NCBI GenBank assembly: GCA_976551045.1
Contig: CDPCPM010000125.1
Coordinates: forward strand, 1,302,001 to 1,366,000
From: Glaucostegus cemiculus
Taxonomy: Eukaryota
DNA length: 64,000 bases
Reading direction: 5' to 3'
How positions within the stretch are numbered: position 1 is the first letter of the stretch; each line of letters starts with the position of its first letter. The position numbers were made by a program, and so were the translations under genes. A model generated the notes under the pieces. That model was not told the origin of the DNA and searched no databases. It saw nothing but the letters and a program-made list of their open reading frames with translations. Below, piece after piece: positions 1 to 64,000 of the stretch.

Positions 1-249
1 CCTTTATCATGGCTCGATACTTTGAATTATCTGGGAGATTATTTGCTGCCTGTGCTGCTGAATTTTTCCAGCGTGTTTTTCGTGTTTTTCATGTGTTTGT
101 GAGAATAACCGTGCGATATTTGGGTTGGCAGTCAGTAAATGTTGGGTACCGGATGGATCAGTGTTCTGACCCCAGCACATTACAATGGATATCCATGATA
201 CGGATGAAGGAAATAAATGTAAATTCTGAAGCTCACGGTCGTTACGGTG

Positions 250-1130
250 CTGTGGGGCTGGTACAGTGTAACTGAAGGATCACTTGTGAAGAGGATTCAA
301 ATGGCCTCCAATGTGATTTCCCAAAGTTGGGATGGTGGGAAACTACATGACAGATAAGGCTTAAGCGAACTAAATAGGAATTTAGTCTTTGTTCTTTTTT
401 CAAAAAAGGTACAGAGCAAGTTATAAAATGAGTAGTGATGGATCTGGAAAAGGGAGGGTGCAACGTAATCTGGGTGTCCTAATCACAAGCCGCTGAAAGC
501 ACGCATTCGAGTGCAGCGAACAGTTGGGAACGCAAGTGGTGTCTTGTCCTGCATTGATTGGAACTTTGAGTAAAAGAACAACGTTGTCTTTCTGAAGCTG
601 CACAGGACCTTGCTTAAACCCCAACTGGAGTTTTGTCTGCATGCTTACCCTCTTTGTGTGTAGAAGTATATTCCAGCTATGAAGCAATTGTAACAAATGT
701 TTACTGGTCTGGTTGCTGGGATGTCAGTTCAGATACATAAGGAATATTGGATTCATAAGGCCTATATTCACAGGTGTTTAGAAGAATGAGAAATTTCAGA
801 GAAACCTCTAAAATTTATAATTCTGCAGACCAGAAACTGCGAGAATGTTCCTGTTAGTTGAAGGGTCATGACTGGGATGCACTGCCTCAATATACGCTGT
901 GTACCATTTACCACGGAGAAGTTGAGAAATTTCTCCACAAAGGGATGATGAATATCTCGAAATCTGTAAGGCTGTAGAGGCCATCACACAACATGAAGTT
1001 AGCTGGAGGGGTTTTTAAGTAAAAGGAATGAAGAAATGTTGGAAGGAACGAGTGCAGAGGGGGATGGTGAGTCATGATCGTGTCAAACATTGGAGCAGAC
1101 AAAAAAGCAGAATGCAGTACTCATATTGTC
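250..1130 (+). mobile_element. Degenerate CR1 LINE 3' fragment
   Basis: Decayed CR1 ORF2 C-terminal motifs (gtgcaacgtaatctgggtgtcct..., ccccaactggagttttgt) followed by a CR1-type 3' UTR. Confidence 0.65.
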
Positions 1131-1332
1131 CAGGTATCCTTATTTGTACAGTTTACAATCACAAAAAGATAATAATACTTCATTCACTTCTGTGTTTTTT
1201 TTTATTTTGCCGTGGGATAATGACAGTGAAATTAATTTCTGTGCTGAGCCATGTTCTACATAAGGGCAATGACATAAAATACTTTGGCAATTATAATATG
1301 TTTATTTCCTTTTGTTGTCTGGCTATTTTCAG

Positions 1333-1359
1333 CAAGGTCATTGATTGAAAAGGATAAAG
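1333..1359 (+). CDS. Micro-exon 1, 27 nt, (A)RSLIEKDK
   Basis: tattttcag|CAAGGTCATTGATTGAAAAGGATAAAG|gtaaaa; 22/27 nt identical to the exon at 20331. Confidence 0.85.
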
Positions 1360-2859
1360 GTAAAAGTCTAATTATAACATATTTTATTATACCGGGGAAA
1401 ATCAAATGATAGAATACCCCATTTCGCAGGTGGTGGTATTCTGTTCAACAATCACTTGAACAGAAAACTCGCCTCCCCTAGAACAGTAATCTGTTCTCCA
1501 CCTGGAGAAAACAAAATGACATGTCGGAATCTGGACTTTAGGCCCCAATAAAAATAAGTAATTGTCAGAGTTGTATATATTCTCTTCTGTATTCATGCAT
1601 ATGCATCAACGTGAACATAATTAGCCCAAGGAAGCAATAATCAATATGCATGCCCTCTCATAGACCCATCAATATAAATATATGTTTGGAGTAATTGGTT
1701 AACACGGCGACTGAAGTGTTTTATTGATTATATCTCTGATTATTTAACTGTTTACAACAATATTCCACTTATATTCGTCTATATATAGTCCTGCACCTTT
1801 ACCCTTACTTAAACTAATAGTTTAATTTTTCACGATGTGTTATATTTTGCAAAATTTCTCTGTTTAAATCATCACTCGTGCCACCAATGCACTCTATTCT
1901 AAAATCGACACAATACTATGTGATACAGGTTTTTTTTCTGTGTGATTCTTATTCGGTAATTGATAGTATTTTTTCCTCGTGGTGGCTTAGCATTTACCAC
2001 GTACCCAGTGTGACAGGAACTAACAATCAGCATGAATTCTAAATTTAGGAACACTTTCCTCCCAGACTTATGATAGAGTCTTGCGTTGTCCGAAATGTTG
2101 TATATACAATGAAATGACAAGAGTGAGCATTTTCTCTCTCCAGATTATACTGGACGAAACACTACATTGTTTACTGTGACCCATTCAAATATTTTCGCCC
2201 CACTGCCATACTTACAGCAATAGTTAAATAATTGGGTTATTTACCTCTTTGGAGTTAATTATACAATCATAGCTGTAATGAAGTTTTCGCTTTATTATTA
2301 CAGTGACTGCAAAGCTTTCTACGTTTCCTTGAGCACCATAGGCACCAGGAAATGGATGGCCAATTATTACTCTATCCATTATTTTTATGGTCATTCTCAA
2401 AGAGATAGAAGCAAACATTTATAATTACCCTTCCGTTCATTCTTGGTCTTATTGACGACATGATGAATATGCAATTGGCGATAATTCATGAAGCCATTTG
2501 CAACACAGCAATATCTTCGTTACATACCAAATAATCCACACAAGTTCAGAGCAACGGTACTTATTATAACCTTAAAACATTCTAATTGGCGGGGTTATTA
2601 TTCTGATCGGAAAATAAATGCGAATCAAAATAGATGAGCAAAATACTTGCTAAACTTCTCTTAAAGGCACTGTTTTCTTCAACTTTGCAAAGTTTCCATG
2701 TCTTTTTGGAGAATATGTCAGAATATGTCTATCTATCCGCTACAAAATACTACGATACTCCCCTTTCCCTGGAGATAACGTGATGGACAAACACAGGCCG
2801 TTATCCCTCCTGAGTGGGCCCTCACAACCATCTGAAAGTTTGGCTGTACCGCATGGCTT

Positions 2860-2997
2860 ATCAAACGGTTTCCTCCCACATTCTGAAAGACGTACGGGTA
2901 GGTTAATTTGGGGGTTAAAAATGGGCGGCGTGGACTCGGAGGACCGAAAGAGCCTGTTACCACGCTGTAAATAAAATTAAATTAAATTAAAATTAAA
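2860..2997 (+). mobile_element. V-SINE/HE1-like SINE 3' part with (TTAAA)n tail
   Basis: ggtttcctcccacattc V-domain motif, then ...ctgtaaataaaattaaattaaattaaaattaaa. Confidence 0.65.
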
Positions 2998-3130
2998 CGG
3001 CTAGTAGCTAAGAATAATTTGGCACAACACATTTTTTTATTTTTTTATTTAATGAAACAAAACGAATGGAAGTCACATTAATTATCTGCAGAGGTAAGTG
3101 ATCAGAAATTAACTTAAGTATGTATTTCAG

Positions 3131-3166
3131 AAATACAGATGTTGAGAGCCAACCAAAAGCTGGGAG
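3131..3166 (+). CDS. Micro-exon 2, 36 nt, EIQMLRANQKLG
   Basis: gtatttcag|AAATACAGATG...AAGCTGGGAG|gtaaac; EIxxL start of the 36-nt class. Confidence 0.7.
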
Positions 3167-3619
3167 GTAAACAATTCCATGTTTTTTCACGTTGCAAATG
3201 ACCAACAATTGCTAACAGAGAACTGAATGCTTTTGAATAAAAGGAAACGGATCTGTTAAACTGCTATGGTCTTAGTTTTCAACCAACCTAGAATTTGGTG
3301 GTCACAATTAATAACGGAGCACTATCAGTGGTATACATATTTGCATAATATTTGGTTTTAATATTGTACATCCAGAAGTCATTTTATGTGGGCATGTGAC
3401 AAAGTATTTTGACGTGTCCAAGTTCACAAAAAATGTTTCCACAATGTTGTCAGTTTGATTAGAATGGCACCACTACGTGCATTAATTCGATTCGCAGATG
3501 ATGAAATCCGGAACAAAAAGTAAACTGTTGGGAGAACTCAACGGACCAAGCGTGCTCCATGATTTTGTAGCAGACAATATAACAATATGTGGGCAACATA
3601 AGTAATATCCAATCCCTGC

Positions 3620-4290
3620 GCTTACCCATGATTCATTTTGCATCGAGGAATGGATAAAAATGTGACCCCTATGAAAACCGAGTTCTTCTCCGCGACCAAG
3701 CACTATGCGGTCACTCCAAATCGCTTGTCCTGTTACATGGCCTTGTTCCAGATATCCCGAGCTGGGAGAAACATCGGCTCTGCATGCATGCTGTCTAGAG
3801 TTTACAGAATGTTGTAAGTTTGAATTAGAACATGTATAATTCTTTCAATTTTGAAGAACACAATACAAATCAAGTCAAATTCTCCCATTACCTCAGTAAT
3901 CAGTCTGCTGCAACGTTGCCTCGTGTCCATATGCAGTGTCACCAATACTGTGTATGCTACTAAAATTAACGATCGCACCCGAACTCATCTTACCGTCAAG
4001 AACTGCTAGCCTGATACACTATTTATTGCATCTACATTGTTTTCAGTGAATCGTGTACAAGAACTTCCAAGTCTCATTGTCGCTCTGAAATGGATAGGTT
4101 CCAATCTATCTGCTGAGTACTCCACGAACCATGTATCTGTTCACCCGTTTAATCTGTTGTCTTCAAATTTCCTCACACTCAGCTATCCAATCGACTTCAG
4201 TGTAACGGACAAAATCTAACATGATGCATTCTGTCGCTTGATCCAAATCATTAATATCATTAGGAATAGCAGAGGCAGATACAGGAACGC
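3620..4290 (-). mobile_element. Highly degenerate CR1 fragment
   Basis: Resembles the reverse complement of the CR1 RT C-terminus (atccaaatcattaatat...gaatagcagagg). Confidence 0.5.
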
Positions 4291-4389
4291 CAACATAAAT
4301 TGAAAGAAAGGGGGTTACTGCGCGCAGATGAAAAACTAAGGAAGTAGGACAATAGAAATGGAAGACGATACATGTGCATTAGATGTAAG

Positions 4390-4720
4390 CAAAATTTTGA
4401 AAATGCGTGTTTGGAAATGCAGAATGTGCGGTGAATAAGCTTGGTGGCTGCAAAGACAAATTACTATGCGGGGTTATGATGCAGTTATACTAACCAAAAC
4501 GGAGTTCATAAAATATGTAAGTAGATATCCCAGGATATTTCGATGGCAGGACATGATAGGGAGTTTAAAAACGATGTACCAAAAAAATGTTGGGCAGGAG
4601 AGTGACGATGTTCCTGACTAGTAACGTATATAATTGTTATGGCAAGTGCTCAGTAGTAGGAAGGGTGCTGGAAAGTTACCAGAGATATTATTTAGGCCAT
4701 CAGGTAGTGTCGTTTGTGTG
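4390..4720 (+). mobile_element. Degenerate CR1 endonuclease (APE) N-terminal fragment
   Basis: Decayed NAR..NK, YD.V.ITET and IPGY motifs (aatgcaga...aataag, tatgatgcagtt, atcccaggatat). Confidence 0.45.
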
Positions 4721-5719
4721 TCAGAGCGAGCAAGATGGAGAGAGAGACGGGGCTGTGGAGAGAGGAAAGATTGGTAGATTTTGACCCAGGATATTGATTT
4801 GAACCAAACAGCCCAAATTGCTTATGTAGCAGTAATTTGTGTACCGAAATGTTAAGATGAAAGTGATAATTAACAGGAAAGTCAAAATGGAATTTCATAG
4901 GCAGAAAGTTAACTCAAATAGTAATTTCCCTGCGGAGTACAAATGACATTGCTACAGCAGAGCTAAGTGGGAAGTTAAAGATGTTACCTTTTCCAATTCT
5001 CAGGACAGAGAAATTACCTTCGTAAAAGTTAGAATGGAGAGGGAATGAAGCCATTTCCTATGTGTAGATGCAAATTATATCAGCAGGATGCGAAATGAAT
5101 TTAGACGCAGCTGTCTCCTATGGCACCATTCAGGGATAGTAATTAAGGTAAATAATGGATATGACATAATTTTCAAAAGAAGGAGTGTTTGTGGATTTAT
5201 CATTGTTCAAATTATATAAATCGTCATTCATGGATACTCTCTAAATCATGTTTTAAGAAAAACGGAGATCGAAATTACAGAAGCTCTAAGTACAATTTAG
5301 CAATCGATCCCCTCTCCGAGAGAAACAGAAGGGGGGCAGATGATTGGTGTACTGATACGATTATTCAATTCATTAAACATGGTATTCGAACTTATTTCTT
5401 GAGAAATATTTGCTGATAGTACCGAACGACTTGCTGTGTTTCCAATTGTGTGATAAAAGTTTGTTTACCTGGAGAGTTGGTTCCCTTTTCGTAGAAATGG
5501 TACAAATTTTATGGGTTTGCAGCAGTTTTGGACTTCATTTCAAATTTACACATTTTGTGGCTTTGGTTTTAGTTTTATGATAGCAGAAGGCATCTTCTAA
5601 AATGTGTTCAGGAATGGGAAACATCAGCTGGCAATTTGAACTGAAAGCACTTGAATTGTGTTAGTTATTGCAAAATAAGTTTGTTGACGTGTATCGATCA
5701 TACGACCTCAGGCACTCTA

Positions 5720-6660
5720 CCCTGTAACTGAAAGATGTGTAAAATCTGTCTCTACACCTGCTGCATTATCCCCATTCAGGGCCCTAAACAGCCCTTCCAG
5801 GTGAGGCAGTCTTTCACATGCAAATCCCGCGGCGTCATTTATTGCATCTGATGCTTAAATTGTGGCCTCCTCTCATCGGTGACACTGGAAGGAAAATGCG
5901 CGATCACTTCTCCGAGTTCTTTCGCTCTTTCCACTGATCCAATTTAGATCTCCGGATTTCCAGCTATTTTAATTCTCCTCCCCATTACCGTACCGATATG
6001 TCTGAACACAGATTCCTCTTAACCTGTAATGATTTGTTATCAATAAAAAGATTGAAAAAGAAGAAAGACAGATTCCTCTACTGCTAAAATGAAGCTAATC
6101 GCATATTAGATGAAGGGCATCTCATTTTCCACCTGGGTAATCTACAGCCTGGCGCCGTTAACATTGAAATTTACAACGTCCGGTAACTGCTCCGGCTCTG
6201 TCCCTTTTTTTCTCACCTCCTGATCGACCTGGCCCCCATCATCATGCCTCATTTCCCCTCCTCCTTACTCTCCAACTTGCTATCAACCACATCTCCTCCC
6301 ACTGGCGCCCTTCTCCCATTAGTCCACTGCTCCCTCCCCACTTCCATCCCTTTATTTAGGTCCTATCAGATTCCATCATAGGCATCCCTTTGACACTTTT
6401 ACCTATTATCGGCCTTCTTCTGGCGCTATTGGCACCCTCTGCTCACCACATATGCATATCATCCCCATCATCTGGGTCCACCCATCGCCTACCAGCTCTT
6501 CCACAACTCTTTCCCTCCACTTTTTTCTGCTGGCTAGATCCCCTCTTTCCTTCGGCCCAAATGAATGGTTTCGACCCCAAACGCCGTGTGTCCATTTACT
6601 GCCACAGATTTTGCCCGACCTGCTGAATTCCTCCAGCGTTTCGTGCACTGCTTCATTTCA
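5720..6660 (+). mobile_element. Penelope-like element 3' part (decayed GIY-YIG endonuclease plus terminal repeat)
   Basis: ttccaggtgaggcagtctttcacatgc...gtcatttattgcatc...tgtggcctcctctcatcggtgacact reads FQVRQ.FTC...VIYCI.C..CGLL.IG.T; ends with cctgctgaattcctccagc. Confidence 0.75.
6008..6079 (+). mobile_element. 48-bp 5'-truncated retro-insertion with a 12-bp target-site duplication, nested in the Penelope element
   Basis: ACAGATTCCTCT at 6008-6019 and 6068-6079 flanks taacctgtaatgatttgttatcAATAAAaagattgaaaaagaagaaag. Confidence 0.75.
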
Positions 6661-7060
6661 GATACTCCCTTCCTTACATATTTATTTATCTGCTTGCTTT
6701 CTATCATACAGAAGGTCACTCGGTTAAAAGAGATTATGTTTCATTCTCCAGAAACATTATTTCGGTTTCTTTTTGCGTAGATATACTGCAAAAATTTTGT
6801 AGAATTCTTCATTTTCATTTGCTTAAGTTATTCAATATTCGCTGTTCTTCCCAAACAGATGAATTTGTTGGTCCCTTTGTTCCTCTTCGTCTCCCAGCTT
6901 TTTAAATACCGGTCAATATTCTCCCCACAATCATTGCTCATGGTTTGCTCTCTCTCACCGAAGGTCACTTAATGAACTGCGCTCCGACTTTCGTAACTTA
7001 GAATAGGAATTTTCGCAAACCACATTGCGATTTAGGAGCTTCAGTTCCCACTATCCACAG

Positions 7061-7096
7061 CTGAGTCAGCTGATTTCACCTCACTGATATCCGCAA
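7061..7096 (+). CDS. Candidate extra 36-nt micro-exon, AESADFTSLISA (not counted in the 27)
   Basis: ctatccacag|CTGAGTCAGC...ATATCCGCAA|gtaact; open in phase 1 and ends SLxxA like ESLRQA/ISLKDA, but the N-terminal half is divergent. Confidence 0.35.
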
Positions 7097-7995
7097 GTAA
7101 CTGAGTTCTCAGTTGCATAATTCTGCGCCGTCCACCCAAGCGACTAGATTACAACCTCAAATGCAGCCCCAACTGGAAGCTACACATATAACTGGATGTG
7201 AATTCAAAAATAATTTGATGTAACTATTAAACTAGAATAAAATAACTTCAGCAACCTTAATCGACGTTTGCCGCATTTTCAAGGTCGTACATTCCCAGTG
7301 CTGCTATGATTACGCCTGCTGCACTTCCAAGAACATTGGAATCTGATAGCTGCTGAGAAGTAAAGTTTATTCCGATACGTCGTGCAAAAAGACAAAAACT
7401 GAAATCCCTTCAAAGGGGAACATTAAATTGATTATATTGCATGTGCATTTGCAAAGCAACGAGCAAGGGAAATCAAAGCCACCTAATTATTCTATTTGGA
7501 AACATCATAAACTGAATAAAACAAATGGTTTCATTTTGTACCGTAACATCCCTGATTATTCTACAGATCAATAGAGTCAACTAAAGAAGTGGTTGCACTG
7601 AATATTTTAGACAAGCTACGTTGATCCGACATTTAATTCAATTCAGACGATTTGTCCACAATCCACAGCCCTCATAAGCAAATATGAAAGTGGCATTAGT
7701 TCATGGCAAAACTGTCAATATACACAAGAAAAGCTACTTGTGAAAATGCTGCCTTTCAGGTGATGAAAACTTAAGCATCCGGCATCTGCCGGTTTCTCGC
7801 ATATTCACCTTGCAACATTAAAGCTTGATAATGACAAAAATCTAGAAAATACAAAATGATTACGATTGTCGGGATAGGCTGGGTCAAATGATTGTCTATA
7901 AAGTATGATAGCATAATAGCAGTGCAATCTAGGAATTCCAGAAATTTTCTGAGCAATATATTCATCGCAGACGTATTTCATATTTCTTTCGCCAG

Positions 7996-8016
7996 AACTA
8001 CCAAACAAAAGTACAG
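7996..8016 (+). CDS. Micro-exon 3, 21 nt, ELPNKST
   Basis: tttctttcgccag|AACTACCAAACAAAAGTACAG|gtgagt; strong splice sites, one heptad long, contains Pro. Confidence 0.6.
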
Positions 8017-8889
8017 GTGAGTTATTCGGGAAAAAATACTTTAAATTTGTATGATATACAATGTCTTGTTCTAGGATTTGTGAACGAAAATCATCTGAAA
8101 GCTGTTTGTTCTTTTTGTACTGTCAACTATGCCATTCATTTCTCAAATAGGCGATGTCAAAATCTGCCTAAGTGTGAAATCTGGAACCTAATTGGCACCA
8201 GTACCTCTACACTCCCTCAGATAATCTCCAAGGGCTCATTTCCTGACGACGTTCAACATTTCTAATGTTGCATCGATCTCCCAGTGTGCCTTTAGCAACT
8301 CAAAGGCAAGTTATTCCGATCTTGGCAATGAATTAAAATGTCACTGGCACTCTGTGTTTTTAATGGCAGAGGAATAATTCCTTTTGCTGGGGTTTACTTC
8401 AGAGAGTCATCGAAGGGCACCATAATACATTTCAGTTTGCAAATTGAGAAGTTAGAGAAATGAGAGTATAACTGACTTCTTCACTTCTCGATTCGAACAC
8501 AGAGTCTATTGGTCCGGCACAGATATAGGGAGAAATGGGCTGAATAAACTTCGCAAAGGCCCCATCCGCTTTTCGCCAGCCACGGCGGGCATATATACGT
8601 GATCCATTGCTTTCAACGGATTCGACAGGCTTGATTGATGAGCAAAGTGAAATTATCTTTTAGAACACGATACCAAAGCCAATAGTATGAAGAACGCTCA
8701 CCTTTTTCTCCTTGATCGGAATGATGTGTTCCAAGCATTTCATCCCTGTGTATTGCACGTTGGTAGGCACAGCTGTACTGCTGATCTGCTCCTGCAATTC
8801 GCCACTGAGTGCAGAGTTGATAGAGATCTTTCCAATCTGAAAGTTCTGGAATAATCCAGACTTCTCGCTTATGCATTTGTCGTGATGGA

Positions 8890-9210
8890 ACGGCGCGTCG
8901 CAGCTCCAGGGACATAAAATTTAGCCTCTTTTTGTTCTGTTTGTAGTTTGCACACTTTCCCATGTGCCTGTCCTCCGGCTGCTCCCGTTTTCAAGTGAAT
9001 CCCAAGCCCATGCTGGGAAGTTAAGTTTGGACTATAATCTGCTCCCTAGAATGAGTCAGTGACAGTAGAAAGGGGTTTAATTTGCATGGATGTGGATGAG
9101 AACACACAACAGGAATTGGGCGAGGGCGGTACTAATCAATAAGCTCCAGTGTGTGGGATATGACATAAACATGAATACGACCGTCCGAATGGTTTGCTGT
9201 GATGTTGTTT
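8890..9210 (+). mobile_element. Degenerate V-SINE-like element
   Basis: tcctccggctgctcccgtttt...cccaag V-domain-like core. Confidence 0.45.
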
Positions 9211-9649
9211 TAAATAACTAAAACCGAGTTACTCAAATCAAGAGAAAGTTTACGTGATTATTAAAAACTAAACCTATATTTCTGTTATCGAAAATTTGGT
9301 TAACATACTGGAGTGAATTTTCGAAGCTTTTTACTGTCTCAAGTTTTAATTGTCTCGAAAATGCAGAGTGCTCGAAACATCTCTTTGAGCTGCCAATTAG
9401 GGCAGTTCAGCTATCCAGTAATCCGTTCCTTAAACCAACTGAACTCAATGCTCCACATTGTCGAATGCCTTCGTCAGTGCAAATTGGAGTTCCACTGGAG
9501 ATGCACACGGCAAATGTTCAATGTATCGTCAACAATGTTTCTCATACTATTTGTAATATTTACTCAAGGCGACAGCCATTCAGTCCATAGATTCGATACA
9601 GGCCTCAGAGAATTCACATCGGTGCCACTCCCTCACTTCTTTCTCTGTT

Positions 9650-9855
9650 TCTCCTGCCGCAGACCAACACTGACGCAATTTATACCTGTCAAGTAACTTC
9701 CCAATACTTTACATTAGGATGTGTCGGGAAGCGGGAGTACACAAGGGAAATCCAAGCAGTCATAAGGCAAATTCCCAAATTAAACGTTGTCAGCACCTGG
9801 GTTCAAGCTCATACTCGGGTCGGTAGAGACAACACGATCTGCTGTGCCACTGGAC
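9650..9855 (-). mobile_element. Degenerate V-SINE-like element
   Basis: ggatgtgtcgggaagcgggagtac...gaaatccaagcagtcataagg...gctgtgccactg matches the reverse of the V-SINE 5' half. Confidence 0.55.
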
Positions 9856-10333
9856 CGCCCGCCCAGTGTGTTGTGCGTAAATAAGGCGGACTGGTTGAGT
9901 CAAATATGTTCATGTCTGTAATGATAGCTGATGCATGTATGTGAAAAAATGCAGCTGCTTAATCGTGTAAAAATAAAATATATGAGATACATATTATTAG
10001 AAAAAACCATATGAAATAATTTTAATGGGGAAAAGGCTGTCGTGTAGAACAATAGGCCCTGAGCCTTCACTTTCATGGAAGACTCTCTCGGAAATGTGCC
10101 CAGCACTTCTTTTTAATTAAGACCCAGTATGGACCAGTATTGTGTAACAGATTTTATACTGGGGGGATTAATATGTTTTTCTAACATTCACACTTCATTT
10201 AATCCTATGAACTATATTCTAAAATCACCTCAAATAATGCATGTGAATAATTCAGTTTCATTTATTTGAGAACATATTGGTAAATGCCTCTGAGTTCTTA
10301 AACGTGACGTAAAAATACTTCAGTTAAAATATG

Positions 10334-11007
10334 CAGTGGCATATGCAAAAGTTTGGGCACACCTGGTCAAAACTTCTGTTACTGTGAATAGCTAAACGAG
10401 TAAAAGATGACCTGATTTCGATAAGGCATAAGGTTAAAGATGACACATTTCTTCAATATTTTAAGGAAGATTACTTCTTAATTTCCGTAATTTACAGTTT
10501 CAAAATAACAAAAAAGGAAACGGTCCAGAAGCAAAACTTTGGTCACCCTGCATGGTCAGTACTTAGTAACATCCACTTTAGCAAGTATCACAACTTGTAA
10601 ACGTTGTCAGTAGCCAGCTAAGGTCTTTCAATTCTTGCTTGGGGAATTTTCGCCCATTCTTTCTTGCAAAAGGCTTCTAGTTCTGTGAGATTCTTGAGCC
10701 GTCTCGCATGCACTGCTCTTTTGAAGTCTATCCACAGATTTTCGATGATGTTTAGGTCGGGGGACGTCAAGGGGATGTTACTAAGTACTGGCCATGCAGG
10801 GTGCCCAAACTTTTGCTTCGGGCCCTTTTCTTTTTTTGATATTTTGAAACTGTAAAAGATGGAAATTAATTTTCCTTAAAAATATTAAAGAAATGTGTCA
10901 TATTTAACTCTATATGCCTTTTGCAAATCACGTCATCTTTCACTCGCTTAGCTATTCACAGTGACAGAAATTTTAATCAGGGGTGCCCAAACTTTTGCAT
11001 GTCACTG
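10334..11007. mobile_element. Internally deleted Tc1/mariner element with ~230-bp IR/DR-type terminal inverted repeats
   Basis: cagtggcatatgcaaaagtttgggcac ... gtgcccaaacttttgcatgtcactg|TA; inner direct repeats near 10531 and 10799; the minus strand of about 10570-10766 encodes SPDLNIIENLWIDFKRAVHARRLKNLTELEAFCKKEWAKIPQARIER (Tc1 transposase C-terminus). Confidence 0.9.
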
Positions 11008-11488
11008 TACTTGCGGTGACCAGCTATGAATTTTTCCACAATTGTGCAATCGTGCTGCTCCGAGGGTTTAGCTACAATATTGGTTACTCATTTTATTTCA
11101 CCAATACTCGCCACTGATTCGGTATTCACGGAATCTGCTCATCTTCATGGACCAATCAACTGAAATGTTGTTCTTGAAATTTGGTATCAAGGTCTGAGTC
11201 TACATTGGACACTTCTGCTCAGCAATCTTGTTACCTGACCGCGGTGAGATAGTCAAGATCAAATATTGTCCCAAAACGACTGAAAGTGGCTGGATAACTA
11301 AGCCTCTCTAAATATCTCACTCCAGGTAGAGTCAGCACCCTCTCCTAGTTCAATACTCCAACATGCAGGACACAAGAGCACTCAAACTTCTCCAATGGAC
11401 AAGCAAAGTCCATTCCACACCCTAAGTCAGATTTCTGAAGCATACGGACTACTTCCTCCTTCGAGGTGACAGAACATATCCAGAGATC

Positions 11489-11510
11489 GGGGGGGGGGGG
11501 GGGGTGGTGG
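11489..11510 (+). repeat. G16 run plus (TGG)2
   Basis: Read directly from the sequence. Confidence 0.9.
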
Positions 11511-12459
11511 TGAGCATTATTCCTGATTGGTTTAATGCACTCCTTTGAAATGCATGAATAAATATGCGTCACATGCGAACAAAAGCTTCCCCAAAGGATG
11601 TGTTGAGGAAGTATTTCCAATGCTTGATACGTCACTGTATTCCGTGAGGACAAAAGCAATTTGCTTTGTCGGTGAGTAATTAGCAGCAAGCACTGGGCTT
11701 CCGCAAGCCAACTCATCTGCGTATTGACGTCACACTTGTCATTTTGAAGGAGAATTGGGTTTAATCAGGATCATACAGAGCTAAAGATCATTAGAACATT
11801 AGCAGTTTGAAATCTACTCTTTGTTCATTGATATTCTTCTACTATTTTGGGAAATAATTGATACTGTATGAGGCAACCGTTTTCCACATGGAAGTTCTAG
11901 TGTTCGGTTGGTGAGCGTCCAATTCCTGTATTTACCAGGGCACACTCCTAACGCCCCCACCCCCCACTCATGCCCTCAGTAACTTGCAAAGAAATATCCA
12001 GTGTTCATTGAAATTGGGATTCTAACTAGAAATGAGAAACAATTGTCATGTCCATTTTTTGTTGGATTGTATTACCTCACTTCAAATCGTTGGATTAGTT
12101 AACCTGTTGGCAGCATATCTTAATATTTGCGTAGTATTATTTGTCACTTATGCAAAACATTCCTGAAGTTTCGAGTAGTTAAAAAATTGTTTTTTTGTCT
12201 CCGTTAGGGCGTCACACATAAGCTTGTTGAAATCGGGTGCTATATAAAAGTTTGCTATGCAACATCGCCAGAATTCAGGAATGGCCAATTCGGTTTTGGA
12301 GCGTTGGTAATTTCCAGTATCGCACGGGCTGGTGAGGGCAACAGATACCGAACTCAAGCAGATGGTTAAATCCAGTGACTCCCTCTTCTATGATACATAT
12401 AAACCACGAGTTATGGTAATATGTCACTATTGGCTTTACGGTTTTATAAATATTTGCAG

Positions 12460-12486
12460 AAGATAAACTACGTCAGTGCGAAAAAG
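12460..12486 (+). CDS. Micro-exon 4, 27 nt, EDKLRQCEK
   Basis: tatttgcag|AAGATAAACTACGTCAGTGCGAAAAAG|gtgaga; paralog of the exon at 24918. Confidence 0.85.
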
Positions 12487-13169
12487 GTGAGAAAATTTCA
12501 AAGCGATTTCGCGAATGTGGCTGAACTCTTCACATGATTACTTTCTTTTCGTCAGGCCACACAGCCGAATTTGGCATTATTTCAACAATCCTTCATGTTC
12601 TTCCATAACATTTTATATCGTCGTATTTCTTCTCAAGATGATTACGCAAATTCTGTTGAAAGCCATTTGTGCTATTCGGCTTGGTCTCACCTTGTAGAGG
12701 ATTCTGCTGAGACCAAGACACATAGTAGCTGAAGTTATGCATTCCAAATTCGCAACTGCAACGAAATCTTGGTGTCCTAAGACCTTTGAAACAAAGCGGG
12801 TATGTAAGGAAAATCATTAACCTTAGGTGTAATTCGAATAAATCGGGAAGAGCAAATTTCTGAATAAAATATCATGGGATATGAAGAATAGATACAGTGG
12901 TTTTAGTAAGCATCTTAAAGATTACTCGCTCATCTGTTTTTTTTTCGAAATTATTAACTGTTTTGACGGTGGCATTAAATGCAATTCCAGCATTTGCATT
13001 CATGGGCAAACGTCCAAGAGAATGTGAATTGGGCCTGTCATTTACCTGTGGTGCGCTTGGGGAAAGTGATTAGCCTGTGTTTATTTCATTTCATTATTTA
13101 ATGCAAAGGGAACCCATCAAATCTGTGAGAATCCTTAGAAAATACCATTAGTGACAGCATATATTTATT

Positions 13170-13420
13170 TGGCTGTAATCCATTCCCCCTCATCTGCCAG
13201 TCAGCTCACTACAGATTTTCCAGCCATTTAGCTACACGAGAAGCAATTGACAGTAATAAATTAACCTACCAACATGTCTACAGGGCGTGCATGGGAACCG
13301 AGTACCCGACGATAAAATACGTTCACATGCTGAAACTCCATACATATTGGGATCGAGGAAAGGATGAAACGCCATTCCGAGAACTGCACAGCAGCAGCAT
13401 CACTCATCAATATTGCGACA
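13170..13420 (-). mobile_element. Degenerate V-SINE-like element
   Basis: gcaattgacagtaataaattaacctaccaacatgtc...gggaaccgagtacccg. Confidence 0.5.
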
Positions 13421-13509
13421 AGTTGCTTCAGGGAGGATTAGGACTCGGGCCCAACGACACGGGAGAACGATAAAGCGTGACGTGAAAATAACTTTCAACA
13501 TTACCTTTA

Positions 13510-15292
13510 ACATAGCCTTGTAGAGGGACAGGATCAGACGATATGGGAAAGAATTTAACCGGGATAGGGGGAATTATGATGCTATTATACAGGAATTTGG
13601 GAGCGTAAATTGAGAACAGATGTTCCGGGGAAATTCACAGCGGTAATGCGGAGGCTATTAACCAAAAAAGCATAGAATCATAGAACCATAGAACAATACA
13701 GCACAATACAGGCCTTTGGTTCATTATGTTTTGCCGCCCTTCAAATCACACCAAAGACTATCTAACCCTAGGGAGTACTTGCATGGGGTTCTGGATAGGA
13801 TGGTCTCATTGAGGCAAGGTAAGGATGGTAGAGTGAAGGAACCGTGGTTGACAAGATAGTTAGAATATTCTGTCGACGAAGAAAGAATCTTACCAAAGGT
13901 TCCGAGGCGCATGGTTCAGAGAGAACTCTGGAGAGTTAAAAGGTAACTAGGAGGGAGCTTAAGAACAGACTTAAGAGAGGTAGAAGGTGGCATGAGAAGT
14001 CCCTGACGAGTAGGATCAAGAAAAACCCCAAGGCGTTCGACACCTGTGTGAAGAATAGGAGGCTGACTGGACTGAGTGTAGGAGCGATCAGCAGGGATAA
14101 AAGATGAAACATATACCTGGAGTCGGAAGAGTTAGAGGATGTCCTGAATGAACATTTTGCTTCAGTATTCACCAGAGAGAGAGAGATAGACATTGAAGTT
14201 TGTGAGGATGGACTAAGAAAGGTTGATACGCTAGGGTATGTTGAAGTGAGGAAAGTGGATGTGCTGCAACTTCTGAAAAACATTAGGATAGTTAAGTTTC
14301 CCGGGCCAGACGGGATATATCAAGGTTATTACGGGAAGTGAAGGAAGAGAATGCTGCGCCTTTGGCGATAATCTTTGCGTTCTCATTGGCCAAGGGAGTA
14401 ATGCCAAATGATTGGAAGATGGCAAATGTTGTTCCGTTGTTTAAGGAAGGGAATAGGGATAACTCTGGGAATTACAGACCAGTGAGTCTTAATTCAGTGG
14501 TGGCCAAATTACTGGAGAAAATTCTTGTAGAGTGTGAAATGATACACTTCGGGCGATGGAATTTGAAGGCAGAATTCAAAATTAATGGCTGGACTCTTAG
14601 CAGTGTGGAGGAAGAGATGGTTCTTCGGGTCCATGCCCATAGATTACTCAAGGCTGCCGTGCAGGTCGGAGGGTGGTTACGAAGGCGTATAGTGTGTTGC
14701 CCTTCATTAATCGGGGTATTGAGTTCAAGAGCCGCGAGGTAATGTTGCAGTGCTGTGGAACTCTGGTTATACCACACTTGGAGTGTTGTGTTCAGTTATG
14801 GCCGCCCAGTGATAGGAAGGATGTGGAAGCTTCAGAGAAGGTTCAGAGGAGATTTACCAGGATGCTGACTGAATTGGAGCGCACGTCTTGTCAGGATAGA
14901 TTGACTGAGCTGGGGCTTTATTCTATAGAGAGAAGCAGGATGAGCGGTGACTTAATAGACTCTACAAGATGATAAGAGGTATAGAACGAGTGTACAGTCG
15001 GAGAATTTTCCCCAGGCCGACAATGGCTAACATGAGGGGACATAATTTTAAAGTGATTAGAAGATATAATAGGGATGTCAGGGGTAAGTTTTGTTTTTCA
15101 TACAGAGAGTGATGGGTGCGTGGAATGCACTACCGGCAAAGGTTCTGGGGGCAGATACATTATGGAAATTTAAGAGCTTCTTCGAAATACACATTAATAA
15201 AGGGTTAGATAGGACTTAGAGCAGGATAATATGTCAGCACAACATTGTGGGCCGAGGAGCCTGCACTGTGTTGCAGTACTCTATGCTATATG
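13510..15292 (+). mobile_element. CR1 LINE fragment (decayed ORF2, internally deleted) interrupted by an antisense CR1 tail at about 13670-13770
   Basis: ORFs with PNDWKMANVVPLFKEGNRDNSGNYRPVSLNSVV and PHLECCVQLW...EKVQRRFTRM; CR1 3' UTR ending tactctatgctatatg; catagaatcatagaaccatagaac tail at 13670. Confidence 0.9.
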
Positions 15293-15360
15293 AATGAAAA
15301 TCCCATGTGAACTTTGAGGTGGTAGAAAGTGTGCCAATAAAGTCCAGTGCGTCATGCTGA

Positions 15361-15911
15361 ATGGTCTTCTCCAGGTCAAAAAAAAGTTAATTAATCATTT
15401 TCCTTCATTTGGGCAAACAAATATAAAGCAACACACTCCTCTCGTATATTATGTGATTGAAACAAATCCATTACCAGAAAAAAAAATTGAAAATACCCTC
15501 AATGTAGGCGTCAAGTATCCCCATATTAACGAGTTATGTTTTATATATTTTTGAATGGTAATGCACAGAATGGTACAATATATTCATTTGGGGTATTGTG
15601 ACTAAATACTGATGGGACTGGCCATTCTCTGAGAATTGAAAATTTCATATAAACACGGAAACAAGAACAATATATAAATAAATACAGGAGCAGTGAATAA
15701 TTCTCCGCTTAATTCCTCGTTGTATGTTGAGCATTATGATTTAAAAATGATCAACCACGGGTGATCTTGAATAAACTGCCATTAAACTCACAGAATATAT
15801 GATGAAACTTGATAAAGCTGGAATGGACGGAACATACCAGGAAGTAACTTGTAGCGGAACAATCAGGAAAATGATTAATTAACATTTTTTTTCTGACCCG
15901 GAGAAGAACAT
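15361..15911. repeat. ~45-bp imperfect inverted repeats enclosing ~460 bp (MITE-like)
   Basis: atggtcttctccaggtcaaaaaaaagttaattaatcattttcct (15361-15404) pairs with aggaaaatgattaattaacattttttttctgacccggagaagaacat (15865-15911). Confidence 0.7.
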
Positions 15912-16461
15912 AGTCAACGTTCAAATTTCCAATGTTTGTCGCTGAAAATTCGGGAATTAGTGGATAAATTGCTGACATGTAAGGTAGATGTATGGATAGT
16001 TTTAGAGGTTGGGAAGCTCAACCCAGAGGTGACCTTATCATGTGACACTTGGATTAACCAGCGGAAAATAAAACTGAAAGACGATATCGAAGGAAATCAA
16101 GAAGTAAAATTGTATTTTGAAAATGGACACTTATACATGTTATTCAAACCACTGGATGTGTCTCATGATAACTTTTTCTCCTGGCTAAAATCATCTTGTA
16201 GATTTTTAATAATAAAAACTCCCTGTAATTCCTGTTGTGAATATTACATTCCTCCACACTTGGATGTAATTGTTTGATGTTTATATCAATCCTACGCCAT
16301 GTTTCACTACACGCTACTGTTCTGAAAACGTTTTGTCTTCCACATAGAATACACCCTCGAAATTAACGACCGTTATCTACTTAGTTGCTTCTTTCGACAT
16401 TTTTGCAACGTCGGAGAGTATTTTGAAGCGGAATCAATAGACATTTTTTTTTTATTTTCAG

Positions 16462-16488
16462 ATCGATTCTTCACCAAATTCGATGCAG
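16462..16488 (+). CDS. Micro-exon 5, 27 nt, DRFFTKFDA
   Basis: ttttattttcag|ATCGATTCTTCACCAAATTCGATGCAG|gtaatg. Confidence 0.7.
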
Positions 16489-17508
16489 GTAATGTGAAGA
16501 AATAACGTGAAGTGCGGGCACATAAATTTTCTGAAGGAAAACATCAAGTGCTTTCTCCAGCATACTGAAAATCATTGTAACTAACAATACATTTTCCATC
16601 TGCAGCAACTAATTTGGAAGAACCATACAAAGCGCAACACAAAAATAAGGGGAATAATTTGTACCATTCCATTCTGATAATCAATTGACATAAAACATAA
16701 GTTGATGATCGCATGTATATGACGATCGTTCTGCTAACTTCTATTCATGCCCTTAACGGTGCCTAATCTATTGCTTATAGTACTTACCCTCGTTTCCATG
16801 CTGATTATTTACTGAATGTACCAGCTGCAAACGCTCGAATGTCTTACCTTTCCTTTTAACTTCTGGCCGTCTAGCTCATGAACAATATTATTCTTTCTGA
16901 ATTTACGTAATGGGATCGAAGACGAATGGCGCTTGGTGATGATGAAATGCGTAGGTCTCATTGATATTCCTGTGCGTGAATCACGGGAACATAATTCTGT
17001 TATAACAGGATAGTCAGTGGAACGAATCACTGCTACTCTTCACTTCATCAAATATTTAACTTCGATTGGAGAATCCCCAGTGCGAAGAACAACACATGAT
17101 TTCCCCGCAAGCACATCCACGATGTAACCTTATATGAGCCAGTAAGATATTGAAAACACAAGAGGACTCAAAACCCTTTCCACGAGCCTCGTGTTTCATA
17201 GATTTTGCTGTAAATTTCAAACGTACATCAGTAAGGATGTTCTACAAAATGTTCTACTGGGAAAATAATGCCGTGATATTACGCAGCTCTGCAGAGATAT
17301 ATAATCTTCCAATTTTCTCACAGTTTGTGACAATGGTGATTTTGTTATTTCCATGGAGGATAAACCTGTTGAGACACTGGGAATTCTAAAGGTATAGAAT
17401 AGGAAACAAATGGCATTTCAATATAAGTGTAAGTATACATGAGGTAAGCATCGCTTCGGCTCTGGTAGTCACGTTTCTGAAAACAAAATCGTTGATTTTT
17501 GTCCCCAG

Positions 17509-17535
17509 GTCTTGACAAACTTCTTCAAGATACAG
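17509..17535 (+). CDS. Micro-exon 6, 27 nt, GLDKLLQDT
   Basis: tttgtccccag|GTCTTGACAAACTTCTTCAAGATACAG|gtaaac. Confidence 0.8.
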
Positions 17536-20330
17536 GTAAACATAATTTTTAGTGGATTTACCCAAAGACCGATAAATGTTTCTTATCCGCAGGCTGACTC
17601 AAAACATTTCTGCCACCCTTTCCTATAATTCGGCACAATGTATAAAACCTTCGTTCTCCGTAATCATTCATGTTGAAAATAAATTTGAAGAGAATGCACT
17701 TCACGCGCCGATTAACCGCTGCCGTTGTTCTTTAAATCAACGGCTCCGGGCTTATCTGAACCGTATTCCAGATTAATGGTGAGGTATGGCTGCGACAGGC
17801 ATTAAAGTCTCACAGCAAAGCTGCTTTCAGAAAAAAAATTGAAGGTTTTCTAAGCTATATTCCTTACTCTATAGTGGCGGTGGCCTTGTAAGCTCCACGG
17901 AATATTTCACACGAGGGAAAAGTTGCTTTATTAATAATAAACAAATAAGATCAAACGTTCAATTTAAACTGTTGATTCTCAGCAGGGACACCGTTCTACA
18001 AAAAATGCCATAATAAAAAATGGGGACACGTCTTCTAAAGAGCATTTGTTTTGGTGAGCCGTAATGGAAGAAAGTATTCCAGGAAGGCAGAGATATTTGG
18101 AATAGGAGTACAATATGTCCATGAAACAGAAACTTCCCTTGTCATTGTGAAGAATTTGGAATCGTAAAATCAGAATCAAGATATACAGAAAGCCCAGAGA
18201 CTGTGAAAAACGGTAGCAAAAATATGGAGGTGAACAGATATTAATTGATTTGAACGCCGGGATGAGGCTATGCAAGTTGACTTTGTAGCCACCAGTGGTC
18301 AGGGCACATCTTCAGCATTGTGGAACCAGAATCTGGACAAAGGCAACGATATTTGGATGAACCCGCCCGTGAAGAAAATTGAATAAAGCGTCTCAATTAC
18401 ATTCGAGAGATACCTTTTGCTAGTATAAATGCTTTATCTCTTTATGTTATGGAACTAAGGCTCATTTGGCTTTTCATGCATTTATGTTTTATCCGTGATA
18501 GCAAATTATGTGAAACTTATCTTGAAATCCATTTGTACGGACAATTTGTATTTGGTTTAGTAATGGCAAGGGGAGATACCTGACTTACTACAATGAATGA
18601 GACGTTGATTTTGGCTGTGGTAATTGGATTTGAAATATTTAGCATAATATATCTGCAACTTTGCATCGTCAATCGGCTGCCGAACCCTTACAGAGAATAA
18701 AGTTGCTGAATGAACTTGAATAATGTCGTTAGTTCAGAAGTGGAGGTATTTTTGAGTTACATCCTGGAATAGACAACATAATTATGTCCGTCAAGTCAGT
18801 CTGACGATTCAAAAATGACCACAGATCTCAGAGAATCTCTCAACCAAAATATTTGTAAACCTTTTCGTTACCCATCACGCACTGATTTAAATTTACAAGA
18901 GATTATAATCAATACAACTATGGTGCACGTTCCTGTACCACACTCCGTGTTTTCGAACTTTTTTCCCTTGTAAGGATCTGCTCTCAAGTTCAGAAGATTC
19001 TTGCAGGCCAAAGACATATTATTTCATTTCATGTAACTCAACAGCTTTTCGTTGTATTTTCCAACAAGTAACCACAATCAAATTCTATTTGCATAAATAT
19101 GACAAAAAAAGCATTAAAATGAAACAAATAAAAACGAAGCAGGTGCTGGAAAAGATGACTGTAAGCTGCGAATATTGAGGAAGCTGAGCAAATCAGATAG
19201 CATCTTTGAGAAACAGATAACGTCTCATATGAATGCCTATTCAGAATGGAATCTGATTAAGCATTGCTGGTATGAAATGTTCACACATTCTTCAAATGAA
19301 CGCTTCCTTTTGCATTGACTGTATAATTAATAGTCTTGTAGGTATGTACTGCGCTGCCTCCGAAGCGAACATGTCCACCGAATGTAATGCTCAGAACAGT
19401 TCATATTTTAATTAAACACGGTAGTTTCACATTGGGAGATATTGCGAAAGGTTTTGAACCATGTCGTCATTGAACATTGCCAAGAAGGAACCATGGAGAT
19501 AGTAGGGAATGATTTCGGAGTGAGGATTTGCACGGTTATGATAAGTAAAATAAGCTGAAAACTGCGGCCAGAAAATGCAGATGGTAATGGCACAACTCAG
19601 CCAAGACGATGGTGGACATTCACGTTGAGTGGAAGGAACAGAATTCCAGCTGCATGATAGCTTCTGCAACAGCGATTGATGGAGAAGACACGTGTCAGCA
19701 GGCACAGTGTTTAGATTGGATGTCATTGACACGACAGAAGAAAAAACATCATCCAGGAGAATTCCGCACACCTCGAACAGACAGTTCAAAAGTCACATGT
19801 GCATTCTACCGTTAAGTAGAATGTGACCTCAAGAAGGTGATAGATTTGGTTCATGCATATTTGATAGCGCTAATTACTCCCTGTGCATTTGAAAATATGA
19901 CAAGATTTGAACTTCATTGAAAAAAATACGTGTAAACATGGGCTGTGTTTGTTAATTTCCATTCGTCCTTCCGTTGTCACATATTGTTTTTCATTCTTTC
20001 GCTCCCAATTTCCAGTATTGCATTTAAGTTTATGTTTCTATATCATTGCATTCAGAACTTACTACTTGCGCTAACTTTCTGGATGTGCATTCGTTGTCAA
20101 AGAGATGGGGAACAACCTTATTTATTTTGCGCAACTTATGCCAGTGTTTCATACAGATTTAGAATAATTAGAGCTTGTCCTAACTTTGCACTTACTAAAA
20201 TAGAACCGAATTGGGTATCATTTCGTGATGTTTTGGATGAAACTCAGCAAACATTTGGCTGTGTTAACTTGTTTTTTGGACATATGGAAGAACATTCAGC
20301 TAAATGAAAATAAATTTAATCTGTTTGCAG

Positions 20331-20357
20331 CGAAGTCAATCCTTGAAAAGGATAAAG
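20331..20357 (+). CDS. Micro-exon 7, 27 nt, AKSILEKDK
   Basis: ctgtttgcag|CGAAGTCAATCCTTGAAAAGGATAAAG|gtaatt; paralog of exon 1. Confidence 0.88.
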
Positions 20358-23300
20358 GTAATTAAATCAACATATTAAAATCTACAACTGCTGATGGAAT
20401 GAAAATCCATTTTGATGTTGGTAAATAAACATTACACAGCTGAAACAGAATGTAGCACAAACGAATAACGATTACCAGAAACATGGTAAGAAGGCGTAAT
20501 CTTGCGGGAGTGATATAATTCTTAAATGTAGTTGTAATTTATTTTTATATTTTTAGTTTTAATTTTAAATATAATGGATATCTTCTGTTACCTGATAAGT
20601 GAAACATGCAATTGTTCTCATGAACTGAAAGCACTATTGCAATCTTAGTACTTATTTCAAAATTAATTGCACTTTGGAGCTCTTCAGTTAGAAGCAAGAA
20701 TTGTGCTTCAAGGTCAGAATGCTTCTGGCAAACTTGATAAAAGTGCATAGAAGCAACGTCGGTAGGTGAAATGCAGGAGCCACGCAACTGATGTTGAGGC
20801 AGATGTAACATTTTCAGAATGTTGTCTACAGGCAGCGAACAATGAGTAACTGGACGACTGAACAAGAGAACATGCCATTTCGTTCTGATATCCCCAGAGT
20901 GCATCACGGATTCTAATTGGTAAATTCTCTGAATACTGTAATAAAGCAATGTATACACAGAAGGCTTTCAGCAGATCATGGTTGATGTTACGTTTAGTGA
21001 TTTAGTTGTGTATGATGAGAGTTGAAAAGTCAAGAGAGTGATATTGGCATGCAATTCAATTGTTAGCGTACTGCCGATGCTTCATGGACCAGGGATGTAA
21101 TTCCTGAATGATACGACATTTTCCTGGCTTCACGGTTAAGAATATGCATGACATTCTGTGGGAGTGAGGAGTATAGTCATATTTCTCAGCTTATTGGCCT
21201 TCCAATGACCGTGGACGAAAGTGATTGTCTGTTAGATCAACTTCTTGCAAACAACCTAAAATATCTGTGAACTAAACCTCTCAGGGTTACAAAATGCCTG
21301 TTTGAAGAAGTCAGAGATGTCTGCCTGTACCCCTTCAAAAGAACGTGGAATGTCTTTGAACAGCATCATTTCTCCGTTTTAATGTTTCCCTATTCTGTCA
21401 CTTGCCGATTTATGCCATAATTTTCACTCCACCTCGTTAAATAAACGGATAAGAGACTGAAAACAAAATTTCATCGTGGAGTGAGTCACATACGCAGGAC
21501 ATTGTATCACTTTCTATTGAGTTGGGACCTGGAAACGTAGCATGGGTTACATCTCAACAGTAGCTATTTTAGTAGACTTTAGAAGACGTTTCTTGGTGCC
21601 ATTGAGAAGAGATGAGTGGAAATGGTATGGAAGATTAACAGAGGAAAGATAACCTGAAAGTAACTTCAGAACGGATCTGTATAAAACTATTTAGTCAATG
21701 TGTTAACGTTTGTTTGCCTCAAAGCAAATGCATGTACATTTCAAAACTAAGATGATCAACAAGAGCGCGTGGAGAGTTATTACATACGGGATTGCTTGAA
21801 ACTCTCGGAACACAACTGACACCCGAGCTCAAAACAGTTTCCACGCGTTCTCCATATCTCTTAAATTCATTACTGCCCTTAATACCATTCATGACATTTC
21901 TGTGTTTAATGAATTCAAGGGCAGAACCGCCGTATATTTCGGGGTTTGGAAATTCCAAAGACTCTGCACATTATGCAGGAAAAGAAATTCACATCATTTC
22001 AGTCCTAAATAGCGTATTTCTTATTCTGTGAAGGTGAAAACCAGTTCAAGACTCCGCACTGGAAGAAAATTCCACTTTTCATCCACCTTATAGAGCCTTG
22101 CTAGGAGTTCGTCAGTTTCAATAAAATCTTTTGTTTTTCTAAACCCGAGAAAATGCAGTCATGGGGGAGTAATGTTTAAGTTCCAAATAATATTTTGGTG
22201 TTGAGGCATATTTACAATACTGAGACACTTGACCAGACTGGTTGAAAAGAAGAACAACAAAAGACAATCATATTTACATCTAATTCTTCTCAAGATTTCT
22301 GTGTGCTCTCAATGTACGGAGGAGAAAATGCCGGTATCATCCCAAATGCTGCCTTTTCAATTTGAGACGTCAGCAAACGGGTTGTGTGGGCATCAGTATT
22401 ATCTTATGATACATCGGTAGGTAACAAACGACCACGAACCGACAGAGAATGATGCTTAACGTTATCTATACGCGATTTACTGGGGCAGCGGCGGTCAGAG
22501 AACGAAGGGAGGGGCAAGAAAAAGAATTTGTTCACAGAAAACCCGAAAATGTAGGTGACATTGTCTTTGCTTTAGTGAACGTGGTGGATATAGTTACGAG
22601 TGGGCTACAGTGAAGCAAGAGGACGGCATATGTAACGAGTAAAATTAATTTTGGTTGAATTTATTTTATCATGAAGACATACATGCAGAAGCGACGTGAA
22701 TATTTGTTTTTAAACTGAAAATTATTAGATATTAGAATGTTAGAATGCTACGATAAGTTTGGTAAATTGAGCAAGAGATAGCATTATGAACATCAGGACA
22801 GCGGAATTACTTCAGGTAGTAATGACTAAGGAAGAAAGCAAATACACACTAAGTAATTTTGAGCGTCTTGAAATTCCAGGATCATTGGCTGTTAGGATAG
22901 ACCTGCACAAAACGGATGTTGTGACCAAAGCCGGGTTTGCGCAGCCGGGAGGGGCAAAGACGCAAAACGCAATTAGAAATATCAGAGAAGATCTTTTTTT
23001 TCTGAGGGATCTATTGGAAAGTGCGCTAATTGGCTGCTTCAAATAGATATCGAGAAGTTAATATTTGTCAGCACATATTTGCCAGCGCAAGTCATTTCTG
23101 ATCAGTTGGATCGAATTATGTTGTGCGTTGAATGCTGCAGAAAATTCTATGAAATCTTTATGTAATTTGTCATAATGTGGGCAGTATTTGAAATTATAAA
23201 CATGACACAAGATGTCTGTGCAGAGCAAAATGACGAAACAAACAGCAGTATATCTTCAGATGATATTTCAGAGTATGCTTCCCTTCTAATCGATGGAGTT

Positions 23301-23936
23301 AGTTTTACGGTGCTTACTGTTTTATTTCAGATGTTCACATTGTGCAACATTGTCGATTTTCGTTTGAGCAATGCAAACATTTGACCAGGACAGGAGTGTC
23401 AAATTTTTCAGGGAAGAGAAACATATTGCACGAAATAAAAATCGGCACGATGCCTGAAAATGAGCTCACATATGGAAAACTGAGTCGAACAGTTAATACA
23501 GGATTTACCGAAAGTGTCACTGCGCAAAGCATGAAATCGCGTTTGCACAGTATGAATATGAATCGCATAAGCCATAAGCACAGGACCTTAATTAAGCCTT
23601 TTAGGGTTATCCACAAGGAATTGTGTTGATATTAATGGGAACTTTCCACGTTCGATCATTTTTAAAATCGACTGGTTATCCGGGCATATAATTGTGTCAT
23701 TTATTTTAGGAATAACTGCAATCTTTACATTTCTATGCCTACTTTACCGATTCATTAATGTTGTTTGTAGTCAATTATTGATGCCACTTATTATCAAGGC
23801 AAAGCATATTTTCGTGTCATCTATGGACATGCAATTCATTCCACGTACATCCATATTAAAACTGTTGATGTATATCGCACACAAAAACATCCCAACAATA
23901 CAGCAAATCATTTGTGCTTTTTCATTTCATTCTTAG

Positions 23937-23972
23937 AAATTCTAACTTTAACAGAAAGTCTACGGCAGGCAG
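23937..23972 (+). CDS. Micro-exon 8, 36 nt, EILTLTESLRQA
   Basis: ttcattcttag|AAATTCTAACTTTAACAGAAAGTCTACGGCAGGCAG|gtaagg; internal in-frame AG at 23953-23954 would give an 18-nt form. Confidence 0.85.
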
Positions 23973-24917
23973 GTAAGGTTGGCAATGGAAAGATATATAT
24001 TAGACTGACATTCATTAACCGCAACATGTTTTCTCTCTTTTCCTGTAAGGGCTTTGGGTAGGTGGCTGAGACTTACCTTGAAAAATATATCACGCTATTG
24101 CAGCTCGAAAAGAGGTTCATGGCTCTAGTTCGAGTCAAAATTCACAACACATAATGCATAAATTGGAGCTTTATTGGTCACATGTAGCTGCTGCAACTTC
24201 CCTTGCATGTCGTTTAGAATGTGCTACGAAATACACTTTACAAATACTTACTGATTTTTTTCTTCGGAATCGGTAATGTGAAATCAACTGTAACCCCCGT
24301 TTGATTCTACTGGAAGAATACGAAATGAAATCGGTGCTTGAAAAGAATAAATAGAGTATTCATCAAAGAATATTATTGTTGGTGAACTTTGTTGAAACGA
24401 CGTTACGGACATTCCGTTTGGCAGCTATTGGGAAAGCTCAATTTTCATTGCATAAATTAGTACTTTTATTTATTCTGGTCACCGCAACCGTTAAAAAAAT
24501 TACACAAATGAAAGTCGGAACAGAACAGATATAAGTTGCTTGTAAGCTCCTAAATACGAAAGAGAACGGCTATTTTTCCGTTGCTTTGACAACCATGAAA
24601 TGAACCGATGGCGATGTAACATTTTATTCTTTCTACAAAATGAGGTTGTACATTGTATCTCCCATGTAAGCAATGCTACCTTGACTCTGTTACATTAATT
24701 AAAACAAGTGAGAGTTCAAATGTTACAGCGATGGCGTCCATCAAAGTATTTTGCTCTCATATGAACCGCGTGAAAAAGGTATATTAAGAATTTCGACAAA
24801 ATAATGGATCGGCTAACATGTGTGCAATTTAACATGAAAAAAGTATCAGGAGTATCACTGTCAACGTTACAGGAACATTACATTTTAATCGTTTCACTTT
24901 CTTATTTTGTTTCGTAG

Positions 24918-24944
24918 AGGACAAAGTGAAAACGTGTCAAGCCG
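24918..24944 (+). CDS. Micro-exon 9, 27 nt, EDKVKTCQA
   Basis: ttgtttcgtag|AGGACAAAGTGAAAACGTGTCAAGCCG|gtaaaa; EDKxxxC shared with exon 4. Confidence 0.8.
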
Positions 24945-26329
24945 GTAAAACTGTATAGCTTTACTTCAAACCATTAGTAATTGACTCAAATAATTGTAAG
25001 TGACTTTTTCAAACTGGTCGACATTAAGTTTAACATTGGCATATGCATCGGTTAGAGTTTGTGTTCTTCTGTATTCCTGAAGAAAACAGGCGCATAATTG
25101 CGCATTTGATTGCAAAACATTCTTACAAGATAAACGTTAACAAACAATATTACAAGCTGTGTAACGTATCGGGAAAGCACGTCAGATGCCGGGAGCTTAT
25201 AAAACTGAAAGAAATTAAAGAACGATTGAACCTTTGAATGTCACGAATATTTGGAGATAATTCAACAACTTTGTGCAGAGAAAACTGAGCATTATGTCTC
25301 CTAAACTAAAGCTTCTGCCTTGAAGACTCCAATGTAGTTTTTTCATTCACTTGGAAACAGGCATATGATGCGATTGATCTGACTTATTTGGAAACATGTG
25401 GCTGATACGCTGGCCAAAGACAATCTGTCAAACAGCAATACGTTTGCATCTCTTTCAAAGCTCCCCAATGCTCCCTTGATTCAAACTAACACTGTTGAAC
25501 AGTCCAGTTTTGGAAATTATTTAATCTTCTTTCCTCAACATACTCACACTATACACTATTCCAACTAAATAAAGTGTTATTCAGCTTTTGTGGCGGTCTC
25601 TTTCAATGAGATGGGAGAATAGTTTAAGAGAGTTTTTTTCGCCTTATCTTTGGAGGTTTAATTACCCTTAAACATGAGCAATCTTTTTAATACCACCCAG
25701 TATCAAGCAGTTTATAAAGAGTACATGACTTAAAGCAAACAGAGCGGTACTGATCTTGTACTCCTGTAAAATACATTTTATCCATTTCTGGCTTCAGCAA
25801 TTTGTTCTTGTATTTGTGATTTTTTTTATCATTCTATCTTCACAATAATCTTGAAAGCTATCAAGTCACTTTTCAGTGGTGTATCATATAATACATTATT
25901 AGATTTTTCGTTTTTCTCCGTGATTACTGAAGTGTCATATACTGCTGATAATCCTTGAAAACGCGCTTGTTTGTTCTGCCCGGTCATCTCTTTAAACAAT
26001 GTTCCATTTGTCATTACCATTGAAAATGATTTGGCATTCATCCCTTGCTTTTCTCTGCTGACATCTTGTGATATCGGAGATCATAAGGCAAGGAGCGGTT
26101 TTTGTTTTCAAATTCTGCTTTCGGGTTCAAAGCTCGTTTTACATTAATTGCTGGATCTCTACATTAAAAGTGCACAATTCACTTTATTACAAGATTCATT
26201 TCTCTTCTGTTCAGAGTATCGCTTTATACATAACTGTGCAAGCTTTCATTGGTATACGTTCTTCCATTTCACTGAGAGATGCTTGTGTTCGTTAAATTTG
26301 TAGCTACTTATCTTGCCGTTCAGTTGGAT

Positions 26330-26800
26330 TCTAAAACTGTCACCAAGGCGGGATTCTTTTCTTCAGCGTCAAGAGCACAACAATGAATAAAATGTGGTAA
26401 AATGAAGAGAAGTCCGTGAATTGCTCTTACATCTGGAGGACCGTTTAGCTCCCTGACTGGTAGGAAGACAGAAGTAAAAGCAAAGTTGCTGCATCATCTG
26501 CGGTTGCACGTGAAAGATGGATGTCAAAAGCAGTTGCTCATCAGAATGAAGAGGGAAGCTGCCTTAATGGAGAAATGTTGATAGTGTAGCGGAGTGGAAG
26601 ATATACGCCAAGATAGATTACATTTAAAATTGACAGGGGTTGTGGAGTCGATTATAGATAACTGTTGGTTGGAAGGTCAGGATAGTGCGGATCTTACCTT
26701 TACTCTGGTGAGATAAGAGCAAACTACCTGCAAAATAAAATACCAGACACAGTTAAGAGACCATCCAATTATGCTGGAGCATACAAATGGTTAAAGAAGG
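26330..26800 (-). mobile_element. Degenerate Penelope-like fragment
   Basis: acatctggaggaccgtttagctccctga is the reverse-complement homolog of tcagggccctaaacagcccttccaggtg near 5775. Confidence 0.5.
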
Positions 26801-27112
26801 CCAAAGAGCAGAGAGAGCAGAGAGAGAGAGAGAGATCAGACAAGGACTAGGCTGGAAAATTAAACGTATTCTCTCCTCCTTTCCCATCAATACTAACTTG
26901 TTTTGTCGCATTTTTCAGTACTGAAGAAATACTTTAGGGACACAGTGATTCTTCTCGTCCGATGGCCGCTGCCTGACGTGTTGGATGTTACAGGAATCCT
27001 CTGCTTCTCCCACATCAACATTCTTTTAAGTGTCATTTTCACTTGCTTCGCATGCTGAACAATCTACCTGAAATCTGGAAACGACCTGATCACTCAGACA
27101 ATACTATTCGTA

Positions 27113-28120
27113 ATAGATTAGATTAGATTAGAATCTTTATTACCATTGTACAAAAGTACAACGAAATTGTACACAGTTCCAATCAGTGCAAAAAGAAACA
27201 ACAGAAGCAACAACAAAAAATAGCCTATCTAAGATTTTAAAAAAAGAAAATTACAAGTAACTAGACAATAATAAAAATATATATACATACACGTATGGGT
27301 ACAAAAGGCGTGCGCTCGTACCATTAAAAAAAAACAAACATCTATGCCGTTAACAAATGTGCATGTAACAGAAGTATGAATTTGAATTCAAAAATTGCAC
27401 AGTTCACAGTTAAAGTAATGGATTGCACGGGATGGAATATTGCACAGTTAGATATCAATGTTCATTTATTATTGCAACGGTCCTGGGATATGTGCTGTTC
27501 CTCAGTCTGTTTGTTCTGGCTTTTATTATCCTATACCACCTTCCTGAGGGTAACAGTTGGAACAGGTAATGTGCTGGGTGAGATGTGTCCTTCAGGATAC
27601 TACGAGCTTTTCTATGGCAGCGGGACCTGTATAACTCCTTTAAAGAGAGGAGAGCACAGCCGATGATTTTCTGTGCTGTGTTGATGACCCTCTGGAGCCC
27701 TGTCTTTTCCTGGGAGGTGCAACTGGCAAACCACACTGGAATGCAATACGCCAGTACGCTTTCCACAGAGCATCTGTAGAAGGACACCAGCAGCTCCTTA
27801 GCTCGGGCATTGTTCCTCAAGACCCTCAGGAAATGGAGTCGCTGCTGTCCCTTCTTAATCAGCGCAGTGGTGTTGGTTTTCCAGGAAAGGTTATCATCCA
27901 GGTGCATGCCCAGAAACTTGAAATCTGAAACCCTCTCCACACGGTCCCCGTTGATGTATATGGGCTGAGGGTCAGATATGTTTCTCCTGAAGTCCACTAT
28001 TATTTCCTTAGTCTTTGTGGTGTTGAGGACCAGGTTGTTATTGATGAACCATAATGACAGTTTTTCCACTTCATCCCTGTATGCAGACTCTGCTCCCTCT
28101 CTGATGAGCCCGACCAATAT
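27113..28120 (-). mobile_element. 5'-truncated Rex1/Babar-type LINE with an uninterrupted 220-aa RT C-terminal ORF (27455-28117) and (TAGAT)n tail
   Basis: VGLI...AYRDEVEKL..W...NNLVLNTTKTKEIIVDFRR...FKFLG...QQRLHFLR...LLPSGR.YR; microsatellite tail at 27113-27132. Confidence 0.9.
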
Positions 28121-28550
28121 AGTCTGTCAGAGTATAGTTATCAAATAAAAATACAATAAAAGTCTCAATTTATTCAGCCATCCTAAGAAACGTTTTCAAG
28201 ATGTTTCCCTTTTATTCGTGCAGGGGCCTTGTCATATATTTTTTTTGAGAGTTAGGCTGACAAAATGGAAGTCCATTTTCCTGGATTCCTGTGCAATGAT
28301 GGTCAACCTTCCCGAATTCATTTGCTTCATGGAAACGTCATCGAAATGTTAACTTAGCCAAATATGAGATGAGTAAACTGAGATGAACACCGACTCCGCC
28401 CCATCCCTCAAAAAAAAGCAATGAATAAAAACGTACTACTTCGGTGGGAAACGAGGAAGTAATTCGACTTCCAACCAAACATGTCGGTGTTTCAACGTTT
28501 TTCGGGATGTTTTTGACCCTACATGTTATTGCACAGTTTCTATGTTGCAG

Positions 28551-28577
28551 GATCGCAAACGACTGGAAAAGACAATG
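28551..28577 (+). CDS. Micro-exon 10, 27 nt, GSQTTGKDN
   Basis: tatgttgcag|GATCGCAAACGACTGGAAAAGACAATG|gtatta; 18/27 nt identical to the exon at 31155. Confidence 0.72.
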
Positions 28578-29476
28578 GTATTATTTTTAGCCGAATACTC
28601 TTTAACATGCTGTGTAACATACAACTCGTGCAGACCACTAAGGTCAAACTTCGGCGGTATGAGCGTGGCAGCGACTAAATAAAGAAACAGAAACTGACAT
28701 TGTTCATGTTCTTTTTGGAAAAGGTTTTAAAAGAGCATTATCCAACCTCATGCAGAGGTAGTAAACAATGCTAATTTCAGGACGTTTCCCAGAAAATAGC
28801 CAAGACTTTCATTGTCATTAACCCCCCCCCTCCCAAAAAACCGCATAATTTGGTAATTCTGAACCATTTCGCAGTTTTTTTATTTACTAAAATTACAGAA
28901 CGTGGTTCGTACTTCATGAACTCATTGAACTTTGCTTTCAGTGCACTTAAATTTTCCTTGGTCTTTCCTTATATGGGCTGTTCTCACCATGCAGTTTTGG
29001 GACTTATTTTTATCAACCAACTCGATCAACCATTCCGATACTCATGCCATTTCCCTATGAGTCCCTAAGTGCAGGTGTATCCTCCCACTTATCTGCTCAC
29101 ATCACATCGCACAGCGGCACACCAGCCAATGGGGCAATTAAATCATCTTCAAATTTTGCCCACAATACAATATCTAAATTGGGAAAGAAACATTAAATTA
29201 ATGGGAACATTTTTCAAGACTCCTCAGTTGATTTAAGAGAAGTGGGAATACATTACCTGTGGTCTTGCATAGAATCATATTAACAATGACAAATAGCAGC
29301 CCAGAAGAGGGCTAACTGGCCAATTATGTACACGCCCGCACATCAACAAAACAACTCTTCAGTTCCATAAGATGCGCATGATAAAGCCGTGATAAAAAAA
29401 AAATAGAGAGTAATTTGTGACTTACTCTACAACATGCAAAACAATTCTTGAATTCTCATTTTATTAGAATGCAAAG

Positions 29477-29512
29477 AAATAGAAAGCCTGAGAAAAAAGC
29501 TGGAAGCTGCGG
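29477..29512 (+). CDS. Micro-exon 11, 36 nt, EIESLRKKLEAA (45 nt if the upstream TAG acceptor at 29466-29467 is used)
   Basis: gcaaag|AAATAGAAAGCCTGAGAAAAAAGCTGGAAGCTGCGG|gtgaga; 30/36 nt identical to the exon at 32406. Confidence 0.82.
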
Positions 29513-31154
29513 GTGAGAAAAGCAGTAAAATTTTAAGCAAATGTATCCCAATTTTGTCCAAATGTAGGTTGCTTTAAACTCTTCTGCATAATAAGCAGCA
29601 AATATAAGATGGAATACAATATAAAAACGATGATATTTAAGGAGCATTGCATGTTTCTGTGTCTAGCATACTAACAGACCTCTACGAAATTTTGCTCATT
29701 CTGTCGGCGTGCCTTTTCACTCGAAACATGTGCCTACCTTTTTCATCAAAAGATGTCCTCTCGGACACAACAGACATAATTCCAACCGAATCAAAATTCT
29801 AAACAGATAAAAAGATATTTCCTCTGCAAATAAACATAGCGGCTCAAAATGTACTATTCATATGGATTTTATTCATTCTCCTGAGTTATGAAGCTAGCAT
29901 GCTTGTCAGCAAGTCTATTTTCACACGATTCGGTAGCAAGTTCGACGTTTTACAAAGCGTGTGGAAAAAAGTAAGTTACATTCATGACTGCATTAGGTTT
30001 CAGTTCTTAATTGTGGTCCACATCTGGAAAATATGGATTTATTGATCCACGAGCATATTTAATATGTTAACAATATCAGCGTACAACTGAAGTATCCATT
30101 AGTCACAGATGAGAAAAACTGGGACTTTCTCTTGCCTCTGTACTATCATATAAGATATTGGAATATGAGATAGGATTGCCTTGGAAAGATCTCGGTGCGA
30201 TGATGCAGAAACCAGATCTATTCAATCTCTGACAGTACACAATGTTTGGGATGCAGCAACTATTCTCTTGCCTCTACGGGTCATTGCTGCCAAAATCCTA
30301 TTTGCGCCTAATTATACTAATTGTGTCATTACCGATTCATATTCCTTAAATCCGGTATCCGATAGCAATACGTTTGTGCTTAGCTTTCAATTAACTTTGT
30401 TCTTTCCACTCAAATATTAATATGCCAGTGAAATTTTAAGGAGACTGGTGACAGTGGTCTACATTTGAATCATGGTAGTATCGTATTTCCAGATTTACTA
30501 CCGGGCAATAACACAAATTTTCTTCAATGAGGTCAATTCACAGTCCTTTAGACAAGTCATAATATGTTGAATATCTTGAATCTAATACGCTCCCTGCATT
30601 TAGATTAACATGGTGCAGAGTGGCAATCGGTGAGAGGGGGCTGTGCTTTGTTAACAGTGTTTTCGTGTCTCTCATTGAAGTCCCAGGCTTCCAGATAGTA
30701 GAAAGTGCTCGGCGGAGCTCTTGACAAAGCCAAGTTGTTGATGAATAGTTTAGGGATTTCACAAGCTTTTGTCTCCTCTCTCCTCTTTCATACACATTAG
30801 TTACGTAGCCGGATACCTTGAGCTGGTGGAGAAGCGATTTTAATAATAAGGACATTGTTAATGTTGTTGCATTGACTAGCCAAGATGCGAGGAGAAATTT
30901 TCATTTGCTGACAGTGCACCTATCTTCTTACACCTTTACCACATATCAACGATCGTTCGAATGATGTATATCTGTTTCTGCAATATTGGAAAAAATCATT
31001 GGTGGAGTAAATCTGGAAGCAAACTAACATGTAAACCGTAAGAGAAACCATAGCAAGCAAAGCTAAACAAAATATGGTCGACGGGGCGATAGATCATTCA
31101 ATTAACCTGTTACTTCTGATGTAATGACTTGGCCGTCTTGTTAAACACTTCCAG

Positions 31155-31181
31155 ACACGCAAACTGCCCGGAAAGACAGTG
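31155..31181 (+). CDS. Micro-exon 12, 27 nt, DTQTARKDS
   Basis: cacttccag|ACACGCAAACTGCCCGGAAAGACAGTG|gtagga. Confidence 0.78.
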
Positions 31182-32405
31182 GTAGGATATTTAATTTCAT
31201 GACTATTCAAATGGCTTATTTAATCTCTCTGTTAACTTACACTGAGATATATTTCAAAACTAACTCTAATACCACGGAGATTGAAGCCTCAATACAGCGC
31301 AGAGATTATGTTGTTGTTAAATGTACATCATTTTCTAAAAGGTGTTAAGGCGTAGAACAATCCTTCATTTGATGTAGGATGACCTGGAATATATATTTAT
31401 GCAGAAACTTTCCAGCGTAAACTGGCAACTAACAGAGAGTTGTTTGTGAGTGCAAGATAAATGGCACATAATCACAATCTTAATTGTGACGTATACCTGC
31501 ATGATTGTTTGAAACGCTATACAATCGTGTGATTTTTGAATATGTAGTCCTTTATTATTATTACAGCTTTCAGGTTTCTATTGTCTTTCCTGCTGGTGTA
31601 GAAGCAGGAAGGAAATATATTGGCTACACTCATTTATAAATGAATATTGGGTTTACTGTAATCTAACTATTGAGAAATTATGCCACTTCATTCTCCTTCC
31701 ATTGCATAATCCTGAATCATAAAACATTTTGATTAACATGAATATCCATGTCAATATACCACGGGGAAATCGATCATTTCCTTCTTCCAGATGACCAATT
31801 GATTTGTTCGCAAATTTGATTAGTTCACATTAACAGATCGTAATTCTGTCCTTTGCCTCCAGACTCCTCCAATCTTTCCTGTAATATTTCAGCTGGAAAA
31901 CCAATGATGGCTAACCTAGCAGTAAACAAAACAACAGAAAATTCTCCTTGTACTTCGTATATGAGCCAAAACCTCTGGCGAGGGAAACAGAAAAAAAAAT
32001 ATTTCAGATCCTTGAGCGTTCAAATTGAATTAGCGAGTTACTTTTGTTCTGGAAACTACTGACGAATTTTGAATAAGCAAGGTCGGAAATGGAGAGAAAC
32101 CGTTACCATAAATGGAGGGGAGACGCTAATTGTGTTTTGATGAAAGAAGACGAAGTTCAAAATCTAGGCGTCAATATGCGCCAACACAAAAACACTCTGA
32201 AGCTGAATGTGCATTTATTGCAGTGTCTCTGGGTGGGTGGGGGGGAAGACTTGGAATATAATAGGATGATTATTCATTCCTGATATTTTTGTCTGCATTG
32301 ATGTGTAAGGCATATTTGAAAACATCGAAATAGTGCGCATTTGTATAACATAGCTTTTGAAATTAAATTAATGAAAACAACCTTCTGTATTATTTTATGT
32401 TGAAG

Positions 32406-32441
32406 AAATAGAAAGACTACGAAAAAAGCTGGAAGATGTAG
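32406..32441 (+). CDS. Micro-exon 13, 36 nt, EIERLRKKLEDV
   Basis: ttttatgttgaag|AAATAGAAAGACTACGAAAAAAGCTGGAAGATGTAG|gtaagc. Confidence 0.88.
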
Positions 32442-33559
32442 GTAAGCAAAGTATTAGCGCACATGCAAGCACTGCACAGGCCTCACTATATTTTCATACT
32501 CATTGTGTATGTAGCATCATCTGTAAGCGGACGGCATTTTTCCACCGGTGTCCAATGTAAATAGCAAAACATTAAGGAATTTAAACTCCTTGTGAAATTG
32601 CATCTACCAGCCTCTGTTATAGTGTAATTTGACTCATCGCCATATGCGCATTCACGTGTAAACGTTCATAAACCTTTTGTTCGTATCTGTTTAGTGCACA
32701 ACATGAAGGTGTAAATTGGCAAAACTCTTTAGTTGTGCCTCAGGTGGTAGTTCATAAAATTTGATGGTAACTTTCAAATTCCTATCATTTTTAATCTCGC
32801 TTCGAGATAGATTGATAAATTCTTCTCAATTCAGATATCCCGTGCAAGAAGCAAATTGAAATAACCAGTATAGTGCGAAGAATAATTTCTTATCAGGACA
32901 GAAAATATTGGGCATGTTATAGGTGTTCCTTCGGGTCCATGTTTCTAGCCAGTGGACAATGTCTCAATGTTGTTAGAGTTTGTGTAGAACTGAGCAGCTC
33001 AAGCGTTTTCCTAGATCTCGATACCATCGTCGATTTATAACCTATTTTTGTCACTTTAACCAAAACAGTTACTATGTTCAGATCACCAACACTTCTTAGC
33101 ACTAAACAATTTATAATAAACTGTCCGCTGCAGAACAATCGCCGTTCCTTATTTTACTTTTGTCTGTGATGGTCGTTCCGGAGTTCAGGACTTGAACGAA
33201 TGTTGCTGTTTATTCTGGACTTCCGTCCCAATTCTACGGTATCTAAGCAACATATACCTGTGCTATGTTCCATCTCTACTTGAAATCCTATGTATCCTTC
33301 CTACAGCTGATGGATGGACCACCCTCAAGGGTTCAATTATTGCTTAACCAGGGTTTACCGTGTAAATAATGAATTCAAACTCTTCGACGTCAGTTTCGTC
33401 GACGATATTTCTTTGTTTAAATGAGGTCATATTCCAAAGACGTTCGCGGTATTCAACTGAACGTTCTGCGTTTACTTAATGTAATTTCATGTATGTGTAT
33501 TTTGACATGGAACAGGATCATTCAGCTGACCAATCCCATTAGACTCACTAATTCCATGG

Positions 33560-33780
33560 AACTCAGCAATTATGATTATTATTATATATCCACTAATTCC
33601 TATTTGAATCCCGCCTCACATATAATGGCCAATTAACTGGCCACGATTTTCAATAAAAGCTCAACACGGTAGAAATCGGTGGACTCAAGAGTGAACACCA
33701 TCGAGAGAGCATCCGAAAGCTGACTGGAACCTGGTTGCCTGGAGCTAACAGGCAGAAATACCAGCTGTTTCGCCACTGTC
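33560..33780 (-). mobile_element. Degenerate V-SINE-like element
   Basis: ggccaattaactggcc...actggaacctggttgcctggagct...cagctgtttcgccactg. Confidence 0.45.
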
Positions 33781-34419
33781 TTCCAAAACTAGGACGGTGT
33801 AGAAGTAATTGTTTAAGTTCTTATTTGTTTTCTGTTCCAAACAGATGACCATACACCTCACCTCAACTTTATTAATTATTGATTAGTTGAGACATTAGAG
33901 TGTTTATTTGAAGAACATCTGTTTCTAATAATCTCTGCTGTAGAATACACAGTAAAGCTCATGGATACATTTACCAAAAGGCTTTTCTTAGTCCTAATTT
34001 CGATAATCTCTCCAGACTATTCATTCGAGTTCCTCAAAATATCCTGCGCTTCGAAAATATATTCTTGTTAACAAATCAGGAGATACCTTACGAGTTGTTA
34101 AAGTGAGAAAATATTATCAGAACGAACACTCTGGAGGCAATTTCAGCAGAAATGACTGATACTTCAGTTAGAACTGTCATCAATTTTCACAGTAATTTGT
34201 TAAGGGGAACCATCAACTTCCGTTTCATCTGAATGTGCTGAAACGCGATAAATTACATTTAGCCTGGATGCCCATGAATCAACACAACCAAATGAAGTCA
34301 ATAGTCCTAAATGTAAACAAATATGTATTTATGTATTGTTAATGGTCAAAATCCGGAACTGGTGAATTTCATCGTTTTGAAGAATGGTCATCGACTGAAT
34401 CGTTCACTCAGTTCATTTG

Positions 34420-34990
34420 GCACATTACTATAGGCAACCTTAAGGAAGGCGTGCCAGCGTCGTTACTTTCTTAGAAGTGGAAAGAGGTTCGGTATGTCAT
34501 CAAATAACTTCTACAAATGTTGTGTTAAAAGAATCCTGACTATTTGCATCATGATCTTGTATGCCAGTTCGAATATGCAGGAATGGAAGGAGATGCAGAT
34601 GGTAGCGGATTCAGCTTAATACATCACTAGCACACCCCTCCCCACCATCAGTATCATCTACATGAGGTGCTGCATCATGAAGGAAACATCCATCATTAAT
34701 GATCCTCACCATCCGGGCTATGCCATCTCCTCGCTGCTACCAGCGGGCAGGAGGTACAGAAGCCTGAAGTCCCACGCCAGCACATTCAAGAACAGCTACT
34801 TCCCTTCAGTCATTCGGTTCTTGAACCAACCTCCATAACCTTAATCACTGCATCAGTATATCAATACGATCACTACCCTGACAGCATTGCATTGCCGTGG
34901 ACTTTCTTTGTTATAATTGTGGTACCTCCTGTATAATTTTGCATAATTTATGTTTCATTTATGCTGCTTTGTGAATGCTGTGTATCTAAC
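34420..34990 (+). mobile_element. Rex1/Babar LINE 3' fragment
   Basis: Decayed QR..FLR...RFGMS and DPHHPG.A....LLPAGRRYRSLKSH...FKNSYFP motifs. Confidence 0.75.
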
Positions 34991-35071
34991 GGATATGTGG
35001 TGCTTGCAACACTTGCCGTTTTATTTTTTAAGTTTCAGAAACAAATAACTCGTTTTCAATTTCTGATTTAG

Positions 35072-35098
35072 CAAAAACTCTCGAAGAAAAGGAAATAG
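35072..35098 (+). CDS. Micro-exon 14, 27 nt, AKTLEEKEI
   Basis: ttctgatttag|CAAAAACTCTCGAAGAAAAGGAAATAG|gtaagt. Confidence 0.85.
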   Translation, partial: QKLSKKRK

Positions 35099-35929
35099 GT
35101 AAGTTGATTTTTTTTTAAATTGTATCTGTCAATCCATTGACATATGATGGGGAAATGTAGTTATTCACTTTGGAATTCTGTCGTCACTGGCTTAAGCATC
35201 TTCTGCGTGCTATTCTTTGTTTACTATTAGCAGAATTAACTTTCTGAAACGAAGCGTAATGTTTGGTTTCCTCGTAAATGTGTCATGAGTAAACACCGTT
35301 CTTGTCCGTTCAAGGCCAGCTGTTGCATAATAACCAAATCTGGTACGACTATGACTATCTGCGACAGAAAATGTGATTTTTCACTGCATAAATAGCTATT
35401 ATATCATACCTTCCACAGAACTGAAGCAGAAGTTTTATTCACGTCATAGAGATAAGGCTACCTGAACTGCAAAGGCGCCTCATTGCACTGCCCGATGTCA
35501 CAAAATATTATATTTTACTTTGAGACTGCTGGCGCCAGAAAAATGTAAAGGGAAACTGGAGGCAATCGGGGTACTCAACTAGTTGCCAAACACAACAATG
35601 TGATTACTCGACTTTTTAGTTTCCCATTTGTCAGTGTTTGAATGAGAAACATTAGGAATTTATTTAAGCCCTTCGTAGAATCTCGTTAACTTTTGAAATC
35701 AACCTAAGTGGACTCAATTTCACTGAATGACTCGTTTGGACGTGTCATGAAAATAACGGAGTTATCAATGACGTAAGTCCCCTCTTGCGGGAACTGGCAT
35801 CCCAGTTTGGTTTCACTGTTGATTTCATAATCCACTGAGGACATCGGAGGGTTTTGAGTGATGAATAATAGTTACCTGTCGCACCCACTTTAATATTCCA
35901 TTGTGTTCAGAACTTCCAGCAAGATAAGA

Positions 35930-36220
35930 TACAGTATCACAATAAGCCGCATGTACAAAGAAACACAAAGTGAAATACATTACTATATTTGCAGTTGTGT
36001 TCTGGGGCAGCCCGCAAGTGCCAGCACGCTTCCGGCGCCAGCATAACGTGCCCACAACTTCCTAACCTGTACTTCTTTGGAATGTGGGAGGACACCACAG
36101 CATACGGAGGAAACCCACGCAGACACGGGGAAACCGACAAATCTCCTTACAGACAGTGGCCGGATTTGAACCCAGGTGGCTGCGCTGTAAAGCTTTACGC
36201 TAACGACTACACTACCGTAC
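35930..36220 (-). mobile_element. tRNA-derived V-SINE (HE1-like), near full length
   Basis: Reverse complement starts acggtagtgtagtcgttagcg (A box) ...gggttcaaatcc (B box), followed by the V-domain; same family as the copy at 55755. Confidence 0.85.
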
Positions 36221-37671
36221 TTGTCCACTATCAAGTGGCATATCAAGTGGCTTGATAACTCCAAAGCAGCAAACTGATTATCTCCTCCATTAAAAAACGA
36301 CATTAATGATATTTTCAGTCGCCCATTCATGTCAGTTCATGCAATAATGTGTGCTAAATCTGAAATTAAGGACATCTCACCAGTTCTTTATCCAAAACAT
36401 ATACTATTTATTCAAAAACAAAACCTAGAATAATTGAGGAGCGTGAGTTCCTTTCTCATGAAAAAATGATGGCTTTGTGTGATTATCATGCACTTTACGA
36501 AAGACCCTGCTGAAATATCTTCAATAATAGCATAATTATTTTGTCTCTGACACATATTAACCTTATTACCTTGAAGCTTCTTTCCAAATCCCCCTTCCCC
36601 TTTTGAAAAAAAAATGTAATATTTATTATGTTTTGCAATCAATGCTAAACTTCTACGAACGTTTGGGGATTAGGGAGATTAAAGACAGCACATAAAATAG
36701 CTCACTAGCCTTTTATTTAGATACCTATAGGAAACCAGTCAGGACCCAGAGCACTTGTTATCCCACGTTTCCAATGTTTTCCTCATTACTATTTCCGCCA
36801 TCAGTTCAATTTTCCTGATAGCTGTGTTTCCAATTTCTGACAGCTTCAACACCTGGGATGCTAGTAATCAATTTAACGGTTTGGACTCACAGATTTTTTA
36901 AAAGCTGTCATTATTAATCTCCTAGCCTAGATTTCTTTAGGACCAACCCTCACTTTGTTATAATTGGTTTTATATTTTTAAATATATGTCTTTTCAAGAC
37001 ATTTCTGGGCCTCCTTCTCCATGCGATATTTTGTCCTTCTTCATTTGTTTCTCCGTGCAATCATTTTGCCTATTACAGCACTTCGCAGAAACAAAAGCAT
37101 TTCTTCCTATTTGTTACATTTGGTTCATTGTTTTCCTTAAACATCTATGGAAAGTTCTCGTCTTCGATTTGTTACTTTTTGTCTTATTTTCATATATTTA
37201 CGCTGTGAATTACATGAATTATTTCTTCTGTATTTGCGGCAGGTGCTTCTAATGGTTTGTCATACTTCCCCAAAGCAATAACTACACCCAAATACCCCAC
37301 ACGTACACCATTGAGAAATTGTTTCTGACTTAAGTTTGTGACTTGCATCTATTATCGTCAAATTTTGAAAGTCAACTTCAATCACAACTCGGACGCATTA
37401 ATTTGCTTAAATGGTTTAGACGATCGAGCCAGAAGACTTTTAGAAAATGGAAACTGTAAAGAAATAATTCCAGCAAACTCCTTGAACAGCCAATGCATTT
37501 TTCAGGTAGACATGGTCATCTTTCGGACCTCTTTAGTACTATGCTGAATTGGTTCTTTTTTGTACAGTTCTTCAAAACGCCAGCTTTTTAAGGTTTCGCA
37601 CTGCATGAAAAGGGCAGATTCGCTGGTTAATAACGATCTAATTTGTTACAAGAAGTATATCGCAGGGTTGT

Positions 37672-38120
37672 ATTAGAACATAGAACATAGAAAAACTACA
37701 GCACAAGTCAGGCCCCTCGGCCCACAAAGCTGTGTCGAACATGTCCCTACACTAGAAATTACTGGGCATTCCCATAGCCCTCTATTTTACTTATCTCCAT
37801 GTACCTATTTAACAGCTTCTTGAAAGACCCTATCGTATCCGCCTCCACCACTGCTTCCGGCAGCCTATTCCTCGCACTCACCACACTCTGAGTAAAATAC
37901 TTACCGCTGACATCTCCTCTATATCTACTCCCCAGCACCTGAAACCGGTGTCCTCTTGTGGCCACCATCTCAGCCCTGGGGAAAAGCCTCTGGCTATCTG
38001 CACGATCAATACCTCTCATCACATTATTTACCTCTATCAGGTCACCCCTCAGCCTCCTTCTCTCTAAGGAAAAAAGGCCGAGTTCCCGCAATCTACTCTC
38101 ATAAGGCATGCTCCTCATTA
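37672..38120 (-). mobile_element. CR1 LINE 3' end with (CATAGAA)n tail
   Basis: ORF YESRLRELGLFSLERRRLRGDLIEV...TRGHRF; tail tagaacatagaacatagaa. Confidence 0.9.
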
Positions 38121-38216
38121 CCTTTTTCTTTCCTACTATGGCATGGTCCAAATAAACTGGCGACATTAAATGCTTTTGAGGGGAACATGCCATATTTATC
38201 ATGTTTTATTTCGTAG

Positions 38217-38243
38217 ATACCAGTCAAGGCGAAACACTGAAAG
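38217..38243 (+). CDS. Micro-exon 15, 27 nt, DTSQGETLK
   Basis: ttttatttcgtag|ATACCAGTCAAGGCGAAACACTGAAAG|gtaaat; good splice sites but poor heptad fit. Confidence 0.65.
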
Positions 38244-38361
38244 GTAAATCTGTTTGCACGTGAAGATATGTCACTCTTTTTAAGAGGTTTCATGCACCTG
38301 CAAAACGAGTAACAGCGACATTTATTAATAAGTATGTCTTTATGTTGGAATATTATTGCAG

Positions 38362-38388
38362 ATCTAGAAATGAAGCTTGAATACAACA
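38362..38388 (+). CDS. Micro-exon 16, 27 nt, DLEMKLEYN
   Basis: tattattgcag|ATCTAGAAATGAAGCTTGAATACAACA|gtaagt; DLE start and A|gtaagt end shared with the exon at 61108. Confidence 0.78.
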
Positions 38389-39089
38389 GTAAGTGTGACA
38401 GTAATGCACGTGTTTATTCAGGCTCCTGCCTGTTTTTAACTTATGAAAGGTGATTTTCGTTATAGACTGTCATTTTCTTAGTATGCCCAATTTCATCAGT
38501 ATCTTTGGACAAATACATTCACCGTTAGATCGTAATGAGAACTATGAATATAAACAACGGACGATAGTTAGTTAGATATCTTACTGTGACACAACAGCTC
38601 GAAGCATCATTTCCGTTCTGGCCATTATTTTCTCAAATTCTTCAACTAAAACATGTTATATGCTAACGTGCTGGTTGTTTGAGCGGGAAAATGCAAATTG
38701 AGAAATTACGAATATCCTGCAACTGAATTGTTATAACATATACAGTTGGGAATGAAGGTTAAGATGATCTGAGAATTGTGTTTAGTTTCTAATTGTGCAC
38801 AAAAAATAGTGAGAGCAAAAATCAACAATAACTTATGAGAAAATAAACTCAATAATTGACGGCAAAACCAATAATAATAACAAATCACTTCCGTTTGTCA
38901 GTTCCATTTGTCAGTTAAGTATCTAGCATGTCTACGACACCATCTGAGGTATCCCTGTACCCGCATTAATGGATCTGTGGACAAACATGTCATAGTCACA
39001 CTGTCACTCTCTCCTTCCCAGCTTCCTGGAAATTATGGCGTATACCTAAGCTTATTTCTTAAAAAGAGTGACCGATGTGTTAGGAAGGC

Positions 39090-39518
39090 AAAAATATAAT
39101 GTTGGATCCTTCTCACCCCTCCCATCATCTCTTCACACTCTTGCCGTCTGGAAGAAGGCTCAAATACATCAGGGCGAGAACAACCAGGCTGTGTAATAGC
39201 TTCTTCCCACAAGCCATTAGATCTGTGAACTCCTCATCCCTCCATCTCTCCTGCCAACACTAAAGGATGCTAGGCGTTCAGAAACACACCAGCACTTTAA
39301 TTGTCCGCTGCCAGTTCACTCATTTTAATACTATTTATTTAAGTTGCATAATTTAATTTAATTTTTGTGATTCTAATATTCTTCAGTGTCTTTCTGTCTG
39401 TCTCTTCTGTTTAATATTTAATGCGAGGTGCACCTATGGAGTACAGTATCTCGCTCCTATGCATACTGTGTGTGTGTATATGGTTGTGACAATAAAACTG
39501 ATTCTGATTCTGATTCTA
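39090..39518 (+). mobile_element. Rex1/Babar LINE 3' end with (ATTCTG)n tail
   Basis: DPSHPSHHLFTLLPSGRRLKYIRARTTRLCNSFFPQAIR; aataaaactgattctgattctgattct. Confidence 0.85.
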
Positions 39519-39689
39519 TTAATCTTCCCAGAATCCATCAGCTCCCTTACATTTGGGATTAAATTCAATTTGTCTTTTCTCCATGATCTAAGTATTTCAT
39601 CAATATTTTCTGTCCCTCTTGTACCCCACCCCACTATCAGCTACGCCGCAAAATTGCCCTGCCACCAGCAAATTAATAACGATACTGGA

Positions 39690-40400
39690 GAAAACAAACT
39701 GCTGGAGTAACGCAGCGGGGCAAGCGGCATTTGGGGGGAAAGGGACATTCCAAGTCTAACCCTACATCAGGACTGAGCGTGGGGAGGGAAGATAGTTAGA
39801 AGATAGGAGACGGAAAGGTGAGAGGCAGAGGCCAGCGTGTGATAGCTGGACTGAGGAGAGGTGAAATATGACGGGAGGATGGATGCAGATGGAGAGGGGT
39901 GAATTTAGGAGACAGAACCAGATGGAAACAGACAAGGAAAATGTTGTTGGAGTTCGTGTGGCTGTGGATGGTGAAGATGGAGATAAAGGTTGGAAGGCGG
40001 TAGCACAGGATACACAAGCTGCTGAAGATTTAGTCCGATCGGTAAGGACAGTGATCAAGAGAACCATTTTTTTTTTAAGAGATGAAGCGAACATAGAAGT
40101 GTATGGGGTAGAGGAGTTGGTGTGTGATGTTTGTAGATAATAGTGGGTTGGAACCAGAAAAGGCATGGAGATGAAAACGAATGTTGGGGGTTGCAGGAGG
40201 TCTGTGAAATGGAACAAAAATTGGAGAACCTTATATGGATCGGCAACAGTAAGACAGGGAAACGTAATTCCAGAGGTACAGATTTCTCCTCCACTTGTTC
40301 GTCCACCTATCCATCTCCAACAGCAACCAGTTCCTTCGACATGCACTTGCATATGATAGTGCTGGAAATGTGGTATGTGTGCGTCACAACCATCAGAGAC
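39690..40400 (-). mobile_element. Degenerate Penelope-like 3' region and terminal repeat
   Basis: ctgctggagtaacgcagcggggcaagcggcat...ccctacatcaggactg is the reverse-complement homolog of the 6550-6650 terminus. Confidence 0.55.
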
Positions 40401-41596
40401 CCAAATATGCCTTCTCAATTTAACATCAATCGACTTCTTTACCAAATATTCCTTCATATATAATGCAATTTTCTTCAAAAATATTCCTGTTACTGTGACG
40501 TTACTGTCAAAAATCAGCGTTTATTGGCCATCACTATTTGCCTCTTGAGAACAGAAGATGCCTTCTACTGAATAGTTTGCTGAAACCTTCGAATAGGCAA
40601 GCACATGCGATGGATCTCAATTAAGCGTGGTGGTTTTCCGTTCATTAGATTCCGTTCATTTCAGACATTGCAGAACCTAGATGTTACGACAATCTAGAAA
40701 TGTGTGTCTTCATAATCAATAGCAATATTTCTATTTTTCTGCAATATTATCTGAACTTTCATGCCACTGCTGTCACAATACGATTTCAGCTAGTGTCTGT
40801 GGATTGTTAATCTTTGACTCTGGATTACTGGTTTCAATTTAACCAGGAGAAAAGTAAATTCGGTACTTCTGAGGAGATATCGAAGAGAGACAACACATTA
40901 AATGAGCGCTTTGCATAATATTTATATTTTCATTCCACGAGGGCAATGCTGAGTTTTCAGTTCATTGTCCGTTCCATTTCCAATTCCTATCTACTCTGAC
41001 CTCTTCTTTCTGGTCTCCTGCACTGTTCCCACCAAGTCCGTCATAAAACCAATGAGCAGTGCTTTGTTTTTCGTTTGGTCACGGTACTTATCAGTGAAAT
41101 CAACAATTCCAGATAGCTTCTTTCCAGCTTGCGTCAGTCTTGTCAGTTCTGATGCAAAAGCATCAACCTGTAACCATAATTTGGTTCTTACTTTCTGAAT
41201 ATTCTTTTGCCTGTCGGTGTTCTTTCATTTCAATTGTCTAATAATTACTCCATTGAACATCTCGTAGGTCACCCTCCATTTCTTCCTATCACTCTCTATC
41301 GCTCTGATATTTTCCTATTATCCTGTTATAATCAACCGAAGTCATGCATCCATAGGGCTACCAGCATCCAGGGCACTTATGTCATTCAGTAAGTCTTATT
41401 TACCATGCTATCATTTCCCTTTGCTCTTTCAAAACTCACCGCTTCTCTGCAAATTAATGGGCTTTTAACAAACTTCCCCAATTTCTAATGAAACAGAATG
41501 ACCCTGCATTGTGAACTCGGTTTCTCCATTCTCAGATAAGCTTCCATTTTACCTTTTCGGTGATAATTAAGCTCCTTTATTACTCAATTGTTGCAG

Positions 41597-41623
41597 AGAT
41601 CCATATAAAGGAACTGGAAAAAG
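41597..41623 (+). CDS. Micro-exon 17, 27 nt, (K/E)IHIKELEK
   Basis: ttgttgcag|AGATCCATATAAAGGAACTGGAAAAAG|gtaaag. Confidence 0.85.
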
Positions 41624-43473
41624 GTAAAGTAAATTATTTCGGATCTGAATTTCCTTGTGGAATTGTACGTCTAATATCACACAATGACGATATTTCGACG
41701 ACAAAGAGGAACTAACGAATACTCTCTCTCTATCTCTCTCCCTCGCTTTCTCTTTCTATCCTGACGATGCCAGAAAAACAATTTATATATATATATGTTT
41801 ATAACCTAAACCTGGTGCATCAGAGAAGACAACGTTAACGTTTCGCGTTAAACATCGCAGTTGTTCGAGGAATAGCTCGACGACTTATTCAATATCTGTC
41901 ACTGAAATAAGTTGTCAGCCTCCACCTAGAAGTAGCCCAGTCTTGCCCAATATTGCATATTTCAACAGTGTGTAGTGCAAAAGCTTAGGCTTGAAGCAAA
42001 GTCCCGGCACCCGATGATTTCGAAGCGCGCTTTCGGTTATCTATATGCAGCAAATAAGAAGATGTTCAAGGAAAATGTGCAGAATTTAATGCATATGTGT
42101 TTCAGATTTTAAGTTTATATTTTAAACCTATTATTCTTTTTAAAAGATAACTATTTCATTACTCTTTAAATGCTTCTTAATGTCAGAAACATTTAGAAAC
42201 TGGATTTCAAAGCTGTTAAGTCAGGTACAAATAGGGATAGTCGTTTATGTTTGTTAAATTTTTCACTGAACTTCTGAGAACGGCCTTGGCCGTGGTGTTC
42301 CTGGATGCCCAGAAATCATATGTATATCGTTTCCGCAATAGATGTATTCCACGCGTGCTGCCTAATTTCGAGGAGATAGCATCAGCTCATTCCCTGCGGA
42401 GAGACGTTATTCTGACTAGATCTGCCCCATATTGCATAATCTTCAGGATTCATGCTCTGATTTTTGTACTTCTACATGTAGGCCAGCAGTCAGTAATCAT
42501 GTGGGAAACTTCAGCAAGTTCTTATGAATTCAACTTTTCCAGATAGTATTCCACTTCAAATAAAAACACAGTAGAACACGTAAAAATGTCAGCAGGCCGT
42601 GATTGCCAGATTGCGTCTGCTCCCACAAGTTTGTGTTGTATCGCACTCACGTTGACATCCGCGTGCACACTAATGCTTCAAAAGCAATTCATATGATTAC
42701 GTACAAAAGGGTCCATGTACCATAGTACAATTCACACCTCTGCACTCGAAGGGGTCATTTGCAAACAGCCAATCAAAAATAACTACTCTATCGGAAGTCA
42801 CATGTACAATGTCCAAATCTACTGACAGAGTGACGGTAAATCTGCAGTTATAACCATCAGAAAATTGCCGAAAAACACCAATAATGCTTGAATATTTGAA
42901 ATAAAACATGGTCTATCTGATGTCCTGAACAGCTGTTGTTCTCCTGAAGGAAAAACAGAAGCCTTCGCTGTGCTTGTTTGCCCGTGATGCAGAGTGATCT
43001 TCCAACGTCCATTGTAGTTTAACCAATGTCCAATCAGTCTCATCCTTCAGCTTGATCATGGCAAAATGGACGGAGCCCAGTGATTTCCTGGACCGCTCCA
43101 TACTGACTACTGCTTTAATCGTTTAACATTGACGGCTGCTAGTTTGGAATGGCGGTGTGAGAGGCAGTGGTTAATGAATGGCCGGGAGGGAGATTAGACT
43201 TGCAGTTCAAGTATCTTGTTCTTCAACTTGTTCTCCGAAATGTCGTCAACCCACTACTTACGACATTATTTATTTGGTTCTGCTCACATTTGTAGCCACC
43301 AGAATCAGATCTCTTTAGACAACAAGAAAAAAAAGGCGATTCGAAGTCCTAAATGGCATCTGCTGTGTAAAGATTTTTTATCAAACATTTCCTCGGAATG
43401 TTCCAAACGTACCTGGTGCAAATAAGCCGCACATGCCCAAAAATGTTCTATATTAAATGTATTTTCTTCGCAG

Positions 43474-43509
43474 ATGTGGATAAACTCAACATAGCTATTA
43501 TTGATAAAG
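43474..43509 (+). CDS. Micro-exon 18, 36 nt, DVDKLNIAIIDK
   Basis: ttttcttcgcag|ATGTGGATAAACTCAACATAGCTATTATTGATAAAG|gtaatt. Confidence 0.85.
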
Positions 43510-44990
43510 GTAATTGCTAGATGGCACAGGCGCGTCATTTCGCGCGGGACATTATAGTGTGGAGCAATTGCTTTCATCTTGTGATTCATTTTACACCAGT
43601 TGCATATGTTTTCGTGTGTAGGACCTGTGCATTCAAAGTGGCACATGTAAATATTGTTACGTTTCCAAAAATAAATTAAGATCCCCGATTATCCGATCTA
43701 GAGAAAACGTCGTTAGTAATTACGTTGGTAGAAATAAATTGTTTGCTTTGCTTATGTATTTTCCTTTCGCTGATCAAAACTCATCCACCCAGACAAAGCC
43801 GCGCAGATCAGTCGAGCTGCAAAGAAGATAACGACCAAGAATAGATCATGGGCGATTTTCTCAATACCCAATGCGTATAATCATTGAGAAGCACCACATT
43901 CAACCGAAATTTCCACTTTCTGAAATAGATAGCTACCATGTCAAGCTTCAGGAAGGGGAGGGAGGAAGAGTTTAAACAAGCTTTGATATATCATTATTGA
44001 ACTATCTATCAAAGAACATTTCTCCATAATCCTGAAAGTACTGAGCGTCGCAAGTCACTTGGTAGATGCATTCTATCGACAAGCAGCTCCCTGCATCGTT
44101 AAAATAAGTGGCTAACCGAATGCAGCTCCAACAGCGAACCACTGAGTGGTGAAAAGATGTGGCCTCTATAGACCTTAGTTATGTAATTACATAATGCACC
44201 AATAAACCATGCCCGCACTCCTGTTACATTCTGTCACGAATGGTAGTGGATAACTAAAGACCTGGAGTCACAACTAAATCCCCAGGAACATCAGCTTGAA
44301 GAGCGAAAACATGCGATTGGAATGTATATACAAATCGGTTAATGCGTTGTTCAGTTCCCAGCATCAGAAAGGTCGGTACAGCCAACCAAATGCTCCTTTG
44401 GCATTATATTTCTTTTACATTTTGGTTTCATTGTTTGCATTGTTAAGACGTTTCTATTTCAATGTGTGACGAAACTAAAACTTCTGAAGTGGCCTTCACA
44501 ACACTGGGAGTTGGCAAAGCTGGGGTGAGATTTTGCCGACCAATAATTTTTGGGGGGTGTTTCTTCGATGGGTGAAATCCTGTCGTCTGTTGCTAGACGC
44601 TCTACTCGCTTTCATTCCTTCTGTTGCAAAACAATTTGACCCAGCAACATATCCGTACTAGACGGCTGCGGCTTTGGGAGGCCATCTGCATAAATGCCGG
44701 ATGGACGATGAAATTAGCAAGGATGCGCATGTGTGTTCTTGAACAATTTTCACCTCCACTAATTTCACTTCAAGGTATAGCCAGAAAATTTCGATTTACA
44801 ATCTTACCTGCCTTGTGATCTGTGAATTAGTGGGTGCTCTCTTATTAAAAGTTTCTTGCAGCTGGATAAACGAAATAACGTCATACGTTTTTTAATGCAT
44901 AGAAGTTCTGTTTAATACTACATTGACCTTCATCGACAACCTTAATTCAGTTCAAGTATCGCAACAGTCTCCAACATGTTTTAAAAACAG

Positions 44991-45017
44991 AAAAAGAGCT
45001 GAAAAATAAAGACAAGG
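44991..45017 (+). CDS. Micro-exon 19, 27 nt, EKELKNKDK
   Basis: ttttaaaaacag|AAAAAGAGCTGAAAAATAAAGACAAGG|gtaagc. Confidence 0.85.
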
Positions 45018-45529
45018 GTAAGCGAACAATTAATTTTTCAAAGTTGCACCTGGAATTTTCAAAACAGACCGTTCACCACGCACACCAGACATTAGAATTA
45101 ACCATTTGGAAGATTGGGCCCAACTAAAAAGGCTTCTATCCACTGGAGTTGAAAATAACGCAACTGATTTGACAGGGTTAAACCGGAAATGGAGGTACCT
45201 CCTCTGGGAAAGATTATAAATAATCATTATTGCTTAAAAATAAAGTGTTCCCGACTGAAGAGCGTGATGAGGTGATCAGTTTGTGTTTGCCATGGAGGGC
45301 GCTGAGTTCTGCATTGCTATTATTCAAAGAGAAAAGGGAAAAGACCTTTTGTATATTTTATGGCTGATGTATATAGATCATTGACAATAAAATGGCTGAA
45401 CGAATACCGATATCAGCGGGAAAATGCTGTTGAGTTTACAAGCAGAAGGGTTAACATCTTATTGAATCCTGGGACAGGATCTGGCGGAAGAGTAGATATT
45501 ACCTGCCCCTAATTCATAGAATCATAGAG

Positions 45530-47568
45530 CTGGTGTTGGTATTAGTATTGGTTTATTTTTGTCACTTGTACCGAGGTACAGTGAAAAACTTGTCTTGCAT
45601 ACCGATCGTACAGGTCAATTTATTACACAGTGCAGTTGCATTGAGTTACTACAGAGCGCATTGATGTAGTAGAGGGTAAAAACAATCCCAGTGCAGAGTT
45701 AGGTGTTAGACCTACAAAGAAAGTGCAGTGCAATAAGGTGAAAGGTCACAACAAGGTAGATCAAGAGGTCAGAGTCCACCTCATTGTATAGGGGAACCGT
45801 TCAATAGTCTTATCACAGTGGTGAAGAAGCTGTCCTTATGTCTGGTGGTTCGTGCTTTCAGATTCCTATATCTTCTCCCCGATGGATGAGTTATTGTATC
45901 ATGCTGGCTGCTTCACCAAGACAACGAGAGGTAAAGACAGAGCCCAAGGAGGAGCGGCTGGTGTCCGTGATGGTTTGAGCTGTGTCGACAACTATTTGCA
46001 ATTTCTTGCGGTCCTGGGCAGAGCAACTGTCGTACAAAACTGTGGTTCATCCAGAGTAGATGCTTCCTGTGGTGCACCGGTAAAAGTTGGTGGGAGTCAA
46101 AGGGGATAAAACATTTTTTTTTCGCCTCCTGAGGAAGTCAAGCCGATGGTGAGCTTTATTGGCCGTGGCGTATCCGTGATTTGGCCATGACAGGTTGTTG
46201 ATATGGTTCACTCCCAGGAACTTGAACTCTAAAAACTCTCGGCCTCAGTACCATTAATGTAGTCAGGTGCATGTACACCGCCCCCTTTCCTGAAGTTAAT
46301 GACCAGCTCTTTTGTTTTGTTGACATTGAGGAAAAGGTTGTTGTCATGACACCATTCCACTAAACTCTCTATCTCCTTCCTGTGCTCCGACTCATCAGTG
46401 CTTGAGATATGGCCAGCAACGGCGGTATCATCTGCAAATTTGTCGATGGAGTTAGAGCAAAATTTGGCCAGACAGTCATGAGAGTATAGGGAGTAGACTA
46501 GAGTGGAAGGTTGAGGACGCAGCCTTGTGGGGAACCAGAGTTGAGAATACTCGTGCCGGAGTTATTGCTGCTTATCCTCACCGATTGAGGTTTCTTTGTT
46601 AGAAAGTCTAGGGTTCAGTTACAGAGGGAGATGTTGAGTTGTAGGTCTCAGAGTTTGGTGACAAGATTGTTTGGGATTATTGTATCGAAGGTAAAGCTGC
46701 TGTCAATAAACAATAGCCTCACGTTAGTGTCTTTACTGACCAGACGCTTCAGAGCTGAGTCTAGGGCCAGCGGGATGGTATCCGCTGTAGACTTGTTTCC
46801 ACGACAGGTGAATTGCAGTGGGTGCAGGTTGTCTGGGAGGCTGAAGTTGGCGCTTTCATGACCAACTTCTCAAAGCACGTGATGATAGTGGAAGTCAGAG
46901 CCACTGGTCGGTAGTTATTGAGGCATGTTGCCTTGCTTCTCTTTGGTAAGGGGATGATAGTGGTCTTCTTGAAACAGGTGGGAACATGATATTGAAGCAG
47001 AGAGAGGTTGAATATGTCCACAAATACCTCTGACAGGTAATTAGCACAAGATGTGAGCACAAGGCCAGGGACACCATCTGGGCCAGGTGCCTTCCTGGCG
47101 TTCACTTTCTGGAAGGCTGACTTTGTCCTCCACTGTGATCATAGGTTCACCTGAATTGGAGGCTATCAGGGTGCTTGGTGAAAGTCCAACTCCCTTCTGT
47201 TCAAAACGGGCATAGAATGTGTTAAGATCATGTAAGCTCTCCCATAACTGACGGCTAGTCAGGGTCTCTATTTTGAGTGGGTAATGCCTCTTAGCATCCC
47301 TGATAGCTTTCCTAAAGTCATACCTCGATTTCTTGTGCAGAACAGAATCAGCAGATTTATGAGCAGCAGTCCTCTACTTCAGTAGGGAGTGCATCTCCTG
47401 GTTCATCCATGGTTTCCTGTTTGGGAACACCCGTATTCTCTTCTTCGCTACACAGTCCTCCATACACTTGCTGATAAAGTCTGTGATGGTGGTGGCAGAC
47501 TAATCAATGCTGGTAGCTGAGTCTTTGAGCATTGACCAGTCCACAGTCTCAAAGTAGTTACGTAGGAG
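45530..47568 (-). mobile_element. Rex1/Babar LINE (~2 kb, decayed) inserted in a CR1 tail
   Basis: NARKAPGPDGVPG...VPTCFKKTTIIPLPK...CLNNYRPVALTS; 3' UTR shared with the copy at 53185. Confidence 0.9.
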
Positions 47569-47569
47569 A

Positions 47570-48750
47570 TGCGCAGCTGAGATACAGGTCCTTTGAACCA
47601 ACCACTCTATGCAAACTATGGTACCAACCGGAGTAGATTCAGTTTCCTGCGGTGGGCCCATATCCTTCTAATCCCCGCCTTTCCATGTACCTATCCAAGT
47701 GATTCTTAAATGATGCTAATGTACCTTCCTCAACCACTTCCTCTGGCAGCTCATTCCATGTAATCATCACTCTCTGAGTCAAATGATTATCTCTCTGGTC
47801 CCTTTTTAAATCTTGTCCCTCTCACCTTAAACCTATGTCGCCTTGGTTTGGACTTCCCAACCCTGGTGAAACAGAGTTAACATCCAAATTATCTTTGTCC
47901 ATCATGATTTTAAACATTTCTGTAACGTCCCCCGTCATTTTCATCCACTGCAATAGCCTAGCCAACCTCTGCATATCAATTAGGCTCTCTTGTCCTGGCA
48001 ACAACCTCGTAAATCTTTTCTGCTTTCTTTATGGATTAACCACGTCTTTTCCCAAAGTAAGGTGATCACAACTGTACCCCATACACCATGTGCGGCCTCA
48101 CAAACGACATGTCCCAACGACTATATTAAATGCCCTGACTGATGAAGGTCAGCATGCTAAACACATTTTCACCATCCTGTCTATCTGTGACCCCACTTTC
48201 AAGGATCTATGCATTTTTAATCCAAGGTTCTTCTGTTCCATTGCATGACTCGGTGCCCTACCATTCATAACATAAGTCGTACTCTGGTTTGACTTTCCAA
48301 AATGCATCATTTCACACTTAACTCTATTTAAGTTAATTTGTCATTCCTCAGCCCGCTTCCCAGATTGATCAAGATACCCATGCAATCTGGCATAACCTTC
48401 TTCACTATCAACAACACCTCCCAGTTTCGTGTCATCTGAAAGTTTACTGATGAAGCCTTGTGCATTCTCATCCAAATCATTTGCACAAATAGCGAACAAG
48501 GGTCCCAACACTGACCACTGCGGCACATCACCAGTGACTGACCTCAATACCGAGAAAGAACTTCGACCAACATCCTCTGCTTCCTACCTCCGAGACAATT
48601 TTGAACTCAGCTAACTAGTTCTCCATGGATTCCAAGGCACATAACCTTCCAGTCCAGCCTACCATGCAGAATCTAGTCAAAGGCCTTGTTCAAATGCAAA
48701 TTGACATTATCCACCGGCCTACCCTCATCTACGATTTTGATTACCTGATT
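47570..48750 (-). mobile_element. CR1 LINE 3' fragment (its tail lies at 45516-45528)
   Basis: SVTGDVPQWSVLGPLF...NDLDE...ISKLSDDTKLGGVVDSEEG RT motifs. Confidence 0.88.
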
Positions 48751-49578
48751 CGTGCCGTCATTTCATATCACTCAGAAGACATACAAAGTAATGGCGGATA
48801 TAAATATTGTCATGCTAGTCCTTCTGCTAAGTTAGTCTCGATGCTTAAATGTAAGAGAATATTTCTGGCTTATTAGGGATTCATATATGTTTGTGTTCGT
48901 CATCAAATATATTATCACGGAAAATATGTTCTGTACGCAGTAACTCAATGTTTTCTGTCAAAAAATACTGACCAATATTCAAACCAAGGCTGAGACATTG
49001 AACGCAAATGCATTGATCTAAATTCTAGACACTAAAAGAGTGCAATTGGATGGAATCTTATCCGGTTCAAATGAACCTACTGCATCCAGCTAACGACTAA
49101 CTGTTGGACTCTGCAATTAGCGTATTCTGAATACAGCGCTTGTACTCTGTGTTGTGAAATGTTCGAATGCTTTGGAGGACAGAAAATGGAACAGGTGATC
49201 TCTTGATCGATTTTAAAATATACCCCTTCCCTTCACCGGTTGGGTGATGAATGTAATTTAAACGGGAAGTGAATGCGTGTGTTTTGATATCACATTTAAA
49301 ACAATTAGTTTGTATTTTATGGGATTTACTGTATGTTCACCAATTGAATATAAATATCTCTGGTCATTAGAGATAGCAAAAAGCTGGGCCATGGTCCTGA
49401 GTTTCACGCGGTATAAAGTAAATCTATAATCCAACACATTTCCAAGTGACAGGATTAAGAAAAATAACCGGCTTGATAGAATAACATTCGACATTATGGT
49501 GAATGGTATGCTCAAGTTTGACCTTGAGGAGAGTAGCATCTTATTTTTACTGCTTTCTCCTGCACCCTGTGTTCACAG

Positions 49579-49605
49579 AGATAGCGCAAATTAACAACAC
49601 ATATG
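49579..49605 (+). CDS. Micro-exon 20, 27 nt, EIAQINNTY
   Basis: ctgtgttcacag|AGATAGCGCAAATTAACAACACATATG|gtgagt. Confidence 0.85.
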
Positions 49606-50079
49606 GTGAGTGGAAAGGTTTACTATGGGAATTAAATTCAGTGACATTAATGGGATAAGTCGGCAAACTTAAATTCTGTTTGTGTCTTTCTACCTGCTCT
49701 CTGATTGCTCTAGCCGGTTAATAAATGATTTCTGTCCGTCTTCCCGTGCAAATCGATGCAATAACTATATCTTTACAGTTTGGACATTGCTCTCAAATAT
49801 TTCATGAACCAGCACCTGATGTTTTTTTTTATTTTGCCCGAACATTATTTAGGGAACATGGCATTACCCATAAAAAGTGAACATGGCCTGTGAAATAGGT
49901 TAATAATAGGGTTTCTCTTCTGTTTAGCTTCCCATTACATATATCCGTCTATTTGGGACGCAATTGGATCAGTTCCGTCATCAAATATTTCTCGTCATAC
50001 CTTCACCGGCGCTAGATCTAATTCCTGTAAAACAACATTTCTCATAAAGTTGTGATGATCTGACGAACATCTGTTGGCT

Positions 50080-50870
50080 TCCTTTTTGGAAGTCAAAATG
50101 TAAGAGGAAAATATACACTAAATGGCAGAAGTCTACGGAGCAGTAATGTAGACGGGGATCTTTACAGAGGGTGCAAGTCCATAGTTCCCTGAAGGTGGCG
50201 ACACAATAGATAGGGTCGTTAAAAGGAGTATTATAAGCGTGTGTTTATCAGTCAGGGCATTGAGCAAATAACTTTGGAAACCATGTTTCAATTGTACAAA
50301 CATTTAGTCAGTTCATGATTGGAGTGTTGTATGCAGTTCTGTTTGCCGCATTAAAAAAAAGAAAATGGAGGCTTTGGAGAGTGAGCAAAAGAGGTTGGAC
50401 AACATATTAACTCGATTAGATAGTATTTGATATAAGAAGAGGTTATACACACTGGGATTGTTGTCTCCGGAGTGCCGGAGGCTGGGGGTGAACTAATAGA
50501 AGTACATAAAATTTTGAGTTTCAAGGATATAGAGAATCGGAGTGTTTTCCAACGGAATAAAATGTCAAACTCTGGAGGACATAGATTTAAGGGGGGTGGG
50601 GATTTTAAGGAGATTGAAGAAGCAAATTTATTATACAGAGCGTGGTAAGTGCCTGGAAAGCGCTGTCACTGGAGCTCGTGGAAGGAAATGCAATAAGCAC
50701 GTTTGAGAAACGTGTGGACAGATACAGGGTCAAACAGGGAATGGAACGATAAAGACAACATGAAGGCAGATGAAATTAGTTTACATTGGCATCGCTGTCA
50801 GCACAGACATTGTGGGCCGAAGGGCATGTTCCTGTCTTGTACAGTCCCAAGTTATGTGTTCTATTTTCAT
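50080..50870 (+). mobile_element. Degenerate CR1 3' fragment
   Basis: gtgcaagtccatagttccctgaaggtggcgacaca..., ttggagtgttgtatgcagttctg, gacattgtgggccgaagggc. Confidence 0.8.
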
Positions 50871-51340
50871 GTGGTAATCACGTTGCTCAATTTACAGGAT
50901 CCATTATTAATCGCCCATCCTTCATTTTCCACGAATATGTGATGGTTAGGCACCTTCCAGGGCTATTTTGATTTACCTCTGAAGATGGCTCTGTTGGGCA
51001 GAGTTTGGCAGGAATTAGCTCCAGCGTTATGTTATCCAAGTTATGACGAGACATTTCTCCATCCGAATATTGTGAACCTTGGTGTTCCCTGCGCCTGAAG
51101 CCTGTGTTTTATTGTTTACAACTTTATGAATTTGGAAAATACAAATGAGTGGGTTGCCGTGTGAACACAGTAAACTTCATATATCCTTGCGCCCTTTTTG
51201 GACACTTTACAATCGACTGTTCAATTACAATCACCTGGCAAGCCTCATTTTAATCAAATTACTGATCACGCATTCGAAGTGCCTTATTATATCTAATGTT
51301 CAAATTGGATTATCCTAACTCGAACATATGTCCATTTCAG

Positions 51341-51367
51341 AGGATAACATCGCAGAAAAAGACCTAG
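51341..51367 (+). CDS. Micro-exon 21, 27 nt, EDNIAEKDL
   Basis: tccatttcag|AGGATAACATCGCAGAAAAAGACCTAG|gtaaat. Confidence 0.87.
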   Translation, partial: RITSQKKT

Positions 51368-53184
51368 GTAAATTTATATTTCATTGTCTGGATTCATTCT
51401 CTCAAAACAAAACAATTAAGATATTTCTTTCGGAGCCGTCTGGAAATAAAGAATGATATTTCTGAAAATGTGTTCCATTTACGACGGAATAAGGAGTACT
51501 GTTCTTTCTCGGAGGGCCGTGATTGTATGGTCGTCCTTAATCCAGACATATTCGGAGGTAACTTCGTGTTGTTCTCTTTAATTGTGTGCGATGCCATTAT
51601 GGATTTTGCACTCATCATTTCATGACTTTATTATTTGTTGCTCCCGAAAAGAAATCGACTGCACATGGTATTTCGTGGTGAACTGCGGTCCAAGTACTGA
51701 GCACATCTAAGTCAACGTAGGAAGATGAAAAAACAGAGTTAAAATAACGATGACATGTGATGAACTTGGATTACCAGATGGCAAATAATAAGGTTTGTCA
51801 TAACAAAAAAAAAGTGCCGAATTATACATGAGAATTTGGAGAAAATGTGACAGATTATTGGATAGAAGCCACAAATTGGAAGCTCGTGATTAAAGGAGAT
51901 GTGTTCGGCCCGGCATGCTGAAATTAATCGGACTCCATAACTATATACAATCCGTATTAATTATTTGGATGGGAAATCCGAATATGCAGTCGGTAAATTT
52001 TCTTATGTCACAATGATAGCCGAGAGTGACACATATCGACTTAAAGATTCTAAGATAAAATTTCTGGAGTTGGCAAAATATGGCTTATGAAGCATAGATA
52101 GCGGAACTGGCAGGACGATGGAGCTGTTTGGACATGATGGTAGGGACTGACAGATAACATTTAAATGGTCAGGTGCACTTGTATGGTTTTTAATATTCTT
52201 TTCAATTTTTAGACTCCCTGGTCCAAAATCCACAACCCTCTCTCTCAACGGCTAATGGTATTTTGCTGCCTGCGATGTGGCAACTGACTCTAAAGCGGAC
52301 GTGGCTGAACTCCATACTTAATTTGCCAATCTTCATTCTTCCCTACTTCGGCAAGAATTAACCAGTATATACTGCCGAATTGACGGGGAACAATACATTT
52401 CTTCCAAGAACGAAAATTCAGTTTACTCAGAGAAAGTCCTGCCGAATTAATCTTAATGTGTCTGCGTGTTTTATGCAGGGAGGACAAAAAGCAATCTTTT
52501 CAGAAGATTGTGTGAAGACGAACTGTCCGTCTACCTTAATATGTTCACTGTCAATTTAAGCAGCGATAATGTCATTCCTACTTTTCACATGCAGCAGTAA
52601 CAGTTGCAGTGGAACTATCAGCATGTGCATCTGCTTTGGTTGGAGATACAGACCAGAGTTTCGCATTCAGGAAGATAATCATTGGGCATCGAATGAAGGT
52701 TTCATCCGTTCTAAGGGTGGTCATAGTCAGCAATTCATCAGCTGCAAAAGTGGCTCACAGAGTCCAAATAAAGTACTGTGGGAAGTCCGATAAAGCCACC
52801 AAAGAAAGATCCTGGCTGACATTTCCACCTGCATTAGAATTGCGTTTGCAATGAATCTTCTTGCGCCCAAATAACACGTGATTTCGAAAAATGTGGTACC
52901 CTTGACAGTTTCCAATATCTGAACTGTCGACTGTGAGTCTCAGACAGAGAAAAGCGTTGCCATCACCTTCTCTTTGGCTTATACAATGGTCTCAACTCAC
53001 GTAAGTGTATCTGGCTATTTTGGTAGTCGGGGGAGGAAGGCAATAATGCACGAATGAGTAAGAAACCGCAATGTATTTAAGGTAGATGTGAGTTATGAAT
53101 CAGAAGGAAATCGTGGGAGTGATGAGAGTCGCGTTAGGGTACCGAATAAGGATAAAGAAGGAAATATCAGCTTTGGTTGAGAGT

Positions 53185-53720
53185 TTATTAGTATTGGTTT
53201 ATTATTGTCACTTATACCGAGATACAGTGAAAAACTTGTCTTGCATACCGATCGTACAGGTCGATTCATTACACGGTGCAGTTACATTGGGTTAGTACAC
53301 AGTGTATTGAGGTGGTATTGGTAAAAACAATAACAATACAGAGTAAAGTGTCACAGCTACAGAGAAAGTGCAGTGCAATAAAGTGCAAAGTCACAACAAG
53401 GCAGATCGCGAGGTCAAAGTCCATCTCATTGCATAAGCGAACCGTTCACTAGTCTTATAACAGTGGGATAGAAGCTGTCCTTAAGTCTGGTGGTACGTGC
53501 CCTTCGGCACCTGTATCTTAGACCCGATAGAATGGAGAACGTTCTGGGTGGGTGTGGTCTTTGATTATGTTGGCTGCTACACCAAGACAACGAGACGTAA
53601 AGACATAGTCCAAAGAGGGGAGGCTGGTGTCCGTGATGCCCTGGCACTATCCACAACTCTCTGTAGTTTCCTGAGGTCCTGCGCAGTGCACTTGCCATAC
53701 CAAGCCGTGATGCATCCAGA
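53185..53720 (-). mobile_element. Rex1/Babar 3' end, same subfamily as 45530
   Basis: tattggttt.tt.ttgtcactt.taccgag.tacagtgaaaaacttgtcttgcataccgatcgtacagg shared with 45546; RARTTRLKDSFYPTVIRL. Confidence 0.88.
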
Positions 53721-54169
53721 AGGCAACTTCATTGCTAGTTCTGTTATTCAGAGATATACCACTTGTTAGTGGGAGTACATCTTTTGAATAGTAATCATGA
53801 CATAGTAGATGAATGCTGAGGTATCAAGTGAAGAAGAACGTCTTAACTAGCAACAGATAACTTCAGTGGGCAGGAGGTGATGGGACCAGTCTAATGCCAA
53901 ACCCAACAGCAGCAACTAAGTCAGTAATGGAACGACGGAGTCGAATGACTACACAACCTAAGTACAATTTGCTACATTGCCGCAACAGTGGTAAACAGGC
54001 GATGGATGGAAATACTGGAACATACTGAATAACAAAGGAGATACGATTACCTAAATATGTTCGTTATTAATATATGGCATGCAACTAATTTAAATAGGAA
54101 GCAGGCAACACATCAGAAAGTGTTGTTGATATGTTAAAAATGATTACTAGTAATTATTATCTGTCGGTG

Positions 54170-55310
54170 ATCTGTTTATTGTTGTCACTTGTATCGAGAT
54201 ACCGTGAAAAGCTTTTATTTACATGCCATCCAGACAGATAATTCCAAACATAAGCACATCGAGGTGGTTCAGAAGGGGGGATAAAAACATCAGAAAGCAG
54301 AATATAGTGTTACAATGACAGGGAAGGTGCTGTTCAGTGCAGATAGACAAATAAAGTGCAAGGACCGTGGAGAGGAAGTCTCAGAAAGCAAGAGTTCATC
54401 TTTATCGTATAAGAGGTCCATTCAACAGTCCGAAGACAACGTAATGGATGCTGTCATTCAGACTGGAGGTACGTGTTCTCAAGCGTTTAGATCTTCTGCC
54501 GGATGGGAGGGTGGAGAACAGAGAGTAACCGGGGTCGGGTCTTTGACTATGTTGCTTGCTTCTCCGTGGCAGCAGGAAGTGTATCCAGAGTCAATGGAAG
54601 GGAGACTGTTTGTTTTTTTGTGATGGACTTGGCTGTATTCAGAACTCTTTGTAATTTGTTGCGATCTTGAGCAGAGCAGTTGCCATACCGAGCTGTTACG
54701 CATCTGGATAGGAGCTTTCTTTGGTGGATCTGTAAAAATTCGTGAGGGTAATTGGGGGCATGAAGAATTTCCTTTGCATTCTAAGAAACGCTGTGCTTTC
54801 TTGGCCATTGTGTTCACGCGGCTGGATCCGTATCAATTGTTGGTGATATTTACAACTGTGTGCTTGAAGCTGTCAATTAACTCCACGTCAGCACATTTGA
54901 CAGACGGAGTGTGTACTCCTCCTTTCAGCCACTGATCAGATTTTGTTGTCTTGCTGACATTGAGGGAAAGGTTGTTGTGCTAACACCATGCCACGCGGTT
55001 TTCTATCTCCTTCCTGTACTCCGTCTCGTCGTTTTTCGGGTTACTGCTCACTGGGCTCTCCTCATCTGCAAATTTGTAGAAGCAGTTAGAATAGCACCGG
55101 GCCATAAAGTCGTGAGTGTATTGGAAGTAAAGTCAGGGCTTGCGGACATAGCCTTGTGGGACACCGGTGTTGAGGATAGTTGTAATGAAGGAGGTACTGC
55201 CTATCCGTACTATGTTCAGTTGGCGAGGAATTCAAGGATCCAATTGCGGGGATAGGGAGTGGGTGCCGACTATGAGTCCTGAGATTTTCAAGTGTATCAA
55301 TACGTCTTCC
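54170..55310 (-). mobile_element. Rex1/Babar LINE fragment, more diverged
   Basis: Related 3' UTR; MAKKAQR and GVPQG-like RT remnants. Confidence 0.8.
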
Positions 55311-55754
55311 ACTTCCATCCAAATCGGAAACAGGCAGTATGATGAGTTCAGTGGACCCTTCATAGACTGTGGGAAAATGCTGTCCACAGAGGACCTAGAA
55401 ATGCTGGGAATCCTTCACCATTAACAACGAAACACTTCAATTCCACAATTTTCGAAATTAGCACATTGTACATGAAGCAGACTTTGAAAACTGTTTCGCC
55501 AAAGTTATACGTTTAGATTAAACACCAACTGCTGTATGTGGAATGCGTCATACCGTGTTGGGAGAAATCGGGCTGAATATGTAACAGGGGCTTCCAATCC
55601 ACTCTTAGTTCACTCGGGGGCATTGCAAAAGTCATAAGCGTTATTAGGGCATGGTTGCCGGAACATCACAAGCAAGTACAAGCATATGACGTTAACAAAG
55701 GCAGTGGAACTCTATTAAAATTAAAACAATAAGATAATTAGAGAAACATAATTA

Positions 55755-55980
55755 GAGACATGGTCGTGTAGCGGTTAGTGTAACACTATTAAAGCGCCAG
55801 CGACCCGAGTTATCCGGTTTCCTCCCACATTCCAAAGGAGGCGTGTTAGGAAGTTGTGGACATGCTATGTTGGCGCTCGAAGCTGGCGACACTTGCAGCT
55901 GTCCCGGAACACTGCGCAAAAGATGCATTTCATTGTGTGTTTCGACCTATTTTTGACTAATGAAGATATCTTAATCTTAA
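55755..55980 (+). mobile_element. Internally deleted tRNA-derived V-SINE
   Basis: catggtcgtgtagcggttagtg (A box), ccggtttcctcccacattccaaag V-domain, (ATCTTA)n tail. Confidence 0.8.
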
Positions 55981-56253
55981 GTATTTGTTTATATGTGGTT
56001 ATCTGTTAATCAGTACATTTGGCAGTAAGAGTAAAGCGGCCAGAATGTTGTGAGCAACGCATCTGCAAAGATAAAGGAGGGCCGCACGCACCCGCCGACC
56101 GGCGAACAAGACGGGAGGAGTCAAATTTTACCAAAGATAAACCTAAACATAATATTCTTGGATTTCAGCGAATCTGCTGTGTTGTTTATTTCAATGAAGA
56201 AGATATATTTCCTTGAATGCATCATGAATTAACCATAACGTTTTTATTTTCAG

Positions 56254-56289
56254 AACTAGAAAGTGTAAGAGAACTGCTTAATGATGCAG
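56254..56289 (+). CDS. Micro-exon 22, 36 nt, ELESVRELLNDA
   Basis: tttttattttcag|AACTAGAAAGTGTAAGAGAACTGCTTAATGATGCAG|gtgagc. Confidence 0.9.
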
Positions 56290-57383
56290 GTGAGCGTTTA
56301 ATTACAGTGTCCAAAACTCTTACAGAATTTTGATGAAATCATGCAGTGCAAAAATGTAGAAAGAGTACTTTGAAATCCTTAAGATAAATAAATAAGCTAC
56401 ATCAACGTCTAGCACCGCTATTGAAACAAAATATTATGAAGGAGCAGAAGGAATACAACATTGCATGGAGGTGATGTCCTTGGATAGGCCACCCCTGGAA
56501 TTTCGCTCCCAAAGGAGACTTAAGCAACTTCTGCTTTATGACTTCCGGTCTATCAAAGAGATATCTTGAAATGCACATGCTTGTGAGTTTTATCTGAATC
56601 TAAAGATATGGAAAACGAAGAGGTGGAGAGAAACGTTGTTTTGACACACCACGTAAGGTTCTGAGGCTTTTTGTGTCAGGTGTACAAAAGCTCCGAATTC
56701 ACTCTACTGGAATCGGCATCTTGAACTCATTCAATCCAAACCAACATTCAAAACCTGAATTTGCTATTTTCCCTTCACTTCAGTGTAAATAAATGCATTT
56801 AGGGAATTTAGAAACGAATGCATTCGTTTACATATTTCGGTAAGATCCCACGTATTAGATGTTCTTAAAAATGGCGATTCTGGTAGACCGCTCTCACTCT
56901 AGGCTCAGCACCCTATAAGCACAACAGCGAGTTACACTATAATATGGAGATTATGGCAAGTCGTTTGAAGTCAGTCAGGCGTGTGGGAGTAAGAAATCGT
57001 CAGTTCAGTGAGGTCGCAGATTGTACAATGGCACCAGCTGGAAATAATTACGTCTCACTTCATCCTTGAAAAAATCAATTCAATAATTTACACGATGATG
57101 ATTGTGTTTGAGGATTGTGGAGAAATGAAATGGATAAGGGTATTCATTTACAGATGATTCGTGAATGAACTAATATCAGGTCATATTATTAGGCTTTTTT
57201 TTTTAGTTACTTGTTGTATTGATCAGAACAATTCCTTTCGCCAAGAATGATAACATAAATGTTTAAGTCATGCACCATGCGACAAGAGAATATTGCTTAG
57301 CACGCAACGACAATGCGGCTTTTCGAGGTTTGCTTAAGAAGGAAAGCACCAATTAAATTGACATCGACTTTCAGTTCTTTTCC

Positions 57384-57450
57384 ATTATTATTGTTGTTAT
57401 TATTATAAAGATTGTTATCATTATTATCATTGTTATTGTCATCGCTCATC
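57384..57450. repeat. Imperfect (ATT/GTT/ATC)n microsatellite
   Basis: attattattgttgttattattat...atcattattatcattgttattgtcatc. Confidence 0.8.
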
Positions 57451-57764
57451 GTCTTCATTATCAATTTCTTCGTCGCTGAATTGTATCATTATTATTCCTT
57501 GCACTTCATATCAAGGTATCATGGAGTTTGCAGTATTGAAATGCAGCAGATCCTGTGATCGGCTGATAATTTGATGAGATCTACTTTCCTCTAAATATTC
57601 CCATAGCTGTTCCCTTCTCTGTTAAACACTTTGCCCTATCAGACCTCTGTTATGTTGGGTCTACAGATTCAGAAACCGTGTCTGCATTTGGGGAAGAGGG
57701 CAACATTGAAAGCTACGAGACGCAAGGAGTTAACTGAATGTTTATTAATAATACTGATCAACAG

Positions 57765-57791
57765 GGAGAAAACTGAACAGAAAGGAAAAGG
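57765..57791 (+). CDS. Micro-exon 23, 27 nt, GRKLNRKEK
   Basis: ctgatcaacag|GGAGAAAACTGAACAGAAAGGAAAAGG|gtaagt. Confidence 0.82.
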
Positions 57792-59820
57792 GTAAGTACA
57801 TTCCGGTAAAAAAAATACTTGACACTTAAATTTCAGTGAAATATTTCCACTGTACAGACAGAAGTAAATTAAATTATGCAGCAACACTAAATAGACACTA
57901 GGCAAATTTTGGAAACTACGTGATGGGAAGTAAACAAAACCAAACGAAACTACTCAGCCGAAGGTTCCTTGAGGCTCAGAGATCCATGTGTGAACTATTA
58001 TTGCCCTTTAATTCTCAAAGCTATTTTGGAAGTTCTGTCCAGCGGTTTTGTTTCGTACCGTCACAAACACATTCCTGAAAGTAACTGTCCAGCGCTGGAA
58101 AGTTAGTTTGGCGTTTAAAGTATTACAAAACATTTTATGGTGAAAGTGGAAACGGAGTTCTCCATTAAACAACGATTTAAACCAGTTCCCGTGATTACAC
58201 GAACGAGATATTTCCAAGCAGAGATTGAGGAAATGGAATTTTGATAAAAGGCTTTCAAAATTCCCCATGTTCTTACAAATTCATGCGTTGAACTGTGACT
58301 AAGCTACTGTTTAAGGATAAATTTTGGCAGTACCTTCAGGGCCCAGAAAATGTATTTTAAAGGAGCTCACAACCGACTAATCATCACCAAAACTTATCTC
58401 TATCCCATGTCACCTGGATTGCAAAATAATTGAGAAGTATTTGACTTTTCATTCACTATATTGCGCTTGACAGATCCGGCTTGCGTCGTTAAATTTGGAC
58501 TTATTTACCATTTGCGGCCACTCGCCACACCAAAAAAGAAATCCGCCTCTTTGTTGTAGCCTTATCGCAGGGCAGAACAGCCCAAAAGGGGTGACGAGAT
58601 TTTGCAGGGCAGAAACTATCCGTGCATACGGATTGTCCTGACATCATTCACCAGATCGTACTTCCAGAAGGGTATTCGACTATTTCCAAATACCTCTGAT
58701 TTATAAACCGTGCAAAAACTATTCAAATAAGATGTATTAAAACAACCTAAATATTCATTTCAGAATGAAGAGGACGTCAGTACATAAACTGAGAGTAAAT
58801 AGAGAAAGAGAATGATTTGTTCTGCGTTGGACGCAGACAGGAAGTAGTCATCTACGTCACGATTAGAAAATTAGAGATTTAAAAATGAGGAAACATTGGA
58901 TGAGGGGAGAGTTAACAGGCAAAAATAGTCCATGACTCCATGACTGATATCTGTTGGGTACAGTCAGGCTCAACAGACAATGGGTTTACTGCTGTTCCTT
59001 ATCCATATTGAAGAGTATGAAGAAATGTGCTGCGCAAACTTGCTTATCTATGAGGTATGAAAATGTTAAGGCAATATCACCAACATAATTACCCTGGATT
59101 GAATGGCCGGGCTACTTCTCTTGGAAGTGCATCCTCAGCCTTCACAAGGCGGTGGTTAGTTGGCCAATTAATAACTTCACGACACTGGTCACTAGGTTTG
59201 AAAGCAAGGTTCTGTTTGGACATTGGTGAAAAGGACTATTACAAAGTCAATACATTAAAGTGAGAGAGGAAACTGAAATACAGAGCGAAGGAAAGTCATT
59301 TTGGTATTTGGATAGCCTTGTTACTCGGAGCATGAACGTGTGTCTTGGGTCGTGAGAATCGAATGCATGCTTGTTGTCTTTCTCTGAAATTGTATTCCTC
59401 TTGTCAACGTTATCTAAACGTGAATTGCTGACAGCTGCGCTAACACCCTCCAGCAAATATGAATTCGACTATCTTCTACAACGTTCCGATAATCGTATGT
59501 GCCCTAAATGATTTGACAGTGATTATTTGTTGTTTGCCAACCTAAATGACTGGAGTGTCATTTTTATGTCTTACAAGCACAGGAAACAAACTTCATGATG
59601 ATATTGTACAACATTCTCTCTCGCTTGGCCTTGCCGCAAAAGTCTACCAATTCCTCATGTGCCATACATTAGAAACAAGTGTGCATCCAAACTGAGCCCA
59701 TTTGAATATATGAGTGTGTCTATGTGTGTTTGTGTGTATACATACGATAGAAATATATGCTCCCATGTTTATATACTGCTGCTATACTACTTACGTCTGG
59801 TTTTGTTTGTTCTTTTACAG

Positions 59821-59856
59821 AAATCGAGACTTTACAAATTTCATTGAAGGATGCAG
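59821..59856 (+). CDS. Micro-exon 24, 36 nt, EIETLQISLKDA
   Basis: ttgttcttttacag|AAATCGAGACTTTACAAATTTCATTGAAGGATGCAG|gtagga. Confidence 0.9.
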
Positions 59857-60194
59857 GTAGGAGACAAACTTTTCTCAATTGCATTTAGTGACTGCGATTC
59901 TCTGATAATTCTTTTGCATTTCCAAGCGATAGTTTTCATTTTTATTACTACATTTTCCGGACACCATGTAATGAGCCAAACATTACTCGAGATTACTTAC
60001 ATGAAGCGTTTGTATACAGGAGTGAACACGACAATGAAATACATGACGCTGTTGATTCCAATCAGCTCATTTGCATGTGCAGACTGCAGATGTTTACTAA
60101 ATGTAGCTTTAATAAACTATAAGACTCTTCTCCTATATGTGTCACGACGCCTTTTGAAAACCAATATTGTGTACTTTTTTGTTTGTCTCCGCAG

Positions 60195-60221
60195 AAAATG
60201 CACTGAATAAATTGAGAAAAG
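60195..60221 (+). CDS. Micro-exon 25, 27 nt, ENALNKLRK
   Basis: ttgtctccgcag|AAAATGCACTGAATAAATTGAGAAAAG|gtatga. Confidence 0.88.
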
Positions 60222-61107
60222 GTATGAGCGGTAAATGTGCAGCAGGTCTCATTTTAGGTTTTATTCCGTTACATATGATGAAGAATAATCTGGAAAGAAA
60301 TAATTTGTTCTCAGATAGAGCTGTTTTAGAATAGCTATGACTTTACGTGAGATTGCCATGCAGTATGGTGAAACAATATAAAGCTTACATAAGGATAGCG
60401 AGCTTATGTTGTGTACTGCTTCCTATCACGTCACTGAACAACTTTTCCCCGCTGATGAGGTCATGGCACCTATCTTCCTGTCAACAGTTGCATTTCTGCG
60501 AAGCCAAAGGGCTACTAACAAAAGTATAGAAAATACCTTCGACTGTCTTGAACCATTTACATCTTACAAGTCGTGATATATGATCAAGCTGTAGAGGCAT
60601 GTGATTTATGCCGAATATTCTGAACGAAGTTATTCACTACCCTTCTCCCAACAGCGAGGCTTCCATTATTTGTTCACGTGATCGCCGCAATGTTAAGCAA
60701 GTGATGACTGAAGACAACGGTTTTCAAAGAGAAAACTCAGCATTTGTACGATAATCTGCTCGTTAACTTTTGTCTATTTTCGTACTTTTTCAATGACTTG
60801 GCAAAAGTGTACTTCTGTTCGTATTGCAAGATTTTTACAATATATTATGGATGGAGTAAAATGCCCTAACCTTTCAAGTTCGCATGAAGTTTGTGGAGCA
60901 AATCATATCGCTAAAGCTGAAAGAGTGCGTCTTCCATTATTCACATGCCCGATGCAAAAATAAAATGCTGTGATGTGCAGGATAAACTGAATCTATATTT
61001 TTCCACAAGATTTGATGTTACCTCCATAACTTTAAGTGTAATCTAGGAAGTTATGTGATTCCGAATGATGAGTTTGATTAATATTTTAACGCATATTTCT
61101 TCGCTAG

Positions 61108-61134
61108 ATTTGGAGGATATTCAGCTGAAGTGCA
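61108..61134 (+). CDS. Micro-exon 26, 27 nt, DLEDIQLKC
   Basis: tttcttcgctag|ATTTGGAGGATATTCAGCTGAAGTGCA|gtaagt. Confidence 0.85.
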
Positions 61135-61270
61135 GTAAGTAACAGTCATCAGCTATTACTTTGCATTTGGCACAGTGATATGTATTTTCACTTTATTCAT
61201 GGAATTCTATTCCTGATCTTCTGTCGCAAACAGGACTGAGATTTAAATTACTTCACATCTTTTGTTACAG

Positions 61271-61297
61271 AGTTAGACGAAGTTGAAAGAAACATAG
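61271..61297 (+). CDS. Micro-exon 27, 27 nt, (K/E)LDEVERNI
   Basis: ttttgttacag|AGTTAGACGAAGTTGAAAGAAACATAG|gtaatt. Confidence 0.82.
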
Positions 61298-61648
61298 GTA
61301 ATTGTAATTTTGTTCCATGTTTTTCCCGCTCAAAAAACATAATGGCATTCTACAGTGTCTGTAAATAAATTTGAATGCTGAACAGTATTCAAATTTACAG
61401 AAAAAAAGAACGTTTGGAAGTTTATCCTCTAATTTGCTGCAGACCTTGACTGGATAGAACTTATTTCTAGCGGCTGTGATACAAGGCAATATTGCACTTC
61501 TTCCCAGGTTTCCTGTAGCGAACCTTCCACTTTGCCTTATCTGTTATTATTCAGTTCCACACTCCTCATCCATTTGAAAAAAAAACTAACTACTATTAAT
61601 GATTCAATGTTCCAATCCTTATTCTGTCACACGAATTCTAGTATCTGT

Positions 61649-61711
61649 AATTTAATTCACTGGTTAGAGAGATTAATTTAATCCACTGGTTAGAGAGATA
61701 AATTCAATTCA
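61649..61711. repeat. 26-bp tandem duplication (~2.4 copies)
   Basis: aatttaattcactggttagagagatt / aatttaatccactggttagagagata / aattcaattca. Confidence 0.8.
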
Positions 61712-62839
61712 TTGCAGATCATTTCTATCTGTATATGATGAAAATGTTCATCCAGCTCTAAATGGCTTCATAAGCTTAATTCCATGAAATTTATCTTGTT
61801 TTCAGTCATTTAGATTGTTCTTTTATCCGTTTCAAAGTTTACGACTTATGCAGTAACAAAACTGTAGTGTGATCTGAGACCAGAAAAGTGTTAAACCCAT
61901 GCGTAATTCGCCGAAACTCAACTTGTTCATATTTGCAATATTTATCACGTGTTTTCATCAATCCGGTATAGATATGAGTTGGATAGTTTTACATTTTTAA
62001 ACACTGAAATTAAATGATTACTGGTTTGTTTTACCGTTGCCCTGATCTATTACTATCTGGATATTCAATTAGTAGTTTTACATTGCTTTCGATCACAATG
62101 CCTTTGGAAAAATGGGGAGAAAAAGCTGGATAACGATATCACCTTGTAAATTGTTGACTCGCCGGTTAATCCACAAAGTGTATTCTGCCAATTTCGCTGC
62201 CAGCCCACTTTCAAATATGCCGAGCTCCCACTTTCAAACAATTCACAATTATTCTGTAAACTTCCACTGAAACATTTATTGTCCTCCATGCGATATTATT
62301 GAAAGCTTTTAAAGATAACTGATATCCATTGCTGTTCAGAAGAAAAAAAGGAAAGTTCATTGGTAATTTTGAATATAAGTTTAAGAACTACATGTTACTT
62401 GACAAGAGCTGTTATGTTGATTAGCATAAATTTCCACCAATCTATTCACTGTCTTTCTTAAATACTGAAATTGTGTTTGTAATGTCCAATCACAAGGTAG
62501 AAAATATGGAGAGCACTAAGAATAATGACGGTCAACTCCGTTAATGTGACTATTAGTACGATATTATGAAGCTCCAGTGAATGTTGACGTTTTATAACTA
62601 TGGCTTTCTTCAGCTGTCCATTCTTTAGAATAAACTAACCCAAAACTATATTGCTCGTCAAGACATGGCTCTGTTTATTGAAATTCATAAATTGGATAAT
62701 AGTTTCACTCAAATTCTCCGTGTCCTTATTCTGTGGTAAATGGTCACAGACCTCCATCCAGAATAACACCATTCCACCACTATCGACTGTCTTATACGGC
62801 AAGGAAATTCTGAATCTAACCTACCAGTCACCATGACCG

Positions 62840-63471
62840 CAGGCATCTTGATTAGGGATCATCTTATCATGAGGGACTTTGCCAGATGCCTAACTAAACT
62901 CCAAGCAGAGAGCATCCACTGCCTTCATTAATAACCGTTGCCCCACCTCAAAAACATTCAATTACGTTTGTAAAACATGACGTGACCTGCGCAAAGCCAT
63001 GCTGACTATTCATAATCACCCATGTTTCTCATATGCATGTAAATCCTATGGCTAAGAATCCTCTCCAAATGCCTCCCGATCACTGATCTGAGGCTAACTG
63101 CCTAGGATTTCCTGGATTATCCCAATATCCTTTCTTGAACAAAGTTACAACATAGTTTACTCTGCAGTACTTTGGGACCTCTCCTGTTACTGTTGAGGAT
63201 TCAAGGATCTTCGTCAAGGCTCAAGCAATCTCCTCCATTACCTCTTTCATTAACTTGTGATATATCCCGTAGGTCCTAGGGAATTAGCCAGCCTGAGCAG
63301 CACCTCCTTGATCTCAAATTTCCCCAGCATATCAGTATGTCCCAAACTAATCACACTAACCTCCATGCCCTTCTCCTTGTTGAACACCGACGCAACCTAT
63401 TCATCCAGTACCTCACCCACGTCCTGCGACTCCAGGCAGAAATTCCATAATTTCCCGTTGAGTGGCCTTAT
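62840..63471 (-). mobile_element. CR1 LINE internal fragment
   Basis: caaagccatgctgact, atcactgatctgaggctaactg...tttcctgg and tttcttgaacaaag are the reverse of the PLFKKG...PG...VSL.SV...SQHGF region. Confidence 0.75.
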
Positions 63472-64000
63472 TGTTAAGTAACAGCAACAGAAAAAACACA
63501 CCGACTCATGTATAATTGTTATAAACTATTTTTTAATAACTACTTATGATAATAAGGAAGAAAAAATAAGAATGTTAAATATTAAACAGTAACACCACAA
63601 AACTAAACCTAAAGTATGTGTGTGGCATATTCCAGAACCACAAGTCCAGGAATAGTTCTCAAAATTCAGTTTGGCAAGCCATAAGGTGAAACATGAGCAA
63701 AGGATTTTGCACCACGGTTGACCAAAGTGAAAATGTAGAGAGAGAATAGACAGAAGGTACGAAATCCAAATGTTCCACGACAGAACCCATATAACATCTC
63801 AGTCACTGATGATCTCCACTGCTTTGTTCCGAAGAATCAGCCACCCCGAAAGGCATTTGAGACGTGGCCGTCCACAGAAATACCTGTTTCCTTCTACAGG
63901 TTAACGACAAAGTGGACGCCACTGGATTATTCCAAAAATCCACACGTGGATTGTAGTGACAGACAGTGACAGTCAAAGTCTCTCTCTCTCTCTCTCTCTC
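63472..64000. mobile_element. Probable LTR-like insertion interrupting the CR1, with a (CT)n tract; truncated by the window end
   Basis: Abrupt switch from CR1 to an unrelated sequence starting TGTTAAG; the other end is not visible. Confidence 0.35.

Follow-up and report, generated by a model that had tools for sequence, protein, structure and literature searches.

A micro-exon array of about 460 kb in Glaucostegus cemiculus, predicted to encode a coiled-coil rod with a terminal B30.2 domain

The tiny segments scattered along the window, i.e., the whole stretch of 64,000 nucleotides of Glaucostegus cemiculus DNA that was analysed, are real protein-coding exons. On balance, we favour the prediction that the ~26 micro-exons of the window, an array of ~170 exons and a B30.2 exon make up one gene for a soluble rod-B30.2 tether or adaptor of ~1,900 residues. 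A single transcript very probably runs from the window through to the B30.2 exon, and the product of the array gene probably carries neither a membrane anchor nor a RING. Positions beyond 1–64000 are given relative to the window, negative values lying upstream.

When AG-to-GT spacings in the window were counted (splice thresholds 0,1), the spacing of 27 nt was found 14 times on the plus and twice on the minus strand, that of 36 nt 8 times and once, respectively, and the other spacings between 9 and 69 nt gave 0–4 cases per length on each strand. The plus-strand excess of 27/36-nt segments put forward in a preliminary description was thereby borne out. The reading frame was tested with generic splice scores, using neither an ORF filter nor training. 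All 14 of the 27/36-nt candidates in the window were open in phase 1 (remaining frames, 3 and 4), as were 100/100 across the full array (remaining frames, 40 and 45); the minus strand of the full array yielded seven candidates, three of them open in phase 1. The common strand and phase claimed earlier for the AG/GT-bounded segments hence held, and the first and the last segments named (1333–1359 and 61271–61297) are indeed 27 nt long and open in phase 1.

The exon chain within the window comprises 25 exons (17 of 27 nt, seven of 36 nt and one of 21 nt) with 244 codons; it was pre-filtered for open exons, so its stop-free state is partly built in. Together with a likely 26th exon, it is compatible in number with the 27 exons and ~262 codons described before, with no one-by-one match. 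The predicted exons are as follows.

1333..1359, + strand, 27-nt exon RSLIEKDK
3131..3166, + strand, 36-nt exon IQMLRANQKLG
7996..8016, + strand, 21-nt exon LPNKST, likely a linker
12460..12486, + strand, 27-nt exon DKLRQCEK
16462..16488, + strand, 27-nt exon RFFTKFDA, copy of RFFTSFNA at -3086
17509..17535, + strand, 27-nt exon LDKLLQDT, peptide identical to that of the exon at -887 (2 synonymous, 0 replacement differences)
20331..20357, + strand, 27-nt exon KSILEKDK
23937..23972, + strand, 36-nt exon ILTLTESLRQA
24918..24944, + strand, 27-nt exon DKVKTCQA
28551..28577, + strand, 27-nt exon SQTTGKDN, weak (score 12.1)
29468..29512, + strand, 45-nt exon CKEIESLRKKLEAA, with a competing 36-nt form, 29477-29512, from a second acceptor at 29477
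32406..32441, + strand, 36-nt exon IERLRKKLEDV
35072..35098, + strand, 27-nt exon KTLEEKEI
38217..38243, + strand, 27-nt exon TSQGETLK
38362..38388, + strand, 27-nt exon LEMKLEYN
41597..41623, + strand, 27-nt exon IHIKELEK
43474..43509, + strand, 36-nt exon VDKLNIAIIDK
44991..45017, + strand, 27-nt exon KELKNKDK
49579..49605, + strand, 27-nt exon IAQINNTY
51341..51367, + strand, 27-nt exon DNIAEKDL
56254..56289, + strand, 36-nt exon LESVRELLNDA
57765..57791, + strand, 27-nt exon RKLNRKEK
59821..59856, + strand, 36-nt exon IETLQISLKDA
60195..60221, + strand, 27-nt exon NALNKLRK (36 nt if a second donor is used)
61108..61134, + strand, likely 27-nt exon LEDIQLKC, outside the scored chain, resembling LEELQEKC at 68078
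61271..61297, + strand, 27-nt exon LDEVERNI

The array reaches on one strand from ~48 kb upstream to 347 kb downstream of the window, so that the gene size of 60 kb proposed initially was an underestimate of about sevenfold. Its layout is predicted as follows.

-48157 (L036:1843), + strand, first detected exon, 36 nt, MDSLERKLRDT
-48157 up to -861, + strand, ~15 exons
1..64000, + strand, the window, entirely within the array
65215 to 404732, + strand, ~130 exons, mostly alternating 36+27 nt
411058-411084, + strand, penultimate 27-nt exon WKKIINCK
411892-412412 (L055:7892-8412), + strand, terminal 172-aa PRY-SPRY (B30.2) exon

The chain predicted for the full array counts 171 exons and ~1,720 codons, followed by the B30.2 exon. 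With trained profiles, scores above 12 were obtained in 461 kb for 97 exons in the 27-nt class and for 65 in the 36-nt class; the background at this score amounted to two and one, respectively, on 664 kb of the minus strand and to two and none on 203 kb of the plus strand outside the array. The density of exons is continuous, with 15.6 kb as the biggest gap between chain exons. The restriction to three length classes did not survive, as the chain also contains exons of 15, 18, 24, 30 and 39 nt besides the 45-nt alternative at 29468-29512, and only 1/171 of its exons is 21 nt long. GPCR and Kv channel genes are the neighbours of the array, the GPCR lying at -69 kb.

Inspection of the flanks for a B30.2 exon, advised in the preliminary description, revealed the terminal exon, the only one of its kind across the whole 664 kb. 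Its domain matched Pfam SPRY above the cut-off (E 5.1e-16) and PRY below it (E 0.0067), and the best solved match was the B30.2 of BTN3A1 (E 3.9e-26, residues 2-160). The B30.2 identity of this exon ruled out a C-type lectin/CD23-like stalk, which had been considered for its 21-aa unit. Two hydrophobic candidates for a C-terminal membrane anchor (419244 and 424344) were rejected, coming after the stop of the B30.2 exon.

Downstream of the window, alternation of 36- and 27-nt exons was scored in 97/116 (shuffled 0.50, reached in 0/2000), and it stayed at chance level inside the window (11/22; shuffled 0.43, p 0.32); the alternating 27+36 array reported at the outset therefore holds for the downstream part but not for the window. 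The irregular front part, to which the window belongs, contains 27+27+36 blocks and likely linker exons. An alternating 36+27 nt pair equals three heptads. Hydrophobic residues occupied codons 2, 5 and 9 of the downstream 36-nt exons (n=54) in 0.93, 0.89 and 0.91, and codon 4 of the downstream 27-nt exons (n=70) in 0.81. The period-3.5 power reached 0.66 downstream vs 0.26 ± 0.04 for shuffled exon order (0/300), and in the window a marginal 0.45 vs 0.30 ± 0.09 (p 0.053). Proline accounts for four among 1,723 residues of the rod. In 19 pairs of similar exons, which are not independent, 29/66 single-base codon differences were synonymous (25% expected), and alignment was lost in the flanks. Since all exons are phase 1-1, any single one could be skipped in frame, and skipping of a 36+27 pair would leave the heptad register intact. 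The database isoforms of the relatives differ by whole 9-aa units.

In the B30.2 tree, 17 rod-B30.2 entries, chosen with a profile built partly from themselves, formed one clade (100/99); all its source-named members come from cartilaginous fishes. The stem of this clade is long (0.73), the BTN and TRIM entries are intermixed on the opposite side, and no grouping of the clade with butyrophilins over TRIMs is given by the tree. The B30.2 found here fell into a subclade (100/99) with those of Narcine, Hypanus, a Logan protein and S. torazame, which makes Narcine XP_069797409/XP_069797411, Hypanus XP_059806520 and S. torazame GCB75680 the orthologues by tree. The B30.2 of XP_069797409/411 is 80% identical to that of the array gene. 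Seven 3' exons tile these Narcine proteins exactly, with one split-codon residue between neighbours, and an eighth is next in order; the collinear score was 269, compared with 189 ± 20 for shuffles (maximum 247, n=200). The Narcine model takes up 8/29 predicted exons from 333661 to 411058 and none further 5', so none in the window. A single-sequence structural model of the Narcine protein, of low confidence overall (mean pLDDT 42.8), was helical at residues 16-73.

Further models combining a coiled coil with B30.2 were found in Narcine (XP_069775384-90), S. canicula (XP_038671249, XP_038672306-10, XP_038668997), Leucoraja (XP_055510696), Callorhinchus (XP_042191566-8) and Cetorhinus (XP_078422387). 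The chondrichthyan models share the B30.2 clade and the 9- and 12-aa units with the gene described here but are 172-945 aa long and bear automatic TRIM, A33 or butyrophilin names, whereas ~1,900 aa are predicted for the array gene. The orthologous models (172-289 aa, 'A33-like', 'TRIM69-like' or hypothetical) agree with the early supposition of a lineage-specific, poorly annotated micro-exon coiled-coil gene. SPRY was the sole match in a Pfam scan of six named relatives, which had no Ig, RING or B-box. In S. canicula XP_038671249, a 770-aa rod of mixed blocks is joined to the B30.2. A protein search for long relatives returned solely a chimeric TRIM model, which is no orthologue. In the ESM Atlas, PRY/SPRY-containing clusters have lengths of 1,277-1,802 aa under names like 'nucleoprotein TPR isoform X51', which suggests that models of greater length exist. 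Short models from Leucoraja and Hemiscyllium begin with a hydrophobic stretch. No account of the rod-B30.2 family was found in the accessible parts of the literature on B30.2, butyrophilins, micro-exons and cartilaginous fishes, drawn mostly from outside the subscription journals.

Two more arrays lie in tandem on contig C274, where a B30.2 exon separates genes 2 and 3. No B30.2 exon was detected in the 105 kb following the third array, hence a B30.2 end is not obligatory for an array. A tiny exon encoding Met-Ser is the candidate first exon of the C274 paralogue and resembles the way in which Narcine XP_069775384 begins; an RBM4-like exon lies just upstream. TRIM-type B30.2 genes are present on C274 near the paralogues.

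In the genome's own butyrophilin (contig C200), the transmembrane exon is followed by three phase-1 exons (33, 27 and 27 nt), the last of which is Trp-bearing, D-WEFMYKSL, and precedes B30.2 as E-WKKIINCK does in the array gene. No such Trp-bearing penultimate exon was seen at two TRIM loci with matched upstream exons (L112, L114). By this resemblance, the gene is likely a freed and hugely expanded butyrophilin tail, and the family is somewhat likely to have been born from such a cytoplasmic tail through repeated exon duplication. Butyrophilins (BTN3A1, C200) nevertheless have three micro-exons instead of ~170, as well as IgV, IgC and transmembrane exons, none of which was found for the array gene. 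According to PMC5938342 and PMC4046983, the long coiled coil of chicken BG genes is assembled from numerous symmetric micro-exons whose first codons are split, the heptad register continues over exon borders, and the zipper protein, a soluble BG tail, regulates actin-myosin. The array gene is predicted to share these structural features, and the analogy with BG and butyrophilins drawn previously was apt; yet BG uses 21-nt exons (27-37 of them) and has IgV and a transmembrane segment without B30.2, whereas the exons of the array gene measure 27/36 nt, are about fivefold in number and lead to a terminal B30.2, with IgV not found. TRIM-B30.2 proteins (TRIM39, TRIM21, A33/NF7-like), the source of the database names, likewise have a coiled coil before B30.2, but they possess the RING/B-box not found for the array gene, their B30.2 falls outside its clade, and in the Glaucostegus genome their coiled coils are encoded by long exons of ~230 nt. 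The architecture also fits, by description alone, that of guinea-pig enterophilin-1, a protein of about 65 kDa with a long leucine zipper and a C-terminal B30.2 but without RING or Ig; the origin of the two was probably independent. A link of enterophilin-1 with EGFR traffic and sorting nexin 1 is listed in PMC13749957.

The array could instead be the cytoplasmic tail of a butyrophilin/BG-type receptor, with signal, Ig and transmembrane exons further upstream and one of its introns enclosing the GPCR gene at -69 kb. The butyrophilin-like penultimate exon, the BTN3A1 match, the similar layout of BG genes (PMC5938342) and a CpG-rich domain starting near -150 kb, ~100 kb further upstream than the array, fit such a receptor, which we still regard as improbable. 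Ig domains were absent from the six scanned relatives; upstream, they gave no Pfam match in 146/173 non-repeat plus-strand ORFs of ≥70 aa (all but 27 from the farthest 30 kb), no motif in plus-strand ORFs of ≥60 aa and no tblastn match with two shark/ray BTNs, in a search that covered only 40 kb beyond -200 kb. Nor did the interval from -170 to -48 kb contain a hydrophobic phase 1-1 exon candidate of 54–198 nt, a scan that weak splice sites would escape, and the RBM4-like gene boxes in the paralogue on C274. RING and B-box gave no upstream Pfam or tblastn match, and the RING motif was absent. No first coding exon was found; candidates at -58196 (Met-Ser-Pro) and elsewhere from -68 to -48 kb had weak splice scores.

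It is similarly improbable that the 460 kb hold two or more tandem genes, the window belonging to a front gene without B30.2. The front and downstream parts are built of different exon blocks, C274 carries tandem arrays, one with no detectable B30.2 exon, and the Narcine model is limited to the 3' end; however, the exon density is unbroken, no B30.2 exon such as the one dividing C274 genes 2 and 3 occurs inside the window array, and the S. canicula rod unites mixed blocks with B30.2. Another reading, unlikely in our opinion, keeps the same gene structure and makes the product an intracellular immune sensor or decoy that itself lacks ligase activity: its B30.2 heads would bind ligands of pathogen or stress origin, and its rod would recruit or sequester TRIM/butyrophilin partners. 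B30.2 is the ligand-binding domain of TRIMs and butyrophilins (PMC8813856 and PMC12841164), and the long clade stem and the TRIM-type genes near the C274 paralogues agree with this role. On the other hand, just two B30.2 exons of the clade were found in the genome vs ~150 of TRIM/BTN type (from scoring 150 among 206-222 candidates), the rod, at 250 nm, would greatly exceed the need for oligomerisation, and the neighbours of the array gene are GPCR and Kv channel genes. A decaying relic or chance pattern might explain why the Narcine model skips most exons, but it is extremely improbable given the single open frame, the intact splice sites, the synonymous excess and the intact B30.2 so similar to that of the Narcine ray.

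In the favoured single-gene reading, the micro-exons would encode a coiled-coil rod, broken into segments by the 27+27+36 blocks and linker exons of its front part, and B30.2 would be the binding head at the C-terminal end of a soluble, cytoplasmic, long-range tether or adaptor. At least two chains might coil around each other in parallel, giving a rod as long as ~250 nm and spacing the B30.2 heads from an N-terminal or lateral anchor (e.g., cytoskeleton or endosome), although we put this forward only tentatively. More speculative still is the full picture of an undescribed cartilaginous-fish family dating back at least to the split of sharks and chimaeras: a butyrophilin tail freed from the membrane would have grown by exon duplication to as many as ~2,000 residues encoded by 100-200 individually skippable micro-exons over half a megabase, combinatorial skipping would set the rod length and segment order for a B30.2 head, and the genes would sit in half-megabase domains that escape germ-line CpG methylation.

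With ~170 coding exons, the gene would be among the most exon-rich of vertebrates, a ranking usually headed by titin and nebulin; the orthologous models found cover at most 289 of its ~1,900 residues. It reveals a class of genes missed by ORF-based and short-read annotation and offers a clear example of a protein rod that grew through duplicated exons in steps of complete heptads. Within the oldest lineage to possess adaptive immunity, it also extends the butyrophilin/TRIM B30.2 family by a branch that is likely free of the membrane, and the array is a direct test case for micro-exon recognition among 2-kb introns.

CpG-undepleted domains contain all three arrays, the one described here and the two on C274. 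The domain is no marker of the 5' end of the array, and a CpG island at -170 kb was rejected as its promoter, as CpG-depleted DNA follows and the island looks like the promoter of another gene. The CpG signature nonetheless provides a simple locator of such loci.

The preliminary description had proposed a hidden gene made of micro-exons, and this observation is real. The window covers positions 1302001–1366000 of contig C125. With generic splice scores, AG-to-GT spacings of 27 nt occurred 14 times on the plus strand of the window and twice on the minus strand, those of 36 nt eight times and once, respectively, and spacings of any other length zero to four times; the suspected excess of 27 and 36 nt was thus borne out by the strand comparison. 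In a frame test run without an ORF filter and without training (splice thresholds 1 and 2), phase 1, the common reading frame of the micro-exons, was open in all 14 window candidates and the other frames in 3 and 4. The scored chain within the window comprised 25 exons (244 codons), to which the segment at 61108 is likely to add a further one, and the end points first proposed for the gene, 1333 and 61297, proved to be exact exon borders. The window introns also contain ORF fragments that, judged by eye, we take to be of LINE-type retrotransposons (14296–14742, 27455–28126, 37759–38205, and 46761–47138).

After 200 kb of upstream and 600 kb of downstream flank in this 2.85-Gb genome had been taken in, the array was found to span window coordinates −48157 (upstream) to 411084. 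Phase 1 was open in 100 of 100 candidates of the whole array and the other frames in 40 and 45, and seven candidates came from the opposite strand of that stretch, three of them open in the phase-1 frame. Profiles trained on the array, with the seed exons scored leave-one-out, yielded, above a score of 12 in 461 kb, 97 exons of the 27-nt class and 65 of the 36-nt class; the minus-strand control gave 2 and 1, respectively, in 664 kb. The non-overlapping chain consisted of 171 exons (98 of 27 nt, 65 of 36 nt, and eight of 15–39 nt; 1,724 codons) separated by introns with a median of 2.1 kb and a largest gap of 15.6 kb, and probably lacks weak linker exons. The acceptor at 411892 leads into a 172-codon, stop-terminated exon that matched SPRY in Pfam (E 5.1e-16) and had the B30.2 of BTN3A1 as its nearest solved structure (E 3.9e-26). 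No other B30.2 exon occurs in the 664 kb that were examined. The flanks did hold one of the domains that the preliminary description had suggested looking for there.

Downstream of the window, 36- and 27-nt exons alternated in 97 of 116 neighbouring pairs (0.50 when shuffled; 0 of 2000 shuffles as high). Each 36 + 27-nt pair encodes 21 residues, hydrophobic at positions 2, 5, 9, and 16, most often Thr or Ala at position 12 and Lys in 45 of 70 cases at position 19; the resulting stripe, spaced 3-4-3-4-3-4, corresponds to three heptads. The period-3.5 power of this downstream rod was 0.66 versus 0.26 ± 0.04 for shuffled exon orders (0/300). The alternation once proposed for the window itself did not hold there (11/22, p 0.32), and the heptad signal was weaker (0.45 versus 0.30 ± 0.09 in exon-order shuffles, p 0.053, and 0.19 in residue shuffles); the window is part of the irregular front of the array. 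A repeated block of this front (RFFTxFxA, LDKLLQDT, xSLIEKDK, then a 36-nt exon) occurs near −3 kb, near 16 kb, and in partial form near −39 kb; judged by eye, the last three of its exons are similar to a block repeated in Scyliorhinus canicula XP_038671249. Glu, Lys, and Leu account for 827 of the 1,723 rod residues and Pro for four; an unbroken coil of this length would measure about 256 nm, computed with the coiled-coil rise of 0.1485 nm per residue. No array exon appeared in the self-alignment together with its flanks. Codon position 3 was the least conserved (0.57 and 0.60 versus 0.65–0.73), and 29 of 66 single-base codon differences were synonymous against an expected 25% (19 non-independent exon pairs of at least 75% identity). 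The exons, their reading frame, the heptads, and the terminal B30.2 are established for this array, which probably forms one giant gene.

Relatives were searched for with the B30.2 exon and a seven-row alignment, which retrieved proteins with a coiled-coil front and the same divergent B30.2; all those with a source name come from rays, sharks, or Callorhinchus. In a 52-row tree, also holding 22 TRIM, 10 BTN, and three other rows, the 17 rod-B30.2 rows formed one clade (100/99, stem 0.73), a grouping favoured by the selection of these rows with a profile built from some of the members. The giant gene grouped with proteins of Narcine (80% identical), Hypanus (74%), and S. torazame (63%) and with a Logan protein (80%), a placement that points to a ray as the likely source of the genome. 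The 289-aa Narcine orthologue model is tiled by exons 333661, 335250, 337773, 339061, 357145, 387568, and 388501, each separated from the next by exactly one split-codon residue, and after 30 residues without an exon match by exon 411058. The collinear score was 269 versus 189 ± 20 (maximum 247) in 200 shuffles; the model takes eight of the 29 predicted exons of its span and none from the window.

Isoform X2 of the Narcine orthologue lacks exactly the penultimate exon, and in Callorhinchus X2 the nine residues preceding B30.2 are also missing. The unit of nine residues that alternative database isoforms drop at this place, both in Narcine (XP_069797409/411) and in Callorhinchus (XP_042191566/567), bears a Trp and is possibly an ancient cassette exon. 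Further database isoform sets, of a kind usually underlain by RNA-seq, differ by 6, 9, or 16 residues.

Other loci of the genome were drawn into the comparison (C, contigs; L, sub-stretches fetched from contigs):

Loci compared with, or neighbouring, the giant gene
C274:599000–546030, minus strand (L061–L066): second gene, ~50 kb, collinear with Narcine XP_069775384, B30.2 end
C274 about 525000–105000, minus strand (L101–L103, L123–L162): third array, about 420 kb, directly after the second gene
C200:153768–170410: butyrophilin gene
L034:964–1863 and L021:5886–6818, plus strand: two upstream GPCR ORFs, both in CpG-undepleted DNA
L084:4327–5877 (plus strand) and L093:1552–3087 (minus strand): two Shaker-type potassium channel ORFs without introns (BTB_2 and Ion_trans)

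The second gene, a short paralogue with phase 1 open in 21 of 23 candidates, is orthologous to Narcine XP_069775384-90; its candidate 25-nt first exon encodes Met-Ser, with which the Narcine orthologue begins. An exon near 616900, upstream of it, is presumably an RBM4-like first exon. In the third array phase 1 was open in 124 of 130 candidates and the other frames in 60 and 72 (plus-strand control, 6/16), and over most of its 3' half it runs collinear with S. canicula XP_038671249. No B30.2 exon followed it in C274:1–130000, the rest of the contig; the exon was either lost or cut off by an assembly break.

All three arrays lie in half-megabase CpG-undepleted domains. The CpG observed/expected ratio was 0.65 across the giant gene (0.68 in the window) and 0.26–0.27 in the 250 kb past it. 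The drop, between 412.5 and 415 kb, comes just after the stop codon, with candidate poly(A) signals close by (413.3–414.1 kb). On C274 the ratio was 0.6–0.8 at about 95–600 kb and 0.21–0.39 at 600–740 kb. Among 85 pairs of related repeat copies, CpG was kept inside and TpG/CpA found outside at 476 sites and the reverse at 192 (GpC control, 388 versus 360), a bias from which long-term low germ-line methylation of the array domains seems likely. CpG retention is a domain effect: the giant gene's domain (about −150000 to 413000) starts near −150 kb and takes in a GPCR, and the ratio rose to 0.62 in one TRIM-cluster stretch out of ten.

The first detected exon opens with an in-frame ATG, which is a candidate start only, because Met is frequent at the same position of internal 36-nt exons. 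Upstream lie long, same-strand ORFs of rhodopsin-family GPCRs (−69 kb and −194 kb). The Ig and transmembrane exons sought there following the preliminary description did not appear: Pfam, run on 146 of the 173 plus-strand, non-repeat ORFs with a length of at least 70 aa, gave no Ig, RING, or B-box, nor did motif scans or tblastn with shark and ray BTN and TRIM proteins, and no transmembrane-like exon scored from −170 to −48 kb. The simplest interpretation is a soluble protein. A CpG island at ~−170000 (L023/L024 border) holds a possible plus-strand first coding exon, followed by CpG-depleted DNA.

After its transmembrane exon, the C200 butyrophilin has phase-1 exons of 33, 27, and 27 nt and then B30.2. 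Its last micro-exon reads D-WEFMYKSL, the exon before B30.2 in the giant gene E-WKKIINCK, and at two TRIM loci with matched upstream exons the preceding exon joins B30.2 directly. On this comparison of penultimate exons, the giant gene probably arose from a butyrophilin tail that lost its Ig and membrane parts and then expanded; the 52-row B30.2 tree speaks neither for nor against such an origin.

In the proposed working, chains would associate along their a/d stripes, forming a long, parallel rod that is hinged at linker exons and bears B30.2 heads at one of its ends. In TRIMs and butyrophilins, B30.2 is the module that binds ligands (PMC8813856, PMC12841164). The BG zipper protein, a free heptad tail, regulates actin-myosin (PMC5938342, PMC4046983), and enterophilin-1 was reported to bind sorting nexin 1 (PMC13749957). 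Because both free-heptad-tail precedents are cytoskeletal or concern traffic, we tentatively favour a long-range tether or adaptor over an immune decoy, which appears unlikely. Tuning of the length of such a tether by splicing is permitted by exon symmetry and hinted at by the database isoforms; these mostly lose single 9-aa exons, which shifts the heptad register, and paired skipping is hypothetical.

B30.2 and heptad micro-exons are each already known. No description of their combination at such scale was found in the searchable literature, and the main text of PMC8455134 mentions neither B30.2, SPRY, nor butyrophilin. Atlas clusters with PRY/SPRY of 1,277–1,802 aa suggest that some long models already stand in databases under unrelated names. 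New here are a ray member whose exons tile an orthologue exactly, the setting of the giant gene against a butyrophilin of the same genome, the third array without B30.2, and the CpG domain.

The Shaker-type channel ORFs lie 85–175 kb past the giant gene's end. About 150 TRIM/BTN-type B30.2 exons were seen in the genome, in dense clusters on C172, C200, C466, C581, C196, and C274. On the minus strand of C274, at about 51000–50400 (L167), a 222-aa RING-finger ORF, which we take to be RNF183/RNF223-like, carries a C-terminal hydrophobic segment.

What the first reader, a model, noticed from the sequence alone, without database searches (positions are those of the whole stretch)
41597..61297. Exon grammar equals coiled-coil register: 27+36 nt is three heptads, 27+27 nt is a stutter
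Seen: two exon types alternate. Type A (9 aa) has core residues at positions 4 and 7, and position 7 is often K. Type B has core residues at 2, 5, 9 and, in the 12-aa form, 12. In EDNIAEKDL-ELESVRELLNDA-GRKLNRKEK-EIETLQISLKDA-ENALNKLRK-DLEDIQLKC the core falls at 4,7,11,14,18,21,25,28,32,35,39,42,46,49,53,56,60, an unbroken a/d pattern across six exons about 10 kb apart. A plus short B gives 18 aa (7+11, a hendecad/stutter). Inference: selection preserved the register, and A+B pairs are the interchangeable unit.
Basis: partly seen in the sequence, partly recalled or inferred. Interest (0 to 1): 0.75.

Follow-up and report, generated by a model that had tools for sequence, protein, structure and literature searches.

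The report
Giant microexon rod-B30.2 gene
The tiny 27- and 36-base segments carry proper splice signals and lie in the front part of a 460,000-base cartilaginous-fish gene that likely strings about 170 of them into a very long helical rod ending in an immune-type B30.2 binding domain; each 36+27 pair adds three coiled-coil repeats, but nothing shows that the pairs are skipped together.

Summary
The microexons are real. They are 11 of about 168 phase-1 exons (97 of 27 nt, 62 of 36 nt) spread over 459 kb and ending in an intact B30.2/SPRY exon 350 kb past the window. The register claim holds gene-wide: 36-nt exons recur at exactly 21 residues in 39 of 61 intervals (shuffled: 13), and hydrophobic periodicity peaks at 3.50. 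The stutter claim is half right: 39 residues is the commonest exception (7 of 22), but only 1 of 7 fits a full stutter, and the interval's last exon breaks the register. Pairwise skipping is unsupported: six isoform differences in annotated relatives are 6-9 residues, never 21. A ray orthologue's database model contains matching exons in order. The family (rays, sharks, chimaera) forms its own B30.2 clade without RING, B-box or Ig domains; a paralogue starts Met-Ser directly into the rod, so the protein is likely cytoplasmic. Closest known: chicken BG tails and butyrophilin heptad exons. I found no paper describing it. This scan already noted the family in other genomes. No transcript of this locus was seen; its 5' end is unresolved.

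The parts
41597..41623 (+). 27-nt phase-1 microexon, mixed type
43474..43509 (+). 36-nt type B microexon (core 2, 5, 9)
44991..45017 (+). 27-nt type A microexon (Leu4, Lys7)
49579..49605 (+). 27-nt short-B microexon (core 2, 5, 9); with the next exon the one insert that fits a stutter
51341..51367 (+). 27-nt type A microexon
56254..56289 (+). 36-nt type B microexon
57765..57791 (+). 27-nt type A microexon
59821..59856 (+). 36-nt type B microexon
60195..60221 (+). 27-nt type A microexon (a second GT 9 nt further on would give 36 nt)
61108..61134 (+). 27-nt short-B microexon ending in Cys, weak splice signals, 29/39 identical to a sibling at +75427
61271..61297 (+). 27-nt short-B microexon that breaks the a/d series
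1333..38243 (+). 14 further microexons of the same gene inside the window (starts 1333, 3131, 7996, 12460, 16462, 17509, 20331, 23937, 24918, 29468, 31155, 32406, 35039, 38217; 21-60 nt)
1..64000 (+). The whole window lies inside the gene. The array starts about 48 kb before the window (G000:C125 near 1253843) and ends beyond it with a last 27-nt exon (C125:1713058-1713084; 8 of 9 residues identical in the ray orthologue) and an intact terminal B30.2/SPRY exon (C125:1713892-1714412; 173 codons and stop)

Best explanation
The interval is a slice of one very large gene whose roughly 168 phase-1 microexons likely encode a segmented coiled-coil rod of about 1,700 residues capped by a B30.2 domain, and the protein is predicted to be a soluble cytoplasmic dimer that would act as a long tether or scaffold carrying paired B30.2 binding heads. 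Shown: splice signals, lengths, phase, open frame, alternation, 3.5-residue periodicity, the B30.2 exon, and matching exons in database models of relatives. Inferred: that all exons join in one transcript; that the gene grew by old duplications of 36+27 pairs and of longer blocks, which keeps frame (all phase 1, multiples of 3) and register (21 = 3 x 7); that 18-residue inserts act as stutters in some places and hinges in others; that the rod is a parallel dimer; that it lacks a signal or membrane segment.
For: Exon set. Register: 39 of 61 B-to-B intervals are 21 residues against 13 +/- 3 shuffled (max 25 in 5000); 3.5 periodicity 1.27 against 0.275 +/- 0.062 (0 of 300); a positions 95% hydrophobic, e/g charged; alternation holds for exons picked by splice signal only (93 of 131 against 65.6 +/- 5.7). 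Link to B30.2: the Narcine model XP_069797409, 80% identical in B30.2, has best-matching homologues of 7 predicted exons in the same order ahead of it. Method check: the paralogue's predicted chain is 133 of 190 identical to Narcine XP_069775384 from its Met-Ser start. No RING, B-box or Ig: 8 of 8 relatives hit only SPRY; no such match in 864 kb. AlphaFold2 monomers of relatives: one 74-residue helix, a disordered linker, a B30.2 sandwich (pLDDT 77.5); long helices with short breaks (pLDDT 55).
Against: No transcript or protein of this locus was seen. The start exon was not identified; a Met-Ser-Pro exon at -58196 and the Met in the first 36-nt exon are only candidates. The Narcine orthologue model is only 289 residues and has 7 exons where this genome has 23, so the full-length rod may be rare or lineage-specific. 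Two of six core positions per unit are poor: d12 is 18% hydrophobic and d19 is Lys in 32 of 39. The chain was hand-curated, and it is stop-free only if the weak exon at +354047 is included or the 24-nt exon at +352209 left out. Alternation weakens at stricter splice cut-offs as exons drop out (57 of 96, 248 of 5000). A skate model begins with a signal-like stretch. The function is by analogy only.
Confidence: 0.6

Rival explanations
1. Length dial: tissues tune the rod by skipping exons in register-neutral 36+27 pairs.
For: Any set of exons keeps the frame; class-preserving shuffles keep periodicity; the short Narcine model keeps strict 36/27 order across the places where it has fewer exons.
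Against: 0 of 6 internal isoform differences in relatives are 21 residues: 6, 9, 9, 9, 7, 9. A 33-residue block differs between the paralogue and its Narcine orthologue. Apparently decayed single A exons exist.
Confidence: 0.2
2. A membrane-anchored butyrophilin/BG-like receptor whose Ig and transmembrane exons lie further upstream or are too diverged to detect; the rod is its cytoplasmic tail.
For: Short heptad exons before B30.2 are the butyrophilin layout (PMC6790196 passages); best solved-structure match is BTN3A1, 95 bits against 76 for TRIM21.
Against: No Ig match in 300 kb upstream or inside the gene; the paralogue and two relatives start Met-Ser into the rod; no Ig-bearing row falls in the family clade.
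Confidence: 0.1
3. Only the 3' part is used: internal starts give short rod-B30.2 proteins, and the upstream array is one or more separate or seldom-used transcription units.
For: Database models of the orthologue are 171-289 residues; Narcine isoforms differ in their starts; the 5' part, including this window, is less regular.
Against: 0 stops in 116 splice-selected exons along the whole array; same strand and grammar throughout; no second B30.2 or other terminal domain in 864 kb; a 945-residue shark family member is annotated.
Confidence: 0.2
4. A TRIM that lost RING and B-box and works as an antiparallel-dimer decoy or adaptor.
For: Database names are TRIM39/58/69-like or A33-like; the genome holds at least 150 B30.2 loci.
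Against: No RING, B-box or TRIM_CC hit; fish TRIM coils sit in 96- and 234-bp exons (PMC2657112 passage), not microexons; separate clade.
Confidence: 0.07
5. A secreted rod protein.
For: Skate model XP_055510696 starts with a hydrophobic stretch.
Against: That stretch ends where an exon-type peptide begins and reads like a translated pyrimidine tract (inference; the same artefact arises at +66739); no convincing signal exon upstream.
Confidence: 0.05

Closest known systems
Chicken BG genes and the BG-derived zipper protein (PMC4046983, PMC5938342, PMC8813856; passages read)
   Same: A long coiled coil spelled by many tiny exons with a split first codon; true heptads span exon borders; exon number varies; alternative splicing in the tail; a soluble tail form exists.
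   Different: BG uses about 30-38 exons of 21 nt, one heptad each, behind an IgV and a transmembrane segment and has no B30.2. Here two exon sizes (36+27) make a three-heptad unit, there are about 168 exons, the end is B30.2, and no Ig or membrane exon was found.
Butyrophilins (BTN3A1, BTN2A1), cytoplasmic part
   Same: Very short heptad exons followed by a single B30.2 exon; single heptad exons can be skipped (PMC6790196); best PDB match of this B30.2.
   Different: BTNs have IgV, IgC and a transmembrane segment and only a few heptad exons; the B30.2 here belongs to a separate long-stemmed clade and has no Pfam PRY hit.
TRIM-B30.2 proteins (TRIM39/58/69-like, A33-like, the labels databases give the relatives)
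   Same: Coiled coil followed by B30.2.
   Different: No RING or B-box; coil built from microexons rather than two medium exons; the labels rest on B30.2 similarity alone.

Membership tests
Butyrophilin (BTN/BTNL) | Extracellular IgV and IgC domains | tested here: not met
   No hit by motif scan, Pfam on 131 upstream ORFs or tblastn with 23 Ig-motif proteins; 8 of 8 relatives lack them.
Butyrophilin (BTN/BTNL) | Signal peptide and transmembrane segment | tested here: inconclusive
   None found; paralogue starts Met-Ser; this gene's first exon is not identified; one skate model has a signal-like start.
Butyrophilin (BTN/BTNL) | Short heptad exons directly before a single B30.2 exon | tested here: met
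Butyrophilin (BTN/BTNL) | B30.2 groups with butyrophilins | tested here: inconclusive
   Best PDB match BTN3A1, but the quick unrooted tree puts the family apart from Ig- and RING-bearing rows alike.
Chicken BG | IgV plus transmembrane segment, no B30.2 | tested here: not met
   B30.2 present, IgV not found.
Chicken BG | Tail of 21-nt one-heptad exons | tested here: not met
   1 of 168 exons is 21 nt; 159 are 27 or 36 nt.
TRIM (RBCC) | N-terminal RING and B-box | tested here: not met
TRIM (RBCC) | Antiparallel coiled-coil dimer (recalled) | not tested
Canonical coiled coil | 3.5-residue hydrophobic periodicity with a/d core | tested here: met
   Peak at 3.50; a 95% hydrophobic, d 36%.
Coiled-coil stutter (hendecad) | Core continues in a 3-4-4-3 pattern through an 18-residue insert | tested here: inconclusive
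   Full fit 1 of 7, loose fit 3 of 7, polar or proline break in the rest.

The most novel reading that the evidence does not exclude
Cartilaginous fishes have their own ancient class of membrane-free rod-B30.2 proteins, built like a ruler from two-exon, three-heptad bricks, reaching up to about 250 nm, in which lineage and perhaps tissue set the reach of an immune-type binding head by adding or dropping microexons.
Probability: 0.3. Interest if true: 0.8.

Novelty: new variant of a known kind. Interest (0 to 1): 0.55.

Why it matters
It is a 460-kb vertebrate gene that is nearly invisible to annotation: database models of its orthologues hold 171-289 of about 1,890 predicted residues and carry TRIM-type names that the domain content does not support. 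It gives a clean natural case in which exon size and order map onto coiled-coil register, with about 60 repeats, so whether splicing or exon gain and loss respects protein register becomes directly testable with long reads. It also adds a third arrangement of the butyrophilin/BG toolkit (rod plus B30.2, no ectodomain found) that predates the split of chimaeras from sharks and rays.

Tried and rejected
RNA: no RNA holder was listed for window 55000-62000, so no reads were laid. First homologue search with the B30.2 alone, longer proteins only, gave 9 generic TRIM/BTN hits; the profile search of 775-2210 residues gave one family member among 26 hits. Upstream Ig, membrane, RING or signal exons: motif scans, Pfam on 131 ORFs, tblastn and signal-exon scans found none convincing. 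A short-word tblastn of relatives against the region was noise. Recent tandem duplication rejected: 0 of 222 self-BLAST hits cover exons on both sides, best-sibling identity median 0.59 and maximum 0.72; collinear blocks are only a modest signal (18 runs against 9.1 +/- 2.8, maximum 18 in 200 shuffles). The careful tree did not finish; the quick tree was used. Literature searches listed no paper on this family; the library lacks most subscription papers, and no supplements were opened.
Full report
OBSERVATION. They span 51341-61134. A generic splice scan of the window gave 9 segments of 27 nt and 4 of 36 nt among 23 on the + strand, 1 and 0 among 24 on the - strand. The window is G000:C125:1302001-1366000 of a 2.85-Gb genome; the gene's closest relatives are all from cartilaginous fishes where named. 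I read 300 kb upstream and 500 kb downstream. Positions with + or - beyond 1-64000 count on from the window's start.

EXTENT. The array starts about 48 kb before the window and runs to +411 kb, 459 kb in all, median intron 2.1 kb. A model trained on splice signals and peptide profile scores 134 of 1890 + strand candidates at 9 or more, 0 of 1892 on the - strand, and 1 on each strand of the flanks. With splice signals only, 116 exons of 27 or 36 nt pass on the + strand and 2 on the - strand; 0 of the 116 have a stop in the phase-1 frame, against 77 and 60 in the other frames (the weights came from the stop-free set, so this is not fully independent). Third codon positions vary most. The array ends in a 27-nt exon at +411058 and an intact exon at +411892-412412 that matches Pfam SPRY (E 5e-16) and, best among solved structures, the BTN3A1 B30.2 domain (95 bits; TRIM21 76). 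My final chain has 168 exons (97 of 27 nt, 62 of 36 nt, 9 others), 1,716 residues before the 173-residue B30.2, no stop. It was hand-curated: from 161 automatic calls I dropped 4, changed 2 and added 2, added 4 and added 5, two of them earlier drops. One junction (+352209 with +357145) reads as a stop unless the weak exon at +354047 lies between them, so the stop-free result depends on that choice.

REGISTER. On the 159-exon version, 112 of 158 neighbours alternate 27/36 (shuffled 69 +/- 6, 0 of 10,000), and hydrophobic periodicity peaks at 3.50: power 1.27 in 105-residue windows against 0.275 +/- 0.062 for shuffled order (0 of 300). Shuffling only within exon class gives 1.14 +/- 0.07 (7 of 300 reach native) and equals native in 28-residue windows (152 of 300), so the register is a property of class order and exons of a class are interchangeable. 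On the final chain 39 of 61 intervals between 36-nt exons are exactly 21 residues (shuffled 13 +/- 3, maximum 25 in 5,000); the longest unbroken run is 11 units. Exons chosen by splice score alone still alternate at cut-offs 5 and 6 (93 of 131, 0 of 5,000; 73 of 110, 5 of 5,000), weakly at 7 (57 of 96, 248 of 5,000). In the 39 regular units the three a positions are 90-97% hydrophobic, the first d 87%, the second d 18% (Thr, Cys, Ala) and the third d is Lys in 32 of 39. The core is thus four strong and two weak layers per 21 residues.

STUTTER. Of 22 irregular intervals 7 are 39 residues (21+18; shuffled 4.4 +/- 1.9, not a clear excess), 5 are 30, and 9 are 4 mod 7. Only the insert at 49579+51341 has the full stutter core; three of seven fit loosely; in others one exon is polar or carries Pro/Gly. 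The insert at 61108+61271 is two short-B exons and breaks the series. I infer a mix of stutters and hinges. AlphaFold2 of a 945-residue shark family member, without alignment and at low confidence (pLDDT 55), shows long helices cut by short linkers.

RELATIVES. An HMMER search of 1.84 billion representatives and a profile search gave orthologues by B30.2: Narcine 80%, an unnamed contig protein 80%, Hypanus 73%, Chiloscyllium and Scyliorhinus torazame 63%, and further members in skate, catshark, basking shark and Callorhinchus. The Narcine model XP_069797409 has best-matching homologues of exons +333661, +335250, +337773, +357145, +387568, +388501 and +411058 in order ahead of B30.2 (4 chance hits on the - strand control), which supports both the exon calls and their link to B30.2. 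It has 7 rod exons where this genome has 23. A paralogue on contig C274 has 27 microexons over about 45 kb and a start exon giving Met-Ser in phase 1; its predicted chain is 133 of 190 identical to Narcine XP_069775384 from the first residue. There only 1 of 7 intervals is 21 residues, so strict alternation marks this long gene, not the whole family. Three own-genome searches found only these two members (lower bounds). Eight of 8 relatives scanned hit SPRY only. In a quick tree of 82 rows (21 proteins scoring 150 or more on a family profile, the two own-genome domains, all 22 Ig-motif rows, 30 random RING/B-box rows, 7 other own-genome loci; the other 118 of 191 distinct domains left out; labels by motif pattern) the 23 family rows form one clade (SH-aLRT 100) with no Ig or RING row inside; it is unrooted and does not say whether the family came from BTNs or TRIMs. 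The ESM Atlas lists chordate SPRY clusters of 1,277 and 1,579 residues as look-alikes (0.93, 0.91); their members could not be seen, so long rod-SPRY proteins may already be in databases under generic names.

SKIPPING. Six internal differences among database isoforms of four relatives are 6, 9, 9, 9, 7 and 9 residues; none is 21. That such models rest on RNA-seq introns is recalled, not checked, and none of the six lies in a long regular run, so the test is weak but runs against obligatory pairs. Two type A exons look decayed in this genome, one with a lost acceptor at +364914 and one shortened at +352206, so single-exon loss appears to happen.

ORIGIN. Sibling exons are old: best identity median 0.59, maximum 0.72 with splice sites included, and no intron homology around them. 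Recurring blocks of three or four exons suggest duplication units longer than a pair as well. Retention of frame, core and alternation over that divergence implies purifying selection, but duplication of ready-made pairs explains the origin of the pattern without any splicing rule.

MECHANISM. Most likely a cytoplasmic parallel coiled-coil dimer, at most about 255 nm if fully helical, broken by hinges and ending in two B30.2 heads, working as a tether or scaffold. The AlphaFold2 monomer of the Narcine orthologue gives one helix over residues 2-75, a disordered linker, a short helix and the B30.2 sandwich (pLDDT 77.5). Cytoplasmic location rests on the paralogue's start and on failure to find Ig, membrane, RING or signal exons; this gene's own start is unresolved. 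Oligomer state, partner and tissue are untested.

KNOWN SYSTEMS. Chicken BG tails are coiled coils written in 21-nt exons with heptads spanning exon borders, and a soluble tail regulates actin-myosin (PMC4046983, PMC5938342, PMC8813856; passages). Butyrophilins have a few heptad exons before B30.2, singly skippable (PMC6790196, passages; PMC12841164, first of four parts). Fish TRIM coils use 96- and 234-bp exons (PMC2657112, passages). The gene works like a BG/BTN tail set free and greatly lengthened, but fails the defining tests for BTN, BG and TRIM. Eight full-text searches listed no description (other papers seen as listings only). Earlier notes of this scan report the same family in other genomes; they are unchecked AI notes and are not counted as support.

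VERDICT. Real, well beyond chance, first reading partly supported; an apparently undescribed variant of the butyrophilin/BG microexon-rod design. Interest 0.55.

Noticed in passing
L018:964-1863 (window -69036 to -68137), further copies near -194 kb and -288 kb: Single-exon rhodopsin-family receptor genes in a cluster upstream of the array (PF00001).
   Followed up: partly
L055:4327-5877 (window +498327 to +499877): Intronless Shaker-type potassium channel gene 86 kb downstream of the B30.2 exon (Ion_trans and BTB_2).
   Followed up: partly
window -273059 to -271296, - strand: 588-codon open frame that looks like an NLR/NACHT exon (label recalled, not scanned).
   Followed up: no
window +364914 and +352206 (L042, L040): Type A exon-like stretches with a lost or shifted acceptor; possible exons in decay.
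   Followed up: partly
window +206344 to +259130: Six 36-nt exons end in Cys at the weak d position; 28 exons in all carry Cys. Possible inter-chain cross-links.
   Followed up: no
window +175204 and +377730: Two well-scoring exons use GC donors.
   Followed up: no
G000 contigs C172, C200, C581, C466, C196: At least 150 other B30.2 loci, many in dense clusters.
   Followed up: no
G000:C274:546048-598000, - strand (L094-L099): Shorter paralogue with 27 microexons, a Met-Ser start exon and a looser exon order.
   Followed up: yes
window 46764-47138, - strand, and many introns: Reverse-transcriptase fragments of LINE-type repeats fill the introns (label recalled).
   Followed up: no
protein P0160 (skate model): Signal-like N-terminus that may be translated intron; would mislead location predictions.
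   Followed up: partly
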